A DNA stretch of 64,000 nt from NCBI RefSeq assembly GCF_006345805.1, contig NW_021833271.1:28426-92425 (forward strand), given 5' to 3'. This document shows positions 1 through 64,000 of this stretch, one piece after another. A model generated the notes under the pieces. That model saw only the letters and a list, made by a program, of their open reading frames with translations, was not told where the DNA came from and did not search any database. The stretch comes from Octopus sinensis. Taxonomy: Eukaryota. Both the position numbers and the translations under genes were made by a program. Numbering within the stretch: position 1 is the stretch's first letter; the number at the start of each line of letters is the position of its first letter.

Positions 1-469
1 GGAAGACGGCAATTTTAATTTGTATGACACTAAAATTTAAAAAATGCCGAATATTTTCTCAATTACAATCATTGCCTACTTAAAATAGTTACACAGTTAA
101 CATGTCCGAAGGGCTTTTGTCCTATTCTAATTTAAGACTATATTAAGACAGAGAATGATGTAAGGAAATTTGGCTTCTATTTCATGCAGGTTGAGCCACT
201 GTTTAAAGGCTCCCAAATAGCTTTATGTATAATTCATGTGTAGTTTTTGTTTTATTTAATTGTTGCCAAATACTCAAAGCTTATTTTTATAGTTTCTCTT
301 GTAAAATTTACTTCAGGAAGCCTTTTGTGCAGAGACTATTGATAGTCCCTACCAGCAATAGATATGTCACATGAAGAGAGGTTGGTCAACACAAAGAAAT
401 TCTCTATCAAAAAGATAATATATCAAAGATAAATGCATCATATTCTGATTATAATTGTGAGAATGAATA

Positions 470-2570
470 TCATCATCATCTTCATTGTCATTTAACATCC
501 GTTTTCCATGCTGGCATGAGTTGGAAAGTTTGACTGGATCTAGCAAGCCAGAAGCTGGCACCAGGCATCACTGTCTGTTTTGGCATGGCTTTTACAGCTG
601 GATGCCTTTCCAAACACCAACCACCTTACAAAGTGGACACTGCATTTTGCAGGACACCAGCACCAGCAAGGTCTGTTTTGGCATGGTTTTTACAGCTGGA
701 TGCTCTTCCTAACACCAACCACCTTACAAAGTGGACAGTGCATTTTGCAGGACACCAGCACCAGCAAGGTCTGTTTTGGCATGGTTTTTACAGCTGGATG
801 CTCTTCCTAACACCAACCACCTTACAAAGTGGACAGTGCATTTTGCAGGACACCAGCACCAGCAAGGTCTGTTTTGGCATGGTTTTTACAGCTGGATGCT
901 CTTCCTAACACCACCACCTTACAAATGGACAGTGCATTTTGCAGGACACCAGCACCAGCAAGGTCTGTTTTGGCATGACTTTTACAGCTGGATGCTCTTC
1001 CTAACACCAACCACCTTACAAAGTGGACAGTGCATTTTGCGGGACACCAGCACCAGCAAGGTCTGTTTTGGCATGGTTTTTACAGCTGGATGCTCTTCCT
1101 AACACCAACCACCTTACAAAGTGGACAGTGCATTTTGCAGGACACCAGCACCAGCAAGGTCTGTTTTGGCATGGTTTTTACAGCTGGATGCTCTTCCTAA
1201 CACCAACCACCTTACAAAGTGGACAGTGCATTTTGCAGGACACCAGCACCAGCAAGGTCTGTTTTGGCATGGTTTTTACAGCTGGATGCTCTTCCTAACA
1301 CCAACCACCTTACAAAGTGGACAGTGCATTTTGCAGGACACCAGCACCAGCAGGTCTGTTTTGGCATGGTTTTTACAGCTGGATGCTCTTCCTAACACCA
1401 CCACCTTACAAAGTGGACAGTGCATTTTGCAGGACAGCACCAGCAAGGTCTGTTTTGGCATGACTTTTACAGCTGGATGCTCTTCCTAACACCAACCACC
1501 TTACAAAGTGGACAGTGCATTTTGCGGGACACCAGCACCAGCAAGGTCTGTTTTGGCATGGTTTTTACAGCTGGATGCTCTTCCTAACACCAACCACCTT
1601 ACAAAGTGGACAGTGCATTTTGCAGGACACCAGCACCAGCAAGGTCTGTTTTGGCATGGTTTTTACAGCTGGATGCTCTTCCTAACACCAACCACCTTAC
1701 AAAGTGGACAGTGCATTTTGCAGGACACCAGCACCAGCAAGGTCTGTTTTGGCATGGTTTTTACAGCTGGATGCTCTTCCTAACACCAACCACCTTACAA
1801 AGTGGACAGTGCATTTTGCAGGACACCAGCACCAGCAAGGTCTGTTTTGGCATGACTTTTACAGCTGGATGCTCTTCCTAACACCAACCACCTTACAAAG
1901 TGGACAGTGCATTTTGCGGGACACCAGCACCAGCAAGGTCTGTTTTGGCATGGTTTTTACAGCTGGATGCCTTTCCAAACACCAACCACTTTACAACGTG
2001 AACTGGATGCTTTTTATTTGGCACCAGATCTGCTTGAGTCATTCATTAATTCACTACACAAAGATCTTCTGAGGGGAGGGTGTATTGGAGGAGGTGGGTT
2101 TGTGTCAGGTGATGAGAGGTTATAGTGTGACAAAGGGACAGAAACTGGTATGTTGGTGTAGAGGAGATACATGGTTATCCAGTCAGAGGGAGAGACCAAG
2201 AGAGAGAAGAGAGATGAAAGATCAAGAATGAGAGAGAGACTGGAAGAGAGTGAGAGTGTGAGAGAACATGAGAGAAAAGGGTGAGAAAGAGCGAGAGTGA
2301 GAAAGGTGAGAGAGAGATAGAGAGAGAGAGTGATGATGAAGTGCCAGGGCATACCTCAAGGTACAGGGATCAAAATACAAATGGGATGGTAGAATATTTC
2401 CAAGGGTGCATGAGCAGGAAGGATGGACTTGACTTGAATGCTGAGAGCAGGGGGAAGGGGAATATGGTGACTGGTGAAACTTGGGTATATAGAGGAGGTG
2501 AGGGACAACAGGATGGCATTGTTACAAGGGGCAGGGTAGTGAGGACAGGATTGGGGTGTGAAAGATAAGA
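470..2570 (-). mobile_element. Composite retroposon: RTE-type 3' tail with (CAT)n end plus GA-rich body; hosts the 98-bp array
   Basis: Starts catcatcatc...tttaacatccgttttccatgctggcatgagttgg, the reverse complement of the RTE 3' end at 14100-14213. The downstream block (caggtgatgagaggtta...gtagaggagatacatggtta) recurs at ~17000-17100, ~19660-19740 and ~35660-35740. Confidence 0.6.
572..1995. repeat. 98-bp tandem repeat array, about 14.5 copies
   Basis: The unit ggtctgttttggcatggtttttacagctggatgctcttcctaacaccaaccaccttacaaagtggacagtgcattttgcaggacaccagcaccagcaa starts at 572, 670, 768, 866, 962, 1060, 1158, 1256, 1353, 1447, 1545, 1643, 1741, 1839 and 1937. There are no spacers. Confidence 0.97.
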
Positions 2571-2699
2571 ATATATTCTTGTTTATTTGCACTAGTAGAT
2601 AATAACTACTGAAAAATTTGGTGATCAAAGACAGAAGATATAAGGGAGTGATGTGAAAGATATCTCTTGACAAATTAAACATAATTTATATTTAATACA

Positions 2700-2896
2700 T
2701 CGTTAGTACCCCAGACAAAATGCTTAGCAGTATTTCATTTGTCTTTACATTCAAAGTTCAGATTCTGCAAAGGTTGACTTAGTCTTTCATCCTTTCAGAG
2801 TGATAGAATAAATACCAGTTCAACATTGAGGTTAATGTAATCCAGTAGCTCCCCCCCCCAAATTTCAGGCTTTGCACCTATAGTAGAAAGTATTAT
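2700..2896 (+). mobile_element. SINE with Nin/Deu-like central domain (degenerate)
   Basis: gttcagattctgcaaaggttgacttagtctttcatcctttcagagtgatagaataaataccag...cctatagtagaaagtatta. The same family occurs at 15866-16010 and 42705-43520. The Deu/Nin assignment is from memory of the GCCTTTCATCCTT..GTCGATAAAATGAGTACC core. Confidence 0.6.
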
Positions 2897-3120
2897 ATTT
2901 ATTACATTTTTTCCGGTTGAATTTGCTTTATTTTTTCAGTGTTTTTGTGATTTTCATGTAGATGGCTGGTATTGTGGCACACCTGACAGAATGTTAGGAT
3001 TCAAAGAATTAAACAAATTTCATAATAATTTATAGCAAAGTGTTTCAGGATGTTTCTTCAAAATTTTTCAGTGTGTGATATTTAAAAATTTCATTAATTT
3101 TTTTTTTTTTAATTTTATAG

Positions 3121-3368
3121 ATCCACCTGATATTACTGCACCAGATAATGTGACATTATTTGAGAATCAAGCATCCATTATAGACTGTAATGCAAAAGGA
3201 AACCCTACCCCAGAAGTGTGGTTGGAGAATGAAAATCGAAATTCCTTTCAAATTCAATATTAACTTTTAATCGTAAAAATATCAGTCGTGTTTTCTGCTC
3301 TGCCATTGCAAAGAGTGAAAAGAATGGAAATTTCCGAGATAGAAAGGAAATTAATATCCTGTTGAAAT
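3121..3368 (+). CDS. IgSF receptor exon A: Ig-like domain with a 1-nt frameshift in the A-run at 3232-3235
   Basis: Poly-T tract + TAG acceptor at 3120; GTATGT donor at 3369; phase 1 at both ends. Reads PPDITAPDNVTLFENQASIIDCNAKGNPTPEVWLENE and, after adding one A, KSKFLSNSILTFNRKNISRVFCSAIAKSEKNGNFRDRKEINILLK. Shows B-strand C, C-strand W and F-strand C. Confidence 0.85.
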
Positions 3369-3719
3369 GTATGTTAAATATAAATATTTGTTCCTCCTCC
3401 TCCTCCTCCTCCTACTACTACTACTACTACTACTGTTACTACTACTACTATCACTAATATCCTCACCATCATCAAATGTCTTTTACTTCTTTGTATAAAT
3501 TCTCAGATTGAGTGGCATATTGTGTCCTTGGGCAAAGCACATCACTTCACATTGCTCTAGTCTACTCAGCTGAAAATGACTACCAGCTAAGTGCTGGTGC
3601 AGCCCTCTCTCTCTTCAAGCAACACCTCCTTGATGATCTACTGGGTCAAGAGTGGGTACACTGAGAGGGCATTTATGTCTCCTTGTGATTGCATAAGTGT
3701 CTAAAATCATCTTCACTTG

Positions 3720-4046
3720 TGGGTCATCTTCACTTGTGAGCGACACGCATGTAAAAAACACCACTTGAGCATGGTCATTGCCAGTGGCACATAAAAAGCA
3801 CCATTTGAGGTGATCGATACCAGTATCGCCTGACTGGCCCTCATACTGGTGGCACATAAAAAGCACCCACTACACTATCAGAGTGGTTGGCATTAGGAAA
3901 GGCATCCAGCTGTAGAAACCATGCCAGATCAGATTGGAACCTGGTGCAGCCTTCTGGCTTGCCACTCCTCAGTCGAACCGTCCAATGCATGCCAGCATGG
4001 AAAGTGGACGTTAAACTATGATGATGATCATCATCATTATCATCAT
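3720..4046 (+). mobile_element. RTE LINE 3' UTR fragment / RTE-tailed SINE
   Basis: gtggcacataaaaagcaccca...gttggcattaggaaaggcatccagctgtagaaacc...ggaaagtggacgttaaactatgatgatgat matches 14020-14213. Confidence 0.75.
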
Positions 4047-6131
4047 TGTCTTATGCCTATTTTTCCATGCTGGCATGAGTTAGAAGGATTTGTTCCACCT
4101 CAGCCCTTGCCACTTGTCATAGTCCATCATCATCTGATATTCCTTACATCATCTCTCTCTGGTGTATATGATTTTTTTTATGCTAGGGGGTTGTGATAGG
4201 CTTTTCAGCTGAATGCCCTTCCTATCACCAATCATTCTGCAATGGAGTTCAGTCTTTTTGATCAGTAAAGTGGTTAATTATTTAAGGAAGGAGTGTAGTC
4301 ATGAAATCAATACTACTTCATCAGTTAAAAGTAAGGAAAAATAAAGTCAGCCTGTGTGGAACTGAAGAGGACAAAACTGATTAATATTAAGGTCGTAGTC
4401 ACTATAAAAGGTAGGTTTCACAATTTCTGGTAATATATCCTGAAAACCCACATAACCTAACTGAAACAGTATCCTAAAGACTACCTTTTCGCTTCAGAAG
4501 TAGAAAATATTTCAGCTTTTGAGCAATTACTGATTTTCTATAAAATTCAAGTAAGATCCACAAAGAATTACTGCTCCTACACCCAGGACAGATTTGCTCA
4601 GTGAAAGCCCCACTAATTGATAATGACTCAGTAACACATACCATCTTTCGCTCGTACATGTGCTTCTCTTCTCTCTGCTTCTTCTATTATTATTACTCCG
4701 ATCACTGCTCCTAGCTTTAAACAACCTCCATCCAAGTTCACCCAATACATCTATCTCTCCCATTCTTCTCGTCAATACTGTATTTCATTGACCACTATGC
4801 ATAATCAAACCTTCTTAGAGTTGAACAATGTGAAATTCCCTTCCCACCTATGACTTGCCTGTAGATATTGATGTGTACAACTGAACATAGGCTGTATCAG
4901 TCTTACCAGTCTTGGAGAGTTTGTGAAAGATAATGTCTGCAAATAATTTTTGTTGACTGATCTCTAAAAAAATCATTATTCTAACACTGACCCTGCTGTA
5001 TTCACTCTATTTACTTTAAGAATTATGTTAATGACATCCATTCTGTGCAATATTGTTGTTGAGCTTCAAAAGAACTCCCTCAGATTAAGAGCATGACCTG
5101 TAAATATGAACAAAAGAACTGAAAGATAATTTGGGTTTGTTGATCCTTGATTTTACTAAGGGATTTATTGTGACCAAACATCACATCAGTTTCTCCAGTT
5201 TAAATGAATATGGGTGTTTGTAATTTTTCTGGTCTCTGAAGTCCATATTTTGCTCTCTACAACCACCCTACTTCAAATGGTGTATTCTGTAAACATCTAC
5301 AACTGCCCAATTTCTAAATATTGATATCCTTTTTACTAGGGTTTTAAGTGGGCACATTTAATTTCTCCTGTAATATTTCAGTATCCTTATGCACTATTAA
5401 TGGATAGACAGGTGTCAAATTTGTTTTACAGAGACCTGTTTAATTGAAATATCTCTCCCTAGGATAGAAACTTGATAAATAAGACATTTGAACTCAAAAT
5501 TTGTCAAAACACAATTCAAAACCTAAAAATTTTGATTTTATATTCAATGCCACTGAAGCATTATCTCATTTTGAATTTGAATAGACTAATGCAGTTCACA
5601 TAGAAGATGTCTCAAAGCTAATGATGTACCCAACCTAACTCATTTATTATCCTTAACTGAAGGTAGCTCACTGAATTTTGAAATTAGAGAAGCTAAGTTT
5701 TCAATAAAACTTTTGATTACATCTCCTACCTAGAAATCATTATTTTCAGCAAAATGTTTGTTAAAAAAACTGGAAAATATGAGCTAACCTGGAAAGACAA
5801 AAATTTACTGAGCAAGGCAAACATTTTAAACCAAAACATATTTTAAGAAGAAATGAATGTCATCACAAATTGTCCTAATGACAGCAGCATCATAATCATT
5901 TCTGCTGTGAAAGGAAATGCAACTTCAATAATGTCAGAGAAGAATACACATTAATCACATCTTTAGGCATGCTTAAATTAAATGCAAAATAACTTCTTAT
6001 ACACATATATAATCTACAAACATATGATTACTCAAGATTCCGTCAAGATCAGTTGCCAGCTGTAGATACTCAGCATATTCTTTTATGAGTTGTTACCCAG
6101 CAAAATTTATTTCCCTTCTTACTGATAGAAG

Positions 6132-6345
6132 TGTCCCATTTTTCATGGGTGCTGTACATTTCAATGAACTAATAAAAGAGTTTGTTTTTTTTAGTTCATT
6201 TTACAGCACCCATGAAAAATGGGACATATTGATCTAGTTTTCAAGTCATCAACTTTAATGTGATTTGCTTGCTCACAATGATTGGTGGGGGGGGGGGCTC
6301 TTTTTTTGGTGAAGTTCTACTTTCGGAAACAAACTAGATCAATAT
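6132..6345. repeat. Two adjacent inverted repeats (hairpins)
   Basis: tgtcccatttttcatgggtgctgta (6132-6156) pairs perfectly with tacagcacccatgaaaaatgggaca (6202-6226), with an inner aatgaactaa/ttagttcatt pair. Next, atattgatctagttt (6226-6240) pairs with aaactagatcaatat (6331-6345). Confidence 0.85.
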
Positions 6346-8442
6346 TTTGAATAGTTATTGCAAAATATGTCACTAGTTAATATAACTTATAAAAATGCCT
6401 ATACAAGACTATTGAACTTCCAAATAAAATGTGAGATACACTTTATATTGCCAGTAATTAAGCAATTTAAATATCTATATTTCTGAAAATGTAGCAATAA
6501 AATGTGCATTTTGGCTCAGCTATGTTTTTGGGGAAACTCCAGTTTCTGAGTGGCCAGGGAGAGGTATTTACAGTAGGAAAATAAACATCATCCACTGGAC
6601 ACTACTGCAGTTTTGAGTCTCACTACTCTTATAGTGATAAGAAAAAATATTTACAATACACTCTGTTAAGGTGTTGGTAAATAAGCAGAGAAAGCATAGA
6701 GTCAGGAGATCCCTTCAGTTCTCTCTTGCTGAGGACATAACCTCGTCTTTAATGCTGGTTCCACAATAAAGTGCACCCAATACACTCTGTAAAGTAGCTG
6801 GTAAATGAACAGAGAAAGCATAGAGTCAAGAGGTGTATTTGGTCTTCTCTAGCCAAAGATATGACAACTTCTCTCGTGGTGGTACTACACTAAAATACAT
6901 TTAGTACGCTGTGTACAGGTTGGTCATAGGAAGCACATCTATCTATTGAAACATAGTCAAAACCTAGCCAAATGTGGCATAGTCTTCCAACTTGTCTATG
7001 AAAACAGCGGTCTCAGTAAGGTCCCATATGTGACTACCCTTCCTTGCCATCATGGAGAGTGGATATGAAGAAGGAGAAGGAAAAGGAGGTGATTTAAAGC
7101 ATCAAGAAAATGTGTCTATCCTATTGAAGTATTTTTTCAAATATAAGCAGTCATTTGGAGACCATATTTTTCTGCAATAAATAACCTGTATTCTTCTATA
7201 TGTATGCAATGAAATCCCCAATCACTGTTAGCTCCACTTTACAACAAACAGTCGCCTAGAAACATACAAAGATTCTGTATTAGTTATACAATCAAATCAA
7301 TACAACAAATTTCAAAGATGTCACATTCAGTCTTCAAGTTTGGATAAATCAAATATAATGCATTTATCAAATTTTTCAGTGTGGAAATGAAAAAACCCTA
7401 AATATCATTACAGAAGAGATTGAGAAACTTTGATTAGGGATGACAAGACAAAAGCATAATGTCTGATGTACAATTGAAAATCATAAGCATCTATGGATAA
7501 GGGCATCAAAAGTAAAGGTTCCATTCAAATCTAACCAAAAGATATACAACTGTTTATTTGGTTTTAAACCCATAACTTTGGATAGAGGGCTCTAATTAAA
7601 AATGATAGGAAGACAAAAAAAGCAAAGCTAACTGTTTAAATTTAAACAGTTCATTTAAAAAGTTCATCTCAGTACTACATACGTATTTACTTCAATAATT
7701 TATTTTATTCAATTTATTTATATTTTGTTCTCAGAATGAAAACTACATCAACTTTAACAACATAAAAACTTAATATTTGAATCTTTTGACTTAGTATTTT
7801 CAATTACTTTGGTTTCATTTGTCTGGCATCATACCACTTTCTTCCTATCATGCTATTACCATAAGTGGATACATTTAAACACTACATTGATATTGTGATG
7901 AAGAACGGATATATCCTTTTTCCCATGATCTACTGAAGAACGCTTCTAATTCCTCTTATTGAGAGGCATTTTTTTGTATGCTATGTGAAGAAATTTCATT
8001 GTGAAATGATTTTAATTTCTTATATCTGTATGGTTTGACAATTTTTATGAATATTATTAGTAGAAATTTCATGAATTGTTTGTTTACTCTACAACTCAGT
8101 AAACTATCTTCCTGGTGAATACAGTTATTTCTCAATGGACAATCTACCCATCCAGATACAAGTACTGCATGGAAGTACATATCACTGTTGCAACCTCCTG
8201 TAAATCTTAAAAACCTTATAAAGATTTCATTAGCCACAGGGCCAAGCTAAAATTGTCCCAAGATTGTGGTGGTTTAGATTGCTTTCTGTATTTTACTTTG
8301 ATATCCTGTATGAGAAACATGTTCAATGACAATCATAGAATCTGAATTTAAAATGTGTGTGAAACTGAAATTTTTAATTTTAATCCTATTTTCTAAATTG
8401 AAACTGTTCCTTGATTATTTTATTTTATTTTATTTTTTTAAG

Positions 8443-8694
8443 ATCCTCCTCAAGTAAACTTTAATATTTCAAAAAAGACAAATAAAATAATAATTAGTTG
8501 CACTGCATCTGGTGGAAATCCAGCAAATCATAAATATGAACTGAAGCAAAAATGGGGAAACACCACTAAGAATACTTATGATATAAAAGTATTATCTATA
8601 AACAATCCTTCCTTCAGTAATACTGGTACATGGGAGTGTCATGTAAGCAATGATGATTTTATTGTGATTAAGTCATCAAACTACAAAATTTCAG
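8443..8694 (+). CDS. IgSF receptor exon B: Ig-like domain, GC splice donor
   Basis: The T-rich acceptor ends AG at 8442. The frame is open: (Y)PPQVNFNISKKTNKIIISCTASGGNPANHKYELKQKWGNTTKNTYDIKVLSINNPSFSNTGTWECHVSNDDFIVIKSSNYKIS, with C..W..(N/D)xGxWxC. It ends CAG|GCAAGT in phase 1 and joins exons A and C in frame (LLK-Y-PP; KIS-V-RP). Confidence 0.9.
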
Positions 8695-8712
8695 GCAAGT
8701 ATTTTACAAAGC

Positions 8713-9998
8713 CAATAAGTAATGCCCCTGACCCGCTTGCAGTTGTTTGATCTAGCTGAAATTTTGCATGTGCAATTATTTATATCATTATAGATTAAGT
8801 GGCAAATTACAGCTCTGAACTAATTGTGGTTTCTGATTTACAGGTGTTTGAACTGTGTCAAGTGTGAAATGGAGCCTGTTGCGTGTCGAGCAGTGATCAC
8901 GTTTTTGTATTTGAAAGGACGCACACCACGGGAGACTTTTGATGAAATGAAAGTAACTTATGGTGATGATGCCCCATCATATGACCTTGTAAAACGCTGG
9001 TATCGTGAATTCAAACATGGTCGGAACTCTGTGGAAACAGCTCCCAGATCTGTTCGCCCCCCCTTCTGCCATTGATGAGGCATTTGTCCATCAAGTTGAG
9101 GCTGCCATTTTGGAAGATCGACGCATAACTATTTCCCAAATAGCCCATGAGGTCAAGATTAGTACCGGGTCTGTGAAAACTATCATTCATGATCATTTGC
9201 ATATGCAAAAGGTGTCTGCCAGATGGATTCCCAGGTTGCTCACGCCTTTCCAGAAGCAAGAACGCGTTGATTGCTCGAGGATGAATTTGGAGATGTGCCA
9301 AGAAGATGAGTCAAAATTTTTCAAAAGACTGATTACACAGGATGAAACCTGGGTTCATCACTATGATCCAGAGACCAAAGCCCAGTCAATGCAGTGGAAT
9401 CACCGTTACTCACCTCCTCCAAAGAAGGCAAGGGTGCAGCCCTCCGCTAGCAAAGTCATACTCACAACCTTCTGGGACCAGGACGGAGTAGTGATGCCAG
9501 ATTTCCTGGAAAATGGTACCACAATTACAGGAGCCTATTATGCTTCACTTTTGAGGAAATTAAGAGAAGCTATCAAAATCAAGAGGCGGGGCAAGATCAG
9601 CAAAGGTATCCTCCTTCTGCAGGACAACGCTCTGGTCCACAACTCGTGTGTCGCCAGATCAGAAGCACAGGCATGCGGCTATGAACTCCTCCCTAATCCC
9701 CCCTACTCTCCTGACCTTGCACCCTCTGATTTTCACCTCTTCCCAGCCATGAAGTTATTTTTGAAAGGAAAGCGTTTCCCAGATGATGCAGCCTTGATTT
9801 CTGAAGTCATGTCGTGGTTGGAGGACCAAGCTGGGGGTCTACTACAATAACGGTCTCCAGAGCTGCATCAAACAATGGGAGAAATGCATAACTCTGGGTG
9901 GTTCCTATGTAGAAAAAGACTAATAACTGTGCCAAGTTTCGTTGCTCTACTGCTATGGGAAGTGGGTCAGGGGCATTACTTATTGAACGCCCCTCGTA
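8713..9998 (+). mobile_element. Mariner (DD34D) transposon with frameshifted transposase
   Basis: Left TIR remnant caataagtaatgcccctgaccc (8713) vs right TIR gggtcaggggcattacttattgaacgcccctcg+TA (to 9998). Transposase from ATG 8869 (MEPVACRAVITFLYLKG...) with WIPRLL, TQDETW, LQDNA and YSPDLAPSDFHLF. Frameshifts near 9060 (C-run) and ~9840; stop near 9923. Confidence 0.95.
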
Positions 9999-10167
9999 TT
10001 TACAATTCAATTTTTATTTTTGGAATGGTAAAATTGTTCAGGTATTTATTTAATTTTATCCCATTAGAAGATTGTTGGACTTTGTTTCTTTTTATGTGTA
10101 TCAATAAAAGTGATAATTTTAATTATAATTTTCAGGAATTGTTTGAGATATAAATACTGAAGAATTG

Positions 10168-11416
10168 TATTGGGTTGGCAACTAAGTTCCTACGGTTTTT
10201 TTAAATTAAAATTTTTTAACAGGTTTAATGAAAAATAACAACTAATTAATCAATAATGCATTCACCCTTGTTATTTATTACTTCTTCCCAATGTTCAACA
10301 AGATTTTCAATACCTCGTTGGTAGAAATCACCCGATTTCGGCTCAAAAAATTGATTCAAGCTCTCAATTCTGCATCATTATTGAACGAAAATCCACACAT
10401 AGCACTTGAAAGAGATAGAAAGAGGTGGAAATCCATTGGTGCCAAATTAGGAGAGTATGGTGGGTGTAGCAGCACTTCTCAGCCATGCGTTTGAATGACT
10501 TCCTTGGCCATTTTGGCGATATGAGGGTGGGTGTTGTCATGCAGCAGAAGAGCTTTATGCAGCCGATTAGGTCTTTTCTCTTGAATAGCCATGTTGAGTT
10601 GTTCCCTCTGTTGAACATAGAGTTCAACATTGACCGTTTGGTTCTGTTCAAGCAATTCGTAATGGATAATTCCTTCCCAGTCCCACCATATACACAACAT
10701 CATTTTACGCTGATGAAGATCTTGTTTTACACGCAGTGTCCCTTATTTACCGGGGTTAAGCCATTCCTTACGCTGTTTCATATTGATGTTCAGGCACCAT
10801 TTTTCATCGCCAGTAACGATTCAGTAAAGAAATCGTTGCTTGTGTCTTTGAGTTGAGCGGTGATGAGCAAGGAAACCAGTGGAGATTGTGGCTTGTTAAT
10901 TTTTGTTGTTGTCACTTAGAACATGCGAAAACCCATGCTCCATACTTCTGAACCTTTCCCATTGAGTGAAGATGCTTTTCTATGGCAGTGTGGGAGCATT
11001 CCATTTTCTCTGCCAGTTCCCTTGTCATTTGATGAGAAATTTTGTGCAAAAGTTGGTTTAATTGCTCTTCATTGAACTCAACTGGACGACCAGAACAAGG
11101 TGCGTCCTCGAGGTCAAAATTTCCATTTTTGAACTCCACATACCTATCACGAGTGGCTTTTTCAGCTATGGTACCCTCTCCATACACAGCACAAATGTCA
11201 CGAGCAGCTTTTTCGGCCTTAGAACCTTGATTAAAAGCAAAATGAAGGCGGTATCGGAAATGCTCGTTTCTCTTAACTTGACATTCCATTTTAATGATCT
11301 GAAAATAAACAAAAATTAACTAAGATTAACTAGAAACAAAAAAATAGATTCCAAAATTTAAAAATGCAATAAATTCCAAAATTTAAAAAACGGCAGAAAC
11401 TTAGTTGTCAACTCAG
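10168..11416 (-). mobile_element. Mariner transposon, second family (mellifera-like TIR), degenerate
   Basis: TA+ttgggttggcaactaagttcctacggttttt (10168) vs aaaaaacggcagaaacttagttgtcaactcag (to 11416). Fragments: MECQVKRNEHFRY...DLEDAPCSGRP...GAWV, MLCIWWDWEGIIHYELL, LLHDNTHPH, and a HPPYSPNLAPMDFHL-like motif. Confidence 0.92.
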
Positions 11417-11526
11417 TTGTTTTAATAAAGTGATTGTCATCAATATTTCCAGAAAAGAACTGAAAGTGTTTTTTCACATTAATTGGAAGCATATGAATTA
11501 AATTATAGACCAAGAGCATAAAATAT

Positions 11527-14213
11527 TTGTTGTTAGGGGTAGAAGACAGCTGGACGTTTCTAAGGGACAACCTGCTGAGAGCCACTGACCAGATCTGTGG
11601 CTGGTGCAAAGTCCCCTCTCGACCTAGAATAATGTGGTGGTGGAACAATATTGTAGACAGGGCTATTAGAGAAAAGAGACAGGCTTGGAAGGTCTGGAAA
11701 AATGGGGGTAGCAGGGAATTGTATCAGACTGCCAAAAGAGAAGCTAGGAGACAGGTTTATTTAGCCAGAGGGGAAGCAGATAAGAAAAAATTTGCCAATG
11801 TTCTGCGCCGTGAGGACCAAAGACTGGAGGTGTTTCGTGTTGCAAGACAGTGTGTGAGAGAGAATCGTGATGTGGTAGGAGAGAAGTGTGTTCGCATGGA
11901 AGATGGTTCACTTGCGCTAAATGAGGATGCAAAGAGAGAGGTTTGGAGATGCCACTATGAAAGGTTGCTGAATGAAGAAAATGAATGGGATAAAGAGAGT
12001 CTGCCGAATGTTGACCCAACAGAGGGACCAGCTATACGAGTTAATAGTTCCGTGGTAGCTAAGGCAATTAGAAGCATGAAGACAGGGAAAGCCCCAGGCC
12101 CATCAGGAATCACTGCAGAGATGCTCAAAATGTCTGGTAGTGTCGGCTATAGCCTAGTCACCCGTATAGTTAATCAGGTGATACACAACGGGGTCATACC
12201 CAATGACTGGTGTAGCAGTATAATAGTCAACTGCTACAAAAGTAAAGGTGATGCCCTAGATACAAATAACTACAGAGGTATCAAGCTGTTGGACCAGGTG
12301 ATGAAGGTTACGGAGAGGGTCATAGCCCAACTAATTAGAGAGAGAGTTAGTTTAGATGAGATGCAGTTTGGGTTTGTGCCAGGGAAAAGTACTACTGATG
12401 CTATATTCCTGGTAAGGCAGCTGCAGGAGAAATACCTAGCCAAAGATTAGCCCCTGTACCTGGCTTTTGTTGACATGGAGAAAGCCTTCGACAGGGTCCC
12501 CCGATCCCTTATCTGGTGGGCAATGAGGAAACTAGGGATAGATGAATGGTTAGTGAGAGCTGTGCGGGCCATGTATAGGGACGCCGCTAGTAGGGTGAGG
12601 GTTGGAAATGAGTACAGTGAAGAATTCCGGGTAGAGGTAGGAGTCTACCAAGGCTCAGTACTCAGCCCCCTCCTATTTATCATAGTCCTCCATCCAGGCA
12701 ATAACGGAGGAATTCAAGACAGGATGCCCTTGGGAGCTCCTCTATGCTGATGACCTTGCTCTAATTGCTGAGTCGCTATCAGAACTGGAGGAGAAGTTTC
12801 AGGTGTGGAAACAAGGATTAGAATCGAAGGGCCTCAGAGTCAATCTAGCTAAAACCAAAGTCGTAATCAGTAGGAAGGTAGACAAATCACAAACACCTTC
12901 AGGTAGATGGCCCTGCTCGATCTGTAGAAAAGGTGTAGGTAGAAACTCTATAAGATGCACCAAGTGTAAGCTATGGACACATAAGAGATGCAGCAATGTC
13001 AAAGGAAGGCTAACTAGGAAGATGGTTTTTGTATGTGGCAGATGCTCAGGAATAATAAACACTGAAAATGCTCTGAGACCAACTTCCGTCACTTTCCAGG
13101 GAGAAAAACTAGAAATAGTTGATAGTTTCCGTTACCTAGGTGACCAAGTCAGCAGCGGGGGTGGGTGTGCTGAAAGTGTAACTGCTAGAGTAAGAATAGC
13201 TTGGGCAAAGTTCAGAGAGCTCTTACCTCTGCTGGTGACAAAAGGCCTCTCGCACAGAGTGAAAGGCAGACTGTATGATGCGTGTGTACGAACAGCCATG
13301 CTACATGGCAGTGAAACATGGGCCGTGACTGCTGAGGATATGCGTAAGCTCGCTAGAAATGAAGCCAGTATGCTCCGATGGATGTGTAATGCCGGTACTC
13401 ACACTCGGCAGAGTGTAAGTACCTTGCGAGAAAAGCTGGACCTAAGAAGCATCAGTTGTGGTGTGCAAGAGAGACGTTTGCGCTGGTATGGTCATGTGGC
13501 GAGAATGGATGAAGATAGTTTGTGTGAAAAAGTGCCACACCCTAGCGGTTGAGGGAACCTGTGGAAGAGGCAGACCCAGGAAAACCTGGGACGAGGTGGT
13601 GAAGCACGACCTTCGAACTTTAGGTCTCACTGAGGAAATGACTAGAGACCGAGACCTCTGGAAGTGTGCTGTGCGTGAGAAGACCCGGCAGGACAAGTGA
13701 GTCCATAACCCGTGGCCTTCTACATGGGATGGAGCCAGCCTACGTATGCATACCTTCCCTTCTTGGGACACAAAACTCTACTTGTGAAGACGTGTTGAGG
13801 CAAGTGAGGATCAGAATCGAAATCGATCAATGGAAATCGATCAATGGAAATTGCAGATGTGTTACCAGTGCCGGTGGCATGTAAGAGAACTTTCCGTTTC
13901 GCGACCGTTACCAGCACCGCCCCGTTTCGTGTCCATTGCCAGCCTTGCCTGGCCCTCGTGCCGGTGGCACATAAAAGCACCATCCGTTCGTGGCCGTTTG
14001 CCAGCTCTGTCTGGCACCTGTGCAGGTGGCACGTAAAAAGCACCCACTACACTCACGGAGTGGTTGGCGTTAGGAAGGGCATCCAGCCGTAGAAACACTG
14101 CCAGATTTGACTGGGCCTGATGAAGCCTTCTGGCTTCACAGACCCCAGTAGAACCGTCCAACCCATGCTAGCATGGAAAACGGACGCTAAACGATGATGA
14201 TGATGATGATGAT
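11527..14213 (+). mobile_element. RTE-clade LINE, 5'-truncated; RT with one stop and frameshifts; PHD finger insert; (GAT)n tail
   Basis: KAPGPSG, NYRGIKLL, QFGFVPGKSTTDAIF, FVDMEKAFDRVP, GVYQGSVLSPLLF, ELLYADDL (~12735-12760), FRYLG, GSETW and RLRWYGHV. The 3' UTR ends in gatgatgat at 14213. Confidence 0.97.
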
Positions 14214-15865
14214 ACATATGGTGTTAGTTTCCTTTTTGGCAAAAAATATTTATTTTTCTAAGATCTTCCTAAAACTTTTAGTAACAGAGTTTTCATTTAA
14301 ATTCTATATCATATTATATTTGTTAGCTTTAGAAAGAAGAGAAATGTTTGTATCCTGTTTAGAACTTCATGAAAACCACTTTGTAACATAAAGGTAATGG
14401 TTTCTAGGAGACCTAGTTTTATATTTCTTCAGATGTCTTGAGATCAAAGTTAAAGTAGGAGGTGATGAATCATCATAATCTTAGAAATATTGGCTGTGAA
14501 ATCAATAGGCTGTTTCTGAGTAGAATTGTAGAGATTGTCTTTATTAGAGATGATGCAGATAATTGCATATTTCTTCATTTTTGATTAAGTGATCTTTGAG
14601 CACAAATTTCAAACTTTGTAAAGGATTAGTCACTTGGAAATAATAATCTCAAGGTGATATCTGAGACAATATCACATAGTGATAATCCCATTCTAAGTTA
14701 CCCAAATCTCAAAATTTCTGAATTGATATCTTGTACAGATTATATCAATTTGAATCCTTTGAAAAACCTTCCTCTTTATTTTACACAGTAGTGTCTTGTC
14801 TTTGGCCACATCTATAAAAATAATCAGGAGACCAAGTTATCCACTTCTATACATCACTTGAAGTTGCTCACTTGACTTGTAGTTTTAAATTAGAAGCTAT
14901 AATAGTGACATCTTAGATAATGAATAGAGTTGAAAAAAAGGAACTGATTGAATGTTTTGTTGTGTGTAGAAGGTTGAACTGGATTCACTGTGGATAGCAA
15001 ATACAACATATGTTCATGGTACTGGGTTTGTTAAAAAGTGATGGAAAAGAATTTTTGACAAAGTTGCTGGATGTCTAATTAGCAAGTGTCTGTTTAATTG
15101 CAATCAAGGAGCTAAAAACTTATATGCAGACATTGATTTCTTTTTGGGCAGTAAAGCAGCTCTGTGGGTGTTTCAGCCCTTTCCATCATGGCACTAGAAC
15201 TGTCCAGGGCCACCTACTGGTGTAAACAACAACATAAGCATGCAACAGCCCAAGCTTTGGTGATCAGATGTTGCAACTCTGGATCAGTTATTTCTACCAT
15301 CCTCATTGCTAATTCTTGCTTCGTCACTCATGCTCTCTCCTCAGGAAGATATAATAAGTTGCTTTCTTGACAACTTCTGGCAATTTTCTTGTAACATCTT
15401 TTGTGTCATTTGCACCTAGTCCAAAACTCCCGAGCATCAAGTGAACCCTGATTCCAACAAATCCTCTGACATTGTCTCTACAGGAAGGTATATTACCTCT
15501 CTTCCATTGTTTTCCCAAAGTTTTAAACAACCTTATCATATTTTCTTTCCTGAGGAGAGCATCTTCGATGTTTCCTTCTTAGGGAACTGTCAGCTTTACC
15601 ACCTTTTTTTCTTAGCACCGTATGACAAGCTCAGGTCTCTTGATGGTAAAAAGTGACAAGTGATATTTACCATCAGAATCAACAGAAACTCCTACTTCCC
15701 CATTTTCGATCATTCTTCTTCCTTACAGTGGCTGGCTTGCAACCTTTATCTTCCCATGCCCCACTACTTGTGGCCTTTTGCCATTGCTAATTCACATTAC
15801 CCTCTCCTATACTGCATCAATCAGTACTCTAAATGCTTGGTTATACTGCCATATGCATCATAGTC

Positions 15866-16010
15866 TGAGTTCAAATTCCACCAAGGCCTACTTTGCCTTT
15901 CATTCTTTTGGAATTGATAAAATAAGTACCTGTTAAGCACTGGGGTTGATATAATTGACTAGCCCCTTCCTCAAAATTCCAGGCTTTTTTGCCTATAGTA
16001 GAAAGCATTA
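15866..16010 (+). mobile_element. SINE fragment (Nin/Deu-like domain)
   Basis: tgagttcaaattccaccaaggcctactttgcctttcattcttttggaattgataaaataagtacc...cctatagtagaaagcatta; same family as 2700-2896. Confidence 0.65.
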
Positions 16011-16146
16011 TTTCATCATATTTATACCAAAAACTTACAATAATCTTCAATTGATAATTTAGAATATTTATTGTTAGTTTCAGAAAATATTTAATTTCTA
16101 GTACACGTGTATTTTCTCTTTTAATATTTTCTTTTTTTTTCACCAG

Positions 16147-16455
16147 TGAGACCTATGTTCAGTTCAGGATCAAATTGTCCAAAAAAGAGAAATGTTTCCA
16201 ATGGAGAAACTGTAATTTTGAAACAGTGTTTTTATTCGCATCCAAAATCTGATGTAAAATGGCAGAAAAATGAGGAATCAATTGACTCAAACAAATATTT
16301 AATAACTGATTATTTACAAGATGAGTTTCCTTTCAAAGGAAGCTGTACTAGTTTGAAGATAGAAGACACCAAAGATGATGTTATAGATACTTATACCTTA
16401 ACAGTGGAAAACTCAGAAGGAAAAGAAACTGTTGTTTTTACTTTGAGATATAAGA
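16147..16455 (+). CDS. IgSF receptor exon C: membrane-proximal Ig-like (I-set-like) domain lacking the F-strand Cys
   Basis: Poly-T + CAG acceptor at 16146; A|GTAAGT donor at 16456; phase 1-1. Reads RPMFSSGSNCPKKRNVSNGETVILKQCFYSHPKSDVKWQKNEESIDSNKY...SLKIEDTKDDVIDTYTLTVENSEGKETVVFTLRYK. Confidence 0.9.
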
Positions 16456-16677
16456 GTAAGTTGTTACATGCTTCTTTATCATTTAGAATGTTATTTTATG
16501 TTATACAGAATTGTTTGTAATTTATTAATATATTCATAAAGTACTTAAAGTTCTACTTTCAGTTTAAGTGTTATAGTCAGCTCTGGGTTTTAATGTCAGA
16601 GTGTCTAGTTTAGCTTTGTTTCTTGCTCAGTATTACATTTGTAAGTACAAATAATTTTCCTTTCAGAAATCATCATT

Positions 16678-17670
16678 ATCACCATCATCATCATCATTTA
16701 ACATCTACTTTCCATGTTGGCATGGGTTGGACATTTTGACTAGAGGTCACCAAGCGGAAGACTGCACCATGCTATGCTTTCTGTTTTGACATGATTTTGA
16801 ATGGACTGAATGCTTATGTGACACCAGCACAACTGAGATCAGTTTTGGCATGTTTTTTTTTAACAGTTGGATGCTCTTCCAAACGCCAACCACTATACAG
16901 TGTGGAATGGATGCTTTTTATGTGGCACCAACAATAACAGAGTCACCAAATAACTTGTAAGATAAAGATCCTTTGAGAGACGATGTGGCATTGGAGGTGA
17001 TCTTGTGCCAGATGATGAAAGGTTAGTGTATGACAGAGAAACAAATAGATGTGTTGCTGCAGAGGAGATACATGATTACCCAGTCAGAAGGAGAGAGAAG
17101 GAGTGATCGCGATTGAGGCCAGTAATGGGTGTGTTGCTGTAGAAGTGATACATAGTTAACCAGTCTAAGGAATAGAGAAAGGGAGTGAAAGAGAGCAAAA
17201 GAAAGAGGGAGATTGTCAGAGAGCAGGAGAAAGAGGGAGAGTGCAAGAGAGCAGGAGAAAGAGAAAGAGAGTGCAAGAGAGCAGAGAGAGATGGTGGTAA
17301 AGCACCAGAGCATGCTCACAAGGAATGGGGATCAGAATATAAATGGGATGGTAGAGAAGAGCCAGGAGGAGATAAGTGGTAGCAAAGTGGAAGAGTATGC
17401 TCTAAAGACATGGGGTCAGAATATAAAAGGGTGGGAGTTGCCAAGGTACATGTATAGAGAGTGAATGCAAGGTGTGTGGGGGTGGGGTATGCAGTGACTG
17501 TTAAAACCTGGGCATAGAGTGGGTAGGGGACAACAGGATAGTAATGATACTGTGAGCAGTGCAGTGTGGACAGGACTGGGGAGCAAGAGATAAGCATAGT
17601 GCATTAAAAGGGGAAATGTGAGTAAGAGGAGAGATGTAGTTTGGTTTGTTGGAGTAGGGTGTGAAGATGG
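16678..17670 (-). mobile_element. Composite RTE-tail + GA-rich retroposon (same family as 470-2570)
   Basis: (CAT)n-tttaacatctactttccatgttggcatgggttgg start, followed by the shared gtgccagatgatgaaaggttag...gaggagatacatgattacccagtcag block. Confidence 0.6.
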
Positions 17671-19264
17671 CAAAACTTATATTGGGAAACTACTCCCTCA
17701 GTTTTAGTGAAGTTTTCAGGTTGATTAACTATTTTTAGTGTGTTTATTTAAATATTTTCTATGTAGTTTAAGTGGAGTTGTTTTAAATGTAGTAAGGCAT
17801 TTTTGCTGAAATAGGGAAACAGTGAACGAATGCATATAAATACTGAAATATTACCTCTTTTTGGCCTTTCTACTGGTCCAAATTGGTTAAATCTCTTAAG
17901 TTATTTTGATTTATATGATTCCCTATACAATGTTCATGGAGATTTAATAAATCTGTCAGTTGGACACTTAGCACTAGGAAGGAGATCCAGTTGTATAAAC
18001 CATGCGAAAACAGACACTAAAGCTTGATGTGGCTCCCAGACTTACCAGCTCCTGTCAAACAGTTCACCATGCCAGTATAGATAACAGATGTGAAATGACA
18101 GCAGCAATGTTCTTTTTTTTTTTTTGTCATAGAACAGAATATTTGGAATTAATGCAGTTATTGCAAGTTAAATGATGTCAAGTTACTACAAAGCAGCACT
18201 AAGTAAAAAATTCAGAACCTGTCTGAGACAGGATAACATTGGCCTCACCAAGTTAGAAACAGTTCCATGCATGTAGATTGCTTGAAGTTGATGGTTCATC
18301 TGTGGTCTTCATTAATCAATGACCAATGGCCTAAGGAAGAGTTGGGGGAACTGTTCAGTATGAAAAGTAAATTGAAAGGTGTATAAGAATTTCTGAGGTA
18401 CATTTTTACTGAGAAAATTAATGAATCTTTCAAATTCATAGATATGCTATGTATATTACATTACTATTTAAATTTTTTCATATGGATCTTTATAGATTTT
18501 CTCATTGAGTAATTTCAAATTTAAAATCAGGTGATGAGCTCCTCACTCCTAGTGTAGACCATATTTATAAAGTATTCTGGGATAGTTACAAACAATTTAT
18601 ATCACTATATGAAATGGCAGGAATTCAATTTATTATCCAATTTAACAAACTGCAAATGCTATATTGGCCTTAGTCTCCTTATTCTTTTCCTAATTTATAG
18701 CTTTCTTATGAAAAATAGTTCTGAAATCATATGTTAAAATTCAAGAATTATAATGCTTAGATGAGGCTGATTAGGGGACCTTAGCCAGCAGTTACAAGTA
18801 CACACAATTTCGGCATGCACTTCCACTTTCCCCAGAAAAGATTGCCACATCATTGCGTGGGTTTGAAATCATTAGTGTAACCCGACGGACATATTGTTTT
18901 TACTGTGCTGTCACTGTGTAAAATGCTGAAATATTCAACACTACATTACATAACTACAGTTATGTCTGTGCAGTCACAGAGAAGAATGATTAGAAACATT
19001 TCTAAAGCATTAACAGAATGAACACATCCTTATTAGAAGGATATAAATTGCCCTCATCATCATTTTGATGTCTGTCTTTGATGTTGGCATGGGTTGGATG
19101 GTTTCATAAAAGCTGGCAAGCCAGAGAGCTGCACCAGGCCCAATTGTTTGATTTGCCATGGTTTCTATGGCTGATTGCTCTTCCTAATGCCTGCCACCTT
19201 ACAGAGTGTACTGGGTGCTTTTAATGCAACACCAGCACTGATGACTTTTTTTATATGGCACCAA

Positions 19265-19575
19265 CTGGCACTCCATTGGTAATGGTGATGAGTGTTCCAG
19301 TTGATTGGGTCATTGGAACAGCCTGCTCATGAAATTACCATACAAGTGACTAAGCACTCCACAGATATGTGTTCTCAGAGAGATTCAGTGTGACAATGAA
19401 TGTGGCAAGGCTGGCCCTTTGAATTACAGGTACAATTAATTTTTGTCAACCCAGTGATTGGAGCAACATGATATTGAAGCATCTTGCTCAAGGATGCAAT
19501 GTACTGTTGGGAGTCAAACTAACAGTTTTATTATCATGAGCCAAATACACTAACCACTAAGCCATGCACCTTCAC
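19265..19575 (-). mobile_element. tRNA-derived SINE nested in an RTE-tail element
   Basis: The reverse complement begins gtgaaggtgcatggcttagtggttagtgtatttggctcatgat (A-box-like). The 3' part matches the SINE at 49500-49625. Confidence 0.6.
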
Positions 19576-20169
19576 ATGTGGCACCAGCACCAGTGGGGTT
19601 GCCAAGTAACTTGTGAGACCTCTCAGTTGGGAGAGGAAGTGGAACTGAGGGAAGTAGCTTAGTGCCAAGTGAGAGATTAGAATATGATAGGGGAATAGAG
19701 ATAAATGTCATACTACGGAAGAGATACTTGGCTACTCCAGAAGGAAAAAAAGAAGAGAGAGAAAGTTAAAAGAAAGATAGAGACATTCAAAGCAAGAGAA
19801 AGAGCGAGAGAGAAATAGATGGTGTTGAAGTTGCATCGGAATCTGGTGGGGAGTAGTAGTAGTCCGAAGAGAATAGAAAGCCGATGTTCTACAAAAGTGT
19901 GAGGGGAAATGTTTAGAGATGAGGATGAGGTGACTTTAGGAGGTAATGGTGAGAGAAATTGAAACTGGAATGGTTGGGAGGGAGTGTGATTGATATGTGA
20001 GGGCATGTAGTGTGTGCAGTTAGGTATTTGAGATAGAGTGGATGTGACTATAGCAAATGGGGATTATGGTTGTTGGAATGAAGGGGAGGTATTTGGAAGA
20101 TGGGTAGTGGGGGAATTTTGACAAAGGACAGATTACATTGGTGAGTGTGAGAGGAAGGCACGGCCATAA

Positions 20170-21322
20170 AGGACATGCCTGTATGTATGGACGGCCACAA
20201 TTTTACTTAGTTTGACATATCTTCTCAAGCACAACAAATCACCAGAAGTCTCGGTCCTTTGTCATCTCCTGTGTGAGGCTCAACATCTGAAGATCATTTC
20301 TCACCACTTTGTCTCGCATCTTCCTCAGTTTACCTCATTTAAAAGTTTACAGATCAGCACTTCTTTATGCAGCTATCCTCAGCCTTATGCATCACATGAC
20401 AGTACTAGCACAGTCTTCTCTCTTGCACACTGCATCTGATGCCACTTATACCCAATTTTTTTCTCAAAATTCTTACACTCTATTGTACATGCACACTGAC
20501 ATTGCACATTTCTTTCAAGCCTTCAATTACCCTCTGCAGTCACAGCCCATGTTTCACTGTCACTATCCATACATAGGCATCATCTGTTCTACCTTTCACT
20601 CTGAGAGAGAGGCCTTTTGTTACCTGCAATATTGCCCAGCACATTCTTATTCTAGCAACATTTTCAGAGCATTCTCCTCCACTGTTAACTTGGTCATCAA
20701 GGTAATGGAAGCTATCCACACTTGTAAAGAACTGCCCACCTACTTCATACATTCTTAGTTTTTATTGTACCTACTTACCTGTGACACACAAAGAATAGTT
20801 TTTCTGTTAAACTTCCTGTGATACTGCAGTATTTCTTGTGTGTTACACTGAGTACAATTTATGGAATTTCTACCTATACCTTTTCTGCATATCAAGAACA
20901 GCTGTCTCCCTGAAGAGATTAATAACTTGTCTACTTTCCTACTTACTAGGACTTTGGTCTTTGCTTAATTAATTCTGAGGCCCTTTTATTCCAGACCTTG
21001 TCTCCACACCTGAAATTTCTTTTACAATTCTAGTAGAGATTCAGCTATAAGAACAAACTCATCAGCATAGAGGAGCTCCCAAAGGCAATCAGTCTTAAAT
21101 TCTTCTGTTATGGCGTGGAGGACTATGATAAGAAGAGGAAGCTAAGAACTGATCTTTGATGAATACCTAACTGTACACAAAATCCATTACTCTTCTCATT
21201 GCCAACTTTCACCTTACTGACAGCATCCCTGTACATGGCTTGTATGGCTCTCACCAAGCACTCATCTATCACTAGCTTCTACGTTGGCTACCAGATTAAG
21301 GAGCAGGGGACCTGTCAAAAGC
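20170..21322 (-). mobile_element. RTE LINE fragment (RT C-terminal half), decayed
   Basis: Minus-strand peptides VDSFHYLDDQVNSGGEC...KGLSLRVKGR, ELLYADE and the PHD region; homologous to 12480-13700. Confidence 0.85.
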
Positions 21323-21639
21323 TTTCTCCATTTTCTAGTGACTTTATAACAACTTTGGTTGCAATTGAATACAAAAAATTCAAAAATTTGCAGCTTTATT
21401 TAAAAGGCATATTGCATGGTATTTTTGTGTGGATTTGAACGTTGCATGGAAACATGATATGAGCGCTGGTAGGCATTAGATTAATACCTTTTGTTGGATG
21501 TGCAATACTAATGTGAGCTGAGAAATCTATTGCTTTTAGTGGATTATAATGGAAAGACATTTTTGTTGAATTAAATGTGTGGTGGAAAGGAAAACAGAAG
21601 TGTAATAAAATGAAACACTATAAAAATTGATAGTACCCT

Positions 21640-23182
21640 GGTAGATAAAGAAATTAAGGATATGAAAACAGAAGCACCTGTCTCATAAGTAATCACTGCT
21701 GAGATGCTTAAAATATCAGGTGGTGTGGATTATGGTCTTGTCATCCACATCGTAAATCAGGTAGTTTCAGATTATTGGATCAGGTGATGAAAGTTACGGA
21801 GAGGGTCACAGCCCAACTAATTATGGAAAGAGTTAGCCTAGATAAGATGCAGTTTGGTTTTGTGCCAAGCAGAAGCACCACTGATGCTATATTTTTGGTA
21901 AGGTAACTGCGGGAGAAATATCTGGCCAAATATAAACCTCTGTACTTGGCTTTTGTTGACTTGGAGAAAGCTTATCTGATGGCCAATGTGAAAACTGAGG
22001 ATGGACAAGTGGTTGATAAGAGCTGTACAGAGATACAGTCAGTAAGATGACAGTTGGCAACGAGTATAGTGGATAATTCCAGGTAGAAGTATAGATTCAC
22101 CAGGGATCAGTCCTCAGTCCCCTCTTATTCATTATAGTCCTCCAGGCAATAACAGAGGAAGCCCCTCTATGCTGATGACCATGTTCTAATAGCCAAGTCA
22201 CTGCCAGAACCAGAGAGAGAGTTTAGGGTGTAGAAGCAAGGTCTAGAATTGAAGAGCCTTAGGGTTAACATAGCAAAAACCAAAGTTTTAGTAAGTAGGG
22301 AGGATGAAAAATCACAAACACCTTCAGGTAGATGGCCCTGCTCAATCTTTAGAAAAGGCATAGGTAGAAACTCCATATGATGTACCCGGTGTAATCAATG
22401 GACACATAAAAGGTGCAGCAATATCAAAGGAAGGTTAACTGGGAAGAATTAAACACTGAAGATGTACAGAAATCATATTCCATCACATGCAAGGAGGGAA
22501 TACTAGAAGTAGTTGATATCTTCCACTAACTAGGCAACCAATTCTGTAGTGGGGTGGTTGCTCTGATATTGTCATGGCTAGAATAAGAATAGCGTGGGCA
22601 AAGTTCAGAGAGCTCCTATTTTTGATTGAGAAAACCTGGCAACTGAAGTGAGATCACTACCATGGCCGATGCCGGTGTTGCATGTCCAGTCCATTTAAGA
22701 GTACCCTGATGCGTTGGGTGATATGCTATGCTTGAGAAGTCCTGTTGAGTCAAGTAAAACAAAATTGTAGCTGTGGCCTGTGCCTCCTGACTGGCTCCTG
22801 TTCTCGTGGCACATAGAAAGCAGTATCCAAATGTGATTGAGGCCAGGATCGCATGACTGGTTCCTATGCTGGCGGCACGTAAAAATCACCATCCAAATGT
22901 GGCCGATGCCAGAAACCCCTGACTGGCTCCTGTGCTGGTGGCACGTAAAAAGTACTATCTGAACATGATCAATGCCAGGCCCACCTAACTGGCACCTGTG
23001 CTGATGGCCCCCACTACACTCTCGGAGAGGTTAGCATTAGGAAGGGCATCCTGCTGTAGAAACATTGGCAGATCAGATTGGAGCCTGGTGCAGCTGCTGG
23101 CTCTCCAGACCTCACTCAAACCATCCCACCCATGCCAGAATGTAAAATGGATGTTAAACGATAATGATGATAATGATGATGA
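21640..23182 (+). mobile_element. RTE LINE fragment with 3' UTR and (GAT)n tail, decayed
   Basis: QFGFVPSRSTTDAIF, FVDLEKA, HQGSVLSPLLF, LYADD and GRWPCS motifs. The tail gttaaacgataatgatgataatgatgatga ends ~110 bp before the TM exon. Confidence 0.9.
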
Positions 23183-23292
23183 GTTGTGTACCCCAATAAA
23201 ATGAGACACATGAGTAATGAAAAATTCTTCATTATACTTACTATATATATATTGATGTAATAATTCATGGTCTTTTTAATACATCTTTTCAG

Positions 23293-23394
23293 AAAAGCAA
23301 GAAATACCTATGGAAATAATTATTGGTTGCAATGTCGGAATTGTATTATTATTAATAATAATGGGTCTTACTTATATATTCTACAAAAGAAGAG
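23293..23394 (+). CDS. IgSF receptor exon D: transmembrane helix with basic stop-transfer residues
   Basis: cttttcAG acceptor at 23292; G|GTTTGT donor at 23395; phase 1-1. Reads (K)KQEIPMEIIIGCNVGIVLLLIIMGLTYIFYKRR and is in frame with exon C. Confidence 0.88.
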
Positions 23395-24149
23395 GTTTGT
23401 ATGTTTTTCATATTATAAAGCTTTATTTATCACAACAATGTGTGTATGTGTGTGTGTGTGTGTGTGCACGTGTATACATGTGTGTATATATATATATATT
23501 TAGAGGGAAAGTAAGAAGAAAAATAAGCAAAAATGCACATTAGAAATCAAAAAAAGTAAAGGCTTTTTATGGAAAGTAACGATAGATATATACAATCAGA
23601 TGAACTGAGGTAGGAATAAAAGTAATAAAAGCCATTATTGTGAATTGTTAAAGAGATTCAAAAGCATATGGGTTTTGTGAATTTACTAATCATTGCTTTG
23701 AATGCAAATCAATTAATGAACGGTGTCAGGTCTATTAGTCACTGAGTAAAACGGTTATGTGTATGGGAGGTAAGTAGTTCTAGATTTGGTGCAATTAGGG
23801 TAGATATAGAGCTGAATGTAAATGGTGTATTGGATGTATGGGGGTTAGTGGTATTAATTGAAAGGTTAGTAGTGTTCTGTATTACGTTAGCTGTTCATAT
23901 TGAGGTGTGGAAGATATTTATTGATGAAAGTTGCCTCTTCATGCATTCTTTGTTGTACTGAGGTGTTCTGTGAACATTGAGGGAAGGGGAAAATTAGGAA
24001 ATTGGGATTAAGATTCCTAGCACACCTTTCTATATGTTCACCAACCTGTATCTGTGTGTATTGTGGGTGGCGGATTATGAATAAGGAGAATTTTACTCCA
24101 TATATGGTATGTTGAATGATTCATTTGAACAACATTCTTACCATATATG

Positions 24150-25560
24150 CTAGATTCATCGAATTCGACAAAATCATAACTATTGGCATAAACCCACTAA
24201 GAAATTCAATATAAATAAACAGGCAATAAAAAAACTCTTCTAGAAAATGGGAAACCATATGGTTTATCCTGCCCTTCTCTCTTCAAATTAGAAACTTCCC
24301 CAGCTTATTTTTTAAAATCTTAGCAAAAACCTTTCCACAAAACCATAAGTATTATTCTATATTTAATAAATCTTGTATAAAGATATTGTACTCCACTACA
24401 CCAAATCTAGGGTCAGTTATAGCAGCTAATAATAGATATAAGCTTAGAAACCATTCATTAGGTAAAGTTTCTCTATGGGAAACCTCTGATCTGGAGCCCA
24501 ACAATAATATTTTACTTAATGATAATACAAGAAGAAATATAATTGGTGAATCACAACAACAAGGGGCTATAAATCCTACCCAGACAAGTCAAATGGATGT
24601 GATTAATGAACTAAACACAGCTTCTCAGTAATTTGGAATCTAACCAAATCAATGCAAATTATTTGGGACAATGATTTAAAACCCAAATGAGGCAAAAAGC
24701 ATGCAACTCCTGCAAGCCTGAATACTGCCCCTTATTTAACAAAAGAACCTAGTCTATAAATGCCAAGTACTAACATCTAACCCTAACCAATCTAAAACAT
24801 ATATCGGGAGCACAGCTGATATTAAAACTAGATATTGAGCGCACATGAATTCATTTATTAACCCTAAGACTAAATTTTCCTCATCACTAGTAACATATGT
24901 TAACCTTCTAAAAAGCAAAATATTAACTATAAATTAATATGATCAGTAGTTACTGGAACCTCTCCTTATAATTCCTGTACACTAACTTGTAGGTTATGTA
25001 CAAAAGAATCAATCAATGTACTATGTCTAAATAAGCAGATAATGCTAAGCAAATTCTCCATTCTTATCACTTCATGTAGACATAAATACCTCTCCACATA
25101 TAAATAACAAATAATTGTTAAATAACAAAAAATCCATAAAAGTTTCTCATCAATAAAATAGTTATGGAATAATGATCATCTTATGCACATTTAAATTCTT
25201 TCATTAAGTAACAATAAATCTGTAATGAATAAAAAACAAAAAAAATGAAAAAAGAGAAAAATCATTTCACTTCTAGAATAATTTCCTGGAAACTTATATA
25301 TATAATTTTACCTCCACCATATATTTTAAATTCATCTTAATTATTTTATTTCTATTAAACTCATTTTTCATCCAATCGATTTTATATAAAATACAAACTG
25401 GTATAGTGTAATTGAACTTTGACATTTATGAACAAAAATACCAGATGTGATCCATACAAGATATAGATATCCCTGATGAAGGAAATATGGATACTGGAAT
25501 GGATTTTAAATCGATATCTACTCTTATCACTATGTTCCTGAAACAGCCATGGGATGTATA
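24150..25560 (+). mobile_element. Decayed Penelope-like element (GIY-YIG region + 3' end with degenerate hammerhead)
   Basis: YSTTPNLGSVIAANN, NLVYKCQV, KTYIGSTADIKTR, CRLCTKE and CRHK parallel the Penelope ORF at 51300-52243. CTGATGA...GAAAC is at 25473-25544. Confidence 0.75.
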
Positions 25561-26235
25561 TGTTAATTTTCACATTTGGATTTTAATTTGGACTTCTTCC
25601 TTCGAACTTTCCATATATTCTTGGAGCTTTAATATTAGCGTCTCTGATGCAACAAACCAATCCTGTATGTACAAATTTACGTGATTTAAATATCGCTGAA
25701 TATGTATTGCCTCAATGTGTATATTTGCCTTTCATATAAAAATATCTATTTTACATATATTTTTTATGAAGCATTTAATGGATTGAAATTTTACTTTTCA
25801 TATATGGACTGATAACCCAGAACTTTGTATCAAATCCAAAATCTTCCATAGTATATTAGGTCAAGGAAAAAGTTTGTGCACTGTATTAAATATACACATT
25901 TAAAATATATTTTTGTGGTGTGTGTTCATTCAGTTCATTATTTTAACATGGCGCACAGACTTTTTCTTCAACCTAGTGTGTATGTATATACATACATACA
26001 GACAGTTAGACATGCAGACAGACAGATAAGAATAAAATGGGATTAAAAAGTCCTGGCAGGTATCAAGTAAGCACTCAGTATAAAAGAATAAGGTTAAATT
26101 TCCAACAATCAGATACCAGTAAATGTAAATAGAATATAAATCCCAGTTAAATCCTCATGCATGACAGGTAAATCCAACAATCCTTTTGTAATAAGAAGTA
26201 AAGGTGTGATCTAAAATAAAGATAGGACTTTCTTC

Positions 26236-26269
<34 letters not shown>

Positions 26270-26280
<11 letters not shown>

Positions 26281-26540
26281 TGAGAATGTGTATCTGTCTG
26301 TCTGTCAGTGTGAATCCCTAAAACTTGAGAACTACACAATAAATTTCATTCAAATTTTACACATGCCTTACTTGGGGTCCAGGGAGTGTCATGGGCAAAA
26401 AATGTCTAACTTCTTGCCTAGGGCGAACCCACAGCAATATCATATCTTCTCCACTATTTTAGTATTACATGTTAAAAGTGAAACAAAAACATCTCTCTAT
26501 TATAATGTCAGATACTTTCACTTTAATACTGAAACTATTA
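26270..26540 (+). mobile_element. Non-autonomous repeat with (CTGT)n near the 5' end (Helitron/HINE-like), second copy inverted at ~47900-48110
   Basis: gaatgtgtatctgtctgtctgtc...ccctaaaacttgagaactacacaa...atatcatatcttctccactatttt recurs as its reverse complement at 47900-48110. The class assignment is inference. Confidence 0.55.
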
Positions 26541-26947
26541 AAGTCAAACTATTATATAAGAGGGATGAACCATTAACAGTGGACATCCATTTTGCTAGAA
26601 GAAGATCTGCTATGGTCTTATATGCAACACCACTGGTTTTCAATTCATATTAATCAGATTAATATTCAATTTCTCACCCTTATTATTTTTAATTTAATTT
26701 AAACCCAGGCCTAGGTGTTTTGGAATGAAGTTTGTTACCACACAGCCACACCTGCACCTATGTATGTGTGTGTATGTGTGTATAGCTGTATATGTATACA
26801 TTTATTTCTATATATATGTATACATGTATATGTGTAGATGTATATATATATATATAGATGTACATGTAATATGTACACATATATATTCACATACATACAT
26901 GCATACATATATACACTCATACACACATACACACACACACACACATA

Positions 26948-27360
26948 CATAGGTGCAGGTGTGGCTGTGTGGTAACAAACTTCGTTCCAAAGCACATGGT
27001 CCAGAGTTCAGTCCCACTGTGTGGTGACTTGGCATGTGTCTTCTGCTATAGCCTCAGACCAACCAAAGCTTTGTCAGTGGATTTTGTAGACAGAAACTGA
27101 AAGAAATCAATCGTATATATATGTATGTATATATTTAATTGTATGTGTGTGACTTTGTTTCTGTGTTTTACCCTCATCACTGCCTCACAACTGGTGTTCG
27201 TTTATTTACATCCCCATAACTTACTGGTTTCACAAGAAGAAACTGATAGAATAAGTACCAGGCTTATCAAAATAAAAAAAAACCCACTAGGCAGTATCTC
27301 ATATTTTGGTTTGCCCACACAATTTATCTTTGTGTGTGTGCATATATATACATACATACA
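26948..27360 (+). mobile_element. tRNA-derived SINE
   Basis: aggtgtggctgtgtggtaacaaacttcgttccaaagcacatggtccagagttcagtcccactg (A/B-box-like head), then ...ctatagcctcagaccaaccaaagc...gtagacagaaactgaaagaa. A related minus-strand copy is at 56594-56951. Confidence 0.75.
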
Positions 27361-27368
27361 TATATATA

Positions 27369-27395
<27 letters not shown>

Positions 27396-27401
<6 letters not shown>

Positions 27402-27775
27402 AAGGGCTTAGTAAAATAAATTACTTTGCCACATACTGAACTCATTAGAAATAGTAGCTAAAAAAACTTTCTTTAAACTATTTCTAATACTTAAAGAAAA
27501 TCTCTCTCATATAGTGTTTGCTCAATTCAACTCACGAAAGTATGGATGAAAATGTCGAGTTTGACTAATCTTGAAACGTACGTTCTCAAATAACCTTTGC
27601 ATTTGATTTTTTAATGTCTTTACCCCCATACTTTCGTGAGTTGAATTGAGCAAACACTATATGAGAGAGATTTTCTTTAAGTATTAGAAATAGTTTAAAG
27701 AAAATTTTTTTAGCTACTATTTCTAATGAGTTCAGTATGTGGCAAAGTAATTTATTTTACTACGCCCTTTTATAT
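27396..27775. repeat. Long near-perfect inverted repeat (arms ~150 bp, loop ~80 bp)
   Basis: aaaagggcttagtaaaataaattactttgccacatactgaac...ctcacgaaagtatgg (to 27545) is mirrored by ccatactttcgtgag...gtggcaaagtaatttattttactacgccctttt (27626-27770). Confidence 0.93.
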
Positions 27776-27900
27776 AATGTAATAATTTGAATTTGCCTTA
27801 AATGGTCCCTTTACATACTGAATACTTGGTGAAATTGATTAATTAATTAATTAATTTTACCCTCAATTGTTGAAATTATATACATATATATATATATATA

Positions 27901-30274
27901 TACTCTTTTACTCTTTTACTCTTTTACTTGTTTCAGCCATCCGGCTGAGGCCATGCTGGGGCACCGCCCTTGTTGCTACCCTCTCTAAGTCCAGTTTGCC
28001 GTGGCTGGCCACTGATCTAAGAGAGAGTTTGTAGCTGCTGCCCTTAGGTTACCTTCGTACCTTGCAGTGGGTTCATCTGGGATCCCGGAAAGCAGCTTGT
28101 CTAGATGTTTTTTGAAAATGTCCACATCCGCATCATGTAGATTCGTTCCATGACCTTACTTATGTGTGACGTCAGGGAGACTGGCCTGTAGTTTTTGGCC
28201 TCTGCTCTACTCCCTCCTTTGTGGATAGGGCATATGGTGCCTTCTTTTAGCGCCCTGGGCAGTTTACCGTTAGCCAAGGAACCACTGAAGAGCTTCTTCA
28301 GTGGTCCCGCTAGGGCATGCCTGCATGTTTGTAGGAGGACTGCTGGGAATCCATCTGGTCCAGCAGCTGAGTTTATTCTCATTTCTTCTATGGCAGATAT
28401 TACATCCCTCTCTGTTATTTCTATGTGGTCGATGGTTGTTGTTTGGTTTTGGAGTGTTGTGGCATCAAAGAAAACTTCTGGGTTTGTGATTTGCATGTGC
28501 CCCAGAGGGGATGTGAACACACTTTTATACTGTTCCTTTAGTATTTCACTTATCCCTTGGGGGTCCTCAGTTAGAGAGCCCTTTTTATCAAAGAGTGGGC
28601 CAATCTTGCAGTGTACCGAGGTGCTTTCTTTCGCAAATTTAAAGAAGGCTTTAGGGTTTGTTTTAATATTCTCTATGGCCCTGGCTTCTCTCTCTGCCCT
28701 CTCCTTCTCATAGGAAAGTTTGAGTGCAGTTTCCGTTTCAAAAAGTTTCAGGTGGAGACCCTCATTGTTTCTCTGCCGTGCATTCAGTTGCTTCGAGAGC
28801 TTAGCTCTTCGCCTCATAAGTATTTTCCTGTCTCTGGGAATAACGTTCCTATGCCCGCTGGCTTTTTTCTCCGGGACAAACTTATGGCATATGTTCTGTA
28901 TTGTTGTCATGAAATGTTGGAAATGTGTGTTGGTGTCTTGTGTGGTGATGAAGTCACTCCAGTCATGTTTTCGGATCTCTTCGTTTATCTTCTTCCAGTT
29001 TGCCTTATGGAAGTTTAGACTGGATAGACCTGTGGTATTTTCTAATGGCTGCGTCTCAACTAACTCTCTCATACCATATATCATTACCTCTACTAAGTTG
29101 TGATCTGAGAGAATTGTTGGTGTTACCATTATGTTGTGGATGAGCATCAGGTTGCTTGTGAAACAGAGGTCCAAGACATTCTCACCTCTTGTTGGCCGAA
29201 GCACTGCTTGTTCCATGAAAAACTTGCGTGTGAGAGCCAACAAGGACTCTGTCTGTCTCTGTTCAAGTGATGTCATTCCAGGGAGAAGATGGCCATCTGG
29301 CCATTTGACTTTCGGAAGGTTAAAATCTCCCAGCAGTAGAATGGTGTTACCTTGGTCCAGTTTGTCCAGGACTTCTTCTATTCTTCTGAGGCTATCTTCA
29401 AACACTCCTTCATGACTAGGGGTGTCTGGTGGCCGATATGTGACACATATTACTATTTTCGGTTGTTTCATGTGTACTATCAGTGTGTCACAGACTGAGT
29501 TTGAGTGTGTCAACAGTACTATGGGTGTGACATCTTCACGGACGTACAGGGCAACCCCACCATGAGTTCTTTCCTTCCTGTCTGACCGAAAAACAGTATA
29601 CTTTGGTACGTGTATTTCTGCATCTGCTATACTGCTTGACAGGTGCGTTTCAGTCAGCGCTATGCATATTGCATGGTTGCTTGTGCTTAAGTCCCTAAGG
29701 TAAGGAATTTTACTCATATTAGTGGGTTTCACCAGACCTCTGACATTCAGCAGAAGCACTGGTGAGATATTTGGGGTGTCAATAAAGGCTGACGGTGTGG
29801 CACCTGGGCTGGTGTCAGCGGTGGCCACCCTGGGTCCCTTGATTGTGGTGGTCTTGAGTGCTGTTGTGAGTGCCCCTGGCTCTGAAGACGATGTATCCAG
29901 GCCAGTTGTCCCTCAATTTTCTCTGCTATTTCCACAAAATTTCTTTGTTCTGCTGCTGCCGTCTGCATTTCCTCTGCAAATGTGCGCCTTCTCCTTGTTG
30001 GGGCATTACGCACTATGTCTGCATATTTCTGGGGCAGCTTGTATTTGTTCTGGTTTTGGTTTCGGTCTTGGTTTTGGTTAAGGCATTTTGGTCGAATGGG
30101 TTTGATGCAATTTCCATAGGGCCTGGGATGAGCGAACCTGCATCCTTCTCCTGTTTCTCCATGCCAGCAGGTTCCATTCCGGAAGAATTTGCATGTTATC
30201 TGGGTTTTCTTGTCCCCAGTTCCTCTCTGTTTTCTCTTCCTCCGTTGGACGGTTGTCCACTGGTTCCTTTCTGC
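27901..30274 (-). mobile_element. CR1/L2-group LINE: CCCH-finger ORF1 remnant, intact APE endonuclease, RT internally deleted, (AAAAGAGT)n tail
   Basis: ORF 28101-29828 has LLLNVRGL, LTETHL, RSDR..GGVALYV, YRPP, GDFNLP, PTRGENVLDL, SDHNLV, GPDGFP and NYRPVSLTSHISKVMER. It then jumps (~28140) to the C-terminal DIFK..LDKLLSGIPDEP...RAAATNSLLDQ. Upstream is CKFFRNGTCWHGETGEGCRFAH. Confidence 0.92.
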
Positions 30275-30561
30275 ATATATATATTTATATATGTATATGG
30301 ATTTCGTAGACAGAAACTTCAAGAAATCAATCGTATATATATGTATGTATATATTTAAGTGTATGTGTGTGACTTTGTTTCTGTGTTTTACCCTCATCAT
30401 TGTTTCACAACTGCTGTTCGTTTATTTATATCCCCATAACTTACTGTTTTCACAAGAAGTAACTAATAGAATAAGTACCAGGCTTATCAACATAAAAAAA
30501 GCACTACGCTGTGTCTCATATTTTTGTTTGCCCACTCAGTTGTATCTATCATATTTGTGTG

Positions 30562-30598
<37 letters not shown>

Positions 30599-30949
30599 CA
30601 CACACACACACGTACATATATATATATACATGTATGTATATGTGTACATTCATATTTATTATATCAAAGACTGAAAGGAAATCTGCAATCAAATAACTTT
30701 ACTCAACACTTTGCAACTGAATCAGTGGAGGCAAAGATGCCTCTCATTTTCTTGACAATTTATGCAGCACATTGCAGAAATCACAATCTAAGTGTATGTC
30801 AAAGTAAACTCTTACACTGTTGTACCACTGAATTACAAATAATGCTCATCTATGCTCGGATAATCACACAGCTTCCAAGAGTACAACTATTCGTCTTTGC
30901 TTAGATAAAATGACAAAATTGTGGGTGTTAAGTCCCCATGAAGGGGTCT

Positions 30950-31297
30950 TTCTAACTCTGGTGAGGATGTAGTCAATTTGGCTAGTGTGTCTGCCAGAAC
31001 GGTAGGTGACTGGCAGTTTTCCTGAAGTTAGTATTGAAAACCATAAGATCATTTGCATCGCAGAACTCCAGCATCCTGGTTCCTTCCTCATTGTTGGAAC
31101 CAAAACTGTAGCCTCCATGTAAGTCATGGAGGGTCCCCTGTATGTTGTCCAACATGTCCATTGAAGTCACCTGCCACAAATAGAAGGTCCCTATCATTTG
31201 TCAACGAGGTAATCTGCAAGAGGGAGTCATAGAATCGGTCTTTCTGTCCATCGGGTAGCCTTGGCTGAGCGGCATAGGCCGAGATAATGGTTGCTAG

Positions 31298-31300
<3 letters not shown>
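30950..31300 (-). mobile_element. RTE LINE APE endonuclease fragment
   Basis: IISAYAAQP...VAGDFNGHVG, NEEGTRMLEFCDANDL and TYRSGRHTSQIDYIL. Confidence 0.85.
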
Positions 31301-31350
<50 letters not shown>

Positions 31351-31429
31351 TAATATATATATATATATTATATATATATATACATATATATATATACTTT
31401 AATGAAAAGCAGCAGAAATTTAACAAAAG

Positions 31430-31467
31430 CTGTTACTCAGAGTTTCATGTTCCCATTCGATGGACAG
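31430..31467 (-). ncRNA. Degenerate minimal hammerhead ribozyme motif
   Basis: Minus strand: CTGT-CCATCGA-ATG(GGAA)CAT-GAAAC-TCTGA-GTA-ACAG. Stems I, II and III pair, but the core reads CCAUCGA instead of CUGANGA. Confidence 0.5.
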
Positions 31468-31709
31468 TTTTGTTAAAATAGAACAGAAATAACGATATGA
31501 TCAAAAACTACTTAAAGGATGCCCCTTTAAAAATAGACTTGTTTCATTGGTCCTTTCAGTTAACAGTCTTAAGCAAGCAATGAACAAAATAAATAAAGTA
31601 AATGAATTCAATATAAATTCATCCAATTATAAAAACCGAAGAAAACCTCAAATCAAAGAGTGGATTCAAAAGACATATTATAGATGATTATATACAAAAT
31701 ATAATTCAA

Positions 31710-32215
31710 CTAGTTTAACGTGACCCGCTCTACGCATGGGTGAGGGTGTGGTTGTTATTTTCTGTTGCTTCCTTTCTGTTTCTTTTCGCCCCATTCTCCC
31801 GCTTTGTTTCTCTCTCCTTTCTCTCTCACTTTCCCACTCTCTTACTCTTCCTTTCTCTCGGACTCTCCCTCGCTTTCTCTTACTCTTTATCTTTCTCTAT
31901 CTTTCTCTCTCCCATTTATAAAAAAATTAAATTTCCACACTTAAATTACAAATCCGCTTCCACTTTATCATGTTGAAAATTTGATTGAAATCAGGCAAAA
32001 GATGTCCAATCTAGACCCCCAAGTGTCCTCCCAAATCAATAAAATCTCCGTTTTCAAACCAAAGCAACTACTGTTGCCCCCCAAAACGTCTCCCAATCAA
32101 TTTCTGACCTCAAGTTATTCTCTCCTGTAAATTTTAATCCCCTTCCAGCCCCATTTAGACCCCATTTTACATAAAAATCAATTTGTATCAACGTTTGCCT
32201 TCTTCATTTTATAGA
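31710..32215 (-). mobile_element. Non-autonomous Helitron-like element
   Basis: The minus strand begins A|TCTATAAAATGAAG and ends with a GC hairpin cccatgcgtagagcggg, then 10 nt, then CTAG|T. These are TC...CTRR termini at an AT site. Confidence 0.55.
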
Positions 32216-32433
32216 TTAGGCAGATATACCCAGCCTTGCTCAGGATTAAAATAGTTTATTATTGTTTTACTTGTTTTGGTATTATAACCCAATTTCATTT
32301 GGGTCTACACGGGCCACATTTTAAAAGATGAGGAATTTTGCCCTAGAGGTCATGCTTTTCAATTGAGCAAACTCACTAGCACTTTTAACATAGGTGTGCA
32401 TATTTTCAGCTCAATCCGACCACATATGTACAC

Positions 32434-32475
<42 letters not shown>

Positions 32476-32852
32476 CGCATTAAATATGTACATATATATG
32501 CATTATATATACATGTCTACACACACACATATATATATATTCACATATATATAAATATATACACTTTATACATGTACACATATATATATATATCATCATC
32601 ATCATTATCGTTTAATGTCCGCTTTCCATGCTAGCATGGGTTGGACGATTTGACTGAGGTCTGGCGAACCAGATGGCTGCACAGGGTCCAATCTGATCTG
32701 GCAGAGTTTCTACTGCTGGATGCCCTTCCTAACGCCAACCACTCCGAGAGTGTAGTGGGTGCTTTTATTATTGTCTTACGTGTTTCAGTATTATAACCCG
32801 ATTTCATTCGGGTCTACATGGGCCACATTTTAAAAGATGAGGAATTTTGCCA

Positions 32853-34655
32853 AATACTCTTCTTGTGGCTGTCTCACTTCGAAGATGACATCTGTGGAAT
32901 TCTTTCCAGGTACAAAACCAAACTGCATCTCATCTAGTTTCATTCTATTTCTAATCAATTGAGCCATAACTCTCTCTAACATTCATGACTTGGTCTAGCA
33001 ATTTAATACTTCTGTAATCGTTTCTATCTAAGGCATCACTTTTACCCTTGTAACTATTATACTACTACACTTGTCATTGAGGATGGTGCTTTCCTGAATA
33101 ACCTGATTAACTATGCAGGTGACTAAGCTGTATCCTACACCACCGGAAATTCTAATCATCTCGGTAATGACTCTTGATGGCTTAGGGGCTTTCATGTCCT
33201 TAATTGCCTTATCTATTTTACTTCTATCAACTCTGATGGCTAGTTCCTCAATTGGTTCGATATTTGGTAAACTCTCCTCCCATTCATATTCCACATTTAA
33301 TAACATTTCATTGTGACACTGCTATACATCTTACTTCTATGATTTGCTAAGTGCAAGCATACCATTATCCATTTGCAAACATTTCTCACGCACCAAATCT
33401 CTATTCTCTCTGATACACTGCTTTGCAATCCTGAACATCTCATACTGTAGAACATTTTCTAATCTCTTACCTTCAGCTACTCCTTTTGCTATGCATACCT
33501 GACGCCTAGCTGCCCTTTTGGCTACCTGATATAATTCTCTGCTTCCTCTGGTTTTCCAGTTTTTCCAGGCCTGTCTTTTTGATTTTATAGCACTGTCAAC
33601 TTCCTTGCTCCACAACCATGTCACCCTTGATCTAGCTGGGACTCTGCACCAACCACAGATTTCATCTGTAGCCCTCAGTAGATTGTCTCACAAGAACTTC
33701 CAATTGTCCTCTAAGCTATGTGTCCCCAACTCTTCCTCTCTTTCTTCAGAAGCTTCCATTAGTAAATCTCTAAATTTTTGTCTGTTTGCTGGGTCTTTGA
33801 GCTCCTAATACTGTAGGAAAAGCATATATATGTATATATATATATATGCTCACAAGGGCTGCAATCACCCAAAACAATGGAGAATTCCTGAGCCTCTGAG
33901 AGCACATATGTATACATTTATGTGCTTCTCTTATAGCATTAGGAACATTTTAGCTCTTATTTCTAATAATCCATTTTCCATGCTGGCATGAGTTTGGCAA
34001 TTTAACTGCAAATGGTAAGCTGGAGAGCTACATGAGGCTCCAGTATATTTTGGTTTGGTTTTTATGGCTGGATACCCTTCCTAGCACCAACTGCTCCAGT
34101 GAGTGTACTCGATGCCTTTTATGTGTCACTAGCACAGGTCCATCTTACATGTCACTGGTACAAGTGCCATTCACACATCACCAGCACTAGGCCAGAATCA
34201 GAGTTCCACTTAGCCTGATGCCTCTTCCCATGCACAGCAATTTGCCAGAAGTCCTGGTCACTTGTCACTGCCTCCATGAGACTCAACATCCAAAGATCAC
34301 ATTTCACCACCTCAACCCACATCTTCCTGGGTCGACCTCTTCCACAGTTTCCTTCCACAATAAGAATCTTTATGCAGCTGTCCCCATCCATATGCATCAT
34401 TTGACCATACAGCAGTCCTCTCTCTAGCACACTGTATCTGATGCCTCTTATGCCCAATTTTTCTCTTAAGACGCACTTTGTTGTATGTGCACATTGACAT
34501 GCACAACCAGTGGAGCATACCAGCTTCATTTCTTTCAAGTCTTCACATGTCCTCTGCAGTCACAGCCCATGTTTCACTGCCATGTAACATGGCTGTTCAC
34601 ACATAGGCATCATACAATCTGCTATTTACACTGAAGGAAAGGTCCTTTGTTACTA
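32853..34655 (-). mobile_element. Two decayed RTE LINE fragments (32853-33808 and ~33950-34655)
   Basis: WLWSKEVDSAIKSKRQAWKNWK, EWEESLPNIEPIE, LREKLGIRGIR and EGNCGRGRPRKMW are homologous to 11527-13700. Confidence 0.85.
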
Positions 34656-36108
34656 TATATATCCTCTCTTCCAGAAGTAACAGGAATACATTCTTTTCAA
34701 AACTTTGGTCTAAATTCATCACCTCATCCTAACTTACATTGCCTTCCTTCCTTCTTGTTCCAGAATTACACACCTAAGCCTTATGTTTCCTTCTCTCTCC
34801 TACTTCTTTCTCCTCTTACTTCCACATGCCATTTCTGCTTGACTACTACACAATCTTCAGTTTGTCAACAGCCACACCCTCAGATGCTGCTTTTCCTGCT
34901 CCTTCTTTTCCCTTGCATCAAATCTTCTCTTTATCAATTCCATTCTGTTATTTCTCTTCTCACCTCTGTTTACCATTTTATTTCTTTTGTGCATTAGCAT
35001 CTGGCTTTTCATCATCTTAATGTATATTGTTTCATCTTCTTGAATTGGATGATTTTCCTGGAAACTTTTTACCTTCAATTTCTCTGGACTTTTTACCAAT
35101 ATCTTTGTTTTTATCAACACTGAATTTAAATATTTCTACCACATTTTAAAATTTTAGTTTAAACTGTCTCTCATTGTTTCACATCTGCTTTCCTTTGAAT
35201 GCATTCTCCAACCTCTATATGCTTTTGGTGAAAACTTGCTCACACATCAATAATATCTTCCACCTTGTACTTATTGTCCAATCTGTTTCATCAATTTTTT
35301 CATATGTTCATACACACTCTCATCTCCTCACATACATGCTTTTACACAACCTACCTAAAAATTACACGCATACACTACTATACTTGCACGTATCTATACA
35401 CATAGACATCACATTAACACACACACACATACACACTCGGGTAAGACAGTTGGGGGACAGAGAGAATATAGATATATGTACCAAGCTCCATTGCCTGCTT
35501 TGACATGTTTTCTATGGTTGGATGCCCTTCAAAATGCCAACCACTTTACAGAGTGTACTGAGTGCCTTTTAACTGGCACTAGCAGCAGTGAAGTCACCAA
35601 GTAACTAGAAAGACAAGACACTCTCAACTGAGTAGGGAATAGAATTGAGAGAGGTGGCTTTGTGCCAGGTGATGAGAGGTTAGAGTATGGATGGAGGTAC
35701 AGAAATTAGTGTCTTGCAGTAGAGGAGATACATTGGGTAACTGAGTTGGAGTGAGAGGGGAAGAGAGATGTTGAAGATGCAATGGAAGGTGACACTCAAG
35801 ATACATGGAGTGACAGGAACCAAAGATTGGATCAGGCAAGTGGCTGAGTAAGTTCATGAGATGGTAGCAGGAGAGTGGGAGATGGAAGGAAGGACTATTT
35901 TACGAGGGTGTGAAGGAAGAGTGGAAGAGGTGTTTGTAAATCTTACAATCTTAACAACATGGAAAATCTGAGATAAATTTGTTTCAAAATTTACTGCTGT
36001 AACTAATGGTAGTCTTATTTGATATAGAAAATTACTTGTACTACTCTCACAAGAAATGTTTAATATTGAATAACATTCCTATATGCATCACTTTTTACTT
36101 TTTTTTAG

Positions 36109-36127
36109 GTGTTAAACGCAATAAAGA
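36109..36127 (+). CDS. Candidate 19-nt microexon E of the IgSF receptor (juxtamembrane)
   Basis: Strong acceptor ctttttactttttttTAG (36108) and GTAAGT donor (36128). After the TM exon it reads (G)VKRNK, a basic juxtamembrane stretch. Phase 1 to 2. Confidence 0.6.
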
Positions 36128-36714
36128 GTAAGTATATAACATTCTTATTTGTTGTTTATTTGAAAGTAGATAGAAAATTTCTATCAGTTGAACCCAAGTT
36201 GTAGGAAGGTAATACAAAATCATATATAGTTCACATGTTAGTTGGCTCTTCTATCTGCCTTTTCCAATTAGTATAATAGAATCTTTGTTAAGGTGACAGT
36301 AAATCAAAACCTTATACGTGTAAAGTTTTGCAAGTGAATCCTTATGCAAATAAAATACTATTGAAATTGTGAGGAAATGAAGTTTAAAAGTATAAATTGT
36401 TTGATTATTTACTAAATGCAACTGTAGATACTATAGATTTATATATTATAGATTAAATGATTATATTATAACTAACATTCCAAAAGACTGGGAGAATATC
36501 TAATTAATCTAGCTAATGGCCTTCCTTTTTGTAAGGAAAATATTTTGTTGAGTGTATATATATATATATATTCAGTAATGAATTAAAAGCAACTCTAATG
36601 TTGTAAACATTATTGGTTGCACATATTCCATGTTTGTGTTTTGTTTGTTTGCCAGAGTCACTGCAGCATAGCACTTGGGGATGACTCCCTCATAGCACTG
36701 GTTGCTAAAACACC

Positions 36715-37660
36715 TAAAGGTCATACACTGAGTCTTCTTCCATATTGGTTTTGGCCTGTAGCCTCCGCAGATTAAAGAGTCTGCCATCGGTAGTGAATAT
36801 GATCTTGATGCTGGTTTTATCATCATTGCAGAAGCATCCAACAGCATGGCTGAGTACGTCTTGCTGAATAGCATAGGTGCAAGTACACAGCCCTTCTTGA
36901 CTTCATGAGTGACTGGGAATGTGTCAGAGGAAGAATCTCCTTGATCCAGTACTTGAGAAAGCATGTTGTTGTGAAACTGACACACCATACTGGTGAATTT
37001 GTCCAGGCAGCCGAATCACTGTAGGTGAGGAGAGGTATTAGGCTGGTCACCAAGGTAAAGGTGTATGAAGCAGCTTTACTGCCTATGTTATTGTATGCCT
37101 GTGAGATTTGTATGGTTTAGATATGTCACACCGAAAAGCTAAATTGCTTTGATATCACTGCCCCCAAAAATTGTTGGAAATCACCTAGTTAGACAAGTCA
37201 AAAGTTGAGACCCATCTTGTTCAAATGCCTGACATGCAACTCCCTCAGAGATTGGTTTACAGTGAACTGATGGAAGGCAAGTGCATGCAAGGTGAACAGA
37301 AAAAGTGCTTCAAGGATACACTCTAAGCCTCACTGAAGAGCTTTCAGATCAACACTGGTACCTGGGAAATACAAGCTCAAGACTGCCCTGCCTGACTACA
37401 CCAAGAGAAGTACTACCTCCTACAAACAACAGGATTGTGAGGACATGGTGAAAATGCATACAATGCAGAGCCAACTCTTTACTTTCAGCCCCAGCAGACT
37501 ACCAGTGCCCAATTTGTGGAAGAGCCTTCTGAGCATGCATCAGACTGAATGGCCACAACCAAACACTGTGATCCATCTTCTAGTCTCACGAGATACCCTT
37601 GGTCATTGTCAACAATGGTGGATTAGTTGTATATGTATATCATTATCATCATCATCATCA
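36715..37660. mobile_element. BovB-like RTE fragment with an internal inversion at ~37020
   Basis: Minus strand 36715-37020: LPDKFTSMVCQFHNNMLSQV...FPVTHEVKKGCVLAPMLFS. Plus strand from ~37021: RRGIRLVTKVKVYEAALLPMLLYACE...MPDMQLPQRLVYSELMEGKC..GEQKKCFKDTL. Confidence 0.8.
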
Positions 37661-37744
37661 CCATCTCAGTTGTGGTTGAAGATTGGACATCTGGTCATTG
37701 GTGTCTGACATTAAGAAAAAGACAATTTCATTCACAATCCTCAG

Positions 37745-38300
37745 AGGTGTAAATAATCGTATTTTGCAAATTAGAAGGCCTGATTTAGTAGTAGTAGATA
37801 AAGAGAATAGAAAGTGCTAGATAATTGACTTTACAGTTCCAAATGATGAAAAAATCAATATGAGAAGTATAGAAAAACAGCAAATTATTAGAACCTAGCC
37901 ATTGAATTACAGAGACTATGGAAAGTGCTGGTAAAATGTATTCCAGTACTTATAGGTGCATTAGGAAATATCTCTAAATATTTGAAAAGATGAATAGAGG
38001 AAATAGGTATAAAACCCAGTTTAGTACAGTTGCAGAAAACAGTATTATTAGGGACAGCTAGGATACTTAGAAGGGTTCTTGGCATCTAAGGTTACGTGTT
38101 GTAGCCCAATGTTAGGATTTTTTCTTTTCCAACAGTCTAATGTGTTGTGTGTATATGAATAATGATAATGGTGATAATGAAGTATTCAAAGTGTGGGGCA
38201 TGAAGGTAAAAATAATACTAATAATAACTGGAGCATTGGGCATGATAAAAAAACATATGAACAAAAGCGTAGAAGCTATACCTGGATCCTCAACACTACA
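37745..38300 (+). mobile_element. R4/Dong-like LINE 3' fragments (restriction-like endonuclease)
   Basis: RRPDLVVVDKENRKC*IIDFTVPND...LAIELQRLWK...IPVLIGALG...LQKTVLLGTARILRRVLGI*. A second piece reads VWGMKVKIILIITGALGMIKK. Confidence 0.85.
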
Positions 38301-39399
38301 CACTTTTTTATTTTATTTTATTTTATTTTATTTTATTTTATCTTATTTTATAATTATTTTGTGAATTTAATAGGACTTCATCAGCAAAAGGTAAGTTTTG
38401 TTTTTAAGAAATTTGCATGAGGAAAAGATGAATTTAGTTAGACAGACAAATTATTAAGAGACCATGTTGCAAAAAAGTAAGATATTAAGTGGTCAACCAT
38501 CAAGAACAATTCGTTCTACATAAATGCAGCCATAGGTACTCATAATCAGTTCAGGTAAAGGTTTTGGAGAAAAGTTCCTAACATAAAAGCAGAGCCTAGA
38601 ATGAAAGGGCCTAAAGGTTACTTTGGCAAAAATGAAATTTTTAGCTTGCAGAAAATAAAAAAAAACACTATTCCAAACTGGATGTAGCCACACTCATTAT
38701 GTAGAAAGGGAGCCAGTAAACACTCTATACTATATAACCAATGTAAACAATAAGTACACAAAAAGTACAAGACAGGCTTATAGAGAAAGGGATTTCATTC
38801 ATAAAAGCACTCCCAAGAAATAAAGGAAATTTCTCAAGTTTGATAATAGTTGGTATCTTCCATAACTTAACTGTCTTAATCAGCATTAGAAATGAGTGTT
38901 GTGAAAGCATAATAGGTGGAGTAAGGATAGGTTATAAAAGTCCAGGGAGCAACTGCCTTTGTTGACAACAGAGAGGTTCTCTCTGTGGATGCTAAATGTC
39001 CGGAAAGAAATGCATCAGGTATATTCCAGTTGTATAGACAACATGCATAACATCATCATCATCGTTGTCGTTTAACATCCACTTTCCATGCTGGCAAGGG
39101 TAGGACAGTTTGATAGGAGCTGGCGAGGCAGAATCCTGCACCAGACTTCTTTTACTGTTTGGGCAGGATTTTTACAGCTGGATGCCCTTCCTAACACCAA
39201 CCACTCACCAGAGTGGGCTTAGTGATTTTTACATGGCACAAGCACAGGCAAGGTCAGTTTTGGAAAGGTTTGGATGCCCTTAGAAATGCTAACCATTTTT
39301 CGGTGTAGACTGGATGCTTTTTAAGTGGCCAAGAGGACAGGATTTGGAAGTGGAAGGTAAGCATAGTGTATGAAGTGGAAATGCAAGGAAGAGACATAA

Positions 39400-39437
39400 G
39401 TTATACATAAGTTATTGTACAATAACTTATGTATAAC
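39400..39437. repeat. Perfect 38-bp palindrome
   Basis: gttatacataagttattgt|acaataacttatgtataac is self-complementary with no loop. Confidence 0.95.
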
Positions 39438-39996
39438 ATAAAACTCGCTTTAAAGTGTACCTTCCTTCTGGATTTCATAAACAATATATTGACAGAACTC
39501 CATCAATATAACAAAGTTTAATATTAATTCTATTCAATCTCTTGTAACATAAAGAAAAAGCCTATCAAAACACTAAGATATACTTTGACCTAATTTAATA
39601 TATATATATAAAACTCCCAATTTCCTCCTGGAACTGATGTTAATTAGCCGGCAGCCTAAAGATAAACTTTATAGATTTCAACGTATCCCTCATCACTTCC
39701 CTTTATATCTTAAACAGGAAAGAATAAGGAAATAAACTTGCCATGAAAAAATAAATAAACTCAGTTTGCTTCAAACTACACTTGTTGAAAGACCCTGAAT
39801 GAAGGTGCACAGCAGATTATGCTGGGTTGCATGTGCATTTGTACATACTCTGTGGAGCAGAAACCTGTTGGTCATTTTAACCAACTAATTATGGATGACC
39901 AACTGTAAAATGAAAAGAAAAATTTGATGATGTACCAGTCTCTGTATTTCTTGTAATTGTTTGAAATTTACACTCCTAATAATATTCATGATCCAG

Positions 39997-40052
39997 AGGA
40001 ATGAATCCAGAGTCACCCATCAAAAGAATCAAAGCAAGATTGCTCATACTAA
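39997..40052 (+). CDS. Possible 56-nt cytoplasmic exon of the IgSF receptor
   Basis: CAG acceptor with a weak pyrimidine tract; A|GTGAG donor; open frame (E)GMNPESPIKRIKARLLIL. Phase 2 to 1 would restore the frame between the 19-nt microexon and exon 56170. Confidence 0.3.
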
Positions 40053-40499
40053 GTGAGCATTGATGCTTATTACTACTTTATTCAATTAGCCATAACCTGA
40101 AATATACCTGGGAGCTATTACAGTACCCACCTGGATAATTTATCCCTGTATACTCACCTTACGCACTTTCGGTCACACACACACACACACAAATGTCTAT
40201 AGAAAACAGATGTTAAATGATGGTGATGATGATGTTTCTTTATCATCATCATCATCATCATAATCATTTAGCATTTGTTTTCCATATGTACATATGTCAT
40301 GATTCAGTTTTATTTCAAGATTTCTTGCCAGTAGAGATAGAGTTGATTTCTAACCTAGATCATTATATTAGGTTTGTTGTGCTTACGTTTTATTGAGATT
40401 TTCACTGGAACATTCCACCAGTACTCTTTTTTTTATTATGAGTGACTTTGACTTCTTCCATACAGTGAGTTTTTATTTCTTTGTCCTTGGGGTTATCCT

Positions 40500-40785
40500 T
40501 CTGACAGGTTACATATTAGAGAATATCCTAGCTACAACATCATATCTTATCGGAAGATAATATTGGGATAATATTTTCGGACAACTGCTTATGATGTGGG
40601 TGATGTCTTTGGTGTCAACTCCACAAGGTCTGCATGGTTTGTCACATTTCACTGCTTTTCCCGCATCTCTATCCATTTTGTGCATCAGGTATTCGTTGAT
40701 GTTTCCTGTTCCAGGATTGCAAACGCATCCCCTTCAAAGTGGAAGGTCATAACCCGGCTGTTGGTCAATGATAGACTGCTTTGAT
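40500..40785 (-). mobile_element. R4/Dong-like LINE fragment (CCHC knuckle)
   Basis: Minus strand PCRPCGVDTKDITHIISSCPKILSQYYLPIRYDVVARIF, i.e. CxxC-x8-H-x4-C. Confidence 0.65.
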
Positions 40786-42419
40786 GATCAATGTTACTAT
40801 CATCTCAGAGCTTTCTACTAACATATACATGCATAGTTTTCTGCTCATATATGCTCATCTTTGCATGTATGCATGTATATGTGTCTGTATACAAGTGATA
40901 TAGTATATATGTGTCATTATGAAATAGAATTGAAAGTATTTTAGAAAGCCAACACTGATCTAGCTTGTTATAAAAGAGTTTAAACAAAAGCAAACTCAAA
41001 AGATTTCAGCTTTTGCCTTATATTTCAATATTTCAGTCTTAAAAAGCCTTTGTCAAGGTATTTGTAAAGACCAAAGCTAAACTCAATCAATTTCTCTTTA
41101 TAAAGCTTAACTATTGAAATACAAGATATTTCTTAGTGGAAATATAAGGAAGATGCTTAATGTTTGAGGATCTATTCCTTATTTTACTACATATACTGTT
41201 TTTACATATTTCATTCCATACATAGGCAGCCTTGGCACTGATTGGTAGGGCTGATTCATAAATTGATAGGTTCCTGCAGGTAGCTTTCCCATGAAAGAAA
41301 GAATTAATACACCATTCTTCCTATGACTTCAAATCAGAAATAGATGGAGCTACACACACACACACACACACATATTTATATAAAGAAAGAAGAGAGAGTG
41401 GGGAGAGCTGGTATTATCAGGATGTTTCATTTCAAAGTCTGTATTTCTTTATACAGTTGAACAAGATATATGTTTTCCTTTTCATGAGAAGTCAACATGA
41501 GTTATCTACAAATCTGGCTAAGAAAGTTCAAGAGTGACTGGAGCTAAGTGCTCTAACACTTTCTTATATGTAATGGTTAGGATTTTACGTAGTATTTATG
41601 ATTAACATAATTTTGGTATGGTTTTTAAGGAGTTCATTCCTTTCAAATCACTAACTACTTTATATCATAGTGTATACTATCATGTCAGTGACACTAGAAA
41701 GCTGGCCTTTCTGGTTTCTTCTACACTGTAACACTTTTTACTGCTCTCCTAGTAAAGTTGTTGTTGTTCCAGCTTGCAAATTTCTTGCCTCTTACATGTC
41801 TAGTCTAGAAATCTTTTCATTAAATGTTAGGTTTGTTCATGTTTCCCACTTTGTAGATGGATCTCCTTCTATGACTTCCACCATTTACCTAGCATCGTTA
41901 TCAAAGTATTTATTTATCTAGCTTATGTGCCACACTATGAGACTGAACCCAAGACCATGTGGTTGAGAAGCAATCTTCTCAGCCACACAGCCATCACTGG
42001 GCCTTAATCACACTTGTGCTCTGTGTCATCATATATGATATATATAGATAATTATTTTGAATTAAACATAAATTATTTCCTCTTTTCTATGACATATTTA
42101 ATTATAGATTCCGCTTTCTTATTGTTAATACATTAAAGAATAATCCAAAAACTAAATCTATGTATGTGTGGATACTGTTTTCTGTTTTTGGTTGGGGTTG
42201 TAGCATTGATAGGTGCATGGCAGTTGTGATCATTCATGTCTATGATGATGTTTTTGATTGACAGTATTCAAAGAGGAATCAGATTAAAAAATTTAAAGAA
42301 AACAAAATGATTGTATGGAAATCATATATTCTATTGGTTAAAATAATTACAGTAATTTAGTGCTATGGACATGCTCTTCTTGTGAACTAATCTGTTACCA
42401 TGACCATTTCTGCAACCGA

Positions 42420-42535
42420 AACTACCACCATTACTACTACCACTGCTACTCCTCTTCTTACTACTACTACTTCTACCATCAATACTACTACTACCAGTAC
42501 CTCCACTACCTCTATTACTACTACTGCTGCTGCTG

Positions 42536-42592
<57 letters not shown>

Positions 42593-42646
42593 TCAATACT
42601 ACTACTACCAGTACCTCCACTACCTCTATTACTACTACTGCTGCTG

Positions 42647-42687
<41 letters not shown>
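42420..42687. repeat. (CTA)n-rich microsatellite with an internal ~115-bp duplication
   Basis: ctactactacttctaccatcaatactactactaccagtacctccactacctctattactactactgctgctgct occurs twice. Confidence 0.9.
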
Positions 42688-42688
<1 letters not shown>

Positions 42689-42704
42689 AAAAAAAAGAAC
42701 ATTA

Positions 42705-43520
42705 GTAATTTTCAAATTTTGGCACAAGGCCAGCATTTTTAAGGGGAGGAAAAAAAGTAAATTACATTCACCCCTATAATTGGTACTTGTTCAAACTTAA
42801 AGCAATGAAAAGCAAAGTTGATTCAGGCAAGATTTGAACTCAGAACATAAAGTATGAACAGAAGTATCACTGATCATTTTTTCCATGTTCTTATAATCCT
42901 GCTCTTAATGATAATAGTTTCAACTTTTAGTACTTTTAGTGGGCAGGGCAAGTTGATTACATTATCCCACTACTAAATTAGTATTTTATATTATTGACAC
43001 CAAAAAGATGAAAGGCAAAGCTGAGTTCAGTGGTATTTGAATTCAGAATGTAGAGCCAGAAGAAATACCACAAAGCTTCTTGTCCAACACAGCAATGATC
43101 CTGCCAGCACATGCCCTTATAATAATAAGGTTAAATGTCTCAAATTTAAAAATAAGGCCAGCAATATTTAGGGGGGAGGATAAATCAATTATATCGACCC
43201 CAGTGTTCAACTAATACTTATTTTATCAAGCCTTCTCCCCTCCCTCTAAGGATCAAAGGTAGACAATCTTCACAGAATTTTAACACAACATAAAGATGAA
43301 GAAAATGCTGCGAAGCATTTTTTCTAGCATACTAATGATTTTTGTCACCTCACTACATTAATAATAATTATAATAATTATTATTATTATTGTTGTTGTTA
43401 TAATGTCTATCAAATTTTGCACAAGGGCAACAATTTTTGGATTGAGGGGATGAGTCAAGTTGACTTCAGTGGGATTAGAACTCAGAATATAAAGAATTGG
43501 AAGCAATACCAAAAAGAATT
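42705..43520 (-). mobile_element. Head-to-tail cluster of about 4 decayed Nin/Deu-type SINE copies
   Basis: The block ggcacaaggccagca...gatgaaaggcaaag...tttgaactcagaa repeats at ~42720, ~42930, ~43150 and ~43420. Confidence 0.65.
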
Positions 43521-44029
43521 TAGTTGTATAGTTTCTTTTTTGTTTATGAAACATGTGTAAGCTGGTACGAATTAAATAGTTTATACACAAACTTTCTTGT
43601 TTTGTCATGTGTATATATTCTGTGACATACCCAACTGTGGATTCCTAACAATGCATGGTTAATAATGTAACTTCTTGTGGTCTCCCATTAGATACACACA
43701 TGGCACAAAACTACCTCCCTCAATACTACTCCCTCCTCTGTTGGGGGCTTTTGTCTTGTAAATTACTTTGTGATCTCACCAGTGCTGCTGTCACATAAAA
43801 GGCACCTAGTACAGTGTGTAAAGTGGTGAGCATTAAGAAAAGCATCCAGCTGTAGAAGCCATGCCAAAACAGACAGTTGAACTTGGCACAGTCTTCTAAC
43901 TTACCAGCTTCTAACAAAGCATGTAACCATTGAAAACAGACTTTAAATGATGAAGTGATGACATAACTATATATATATGCATACATACATATATATCTAT
44001 ATATTTAGCGAAAGAGACAGAGAGAGAGA

Positions 44030-45830
44030 GAGGGAGTTGAGTGAAGGAGAAAAGGAGTAGATCCAACTTACGGAGTGCAAATGACAGAGAAAATTAAAGG
44101 GGAGGATATAAGTCTAACAGCTGTTTCTGGGAGAATGTTGCTAGATGTATTCATCACAGTACGTAGGCCATAATGGAAGGCAATCAGAATTGGATAAATT
44201 GAGCTGCCATCAAGTTCAAAGGTGGACAGATTAAATGTGGAGAGCAAGCACTATTAGAGGAAGGAGGTAGGAAGGAGTTATGGCGAGTGTTAAGACAGAA
44301 TGGTGAGAGGAAATAAATAAACTAGTTCAGAAAGAGAGTGAGGGGGGGCGCCTTAAGAATGGGAGTATTAAGGAAGTGGTAGTCGATGTGGAGTGTTTAG
44401 AGATGAGTGGGAGGGATGCAATGGGTAGTAATTGAAGGGTAGTCAATTATTGGGTTTGTGTATAGTGTTGAGATAGTGAGAAAAGGGATGACAATTATTT
44501 GAGGGAGGGAAAGACTCTAATTAGGCAGTAGAGGGAGATTACTAAAGTATGAACAGAGATATGAGATAAGATAAATGGAGGTGCATAGAGTGGGGAGTTA
44601 GTCGGTGATCAGAGTAGCTGTGGTTAGTACTATAATGAAGGTGGATTGGTGGTGGAGGGGGAGTACTGAGGTTTGAAAAGGTGTATGAAATTGGGTAGAG
44701 GGGTGGATGTTGATTGTTTAGTAGCTAATTGATTGTGGTAGTTGCAAGTGCTCTTGGTTGAAGATGAGAAATGAGATAATGGGGAAAGAATACAATTTGT
44801 GAGGGAGGTGGTATGTTGTGGGTAAGAAGAATTTTCAAAGGTAATCATGAGAAGGATGGTATTACTGGAGAAGATGCGTTGCTTCGCTAACCTTGTTGCA
44901 CCCCAAGGTTAATTATAATTAATGATAATCATTGTTATGAGATTACATAGATTTAATAAAATGAGTAAATGATGAGTAGAACCTGTGTTTACAAGAGAGT
45001 ATTACATCTGAGAATCTATTAAGTAATCAGGGATTGTGGTTGCAAAGGATGATTAGATAATCCCTTACAAATACCAAGGTTTGAGCTGAACGAGGGAGCC
45101 TCCTTATGATGGATCGGGATAGAGTAGTTTTGGGATTTGTGGTTATGTATTTAAGTTGCTAAGGTGGTAGAATATTTAGAATTTGGATTGGAGAAAGAGT
45201 CCATTTGTGCTCAGTAGCAGTGCTTGAAATCGACATTCTGTCGTTATAGACCCTTACTTGATGGGAGCATAGTATTATTACTCTGCACTTGTAGACTACA
45301 ATTTTGCATTGACAGAAACCTCCAAGAGGGCTGAATTGAAACACCTAATAATTGCAAGTTTTCCTACTTGCTCTGTTGTTTTCCTACCTACTCTGTGGTC
45401 TTCCTACCTGCTCTAGGAAAGAAATGTGCAATTTTTGCCTTAAGTTTAGTGTTGGAGATATAAGAGTTCTTTTTACAGAAACCACTTATCTGCTGAGCTT
45501 GGTTATAGTGTGGGGCATGATTATTAAAAATATCTTTGTTAGTAGATAAGCTGGAGATTCTGATAAAAATGTCTGTGACTATTCTATTAGGAGTAAGTTT
45601 AGGGTAATTTGATAGGATGTAGATATATTGTAATGATTGATAGGGTTTCTAGAAAGTGTGATATAGATTTAAGATGTTTCCAGTGTGTGTCATTTTCGAA
45701 TGAGATACCTAGGTTATGATTTTTAAAAATCCTGTGGAATTGATTCCCTGTAAAGATATCCGAGTCTAGGTTTGGATCATTTGAGCACTACTGAGTGTCT
45801 TCTACACTGAAAATCTCTGGACCTCATCTT
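44030..45830 (-). mobile_element. Highly decayed Penelope-like element
   Basis: Minus strand GGFCQCKIVVYKCRV (GIY-YIG-like VY motif) near 45290-45330. A degenerate hammerhead GTGATGA...GAAAC-AGCT-GTT lies at 44115-44157. Confidence 0.5.
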
Positions 45831-45865
45831 CTGGCTATATAATATATATATATCGTGTAAACATA

Positions 45866-47123
45866 CAGGGGTTGGACAAAATAATGGAAAGTTCTTAAAA
45901 TTTCAAACAAATTTATTTTAATATGGGGTAGGACTGCCTGTAGCAGTAATTACAGCTTGAATTCTACAAGGTATGAACTTGTACAAAGTTTGAGTTGTTT
46001 CCAAAAGAATTTTTGTCCATTCTTCAGCTAAAAGAGTCCCCAATTCTTGCAGTGATGATGGTGGAGGATATTGACTCCTTTTCCTGTTTTCCTAAAATGC
46101 ACCACAAATGTTCAATAATATTGAGATCTGGAGGCTGTGGTGGCAAGATAAGATGTTCAACTTCTCTAGAATGTTTCTCATGCCATTCAGTAACAACTTT
46201 AGCTGCTCTATGAATTGGTGCATTATCATCCTGAAAGATTGCATTTCCCTTCAGAAACAGTTCTGCAATCATAGGATGAATTTGATCAGATAAAATGCTT
46301 AAATAGTCTGCCATGAAGGGAAATCATTGGGCTGGCAGATTTCCAAGATATAGCCCTCACCTCCCAGATCATCATAGATCCTCCTCCATGTTTAACAGTT
46401 GGAAGAAGGTAGTCTGGGTCAAATGCTTGTTTTGGATGTCTCCACATGTATACTCGGCCACTGGTCAGAAATATGGTAAAAGATGACTTGTCCAAGAAAA
46501 TGATATTCTTCCACTGCTCTAGGGATCAGTTTTGTAGGTTTTACCCCACTCTAAATGCTTTGCAAAGTTGGTTTTTGAAAGTAGTGGTTTTCTGATTGCA
46601 GCCCTCCCATGAAATCCAGCTTTGTGCAACTCCCAGCAATCAGTTTTATGGAAACTGGGTTCTTGAGATGGTTATTAAGCTCTACAGTTATTTTGGGAGC
46701 TGTACTTTTGTGATCCTTTCTAACAATTTGCGTAAGAGTCCAACAGTCCTTATCTGAAGGTTTTGGTTTTCTTCCAGAGTTTTGTTTTGACTAGAAGGTT
46801 TTTCCCACTTCCTCAAAGGCTGTTATTACTTTTGAGACAGGACTTCATGATGCACCAAACACTTCAGCTGTTTTCATTACGCTAGCGCCTGCTATACGCA
46901 TACCACAATTTGACCTCTTTGAAAGTCCAATAGATCTGTCATTTTAATGAATTTCAATTAACTTTTTCTGTTGATATCTGAAAAGAAACAGCAATTTTAG
47001 CAAAACATATTAAGCAACACTAATAATAAATCAAAAAACATAAACATAAACAAACGTTTGACGGTTTTATAGATATTTGAAAATTATGATGCTACGTGTT
47101 TCCATTCTTTTGTCCAACCCCTC
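45866..47123 (-). mobile_element. Tc1 (DD34E) transposon, decayed
   Basis: TA-flanked TIRs caggggttggacaaaataatggaaa / tttccattcttttgtccaacccctc. Motifs FLDKSSF, TVKHGGGSMMIW, FQDDNAPIH and PPQPPDLNIIEHLW. Confidence 0.93.
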
Positions 47124-47149
47124 TAGATCTTCAGATAGCTGTTCCTGAA

Positions 47150-47525
47150 CAATGGGTGCCCAGAAAAAGGACTAGTATATAAGACCAATAACATGGGTTT
47201 GAACAGTAACAAATACATATATTGGAATGATAGGGAACACCTTCAAATAACACCTTTGTTCAGAGCCAAAAACAAAAAACACACAATAATCCTAGCCAAT
47301 AAAGTATAGAGACTGAAAAAGAGAGGTGTGAGCAACATCCAGATAACCTGGAGTATTATTGCTGAGGCCAACAAGTACAGAGGACGGGGCAGGAAATGCA
47401 AGCTTTACATCACTGAAAAATTAAATATTATCACAGCAAAAGTGAATATTTTAAATATTAGGGATGACACCTTCTTCCCTTGCATGCATAAGCAGCATTT
47501 CACACTCTGAAATTTCAAGCAAATA
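47150..47525 (+). mobile_element. Penelope GIY-YIG fragment
   Basis: GLVYKT..., ITWSIIAEANKYRGRGRKCKLYITEKLNII...FFPCMHKQHFTL parallels LEWSILSVALPFDRGRRKCNLCVSE...RCPH at 52060-52243. Confidence 0.75.
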
Positions 47526-48351
47526 TCCCCACCTACTCTGTCTCCCGTGCAACCTGGATAAATTTTCATTCCAAACATCAGTTATACGCATTATATGAAC
47601 TTCATGCATGAAAAAACACATGACCTCATAAACGTATGCTGCGCTCCTCTCACAGATATATATGGGTCTCACACATATCCATGACATTACAAGTTATATA
47701 CAAACTTATGAACCCATAACACCATAAGTATCACATGAATTATGTGAAAGATATGTGAAACCTCACAATAATGAGTACACACCCAAACAGACATACTACA
47801 GATCGAGAGTTTGCACCCGCTGACGGCTGCAGCAAAATTCAATTTTGGACTTTCTTCTATCGAAGGCATTCTAACAAAAATGCTTCCGTATAAATGGTGA
47901 AAATATTGTCAGTTTTTGTTTCACTTTTAACACGTAATACTGAAATAGTGGAGAAGATATGATATTGCTATGGGCTCGCCTTAAACAAGAAGTCGAACGT
48001 TTTTTTGATCATGAAAGTACATGGACCCTAAGTAAGGCATGTGTGAAGTTTGAATGAAATTGGTTGTGTAGTTCTCAAGTTTTAGGGGAACACACAGACA
48101 GACACATTCTTTTCTTAAAGGTACTGAAGATAATTATGTGACTATTTCAGATGAAGCTCTCAGTAAGTATAATTAACACCAAATAACAAATAATTTTGTA
48201 TTGGTTTCAATGTTTGGCACAAGGCCAGCAATTTTTTGGGAGGGAGAAATCAATTTCATCAACCCCATTGCTCAATTTGTACTTACTTTTTGTGTGTGTG
48301 TGTGTGTGTGTATATATGTATATGTATGTGTATATATATATATATATATAT

Positions 48352-49252
48352 ATCATCATCATCATTTAGCATCCGGTTTCCATGGTGGCATGGGTTGGAC
48401 GGTGCAGCTGGGGTCTGGGAAGCCAGAAGGCTGCACCAGGCCCAGTCTGATCTGGCAATGTTTCTAAAGCTGGATGCCCTTCCTAACGCCTACCACTCCA
48501 TGAGTGTAGTGGGTGATTTTTACGTGCCACCAGCACAGGTGCCAGACGAGGCTGGCAAACGGCCACAAGTGGATGGTGCTTTTTACGTGCCACCGGCATG
48601 GAAGCCAGTCAGGGTGACGCTGGGAACGGCCACGTTCGGATGGTTCTCTTATGTGCCACTGGCACTGGTATCACAGCTACAATTTCCATTGATGTTGATC
48701 GATTTTGATTTTGATTTTGATTTTGATTTTGATTTTCACTTGCCTCTACAGGTCTTCACGAGTAAAGTTTTGTGTCCCAAGAAGGAAAAGTATGCATAAG
48801 TGGACTGAGGCCATGGGTTGTGGACTCACTTGTCCTGCCGGGTCTTCTCACGCACCGCATACTTCCAGAGGTCTCGGTCTCTAGTCATTTCCTCAGTGAG
48901 ACCTAAAATTCGAAGGTCATGCTTCACCACCTCATCCCAGGTTTTCCTGGGTCTACCTCTTCCACAGGTTCCCTCAACAGCTAGGGTGTGGCACTTTTTC
49001 ACACAACTATCTTCATCCATTCTCACCTCATAACCATACCAGCGCAAACGTCTCTCTTGCACACCACAACTGATGCTTCTTAGGTCCAACTTTTCTCTCA
49101 AGGTACTTACACTCCGTCAAGTATGCACAATGACATTACACATCCATCGGAGCATACTGGCTTCATTTCTTGCGAGCTTACGCATATCCTCAGCAGTCAC
49201 GGCCCATGTTTCACTGCCATGTAGCATGGCTGTTCGTACACATGCATCATAC
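48352..49252 (-). mobile_element. RTE LINE 3' fragment, close to the 11527-14213 copy
   Basis: REKLDLRSISCGVQERRLRWYG...KTWDEVVKHDLR..REKTRQDK, plus the 3' UTR and (GAT)n tail. Confidence 0.93.
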
Positions 49253-49280
49253 AATATATATATATATATATATATATATA

Positions 49281-49628
49281 GTGGAGGTGCAATAGCCCAG
49301 TGGTTAGGGCAGCATACTTGCAGTCATGGGATTGCAGTTTCAATTCCCAGATCAGGCTTTATGAGTGTTTATTGAATGAAAACACCTAAAGCTCCATTAG
49401 GCTCCAGCAGGGGGGGAGGGGCAACCCTGCTGTACTCTTTCAACACAACTTTCTCTCACTCTTACTTCCTGTTTCTGTCGCACTGAATCTCCCCGAGAAC
49501 TACATTAAGGGTACACATGTCTGTGGAGTGCTCAGCAGCCTCTTGCACGTTAATTTCATGAGCCAGCTGTTCCATTGATCAGATCAGCTGGAACCCTCGT
49601 TGTTGTAACTGACAGAGTACCACCACCA
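49281..49628 (+). mobile_element. tRNA-derived SINE
   Basis: Head ggaggtgcaatagcccagtggttagggcagc...gcagtttcaattcccaga (A/B boxes). The 3' end matches the 19265 copy. Flanked by (TA)n. Confidence 0.75.
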
Positions 49629-49800
49629 TATATATATATACATATATATATATATTATATATATACGCACACAATTTGACCAAAAGTCACCCAAAAGTAA
49701 ATCAAATTTCCATAAATACTATCTGTAATTCTGTATTGGCTCAAATGGAAAAATGTGTCTCTCAAGAAGGACTTCATGTGTGTGTGTGCATGTATATGTG

Positions 49801-49873
<73 letters not shown>

Positions 49874-50126
49874 TTAATTTTAGATACCATGCACTACACA
49901 CTGAAATAATAAGTTTTGCATTTTCCATTTCTTTTCTTAAAGGTACTGAAAATAATTATGCAACTATTCCAGATGAAGCTCTCAGTAAGTATAATTAACA
50001 CCAAATGACAAATAATTTTGCATTGGTTTCAATGTTTGGCACAAGGCCAGCAATTTTTTAGGAGGTAGAAATCAATTTCATCAACCCCATTGCTCAATCT
50101 GTACTTACTTTATGTGTATGTGTGTA

Positions 50127-50172
<46 letters not shown>

Positions 50173-50222
50173 ATTGAAGAAATGGAGTTGAACGAAGATT
50201 GAATAGAAATCGTTTTATTGCA

Positions 50223-50302
50223 TTCTACACGTGTTTCGAAAGGCACAATTTACCAAATTCCGATTGAATAATGAGACCATATTGTGTCTTTCTCTTCAGG
50301 AA
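50223..50302 (-). ncRNA. Hammerhead ribozyme, inverted copy
   Basis: Exact reverse complement of 52818-52897. Confidence 0.8.
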
Positions 50303-50482
50303 GAAATAGGAAATCCGTTGGAAAAAACAAAAACAGAACAGAGGCGGAGCAAAACAAATCGAACAAGGCTCCTAAGAGCCCATGGCCAAACTGTTTATCA
50401 ATGTATGTTGAAAACGGGTGGTGGGTGCGTTGAAGATTTTAACGGGTCAGGCAGCGGTCATTCCGGTGTGTGAGGGCATGGG

Positions 50483-52243
50483 GTGCCTATGGGTAGTTCG
50501 GATAGTGCGCAGATAGCCGATTTGGTCGGAATATATATTCTCTACGAATTGTCTGACCAATTCCCGGAGATCGCGGGCGGCCTGTATCGTGACGATTGTC
50601 TGTTTTACCTGCAAAACACCACGAACAGAATAGTGCAGAAAACTAAGAGCAGGTTAGCTAGGTTTTTTAATAGAATGGGCATGAATATAGTTTTTGATAA
50701 TGAACTCACCAAGGCTAATTTCCTAGACGTTACACTTAACCTTAATAGCGACTCATACTGCCCTTACCATAAGCCTTCTACTAATTTGAAGTATGTCAGT
50801 GTCTTCTCCAATCATGCCAAAACCGTAACAGACAATTTGGTTAAAAACATCTCTCTAAGATTGTCTGGCTTGTCCGCTAGTGCCGATATTTTTATGCAGA
50901 AAGCGGAATTTTATAACGCCGCACTATCCAAGGCCGGTTATAGGCAGAAGGTAATTTATATTGATCCGGCCCTTCCGATGCCATCATTCGGTCATCAGGA
51001 TAGGGCCGTCTATAATAACATAAACAATTTAAGTAGTGACGGGAGCGCGACGGGTGCTGGGGCAGTCGCTCTCGCATTTAATTTAGCGAACAAGGATAAT
51101 TATCGGTCCGGGGGATCTCACACTAACCCAAAACCCGTTATTCATCCGAGAATCACCCACCCGAATGCGAGAGCTGGCGTCCCGACCCACCACATAAATA
51201 GGAATAAGCATATATGGTTTGTAATTCCCTTTGGTAAGCAGATTAGAACTAACCTCCCCCTCATGTTTCGACAAGCCATCGCCAATAACTTCCCCAGAAA
51301 TTCCAAATATTACTCCACGGTTAACTCGCATAAAGTTAGGATAGCTTTCTCCAACACTAAAAACCTCGCCTAGATAATCGCCTCCCATAATAATAGGCTG
51401 CTTACTAAGACCCTATCACCTTTTTCCGGAGGCACAGCTTCTTCCGCTCCCGGTTTAATGCTCAGTAGGAATAATAATAGTAGCAATAATGATATGAGAG
51501 CCAGTACAGTGACTCATAATCTCAGCTCCAACCAGGGATTATATGCTAGGGGTATAGTTATAAATAAGGGTGTTGTCATTGACGGTAGCAATGGCAGTAG
51601 TGAGGTGAGCGCAGCTCGGCTCGTTAGGGTAGAGAGTCCCAATAGCAACTCCAGCATCGTTTCCGGCAATAGCAGCACCACGGGCACTAGCAATGACAGC
51701 ACTCTGATTGATAGTGTAGAATCAGGGGTTATTCCGTTAGTTAACAGTGACGTAGTGGAAAATAAAGTAGTAAGCGGCTGCAGTTCTCGCAACAAATATA
51801 GTGACAGTAACACAGTTCTAATTTCAGAAACTAATCCTAACAGAATAAGGTTCACGTCGGTGAACTCCAAGATCAGAAGCGCCGTCTACCAATGCAAGGT
51901 TTACACGGACTCAGATGTCTACGCTTATGTCGGGGCCTCATCGTCAAGATTGGCCTTACGAATCTCCAACCATTACGCAACTTTTCGAGACGTGAATAAA
52001 CGCCAGACCACGGGACTTAGCAAGCTAATATGGCGATTGAAGAATACGAACTCAAGCTACAGGCTGGAATGGTCAATTTTGTCGGTGGCCCTCCCATTTG
52101 ACAGGGGCAGAAGGAAGTGCAACCTTTGTGTCTCCGAACTCTTCCATATATTGTTCGCCAGAGACCGGATGGTAAACGGACTTTTACAGTCGGCTTTTCG
52201 ATGCCCCCATTGGCGGCGTTATACTTATCTTGCTTATAAATAA
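50483..52243 (+). pseudogene. Penelope RT C-terminal half + GIY-YIG endonuclease; one in-frame TAG at 51371-51373
   Basis: GVPMGSSDSAQIADL, GGLYRDDCL, NFLDVTL and YHKP, then AVYQC...YAYVGASS..RISNH...CNLCVSE...RCPH. ORFs 50483-51373 and 51458-52243 share one frame. Confidence 0.92.
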
Positions 52244-52817
52244 CGCTTATAAATAATACCTGCACCCGGTTACACTACTTATATGAAAATAGCCCTTGGT
52301 AATAAATTCTGAAAGAGCTTTTAAGAGAAATATGATTAACCATTGCAAGGGGAATTACTCCTGGGAGACGAATGGTGTTTTATTTTTGACGACGGGGGGT
52401 TTCTTTGACAAGGCATGATTAGACGAACACACGCACACATAAAATATTTTCTACCCCCTGACGGATTTCTCAGCAGTGACCAGAGTGTAGCGCTTCTTAC
52501 CAACTTGCGGCCGCACATATATAGAACAGTACACACACACATGTTTCTAAGTAGATTTTGTCTCGCCCCATATAATACACCTAATATTCTTTAAATAGTC
52601 AGAACTTTAGTCTCGGTCACAAAGAACATCTACGCACCCTGTGCCCTCACCCACCGGAATGACCGCTGCCTGACCCGTTAAAATCTTCAACGCACCCACC
52701 ACCCGTTTTCAACATACATTGATAAACAGTTTGGCCATGGGCTCTTAGGAGCCTCGTTCGATTTGTTTTGCTCCGCCTCTGTTCTGTTTTTGTTTTTTCC
52801 AACGGATTTCCTATTTC

Positions 52818-52897
52818 TTCCTGAAGAGAAAGACACAATATGGTCTCATTATTCAATCGGAATTTGGTAAATTGTGCCTTTCGAAACACGTGTAGAA
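52818..52897 (+). ncRNA. Type I hammerhead ribozyme in the Penelope terminal repeat
   Basis: TTC-CTGAAGA-[GAAAGACACAAT...ATTGTGCCTTTC, 11 of 12 pairs]-GAAAC-ACGT-GTA^-GAA. Predicted cleavage is after 52894; AATAAA follows at 52901. Confidence 0.85.
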
Positions 52898-53123
52898 TGC
52901 AATAAAACGATTTCTGTTCAATCTTCGTTCAACTCCATTTCTTCAATTCACTAATAATATTAAAATTCAATTATCCGCACCAACGCACGGTTGCAACACC
53001 ATATGGTTGTACCTCCAACCGTGCTGTCTTCTGCTGTGATTTTGCTACCAAGGTATCGGTTAAACTTTTGATTAATCTGCAACAAGATTATTCATCTTTC
53101 TATTTCACAAAATATATATATAT

Positions 53124-54600
53124 ATACGCACACAATTTGACCAAAAGTCACCCAAAAGTAAATCAAATTTCCATAAATACTCTCTGCTGTAATTCTGTAT
53201 TGACTCAAATGGAAAAATGTGTCACTCAAGAAGGTCTTCAGTTTGAACAATTTCCATGATGTTTTACATTTAGTTGCTTTTATTAAACCCATTCAGTTGT
53301 TAAACATAAGTAAATCTTGGAATTAAATGGTTTTGATTTGCTGTCCAGTGATTTTGGCCAGCCCTTAACGCATTGGGCTGAGGAATAATTCATAGGTCTT
53401 TTCTTCACATTTAACAATGTGCACGGAAATAAAATACATTGGCAAAACCTTTTATGTTATTTGAGAGAAATTTCTGCTCAACAAGATGAATTTTGATTTT
53501 TTAAATTTTATTGATTTTTGTGCATTTTCAGATCATTAAAATGCACTTTCAAGAGGTAAAAAACTTAGCATTTTCCACACCATTTGCTTTTTCATTTAAT
53601 CAATTTGTTAATCCTGCCAAAGCTGCTTTTGAGATTTGTCCTGTGTATTGAGAAGGAGCAATTTCTCAAACTACTACCCACCATTGGTTTTTGAGCTTCA
53701 AAAATGGGAATTTTGACCTCAAGGATGGATTACACAGCAGTCAACCAATTCAGTTCAATGAAGAGTGATTGAATCATCTTCATCACAAAAATTCACATAA
53801 ATATGAACTTACTGTGCTTTGAAACACATCTTATATATATATGTACACACACACACACATATATATATATATACGCACACAATTTGACCAAAAGTCACCC
53901 AAAAGTAAATCAAATTTCCATAAATACTCTCTGCTGTAATTCTGTATTGACTCAAATGGAAAAATGTGTCACTCAAGAAGGACTTCAGTTTGAACAATTT
54001 CCATGATGTTTTACATTTAGTTGCTTTTATTAAACCCATTCAGTTGTTAAACATAAGTAAATCTTGGAATTAAATGGTTTTGATTTGCTGTCCAGTGATT
54101 TTGGCCAGCCCTTAATGCATTGGGCTGAGGAATAATTCATAGGTCTTTTCTTCACATTTAACAATGTGCACGGAAATAAAATACATTGGCAAAACCTTTT
54201 ATGTTATTTGAGAGAAATTTCTGCTCAACAAGATGAATTTTGATTTTTTAAATTTTATTGATTTTTGTGCATTTTCAGATCATTAAAATGCACTTTCAAG
54301 AGGAAAAAAACTTAGCATTTTCCACACCATTTGCTTTTTCATTTAATCAATTTGTTAATCCTGCCAAAGCTGCTTTTGAGATTTGTCCTGTGTATTGAGA
54401 AGGAGCAATTTCTCAAACTACTACCCACCATTGGTTTTTGAGCTTCAAAAATGGGAATTTTGACCTCAAGGATGGATTACACAGCAGTCAACCAATTCAG
54501 TTCAATGAAGAGTGATTGAATCATCTTCATCACAAAAATTCACATAAATATGAACTTACTGTGCTTTGAAACACATCTTATATATATATGTACACACACA
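53124..54600. repeat. 747-bp near-identical tandem duplication
   Basis: atacgcacacaatttgaccaaaagtcacc starts at 53124 and 53871, and the copies differ at only a few bases. The first ~110 bp also occur at 49663-49775. Confidence 0.95.
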
Positions 54601-54611
54601 CACACACACAC

Positions 54612-54643
<32 letters not shown>

Positions 54644-54741
54644 CTTTATTTAAAGCAGCAGAATATTCAACAAAATCTGTTACTCATTGGAGGCATCTAC
54701 ATCATTTTGACAGCCTCCAGAGAAGCATACATACACATGCG

Positions 54742-54775
<34 letters not shown>

Positions 54776-56169
54776 CACACACACACATATACATATATAT
54801 ATACACACACACACGTTCGTGCTGTCTACTTGACCTCCACTCTCATATCTTCTTCCATTCTGTATTTATAGTGATGATACTTCAGAATCAGGGATGCTGG
54901 TGTGTAAGGTTGTAAGAGTTTGGGAGAAAAGGAGGTGAATACAAACCATGGAATGAAACAGGTCAAATGAACATAGGAGTTTTAATAAATCATGAACAGG
55001 GAAAGGATTTACGTATAGAAGGGGACACAGTAAGAAAAAGGAATAGATGCTGACTGGAAATAGTACAAAGGAAAGGAAGTGGCAACTCACAGTACAGAGA
55101 TGGCAATATGTATGGTATAAATGTATGGTGTATTCTATTTTTGTCTCTTACAGCAGCAGCATAGCACTTTCGACAGGAGAATGATGGAGGGCTCATTATA
55201 GGGTCATGAGTTGTGGGGCTGGCAGTTGTGATTAGTGGGGAAATTAAGAAAGGGATACCAATTTGAAGGGTGGAGGATCATTTGTGGTAGGAACCTGGAA
55301 TGGATGTCTGTTGGAAGTGGCAGCAGATGTAAGATGTGGTGAGTAGTGGAAAAAGGGAAAATCAATAACAACAGTGGAGGTTAGCTCATTGATGGTAAGG
55401 ATAAAGGAGAAATGTCAATAGGAGGTGAACCATACTTAGGAGATGTTTTTAATGGCAGGAAGAGGAAATGTGAAGAAGAGAAAGATACTGTTTAGAAGAG
55501 CTGATTTAGTTCGGTTTCTTGGGGTAGCATGTGTGAAAACATTGTTGCATATAAAATATACACTATATAATAATTTGCTTGTTTGTTCACCTGTTATACT
55601 TTAGTTTGTTAGAGAGGTGGAAATGGAATGAGTGAGAGGTTCAGTAAAAGTGAGAGAGAGAGGGAGAAATGTGAGTAGAGAAGCAAGAAGAAGAGAGGAG
55701 TATAATAATACACTAAGGTCAAATGCATCACGTAGTTAGTTGAAGGGGGAGGCAAAGAGCAAGACACAAATACGATGAGAGGAAAGTGGGAGAGAGAGAG
55801 AAGTGTTAATGACATACTGTAGGGTGGAAAGAGAAAGAGGGAAATGTTAAAGACATGAAGATGGGAATTACATGGTTAAAATGTTTGTTGAAGAGGTAGA
55901 GAGAAAGAGAGAAATATAAGGTGCTTAGCAGAAGGAAATTTCAAAATCATATACTATTTTGCAACTGGAAGTGAAATCACTTAGCAAAATACAAATAACA
56001 ATCATCCTTTCTTTCTTAAATAGCTTTGCTTAATCTCTTTCGTTCTGTGGAATTTCCACAGATCTCACTAGTATTTTATTTTTTTTAGTTACTTTTTGTA
56101 CAATATCAAAATATTAAAACTATCCTCTCCAAACAATAAATGTGCACATCTTTCTATAATTTTTTGAAG

Positions 56170-56229
56170 CTAATGAAGAGCAATATGCTGAAGCTAGTGG
56201 GCCCAGTTATTTAGAATTGAAACCAGCAG
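56170..56229 (+). CDS. IgSF receptor cytoplasmic exon F1 (60 nt, tyrosine motifs YAEA and YLEL)
   Basis: tttttgaAG acceptor, CAG|GTAAGT donor, phase 1-1. Reads NEEQYAEASGPSYLELKPA. Paralogous copy at 58617. Confidence 0.8.
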
Positions 56230-56449
56230 GTAAGTATAAACAATATTGTTAGTACACAGCATGATCTTAGAAATTATCTTAAACATTAACAGAAAGCTAA
56301 CAGTCATGAAATGTATCATTCTCTAACTTTTATCTTTTAATATGTGTGTATGAGTGTGTTTGAGTCTGTCTCATTAGCATTTATTATTGTAGTATCAACA
56401 CAATACTAACATAACGCTATTTATTGTTTTTATTTCTAATTTTTTAAAG

Positions 56450-56491
56450 ACATGAAGATTTCTTACGTTAATGTTTCAAGGAAACCTGATG
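56450..56491 (+). CDS. IgSF receptor cytoplasmic exon G1 (42 nt, ISYVNV)
   Basis: T-rich tract + AAG acceptor, G|GTAAGT donor, phase 1-1. Reads (D)MKISYVNVSRKPD. Confidence 0.8.
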
Positions 56492-56593
56492 GTAAGTATA
56501 TAAGCAATCGAATAATAAAATTTCATTCATTAGAGCAAGAGTTAGCAAAATTTTGGTTCACTCTTTCTTTGAGTAGTAGAGGCAGCTTAATGC

Positions 56594-56951
56594 ATGTCTT
56601 TCATTTGTTCCAGTCATTGGACTGCAGCCATGCTAAGGCACCACTTTCAAGGGTTCAGTCCAACAAATCCACCCGAGTACTTATTATTTTTAAGCCTTTT
56701 ACTTATTCTATTGGTTTCTTTTGCTAAACTGCTAAGTTATGTGGATGTGAACAAACCAACACAATTGTCAAGTGGTGATGGGAATCAAACGCAAAGGCAC
56801 ACACACTCCCTTATATATATACCAAATCCATTCACAAGATTTTGGTCAGCCCAGGATTATAGCAGAATACACTCGCCCAATGTGCCTCATCATATGACGA
56901 AACCCAGACCCATGTGTTTGGAAATTAAACTTCTTACCTCACAGCCACACC
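56594..56951 (-). mobile_element. tRNA-derived SINE with a 3' tail shared with the CR1/L2-group LINE
   Basis: The head (rc) ggtgtggctgtgaggtaagaagttt matches 26958. The tail tttgttccagtcattggactgcagccatgctaaggcacc resembles the LINE tail ttgtttcagccatccggctgaggccatgctggggcaccgcc (27928-27968). It is absent from the duplicate cassette. Confidence 0.75.
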
Positions 56952-57947
56952 TAAAAACCTTTCAAAATATTAAAATTCCATTGCATATACGATAAACTTC
57001 TTACAGATATTCCTATTTAACTCTGATATTTTACCTTTTTATCAATCCTTACCCTTAATGATGTAGTTCATAAAAATTTATTTTGTAAGCGTTAATTTGT
57101 ACAAAAAAATCCAAATAATTAAGTAATAATGAATTCAGTAGATATTTGCCAAGGCATGAGACACAATGAATGGGAATAAATTTGCAATAGTAAATGTGAT
57201 TAACTGTTCTCCTCCAGTATCCAAAATCACTCCTGTTTATTTATAACTCTAGCAAGAAATTTATCTTAGAAAAACCCTTATTGCTCTAAACATATTTGTG
57301 AATAGCTTCCCTTAATGTTAATATCAGAACCAAATATTGAATTGATGGAAATAGTACATACTGTACTAAATATTGACAATTAAATTAGTGTTAGTACATT
57401 CTGAGATTATATCCTAGAGAAGTACACTTTGTACAATCAGCCTCTCAATAAGTTCTACTTTTACAAAATCATTAGCACACTCAGCATCCAAACTCTATCT
57501 ACTAATCCCTACAGAACACTGAAGAGATGGAGGATATTGTGGCCTCTTGGCAGAAACGGCCGTAAGGAACTGATATTTTATGTTTTACTTGTATATATTT
57601 GTGTAGCACACAGTCTTTGAATGTGTATGTATTTTTATAATACTCCCTTTTGTTTTGGAATAGATAGACTTAATAGAATGCCTACTGGCTGATCTATGTA
57701 ATTTTTGTATCCCCTCCATTTTCTTTTTGCCGGATATATATATATCATTCGCCATGATAGATCGCGAGCCACTAAACCTTTTTTATTTTCTCTCCCTCTT
57801 TTTATATTCGGTCCCTGTTTTTTCTGTGTTCCTTTCTGTCAGAGAGCATATGCTCGAAACGTAAAAGACTTTCTCACTTCCTGAGCATTAAACATCTGTT
57901 TGTTGTTTACACACCCATCTTTGTCTTTTGTTTTTTTTTGTAAATTC

Positions 57948-58004
<57 letters not shown>

Positions 58005-58137
58005 GAGTGGAAAATTTACTGGTAAGTGTGTTAAATAATAAGGCAATAAAAGAGAATGACTCTCCCCAGACACCACAAAATATGCTTCAACACACAAACT
58101 CATATAAAGAATTTTGCAAACCAAATACAAAAATGAA

Positions 58138-58470
58138 GAATAGAAATGGCTTTTCTGATAATTTTTCCACTTCAATAATTAGATGTTTATAAGTTTACAA
58201 TCAGGTAACACCTGAATTCAGTTAGTCAACTAAAGCATGATTTAGGGCAGTTGTTGAGGCTATTGCTTTTGCTTTCCTTTTTCTTGAAGGTTTCCACAAC
58301 AACAGTCCAGGAAGGAACTACAAAAAGAAAAGGAAAGCAGAAGCGATGGCCTCAGCAACTGCCCTCACCCATGCTTTGGGTAACTATTTGAATTCAAGAG
58401 TTACCTTTTTCTAAACTTATAAACACCTAATTATTAAAGTGGAAAATTATCAGAAAAGCCATTTCTATTC
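58138..58470. mobile_element. Foldback/MITE-like inverted repeat (second, truncated copy at 59867-60148)
   Basis: gaatagaaatggcttttctgataattttt...gctttccttttt is mirrored by aaaaggaaagc...aaattatcagaaaagccatttctattc. Confidence 0.85.
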
Positions 58471-58616
58471 AGTTTTTCAGATATCTAATACTGTACCAAG
58501 GGCTTTCTATTTCTTTTTCTACTATCTACATATAGCTGCTACTTTCTGTGTATCATCAAAATATTTAAATCACACCCTCCAAACAATAAATATGCCTTTC
58601 ATTTTATTTCTTGATG

Positions 58617-58676
58617 CTGTGGAAGAACAATGTGCTGAGGTTAGCGAGCCGAAATATTTAGAAATGGGACAACGAA
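58617..58676 (+). CDS. IgSF receptor cytoplasmic exon F2 (duplicate of F1; acceptor altered)
   Basis: VEEQCAEVSEPKYLEMGQR with A|GTAAGT donor. The position equivalent to the acceptor reads gATG instead of gAAG. An in-frame AG exists at 58624-58625. Confidence 0.6.
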
Positions 58677-58910
58677 GTAAGTACAATCAATATTGCATGA
58701 TCTTAGAACCTATCTTTAAAATAAACAGACAGTGAACTATTACGAAATATGTCACTCTCTAACTTTTGTCTATTAATATGCATGTATGTATGTGTGAGTG
58801 TGTTTGAGTCTATCTCATTAGTATTTATTATGGTAGAATCAGTACACAGCTATCTTAATTTAAATATTATTTATAGCCATGCTATTTGTTCTTTTTTTCA
58901 TTTCTTAAAG

Positions 58911-58952
58911 ACACGGATGGTACTTACGTTAACGTTTCAAAGAAACCTGCTG
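58911..58952 (+). CDS. IgSF receptor cytoplasmic exon G2 (42 nt, YVNV)
   Basis: ctttttttcatttcttaaAG acceptor, G|GTAAGT donor, phase 1-1. Reads TDGTYVNVSKKPA. Confidence 0.78.
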
Positions 58953-60436
58953 GTAAGTATATAAGCAATTTATTAACAAAAAATTACATTCATTGGAGCA
59001 AGATTAGCAAATAGTTTGGCTCATTCTTTCTTTGGGTAGAATATGCAGCTTAATATATATGTATGATTGAAATTAAAACTTTGAAGGTGTTAAAATTTCA
59101 TTGCATATGCAAAGAACTTCTTGCAAACATTCATATGTAACTTATATTTTACACCTTTATTTATCTTACCTTTATTAATGCAGTTCATATGCATATATTT
59201 TTAAAGTTTTATTTAAACAAATAACCCAAATTGGTATACAACTAATATTGAATTCAGTAGATACTTGCTTAGACATGAGACACAAAAAATGGAACAGATT
59301 TCCAAAGGTAAATGGGATCAGCTTTTCCCCTTCAGTATCCAAAATCACTCCTGCTTATGGATAACTCTAACAAGAATGTAATCTCAGAAAAACCCTTATT
59401 GCTCTAAACATATTTGTGAATGGCTTCTCTTAATGGTAATATCACCACCAAATATTGAAGTGAGGGAAAAAGTACAAACTGTACTAAATATTGACAGAAT
59501 TAAATTTACTGTTAGTACATTCTGAGATTATATCCCAGTGAAGTAAATTTTGTACATTCAGCCTCTCAATAAGTACTACTTTTACATAACCATTAGCATT
59601 TTTCTTGTAGAATAGAATTTTGGGTGCCACTTTACTAAGGAACCCTCTTTCCAAAGTCTAAGTTTGAAATGTCATATTAACCAAAATTACTCTTTGTTTA
59701 CTCTTGTTCATACCAAATAGATTTATTAGCCAATACTTTTCTTTTATGCAATATGTAAATAAGAGGATGAAGAACATATTCAGTACATGGACTCTGACTG
59801 GATTTAAGTATTTTTTGTTTCTAAATACATATATGTGGATATATATAATTATATTTGAAGAAAAAAGAATAGAAATGGCTTTTCTGATCATTTTTCCACT
59901 TCAATAATTAGATGTTTATAAGTTTACAAACAGGTAACTCCTGAATTCAGTTAGTCAAACAAGACATGGGTGAGGGCAGTTGTTGAGGCCATTGCTTCTG
60001 CCTTCCTTTTTTCTTGAAGGTCCTTCCACAGCAACAGGCCAGTAAAGAACTTTAGAAAAGGAAAGCAGAAGCGATGGCCTCAGCAACTGCCCTCACCCAT
60101 GCCTTGGTTGACTATCTGAATTCAAGAGTTACCTTTTTCTAAACTTATCCACATCAGATCTTGTTTGTTTCATTCATAAAATCTGCATCTCTTAAAAGGA
60201 AGTCAAATATCTGAAAATCGGTTATATTGATGTAGTTTACATGCTTATTCCTGTGAAGCCATGTACTTGTGGAGAAAAAATTTGATGAAAACTTTAAAAA
60301 AAACTGTGTATTTTTAGCCAATAGTGAGACAGAAATTTTCTGTGATGTAGCATTCTCAACTTAGTGGTGTCAATTTTAATGTTTTACCCTGTGAAATTTA
60401 TAGTTTAGCATCTGTGAAATGACCTGTTCATTGTAG

Positions 60437-60462
60437 GTTTCGAAATAAACAGAAATACCTGA
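60437..60462 (+). CDS. Possible terminal coding exon of the IgSF receptor
   Basis: ctgttcattgtAG acceptor. A phase-1 join gives (G)FEINRNT* followed by AT-rich sequence. There is no independent support. Confidence 0.3.
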
Positions 60463-60578
60463 TGAAGTCAACATCTATCATCTTACTGTTTCTTTTCTCT
60501 CTTCATTGATTTCTGTATGTTTTGTATATTTTTTAAATTTTTATTTTTATTTGTTATATTAATATAAGTGAATAATTC

Positions 60579-62070
60579 TGGGTAGAAGTAAGGGTCCACC
60601 AAGGTTCAGCCCTCAGTCCCTTTTATTCATCATAGTCGTCCAAGCAATAACAGAGGAATTCAAGACGGGTTGCCCCTGGGAGTTCCTCTATACTGATGAC
60701 CTGGCCCTCATAGCAGAATCACTACCGGAACTAGAAAAGAAATTTTGGGTGTGGAAGTTGGGTTTAGAATCAAAAGGCCTTATAGTAAATGTAGCGAAGA
60801 ACAAAGTTATTTAAGTAGGAAGGTGAACTCATCACACACACCCTTAGGTAGGTGGCCCCGCTCAATCTGTAGAAAAGGTGTAGGTAGAAACTCCATAAGA
60901 TGTACCCAATGTAAGCTATGGACGCATAAGAGGTGTAGCAACATCAGAGGAAAACTGAGAAGATAGCTTTCATACGCAGCAGATACACAGGGGCAATAGA
61001 CACAATGGATACTCAGAAAACAGATTCCACCACACTCCAGGGGGAGAAACTAGAAGTAGTTGATCGTTTCCACTACCTAGGTGACCAAGTTAGTAGTGGA
61101 GGTGGATGCTCAGAGAGTGTCACCACTAGAATACGAATAGCCTGGGCAAAGTTTAGAAAGTTTCTCCCCCTACTGGTGACAAAGGGTCTCTCGCTCAGAG
61201 TGAAAGGTAGATTGTATGACACATGTGTGTGAACTGCCATGCTTCAAGGTAGTGAAATATGAACTGTGACAGCAGAGGACATGTGTAGGCTTGAAAGAAA
61301 TGAAGCTAGTATTATCCGCTGGATGTGTAATGTCAGTGTGCACAGACGACAGAGTGTAAGTGCTCTGAGAGAAATGCTGGACACAAGAAGCATCAGATGT
61401 GGCATGCAAGAAAGATGTTTGCGCTGGTATGGTCATGTACTATGGATGGATGAGGAGAGATGAGTGAAGAAGTGCCACTCCCAAACAGTTGAAGGAATCC
61501 TGGGTAGAGGTAGACCCAGGAAGACATGGGATTAGGTGGTCAAGCATGACCTTTGAACATTGGGCCTCACAGAGGCAATGACGAAATACTGAGAACTCTG
61601 GAGGTATGCTGTGACTGCGAAGACCTGACAGATAACGTGAGTTCATGGCTGTTTCCTGCACCAGCTTCACATAGCAGCCCCAACCCATCCAAAGTACCTT
61701 CGACCGCAGGACGGCCTGCTGTGCTTACCTTGGATTGTAGGGCGACCTGCTGTGCTTAAGGAGACCTATTGAGTCAAGTACATCAACATCAAAATAAAAA
61801 TCAAATGGAAATTGTAGTTGTGATACCTGTGCCTGTGGCACATAAAAAGCACCATCCGAACATGGCCGATGCCAGCGCCACCTTGACTGGGTTCTGTACC
61901 GGTGGCATGTAAAAAGAACCCACTACACTCACGGAGTGGTTGGCTTTAGGAAGGGCATCCAGCTGTAGAAACACTGCCAGATCAGACTGGAGCCTGGCGT
62001 AGCCTCCTGGCTTCCCAGACCCTGGTCGAACTGTCCAACCCCGTGCTAGCATCGTTAAATGATGATGATG
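60579..62070 (+). mobile_element. RTE LINE 3' half, decayed, with (GAT)n tail
   Basis: HQGSALSP, EFLYTDDL, GRWPRSICRKGVGRNSIRCTQCKLWTHKRCS, FHYLGDQVSSGGGC and CLRWYGHV. Confidence 0.92.
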
Positions 62071-62272
62071 TATGTATGTATGCGTTTGTTTCACATTAGT
62101 TGTTACAGTTGTACTTTATGAAGCCATTGATTTCTACACACAGGAATCAATATGGGTTGCTTATTTCAGTATTATATATACCTGTTATGTATTTGTGTAC
62201 ATCACCAATATATATGTGCATGTGGATGTATGTATTCATATATAAGTTTATATGTACATTAATGCATTCATA

Positions 62273-62303
<31 letters not shown>

Positions 62304-63559
62304 AATGGGGGTGTCTGTCTCTAAAACTCTAAGTTTGAGTAATGTTTTCATGCTTGGATTTGGAAACTACAATAAGAATAATCAATCCAATAGACTTTCT
62401 AAATTCAGCAGAGTTTATTTCTATTCACTTATCTTTATAGACCCAAGTTCCTTCAGCATTTGTCCATATTTGGATTTCCAGATTTGGCTTCATGAATAAT
62501 ATAAATGATGAAAGAGCTGAATCCTAAAATCTAGTTGCAAAAAGGGAAGGTCCAAGCTGTTCATGTAAACATTGTTGGGTGGAGTTCTTCTTGTGCCCTT
62601 TCAATAGTGTTCTTCCTGAGTCCTTTCAGTTTCAGACTTATCCTTCAAATAATGTTCTACATGCATCATCGAAGGATTTGAAGAATCATTTTGTTCTCAT
62701 CATATCCAATTCTGAACAGGCAATATTGGCATGATCACTTTCATTATCATCTTCAGGAAAAGAAGATTCATCACAAATAATTTTTTCCCATTCTTTATGG
62801 AAGCTGGATAACAATTGTGAAATCTCTTCAAGGCTTAGCTTTTGATTCTTTGATATTTCGTGGAAGGATTACAAAGGACAAATGAATAGTTGGCAGGCTG
62901 TCAATGTTTTATACTTGTTGAATTATGATGCAATACTAATTGTTTGTTTCATAAAAATGATGCACTAAATAGTAGTATTGCATCATCTTCAGATGTCTTA
63001 GTAAATGCTGTTAGAGATCTTTGCCACCAGTATGGGATGAGGTTGTGCAAACTGATCTCAAAATGCTGAGCCTTACAGAAGAGATGACAATGGATTGGGA
63101 GGGTTGGTGCCCTGCCATGCTCAAGAAGACCTGCCCATAGCAAGCAGAACACCTACCCAAAACCTGGTCACAGTATCTCAACGTGCTGTGTGCACTGAGG
63201 ATACAACTTTTTTGTAACCCCGTAGTCCTGTATCATATTCTGTCGAGTTTTTGCTAGAAGACTATGAAAATCAATGTTTTTTTTTTCTATTTGCTCAAAA
63301 AAGTTCACTCATGACTAACTTTGAAATTTTTATATTGGTTGCATTTGGGTGGGTTTCCAAAAACTAGAACCCTGATAGAATAATAAACAATAAAGGAAAA
63401 AAAGATCCATAACTGTTAAAAGAATTATATTCTACATTCCAGACCAATAAAGAGAAGGTAAGTCATATAAAGTCAAATTAGTCAATAGTCAAGTTGCGGC
63501 AAGTCTAATAGAGAGAATGAAACTCAATGGCAGGTTAGCTTTGTTCTTGCATGTGGTGT

Positions 63560-64000
63560 GTAGTTCTTGCATGACCTTAATTGCTCACTCACAGCATTAA
63601 TTGCTTCTGCTGATCTTTAGTTTTGAGGGCTCTTGTTTCCAGTGATTTGTCAAGCATATCAAAGAAGTCTTGTAGAGTAGTAAGGTTTGTGATAGCTCTG
63701 CATAATCTTCAGCTCTATACACTTGGTCACTGAACCAGTGGTCTGCCCAGTCATATGAGATGATCTAGCAGACCATCTGCAATCTCTCACATGTGACGTA
63801 AGTAAAAATATAAGAAGGGCTAGGATTGTTTGCAAATTCCATCTGGCATTACTGATGTTTGGAATTTTCTGAAACTTGATGAAAGGGATGTCTCTCTTTC
63901 CATGGAAGAACTTGAAGGCATGGGTTAAGTGAAACAGAAACTTCATATCTCTCCAACCAGCTTGATCTACTATGACGATTTCCATTCTGGAAGGAGCCTT
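63560..64000 (-). pseudogene. Frameshifted coding-like fragment, possibly an unclassified DNA transposase
   Basis: GWRD.MKFLFHLTHAFKFF...FIKFQKIPNISNARWN..TILALLIFLL looks protein-like and uninterrupted by introns. I cannot name the family from sequence alone. Confidence 0.3.

Follow-up and report, generated by a model that had tools for sequence, protein, structure and literature searches.

The 64,000-nucleotide stretch of Octopus sinensis DNA analyzed here (the window) probably carries the 3' half of a gene from a clustered family of immunoglobulin (Ig)-domain membrane proteins of coleoid cephalopods. These proteins have kinase-less tails of duplicated tyrosine exons, likely use their two outermost domains (D0 and D1) to bind ligands that vary and are likely non-self, and are predicted to dock SH2 proteins once the tail is phosphorylated. 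Likely SH2-docking signalling together with likely non-self recognition makes these proteins candidate cephalopod immune receptors. From the sequences, the best reading is a variable, non-catalytic recognition-receptor family that is likely immune and possibly paired. A search of the published literature, including six gene identifiers, found no description of the family.

Three Ig exons were identified in the window, at 3121-3368, 8443-8694 and 16147-16455 (Pfam Ig_3/I-set E-values of 9e-5, 1e-4 and 6e-9, respectively, of which only the third passed the curated Pfam cut-off). With exon junctions taken from database models and sequence, these appear to be the three final Ig exons of a receptor gene in Octopus, followed by a transmembrane (TM) exon and eight tail exons. 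The features are as follows:

3121 to 3368, forward strand: Ig exon D5 (exon A of an initial annotation), the sixth of eight Ig-like domains, with an A-run one base short.
8443 to 8694, forward strand: Ig exon D6 (exon B), phase 1-1, with a GC donor.
16147 to 16455, forward strand: Ig exon D7, I-set, membrane-proximal, phase 1-1.
23293 to 23394, forward strand: TM exon, encoding a helix without a charged residue.
36109 to 36127, forward strand: juxtamembrane microexon 1, 19 nt, phase 1-2, kept in two cluster paralogues.
38374 to 38390, forward strand: juxtamembrane microexon 2, 17 nt, phase 2-1, joined in database models P0006 and P0072.
48121 to 48162, forward strand: tail exon C1, 42 nt, YVTI.
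49943 to 49984, forward strand: tail exon C2, 42 nt, YATI; C1 and C2 joined give YxxI-x10-YxxI.
56170 to 56229, forward strand: cassette 1 exon A, 60 nt, YAEA and YLEL.
56450 to 56491, forward strand: cassette 1 exon B, 42 nt, ISYVNV.
About 58614 to 58676, forward strand: cassette 2 exon A, YLEM, with TG at the usual acceptor position, where paralogues have AG, and an in-frame AG at 58626.
58911 to 58952, forward strand: cassette 2 exon B, 42 nt, YVNV, the final exon before the contig end.
60437 to 60462, forward strand: terminal exon of the initial annotation, unsupported; intronic in the colinear C5 copy.

The joined exons form a single open frame from exon B to 58952 and the database models of Octopus relatives have the identical exon order, so the order in the window is not due to chance. 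The three Ig exons, the TM exon and the tyrosine exons at 56170 and 56450 are as first annotated. The exon inventory is not: the exons described as all phase 1-1 are interrupted between TM and tail by the two microexons, and the four tail exons are eight (two microexons of 17-19 nt and six tyrosine exons). Nor does the gene end at 60462. The family terminal exon has 12 matches genome-wide, none on the window's contig, and in the colinear copies on C5 a third cassette follows about 4 kb, and the stop exon about 10 kb, past the point at which that contig ends. The gene begins upstream of the window and finishes past the contig end. A receptor tyrosine kinase with its kinase further downstream was rejected, as the colinear C5 copies reach the stop exon after the third cassette without a kinase, and no kinase was detected in Pfam scans of eight full-length members; the tail does lack a catalytic domain, as annotated. 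Upstream exons, including frameshifted ones that a scan for phase 1-1 exons had passed over, were recovered by tblastn. For the tail, the spliced Logan proteins were only annotation-derived models (six of 34 candidates).

The frameshift in exon A is present in the sequence, the A-run being one A short relative to contig C10661. The base is present in nine of 11 aligned copies and absent in the window and in the copy at C5:115.57 Mb. An alignment of the window with C10661 across four loci (13 kb) has 20 gaps, and in 19 of them it is the window that lacks bases, which is the profile of an unpolished long-read contig. The missing A probably reflects an error of assembly. At least one of the database models (P0013) seems to fuse neighboring genes.

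A genome search with D7 gave 12 matches among 23 candidates, seven at C5:38.7-39.95 Mb, two at C5:115.6-115.7 Mb and three on small contigs. The genome therefore has at least 12 family copies, seven of them in tandem on C5. Full-length relatives comprise a signal peptide, D0-D7, a TM segment and a tail, although the number of Ig-like domains varies: models have four, six or eight, in agreement with the missing D5 matches in two cluster genes. Relatives are present in Argonauta and Sepia. The window is 98% identical, across introns, to both C5:115 Mb copies. The copy in the window would be allelic to one of the pair of genes at C5:115.5-115.8 Mb, or else another paralogue of recent origin. Among the sequencing runs for exon B none is recorded as RNA, and 14 presumed-RNA runs contain 0.33-0.51 of its words; these runs are not counted as evidence.

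The Cys-Trp-Cys core of the Ig fold is present in the D0 and D1 alignments, with both cysteines unchanged in all 11 rows of each. With all copies used, omega estimated by codon maximum likelihood was 1.87 for D0 (p 1e-4) and 1.43 for D1 (p 0.04), not significant for D2 (1.21), D5 (1.18) and D6 (1.34), and 0.62 for D7 (p 0.03). Within the window's recent subfamily the values were 3.7 for D0 (p 5e-4), 3.1 for D1 (p 0.006), 1.2 for D2, 7.5 for D6 (p 0.005) and 0.67 for D7, so that the two outermost domains have a dN/dS near 3, a new observation, with values above 1 open to inflation by gene conversion. The codon sets excluded five of 16 matches for D0 (two intronless, three partial), eight of 19 for D1, one of 10 for D2, four of 11 for D5 (three frameshifted, one duplicate), two of 12 for D6 and three of 12 for D7. 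Divergence at first and second codon positions exceeded that of flanking introns in 14 of 15 pairs for D0 and in all 15 for D1, where pairs are not independent and flank divergence, read from a first BLAST hit, tends to be underestimated. Nor does the gradient run cleanly, since D6 too is high and D7 diverges more than its flank in 10 of the 15 pairs. The variable sites of D1 lie in three short stretches. A fast-evolving, multi-copy, cephalopod-lineage Ig-superfamily (IgSF) receptor with a modular tyrosine tail is supported, in line with the initial annotation.

Two other explanations bear on these ratios. One is a relaxed, partly pseudogenic expansion, in which one working receptor is accompanied by decaying duplicates and the apparent diversity is produced by gene conversion together with redundancy in the assembly. 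Several copies are frameshifted, four cassette copies share a dead acceptor, stalk-domain omega is near 1, and the window matches both C5 copies closely even across introns. We nevertheless regard this explanation as improbable: the frameshifts are private to copies and deletion-biased, D0 and D1 omega is well above 1 and their change exceeds intron divergence, O. bimaculoides still carries orthologues of the cluster genes, which have many isoforms, and nine near-identical tail loci yield eight distinct sequences, which need at least four loci in a diploid. The other explanation, that these proteins serve recognition between gametes or in the reproductive tract and evolve under sexual selection, would also account for the positive selection seen in the outer domains. 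The 5' end of the gene also occurs in intronless copies, which, if genuine retrocopies, point to transcription in the germline. Germline transcription by itself is common, however, and tyrosine-motif tails with an ITIM/ITSM-like member suit immune signalling better, making a gamete role very unlikely.

The tail grows by duplication of a two-exon cassette, present in two to eight copies per gene, which is a new observation. The cassette junction spells Yxx[L/M]-x8-Yx[N/S]x. A cassette search returned 40 of 40 scored matches among 69 candidates, with three A exons in each C5:115 Mb gene and eight A-like exons apiece in two cluster genes; the tail comparison excludes the genes at C5:39.93 and 39.30 Mb. 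Of 25 distinct junction units, 23 have both tyrosines, a census that shows spacing rather than an unbiased conservation rate since the search pattern favored tyrosine. The cassette has an ITAM-like spacer of eight residues but M/L and V/I/D at the +3 positions, and the strict ITAM pattern (Yxx[L/I]-x6-9-Yxx[L/I]) occurs neither in the window tail nor in the 12 cephalopod family tails counted. The window tail has one relaxed ITAM (spacer 10) and one ITIM consensus (ISYVNV, also a YxN site). Annotated isoforms, a further new observation, vary almost only in tail exons: compared with the longest isoform, only the tail differs in seven of seven isoforms of LOC106874069, 13 of 13 of LOC106869178, two of four of LOC106879981, and two of two of LOC115229375, the window's own subfamily.

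A different tail was found in one cluster gene. The search with an ITIM/ITSM-like end exon gave one match among three candidates, at C5:38.62 Mb, and this gene, also newly recognized, shares its tail type with Argonauta P0057 and appears to end in two ITIM/ITSM-like motifs. Both tails carry TxYxx[L/I] and an upstream YxxL that fails the -2 rule; under the strict [ILVS]xYxx[ILV] rule these two "inhibitory" tails score no ITIM and one ITSM-like site each. D6 and D7 of the window are 93-94% identical to those of the ITIM-type gene versus 82-91% for five cassette-tailed cluster genes, but a tail swap between that gene and the window's subfamily was not significant in a tree test (AU p 0.167).

The SH2 preferences assumed here are YxxM for PI3K-p85, YxN for Grb2 and ITIM-type ends for SHP-type phosphatases. 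A variable immune receptor of this kind would bind its ligand by D0 and D1, projected outward by two to six stalk domains, and its clustered tails would then be phosphorylated by a Src-family kinase. Each A+B cassette would present two tyrosines 12 residues apart, combining PI3K-p85-type YxxM, Grb2-type YxN and ITAM-like spacing, so that signal strength would depend on cassette number and exon skipping. The single gene ending YAEL...TIYADL would recruit an SHP-type phosphatase and serve as an inhibitory partner. It is conceivable, if unlikely, that the locus forms a receptor complex which operates as the paired NK/myeloid receptors of vertebrates do, or as a locus for allorecognition, with one ancestral inhibitory member, many activating members with hypervariable V-like tips, strength set by cassette copy number and splicing, and a retroposed, secreted two-domain decoy. 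If so, it would give a first molecular point of entry to octopus self/non-self discrimination.

Cephalopod immune recognition is described as poorly understood (PMC13230822), and the available text of a 2026 review of immune diversification gives FREPs as the molluscan case and names no family of variable receptors in cephalopods (PMC13428168). The present family provides candidates with names and map positions that show three independent signs of an arms race in recognition, namely tandem turnover, outer-domain positive selection and divergent tails. Its cassette tail is also a clean natural experiment in which signalling modules grow through exon duplication and are tuned by splicing. A skin cue that keeps suckers from gripping the animal's own skin has been reported (Nesher 2014 as cited in PMC9339708), and any link of the family to that cue is speculation.

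Among known systems, nephrin, SYG-2 and Sns are alike in having eight Ig-like domains starting V-C2, a single TM segment and a multi-tyrosine tail. This V-C2-...-I layout, the nephrin- and Kirre-type proteins among the weaker profile matches, and the rich alternative splicing would fit a neural or epithelial cell-recognition code, that is, a nephrin-layout adhesion family expanded like the cephalopod protocadherins, with the tail as a Nck/Grb2/PI3K scaffold. We give this explanation little probability. The octopus family is multi-copy (at least 12) and fast-evolving and has no FN3 domain, the D7 exon joining the TM exon. A clade with nephrin-type rows, where P0167 is labelled from its top PDB match SYG-2 and P0123 and P0160 only by grouping with P0167, was rejected (AU p 0.0097; 18 rows, D4-D7 region), so that a one-to-one nephrin/SYG-2 orthologue, which the initial annotation had named as an alternative, is rejected as well. 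The excess amino-acid change between recent copies is, to our knowledge, unusual for wiring receptors, and, as a weak indication, the gene identifiers were not found in three supplement files of the octopus brain atlas.

The IgSF assignment itself agrees with Pfam Ig_3/I-set matches above cut-off in full-length members, and the likeness first drawn to Siglec, CEACAM, SLAM and Hydractinia Alr proteins holds in layout but not in the defining features of those families. In vertebrates, Siglec/CD22, CEACAM, SIRP and LILR have one Ig domain per phase-1 exon, tandem clusters and fast N-terminal evolution, and paired receptors combine variable stalk length with inhibitory and activating tails; these shared layout traits are analogy, not membership. 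Atlas feature matches of the octopus family are CD22-like (0.96) and the top PDB match is CEA (E 1.5e-5). Siglec/CD22 proteins have an essential F-strand arginine in the N-terminal V-set domain, and membership was rejected since the D0 and D1 alignments lack a conserved Arg beside the F-strand Cys. The N-terminal V domain of CEACAM/SLAM lacks the canonical disulfide, and membership was rejected on the invariant D0 and D1 cysteines. Unlike vertebrate activating receptors, none of the 12 in-frame TM translations from 13 loci has a charged residue within the helix for an adaptor, and activating-type motifs lie in the receptor's own repeated tail exons. The Alr genes of Hydractinia are described as divergent IgSF genes that lie in clusters, include pseudogenes and are alternatively spliced, and whose proteins have ITAMs and ITIMs in their tails, few Ig domains and an FN3-like region, with allorecognition proven for Alr1/2 (PMC9546547). 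Their layout is alike, but no sequence link was found and membership was rejected, there being no FN3-like spacer between D7 and TM.

The closest likeness outside cephalopods is molluscan. Atlas matches of the family are small molluscan Ig/V-set clusters, and the best non-cephalopod profile matches are molluscan multi-Ig proteins (20-29% identity) called nephrin-like, syg-2-like, CEACAM5-like or hemicentin-like in scallop, abalone, clam and mussel, names that are automatic rather than functional. These share the same run of stalk domains and have tyrosine tails, but several retain FN3 and no two-exon cassette tail was seen among them. The cephalopod clade is placed among the molluscan multi-Ig rows, apart from true nephrin/Kirre rows (SH-aLRT 96). 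Oyster CgIgR, outlined in PMC6994640 as a receptor that signals via ITAM and Syk in hemocytes, resembles the octopus family as a molluscan multi-Ig TM protein with a tyrosine-motif tail and, in that account, no kinase, and differs in having five Ig domains and one classical ITAM.

Part of the receptor gene lies in the window, which covers bases 28426-92425 of contig C9742 and reaches the contig end (genome size 2.72 Gb). The three Ig exons, encoding D5, D6 and D7 (domains run from D0, outermost, to D7, membrane-proximal), and the TM exon were found where the initial annotation had placed them, whereas its tail inventory proved too short and the uniform 1-1 phase did not hold. The tail in the window consists of two microexons, two 42-nt exons and two cassettes, the cassette being a two-exon tyrosine unit (A and B):

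36109-36127: microexon 1, phase 1-2
38374-38390: microexon 2, phase 2-1
from 48121: 42-nt tail exon
from 49943: 42-nt tail exon
56170/56450: cassette 1, exons A and B
about 58617/58911: cassette 2, exons A and B

A single open frame extends from the D6 exon to 58952 when the TG-acceptor exon is omitted. The frameshift noted in the D5 exon is present: one A is missing relative to the otherwise near-identical contig C10661, where that A stands, and 19 of the 20 gaps between the two are bases absent from the window. Two further Ig exons, one with similar indels, lie upstream on C9742. The window is about 98% identical, introns included, to two inversely oriented genes at C5:115.5-115.8 Mb, which run on through a third cassette to a short stop exon. 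Of the 12 matches to this stop exon across the genome, not one falls on C9742; the last exon initially proposed is therefore unsupported, and the gene is truncated by the contig end. Database models read the terminal exon (C5:115641323 and paralogues) in two frames, giving a three-residue or a longer end according to the phase of the preceding exon. The C5 genes, 98% identical, mirror each other about a centre near 115.66 Mb; this large inverted duplication is either real or made of mis-joined haplotypes. The window also holds a 98-bp tandem repeat at 573-2000 (14.6 copies, 96% matches) and intronic open frames at 8824-9847, 11509-13697, 28104-29912 and 50474-52240, which we take to resemble a mariner-type transposase, two LINE reverse transcriptases and a Penelope-like element.

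The D7 exon is 100% identical to an Octopus sinensis database model. Relatives occur in O. vulgaris and O. bimaculoides, and every one of these models is labelled 'uncharacterized' or 'Ig-like'. Full-length models comprise a signal peptide, D0-D7, TM and tail, and members with four, six or eight domains occur; the models have flaws, as in P0013, whose D0 and D2 match one cluster gene and whose TM matches another. Genome searches gave matches for 16 of 23 candidates for D0, 19 of 24 for D1, 11 of 11 for D5, 12 of 23 for both D6 and D7, and 13 of 13 for the TM exon. Seven genes lie head to tail on the C5 minus strand at 38.6-40.0 Mb, and four O. bimaculoides loci with consecutive accession numbers on one chromosome suggest the same cluster. 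Matches of at least 98% to the window's first cassette occur at nine loci, with eight distinct sequences in four groups (2649 clean columns; small contigs may include alleles). Eight sequences exceed the supply of two diploid loci, and the window's subfamily has thus expanded recently.

Several smaller features were observed. One cluster gene contains a decayed second TM-exon copy (G000:C5:39296855-39298192). A window-type cassette and stop exon at C5:38.495-38.499 Mb, downstream of the ITIM-type gene, reflect either nesting or mis-ordering; the gene at 38.97 Mb lacks both in the stretch read. Three distant D1-like exons (31-37%) lie at C5:92.28-92.41 Mb, a second cluster to which the short proteins P0084 and P0126, with D0/D1-type domains, may belong. 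Locus L125 (G000:C7:88897256-88897906, plus strand) is an intronless frame of 216 aa with signal peptide, D0 and D1 and without TM, within a 1.85 kb near-perfect palindrome with a broken twin on C11115; it is either a retrocopy, from which a secreted protein might be made, or an artefact of assembly.

When 1.84 billion representatives were searched with a profile, 23 matched below 1e-30. Among the 20 looked up, the full or near full-length relatives were from Argonauta hians and Sepia pharaonis, followed by automatically named bivalve and abalone proteins. In quick trees of D4-D7, built without bootstrap, octopod and Sepia rows formed a clade (SH-aLRT 99) amid the bivalve and abalone proteins, separated from the rows of nephrin and Kirre type (SH-aLRT 96), as also with 30 rows. 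The one-to-one nephrin orthologue considered at the outset is disfavoured, a forced clade with nephrin-type rows being rejected (p-AU 0.0097); neural or epithelial recognition as the family's role appears distinctly unlikely. A longer decapod relative, the Sepia-like P0066 (1214 aa), carries FN3 and stalk domains in repeated pairs, and its tail lacks the tyrosine repeats.

The cassette is a unit of 400 bases that has multiplied inside genes, with an exon A of 60 nt and an exon B of 42 nt, each of phase 1-1; among 69 candidates, all 40 that were scored were matches. Three A exons occur in each C5:115 Mb gene, and each of the two cluster genes whose whole tail was read has eight A-like exons. 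The A-B junction places tyrosines 12 residues apart, as Yxx[M/L]-x8-Yx[N/S][V/I/D]. YxxM is a PI3K-p85 type site and YxN a Grb2 type site; the spacing resembles that of an ITAM, but no strict ITAM is formed. In 7 of 7, 13 of 13 and 2 of 4 comparisons with the longest form, annotated isoforms differ solely by tail units of 14 or 20 residues or by the final exon, as they do in both comparisons within the window's subfamily. Isoform models of this kind are generally built on RNA-seq junctions, without which exons of 17-19 nt are rarely predicted; this is the sole transcript support for the gene. The ITIM-type gene (C5:38.62-38.87 Mb) has a different tail, in which YAKV exons are repeated and the final exon bears YAEL and TIYADL, a type shared by the Argonauta protein; the Sepia tail has its own tyrosine repeats. 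The window's D6 and D7 are 93-94% identical to those of the ITIM-type gene, and a tail swap between that gene and the window's subfamily found no support in the tree test.

Codon maximum likelihood over all copies used gave omega of 1.87 for D0 (p 1e-4), dropping to 0.62 for D7. Values in the recent subfamily (5-6 sequences) were 3.7 for D0, 3.1 for D1, 1.2 for D2, 7.5 for D6, an unexplained exception in the pattern, and 0.67 for D7; D1 showed 39 extra amino-acid states versus 2 synonymous. As a codon-model-free control, divergence at first and second codon positions exceeded that of flanking introns: 0.124 versus 0.037 for D0, 0.087 versus 0.056 for D1, 0.065 versus 0.026 for D6 and 0.047 versus 0.041 for D7, subject, like the omega values, to gene conversion, non-independent pairs, small sets and flank estimates biased low. 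Relaxed decay combined with assembly redundancy is an improbable account of these copies, and gamete recognition a very improbable role for the family.

We regard as the likeliest reading, and a reasonably probable one, a family of kinase-less variable recognition receptors, in which D0 and D1 would contact ligand, tail tyrosines would become phosphorylated, SH2 proteins would dock on them, and cassette number and splicing would scale output, with one member of putative inhibitory type. The gene anatomy is observed, whereas each signalling step and the immune role are inferred. A paired-receptor or allorecognition function is rather doubtful. The coleoid receptor family is real and apparently new to the literature, no account of it having been found in a search with most subscription journals outside its range. 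It did not qualify as a member of the RTK, Siglec, CEACAM/SLAM, nephrin or Alr groups. Its likeness to vertebrate clustered Ig receptors is one of layout, as is that to Hydractinia Alr (PMC9546547) and oyster CgIgR (PMC6994640).

What the first reader, a model, noticed from the sequence alone, without database searches (positions are those of the whole stretch)
56100..60150. Signalling tail grown by tandem duplication of a two-exon tyrosine cassette, with diverging motifs
Seen: a genomic unit (60-nt exon, 42-nt exon, introns, foldback) is duplicated at ~56100-58470 and ~58540-60150. Spliced, copy 1 reads EEQYAEASGPSYLELKPADMKISYVNVSRKP and copy 2 reads EEQCAEVSEPKYLEMGQRNTDGTYVNVSKKP. The YxxL/M-x8-YVNV spacing is built across the exon junction and kept in both. 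YVNV differs only by a synonymous change (AAT/AAC), while most neighbouring residues changed. Established: ITAM is YxxL/I-x6-8-YxxL/I; ITIM is (I/V/L/S)xYxx(L/V), matched by ISYVNV; pYVNV is the Grb2-SH2 site of Shc Y317 and BCR Y177; YxxM binds PI3K p85. Inference: copy 1 is ITAM/ITIM-like plus Grb2 and copy 2 is PI3K plus Grb2. All four exons are symmetric phase 1, so alternative splicing could combine docking sites freely.
Basis: partly seen in the sequence, partly recalled or inferred. Interest (0 to 1): 0.85.

Follow-up and report, generated by a model that had tools for sequence, protein, structure and literature searches.

The report
Octopus receptors with modular tyrosine tails
These duplicated mini-exons are spliced parts of the inner tail of an octopus cell-surface immunoglobulin-type receptor, from a gene cluster in which most members lost an ancestral, likely inhibitory tail end and multiplied tyrosine mini-exons, which would give octopus a predicted on/off receptor set tuned by splicing.

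Summary
The duplication and its exons are real and spliced, but they are a small part of something larger. The window holds the rear half of an octopus Ig-superfamily receptor gene (Ig domains, TM, tyrosine micro-exon tail), already modelled in RefSeq as 'uncharacterized'. It belongs to a cluster of about nine genes with 111 related phase-1 micro-exons in the stretches fetched (87 intact). Transcript contigs join A1-B1 (4 of 4 runs), B1-A2 and A2-B2 (3 of 4), and skip A2 (1 of 4). Stops are purged (0 of 28 cassettes against 17.8 expected) and two tyrosines are kept, but YVNV as a whole evolves at the intron rate. There is no strict ITAM. The window's A2 has lost its AG acceptor. One gene in the cluster, and the Argonauta relative, end in a tandem ITIM/ITSM-like exon. 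Window-type genes carry that exon only as a decayed remnant, yet have ectodomains 84-94% identical to that gene's. Best reading: a paired-receptor-like family whose likely activating members carry their own Grb2/PI3K-type docking tails. Binding, tissue and ligand are untested.

The parts
3121..3368 (+). Ig-domain exon D6; 248 nt, one base short in an A run compared with the C5 minus-strand copy (assembly error or real break)
8443..8694 (+). Ig-domain exon D7 (252 nt, GC donor)
16147..16455 (+). Membrane-proximal I-set Ig exon D8 (309 nt)
   Evidence: Pfam I-set E 6e-9, above cut-off; 12 matches in the genome
23293..23394 (+). Transmembrane exon (102 nt); no charged residue in the helix
36109..36127 (+). 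19-nt juxtamembrane micro-exon (phase 1 to 2)
   Evidence: also in six paralogues' stretches or models
38374..38390 (+). 17-nt micro-exon (phase 2 to 1), restores the phase
48121..48162 (+). 42-nt Tyr micro-exon T1 (YVTI)
49943..49984 (+). 42-nt Tyr micro-exon T2 (YATI), duplicate of T1
   Evidence: loose end in run X2 joins it to A1
56170..56229 (+). 60-nt exon A1 (YAEA, YLEL), AG..GT
   Evidence: A1-B1 joint in 4 of 4 runs
56450..56491 (+). 42-nt exon B1 (YVNV, predicted Grb2-type site), AG..GT
58617..58676 (+). Exon A2 (CAEV, YLEM); homologous acceptor is TG; in-frame AGs lie at 58626 (51 nt) and 58536 (141 nt)
58911..58952 (+). 42-nt exon B2 (YVNV), AG..GT
56090..58425 (+). Duplicated genomic unit, copy 1
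58540..60153 (+). Duplicated genomic unit, copy 2
58163..58446 (.). Foldback, likely a MITE-type intronic insertion duplicated with the unit (second copy 59911-60155)

Best explanation
The cassettes are spliced micro-exons in the cytoplasmic tail of an octopus multi-Ig transmembrane receptor whose subfamily carries only a decayed remnant of an ITIM/ITSM-like last exon, and the tail likely works as a splice-tunable phosphotyrosine scaffold of an activating-type partner in a paired-receptor-like family. Shown: the architecture, the splicing and one skipping event, selection against stops and for two tyrosines, the intact tandem-Tyr last exon in one cluster gene and in Argonauta, its remnants in the other genes, and a divergent first domain. 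Inferred: ligand binding clusters the receptor and a Src-family kinase phosphorylates the tyrosines, which sit after acidic residues. YxN sites (B exons) then recruit Grb2 and YxxM sites (A exons) PI3K p85, in the manner of LAT or CD19 but on the receptor itself and without an ITAM adaptor. The single ITSM-type gene would recruit SHP2-type phosphatase through two tyrosines 24 residues apart. Exon copy number, splice-site decay and skipping would set how many docking sites a molecule shows, so dose matters more than a precise motif code.
For: Continuous open frame from D7 through the TM to B2, matching RefSeq model XP_036355409.1. GT..AG joints: A1-B1 in 4 of 4 runs from 4 studies, B1-A2 and A2-B2 in 3 of 4, B1-B2 skip in 1 of 4. 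Eight isoform models of one paralogue differ only in the tail. 0 of 28 cassettes have a stop against 17.8 expected (0 of 400 simulations); both tyrosines are kept in 27 of 28 (5 of 400 simulations). 28 of 51 intact 42-nt exons are YxN and 18 of 28 A exons YxxM; YVNV/YxN is the classical Grb2 motif of LAT (PMC2194190, passages). Intact last exon with YAEL..TIYADL at C5:38.62 Mb, one strong match in the genome, and YADL..TIYADI in Argonauta. Remnants share a 10-nt deletion in three lineages. The ITSM gene's ectodomain is 84-94% identical to the window type. D1 is 45% identical among paralogues against 70-78% for D2-D8.
Against: No binding, phosphorylation, tissue or ligand data. YVNV positions 1+2 evolve at 1.01x intron rate (0.57-1.67) and the N+2 residue that defines Grb2 binding is not significantly kept (156 of 400 simulations); dN/dS is about 0.8-1.05. 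The TM has no charged residue and the tail is long, unlike vertebrate activating partners. Only one inhibitory-type gene faces about eight others. The test that the non-ITSM genes form one clade is mixed (rejected for D8, p 0.035, and D3-D5, p 0.031; not for D3+D4+D8, p 0.41). Profile relatives outside cephalopods include nephrin/SYG-2-like adhesion proteins. The window's own contig has frameshifts in D4-D6.
Confidence: 0.55

Rival explanations
1. The family is a set of adhesion or wiring receptors (nephrin/SYG-2/Sidestep-like) used in neurons or skin. The Tyr arrays dock adaptors for the cytoskeleton, and there is no activating-versus-inhibitory immune pairing.
For: Distant profile hits are named syg-2-like and nephrin-like. 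SYG-2, Dscam, Robo and contactin are among the top solved-structure matches (generic Ig likeness). Tissue is unknown.
Against: No FN3 domain in 5 of 5 proteins scanned. Fast birth and death of genes, a divergent D1 and loss of a tandem ITSM-like exon fit recognition receptors better than conserved wiring genes (inference).
Confidence: 0.22
2. The arrays are largely a by-product. Phase-1 micro-exons duplicate and decay freely in a disordered tail; selection only keeps the frame open and a few tyrosines, and the number and order of sites do not matter.
For: Exons evolve at 1.09x (A) and 1.14x (B) of the intron rate. 24 of 111 copies are broken. 9 of 11 A2-type copies lack the AG. Tail layouts differ among near-identical gene copies.
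Against: Both tyrosines are kept more than expected (5 of 400 simulations). Donor sites are slowed (0.55x, p 0.01). A cuttlefish relative has its own repeated YxN units, which suggests repeated selection for them.
Confidence: 0.18
3. One reading: copy 1 forms an ITAM/ITIM across the exon junction and recruits Syk/Shark or SHP2, while copy 2 has switched to PI3K plus Grb2.
For: Spacing of 8 residues fits. ISYVNV matches the ITIM pattern. YLEM matches YxxM.
Against: The second half-site ends in V. No strict ITAM in 10 of 10 tails. A and B exons are skipped independently, which would break the pair. YxxL and the ITIM-like -2 residue are minority states.
Confidence: 0.05
4. This particular locus is a pseudogene or an uncorrected alternative haplotype of the C5 115.6 Mb genes; the transcripts come from sister copies. 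This does not exclude the best explanation for the family.
For: One-base gaps in D4, D5 (three) and D6 relative to the C5 copies. About 98% identity to both C5 copies over most of the window. Nine cassette copies at 98-100%.
Against: All gaps lie in homopolymer runs, and the C5 copies have their own different gaps, as long-read errors would. The frame is open from D7 to B2.
Confidence: 0.3

Closest known systems
Vertebrate paired IgSF receptors (Siglec-5/14, Siglec-11/16, PILRa/b, KIR, Xenopus XFL)
   Same: Linked genes with very similar ectodomains and different tails, one ending in tandem ITIM/ITSM-type tyrosines; birth-and-death evolution; possible gene conversion (definition from passages of PMC13358205, and PMC2413239).
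   Different: Activating partners there have short tails and use ITAM adaptors through the TM. Here the non-ITSM members have long tails with their own YxN/YxxM arrays and an uncharged TM. No homology beyond the Ig fold was shown.
Botryllus fester co-receptors (FcoR)
   Same: Invertebrate clustered type I receptors whose alleles and splice forms swap tyrosine motifs (ITIM, hemITAM, ITSM, core YxxI/L/V after acidic residues) (PMC11507803, passages).
   Different: Fester-related, not multi-Ig. The passages seen describe 1-few motifs, not arrays of up to about 17 intact duplicated micro-exons.
Hydractinia Alr family
   Same: Clustered IgSF receptors with a divergent first domain, exon shuffling, alternative tails and tyrosine motifs (bioRxiv 10.1101/2022.03.04.482883, passages).
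   Different: 1-3 Ig domains plus an Fn3-like fold and true ITAMs; here about eight Ig-like domains, no FN3 hit, no ITAM.
LAT (and, from recall, CD19 and CD22 tails)
   Same: Several tyrosines in an acidic, likely disordered tail, with repeated YVNV/YxN Grb2 sites (PMC2194190, passages). YxxM sites on an Ig receptor tail as in CD19 (recalled).
   Different: LAT has no ectodomain and is one conserved gene; here the sites are duplicated exon modules that vary by gene, copy and splice form. A functional analogy only.
Oyster CgIgIT2
   Same: Molluscan multi-Ig TM receptor with a tyrosine motif signalling to ERK in haemolymph (review PMC11999971, passages).
   Different: Five Ig domains and a classic ITAM; homology was not tested.

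Membership tests
ITAM-bearing receptor | Yxx[IL]-x6-9-Yxx[IL] | tested here: not met
   Neither copy matches. 0 of 10 tails match the x6-8 pattern; one longer-spaced match in P0011.
ITIM-bearing receptor (window gene) | [SIVL]xYxx[IVL] | tested here: inconclusive
   ISYVNV in B1 matches the pattern, but only 4 of 51 intact 42-nt exons do, and the site is also YxN.
Grb2-docking tail (LAT-like) | Repeated YxN motifs | tested here: met
   2 in the window, 28 of 51 intact 42-nt exons.
Grb2-docking tail (LAT-like) | N+2 conserved beyond neutral expectation | tested here: not met
   23 of 28 keep N; 156 of 400 neutral simulations reach this.
Grb2-docking tail (LAT-like) | Phosphorylation and SH2 binding | not testable with these tools
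   Needs pull-downs.
Paired IgSF receptors | Clustered genes with closely similar ectodomains and different tails | tested here: met
   ITSM gene against window type 84-94% in D3, D4, D5, D8.
Paired IgSF receptors | An inhibitory-type member with tandem ITIM/ITSM-like tyrosines | tested here: met
   YAEL..TIYADL 24 residues apart in the octopus gene, YADL..TIYADI 25 apart in Argonauta. Argonauta fits TxYxxI strictly, the octopus gene as an L variant; the first motif has C at -2 and is not a strict ITIM.
Paired IgSF receptors | Activating member with short tail and charged TM that binds an ITAM adaptor | tested here: not met
   Uncharged TM and long tail. It works like a pair at most; it is not a member of the vertebrate kind.
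Paired IgSF receptors | Ectodomain exchange (gene conversion) between partners | tested here: inconclusive
   AU p 0.035 and 0.031 in two of three data sets, 0.41 in the third; long outgroup branch; gene models are predictions.
Paired IgSF receptors | Opposite signalling in immune cells, shared ligand | not testable with these tools
   Run tissues are coded; no assays.
Nephrin/SYG-2 | Membrane-proximal FN3 domain after the Ig array (recalled) | tested here: not met
   No FN3 family at E <= 0.1 in 5 of 5 proteins; D8 is followed directly by the TM exon.
Siglec/CD22 | V-set domain with the sialic-acid-binding arginine | not tested
   D1 has Ig/V-set look-alikes at 0.90-0.91 in the Atlas (a lead only); no structure model was obtained.

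The most novel reading that the evidence does not exclude
Octopus has evolved its own paired-receptor system. One SHP2-type inhibitory Ig receptor is flanked by activating relatives that dropped the inhibitory exon once, kept swapping ectodomain parts with it, and built LAT/CD19-like tails from one duplicating tyrosine micro-exon. Gene, haplotype and exon skipping then set the mix of Grb2 and PI3K sites: combinatorial diversity on the signalling side of the membrane, without ITAM adaptors. Cuttlefish reached a repeated YxN tail independently.
Probability: 0.3. Interest if true: 0.82.

Novelty: new variant of a known kind. Interest (0 to 1): 0.62.

Why it matters
Cephalopods lack antibodies and T-cell receptors (established knowledge), and no activating/inhibitory receptor family of theirs turned up in the searches made here. 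This cluster gives concrete candidates: named genes, one inhibitory-type tail, many activating-type tails and a variable first domain. It makes testable how an octopus tells self from non-self or tunes haemocyte activation. It also shows exon by exon how signalling motifs are gained and lost: one phase-1 micro-exon with Tyr at codon 5 has diversified into YxN, YAxI/V, YAKV and YxxM classes.

Tried and rejected
ITAM reading: rejected on pattern and family frequency. YVNV as specially conserved: not supported in the pair (P 0.27) or in 28 cassettes (1.01x). Foldback as a functional part: not supported; it looks like a dispersed MITE-type end. No run was on record as RNA (20 of 24 listed rows hold the I-set exon or part of it); the RNA claim rests on the GT..AG joints, not on labels. 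A contig in run X2 starts exactly where use of the AG 9 nt inside A2 would branch (record 23), but no such joint is listed: a hint only. Which acceptor the window's TG-type A2 uses is open; both RefSeq models start it 3 nt earlier, also after TG. Comparison of exon with intron between orthologues was not possible, because DNA of the O. bimaculoides locus could not be fetched. No structure model was obtained. Paper searches for six locus identifiers found 0 papers; topic searches listed none on this family. Subscription journals and supplements were not searched and could mention it. One look-up of earlier scan notes was empty. The last regular-expression scan for the YQ-stop exon printed nothing; that exon's distribution rests on the BLAST.
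Full report
Observation. The two units align from about 56090 to 58425 and from 58540 to 60153. One thing was missed: A2 has TG where A1 has its acceptor AG. In-frame AGs lie 9 nt downstream and 81 nt upstream, both weak by a simple splice score. The foldback's terminal 41 nt recur on many chromosomes while its inner part is local, so it is most likely a MITE-type passenger.

The gene. Upstream on the same strand lie Ig exons (3121, 8443, and 16147 with Pfam I-set E 6e-9), a TM exon at 23293, 19-nt and 17-nt micro-exons, and two 42-nt Tyr exons at 48121 and 49943. Spliced, the frame is open from D7 to B2 under all five treatments of A2 tried. All 17 named hits of the 18 in the first protein search that name a species are Octopus; two rows name none (one search lists one unnamed and one without a species). 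RefSeq model XP_036355409.1 (O. sinensis, 'uncharacterized', on a contig as long as the window's) already strings these exons together. Full-length relatives have about eight Ig-like segments; domain limits were set by eye, and D1 has only Atlas look-alikes among Ig/V-set clusters. The window's contig ends before the last exon. Two copies about 98% identical on C5 (115.58-115.73 Mb, inverted pair) show a third A/B cassette and a last exon that reads G-Y-Q-stop. The window contig has one-base gaps in homopolymers of D4-D6, so this locus may be an uncorrected haplotype or a pseudogene.

The family. The cassette has 42 matches in the genome (40 of 66 candidates scored; 9 at 98-100%), the I-set exon 12 (9 on C5) and D2 17. 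In the C5 stretches fetched, which cover only part of the cluster, DNA profiles found 111 micro-exon copies, 87 with AG, GT, 3n length and no stop. Layouts differ gene by gene, with up to 17 intact exons. The 42-, 51- and 60/63-nt classes cross-match weakly and mostly carry Tyr at codon 5 (43 of 51 intact 42-nt exons; 5 of 6 of the 51/45-nt class; 16 of 28 A exons), which suggests one proto-exon (inference).

Transcripts. Four runs from four studies were laid on the near-identical copy L038 (contigs; RNA is the tool's guess, but joints fall at the predicted GT..AG ends). A1-B1 is joined in 4 of 4, B1-A2 in 3 of 4, A2-B2 in 3 of 4, and B1-B2 skipping A2 in 1 of 4 (depth 14 against 36). At the same depth B2 runs on into a further B-type exon. 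A loose end in one run joins T2 to A1. L038 has AG at A2, so these data do not show that the window's TG-type A2 is used. Eight RefSeq isoform models of O. bimaculoides LOC106874069 differ by single 42- or 60-nt tail exons and the last exon (read support not seen).

Selection. 28 of 33 A-B cassettes were used (5 identical or near-identical ones dropped; exon lengths 60/63 and 42 were required, so frameshifted cassettes are excluded by design). On a tree from 314 intron columns, A evolves at 1.09x and B at 1.14x of the intron rate, donors at 0.55x, and YVNV positions 1+2 at 1.01x (0.57-1.67). Neutral simulation gave 17.8 leaves with a stop against 0 of 28 observed (0 of 400 runs). Both motif tyrosines were kept in at least 27 of 28 in 5 of 400 runs, each one alone in 31-32 of 400, and the Grb2-defining N in 156 of 400. 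Stops or frameshifts occur in 3 of 90 copies with both splice sites and 6 of 21 without (Fisher p 0.0014). dN/dS is 1.05 for the window pair and 0.82 over five independent pairs. So the exons are coding and the tyrosines matter; the surrounding motif letters are not shown to.

Motifs. No strict ITAM occurs in either copy or in 10 of 10 tails (consensus as in bioRxiv 10.1101/2022.03.04.482883, passages). YxxM is the common state of the A exon's second Tyr (18 of 28) and YxN of the 42-nt exon (28 of 51). YVNV/YxN as a Grb2 site is from PMC2194190 (passages). YxxM to p85, and tandem ITIM/ITSM about 22-27 residues apart to SHP2, are recalled.

The lost end. One cluster gene (C5:38.62-38.82 Mb) ends in an intact 56-nt exon and a last exon with YAEL and TIYADL 24 residues apart. 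The Argonauta relative GAB1598814.1, the only one that search returned, has the same end after two Tyr units, so this is likely the ancestral form. In window-type genes the 56-nt exon has lost both splice sites and 4 nt, and the last exon has lost its AG and 10 nt and holds a stop. Remnants also lie in the 39.93, 39.79 and 39.30 Mb genes, and the 10-nt deletion is shared by three lineages; none was found in the fetched parts of the 39.50 and 39.61 Mb genes. Seven non-ITSM tails end at the downstream YQ/Y-stop exon, whose flank resembles DNA just behind the ITSM gene's stop (60% over 269 nt). Yet the ITSM gene's D3, D4, D5 and D8 are 84-94% identical to the window type and mostly 57-84% to the more distant genes; one O. 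vulgaris model is also 91% in D3. A single clade of non-ITSM genes is rejected in two of three data sets. D1 is the most divergent domain (45% against 70-78%). A Sepia pharaonis relative has five repeated units, three with YxN, of unrelated sequence.

Mechanism. Shown: receptor architecture, splicing, skipping, purifying selection on frame and tyrosines, loss of the tandem-Tyr end. Inferred: clustering leads to phosphorylation, then Grb2 and PI3K recruitment by window-type tails and phosphatase recruitment by the single ITSM-type gene, with the number of sites set by copy number and splicing (confidence 0.55). The rivals are an adhesion or wiring role, near-neutral tail growth, and the ITAM reading.

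Known and new. It works like paired receptors (PMC13358205 and PMC2413239, passages), Botryllus FcoR (PMC11507803, passages) and Hydractinia Alr, but fails the vertebrate membership test for a short tail with a charged TM. The review PMC11999971 (passages) has no mention of octopus or cephalopods; the passages of PMC13428168 cover only the white body. Searches found no paper on this family; other papers were seen as listings only. Verdict: real, coding and spliced; a new variant of a known kind; interest 0.62.

Noticed in passing
window 58614-58676; RefSeq XP_036355409.1 and XP_029636947.2: Both public models start A2 three bases upstream of the homologous site, also after TG; a non-canonical TG acceptor in tandem with the AG at 58626 is possible but unverified.
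   Followed up: partly
P0037 (CAJ1099246.1, O. vulgaris): A model named adhesion GPCR G6-like carries this Tyr tail with a duplicated A1; probably a chimaeric annotation, not checked.
   Followed up: no
P0025 (CAE1168733.1, Sepia pharaonis): Related ectodomain with its own tandem ENGNEPQY-type tail repeats, apparently an independent amplification.
   Followed up: partly
G000 C5:38.62-38.66 Mb (L063-L066): The ITSM-type gene has a 51-nt exon class repeating LYAKVNK, which recalls the Csk-binding EPIYA-A/B context of CagA (recalled, untested).
   Followed up: no
G000 C5:115.575-115.735 Mb: Two near-identical window-type genes lie tail to tail as a long inverted repeat (93-99%); they differ in tail (YVKV for YVNV in one B2, AG or TG at the third A).
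   Followed up: partly
G000 C7:88,896,357-88,897,888 and C5:92.28-92.41 Mb: An inverted pair of D2 exons 0.9 kb apart on another chromosome, and two distant D2 relatives (33-34%).
   Followed up: no
window 50160-52960: Insertion with 330-nt inverted flanks (97%) around two long frames that look like a Penelope-type RT/GIY-YIG element (by eye); absent from the C5 minus copy.
   Followed up: no
window 53112-54158 and 573-2015: A 747-bp tandem duplication (99%) and a 98-bp tandem array in introns.
   Followed up: no
window 28101-29912 (-): 603-aa stop-free frame resembling a LINE endonuclease/RT, in the intron after the TM exon.
   Followed up: no
window 8694: The D7 exon uses a GC donor, shared with both C5 copies.
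   Followed up: yes
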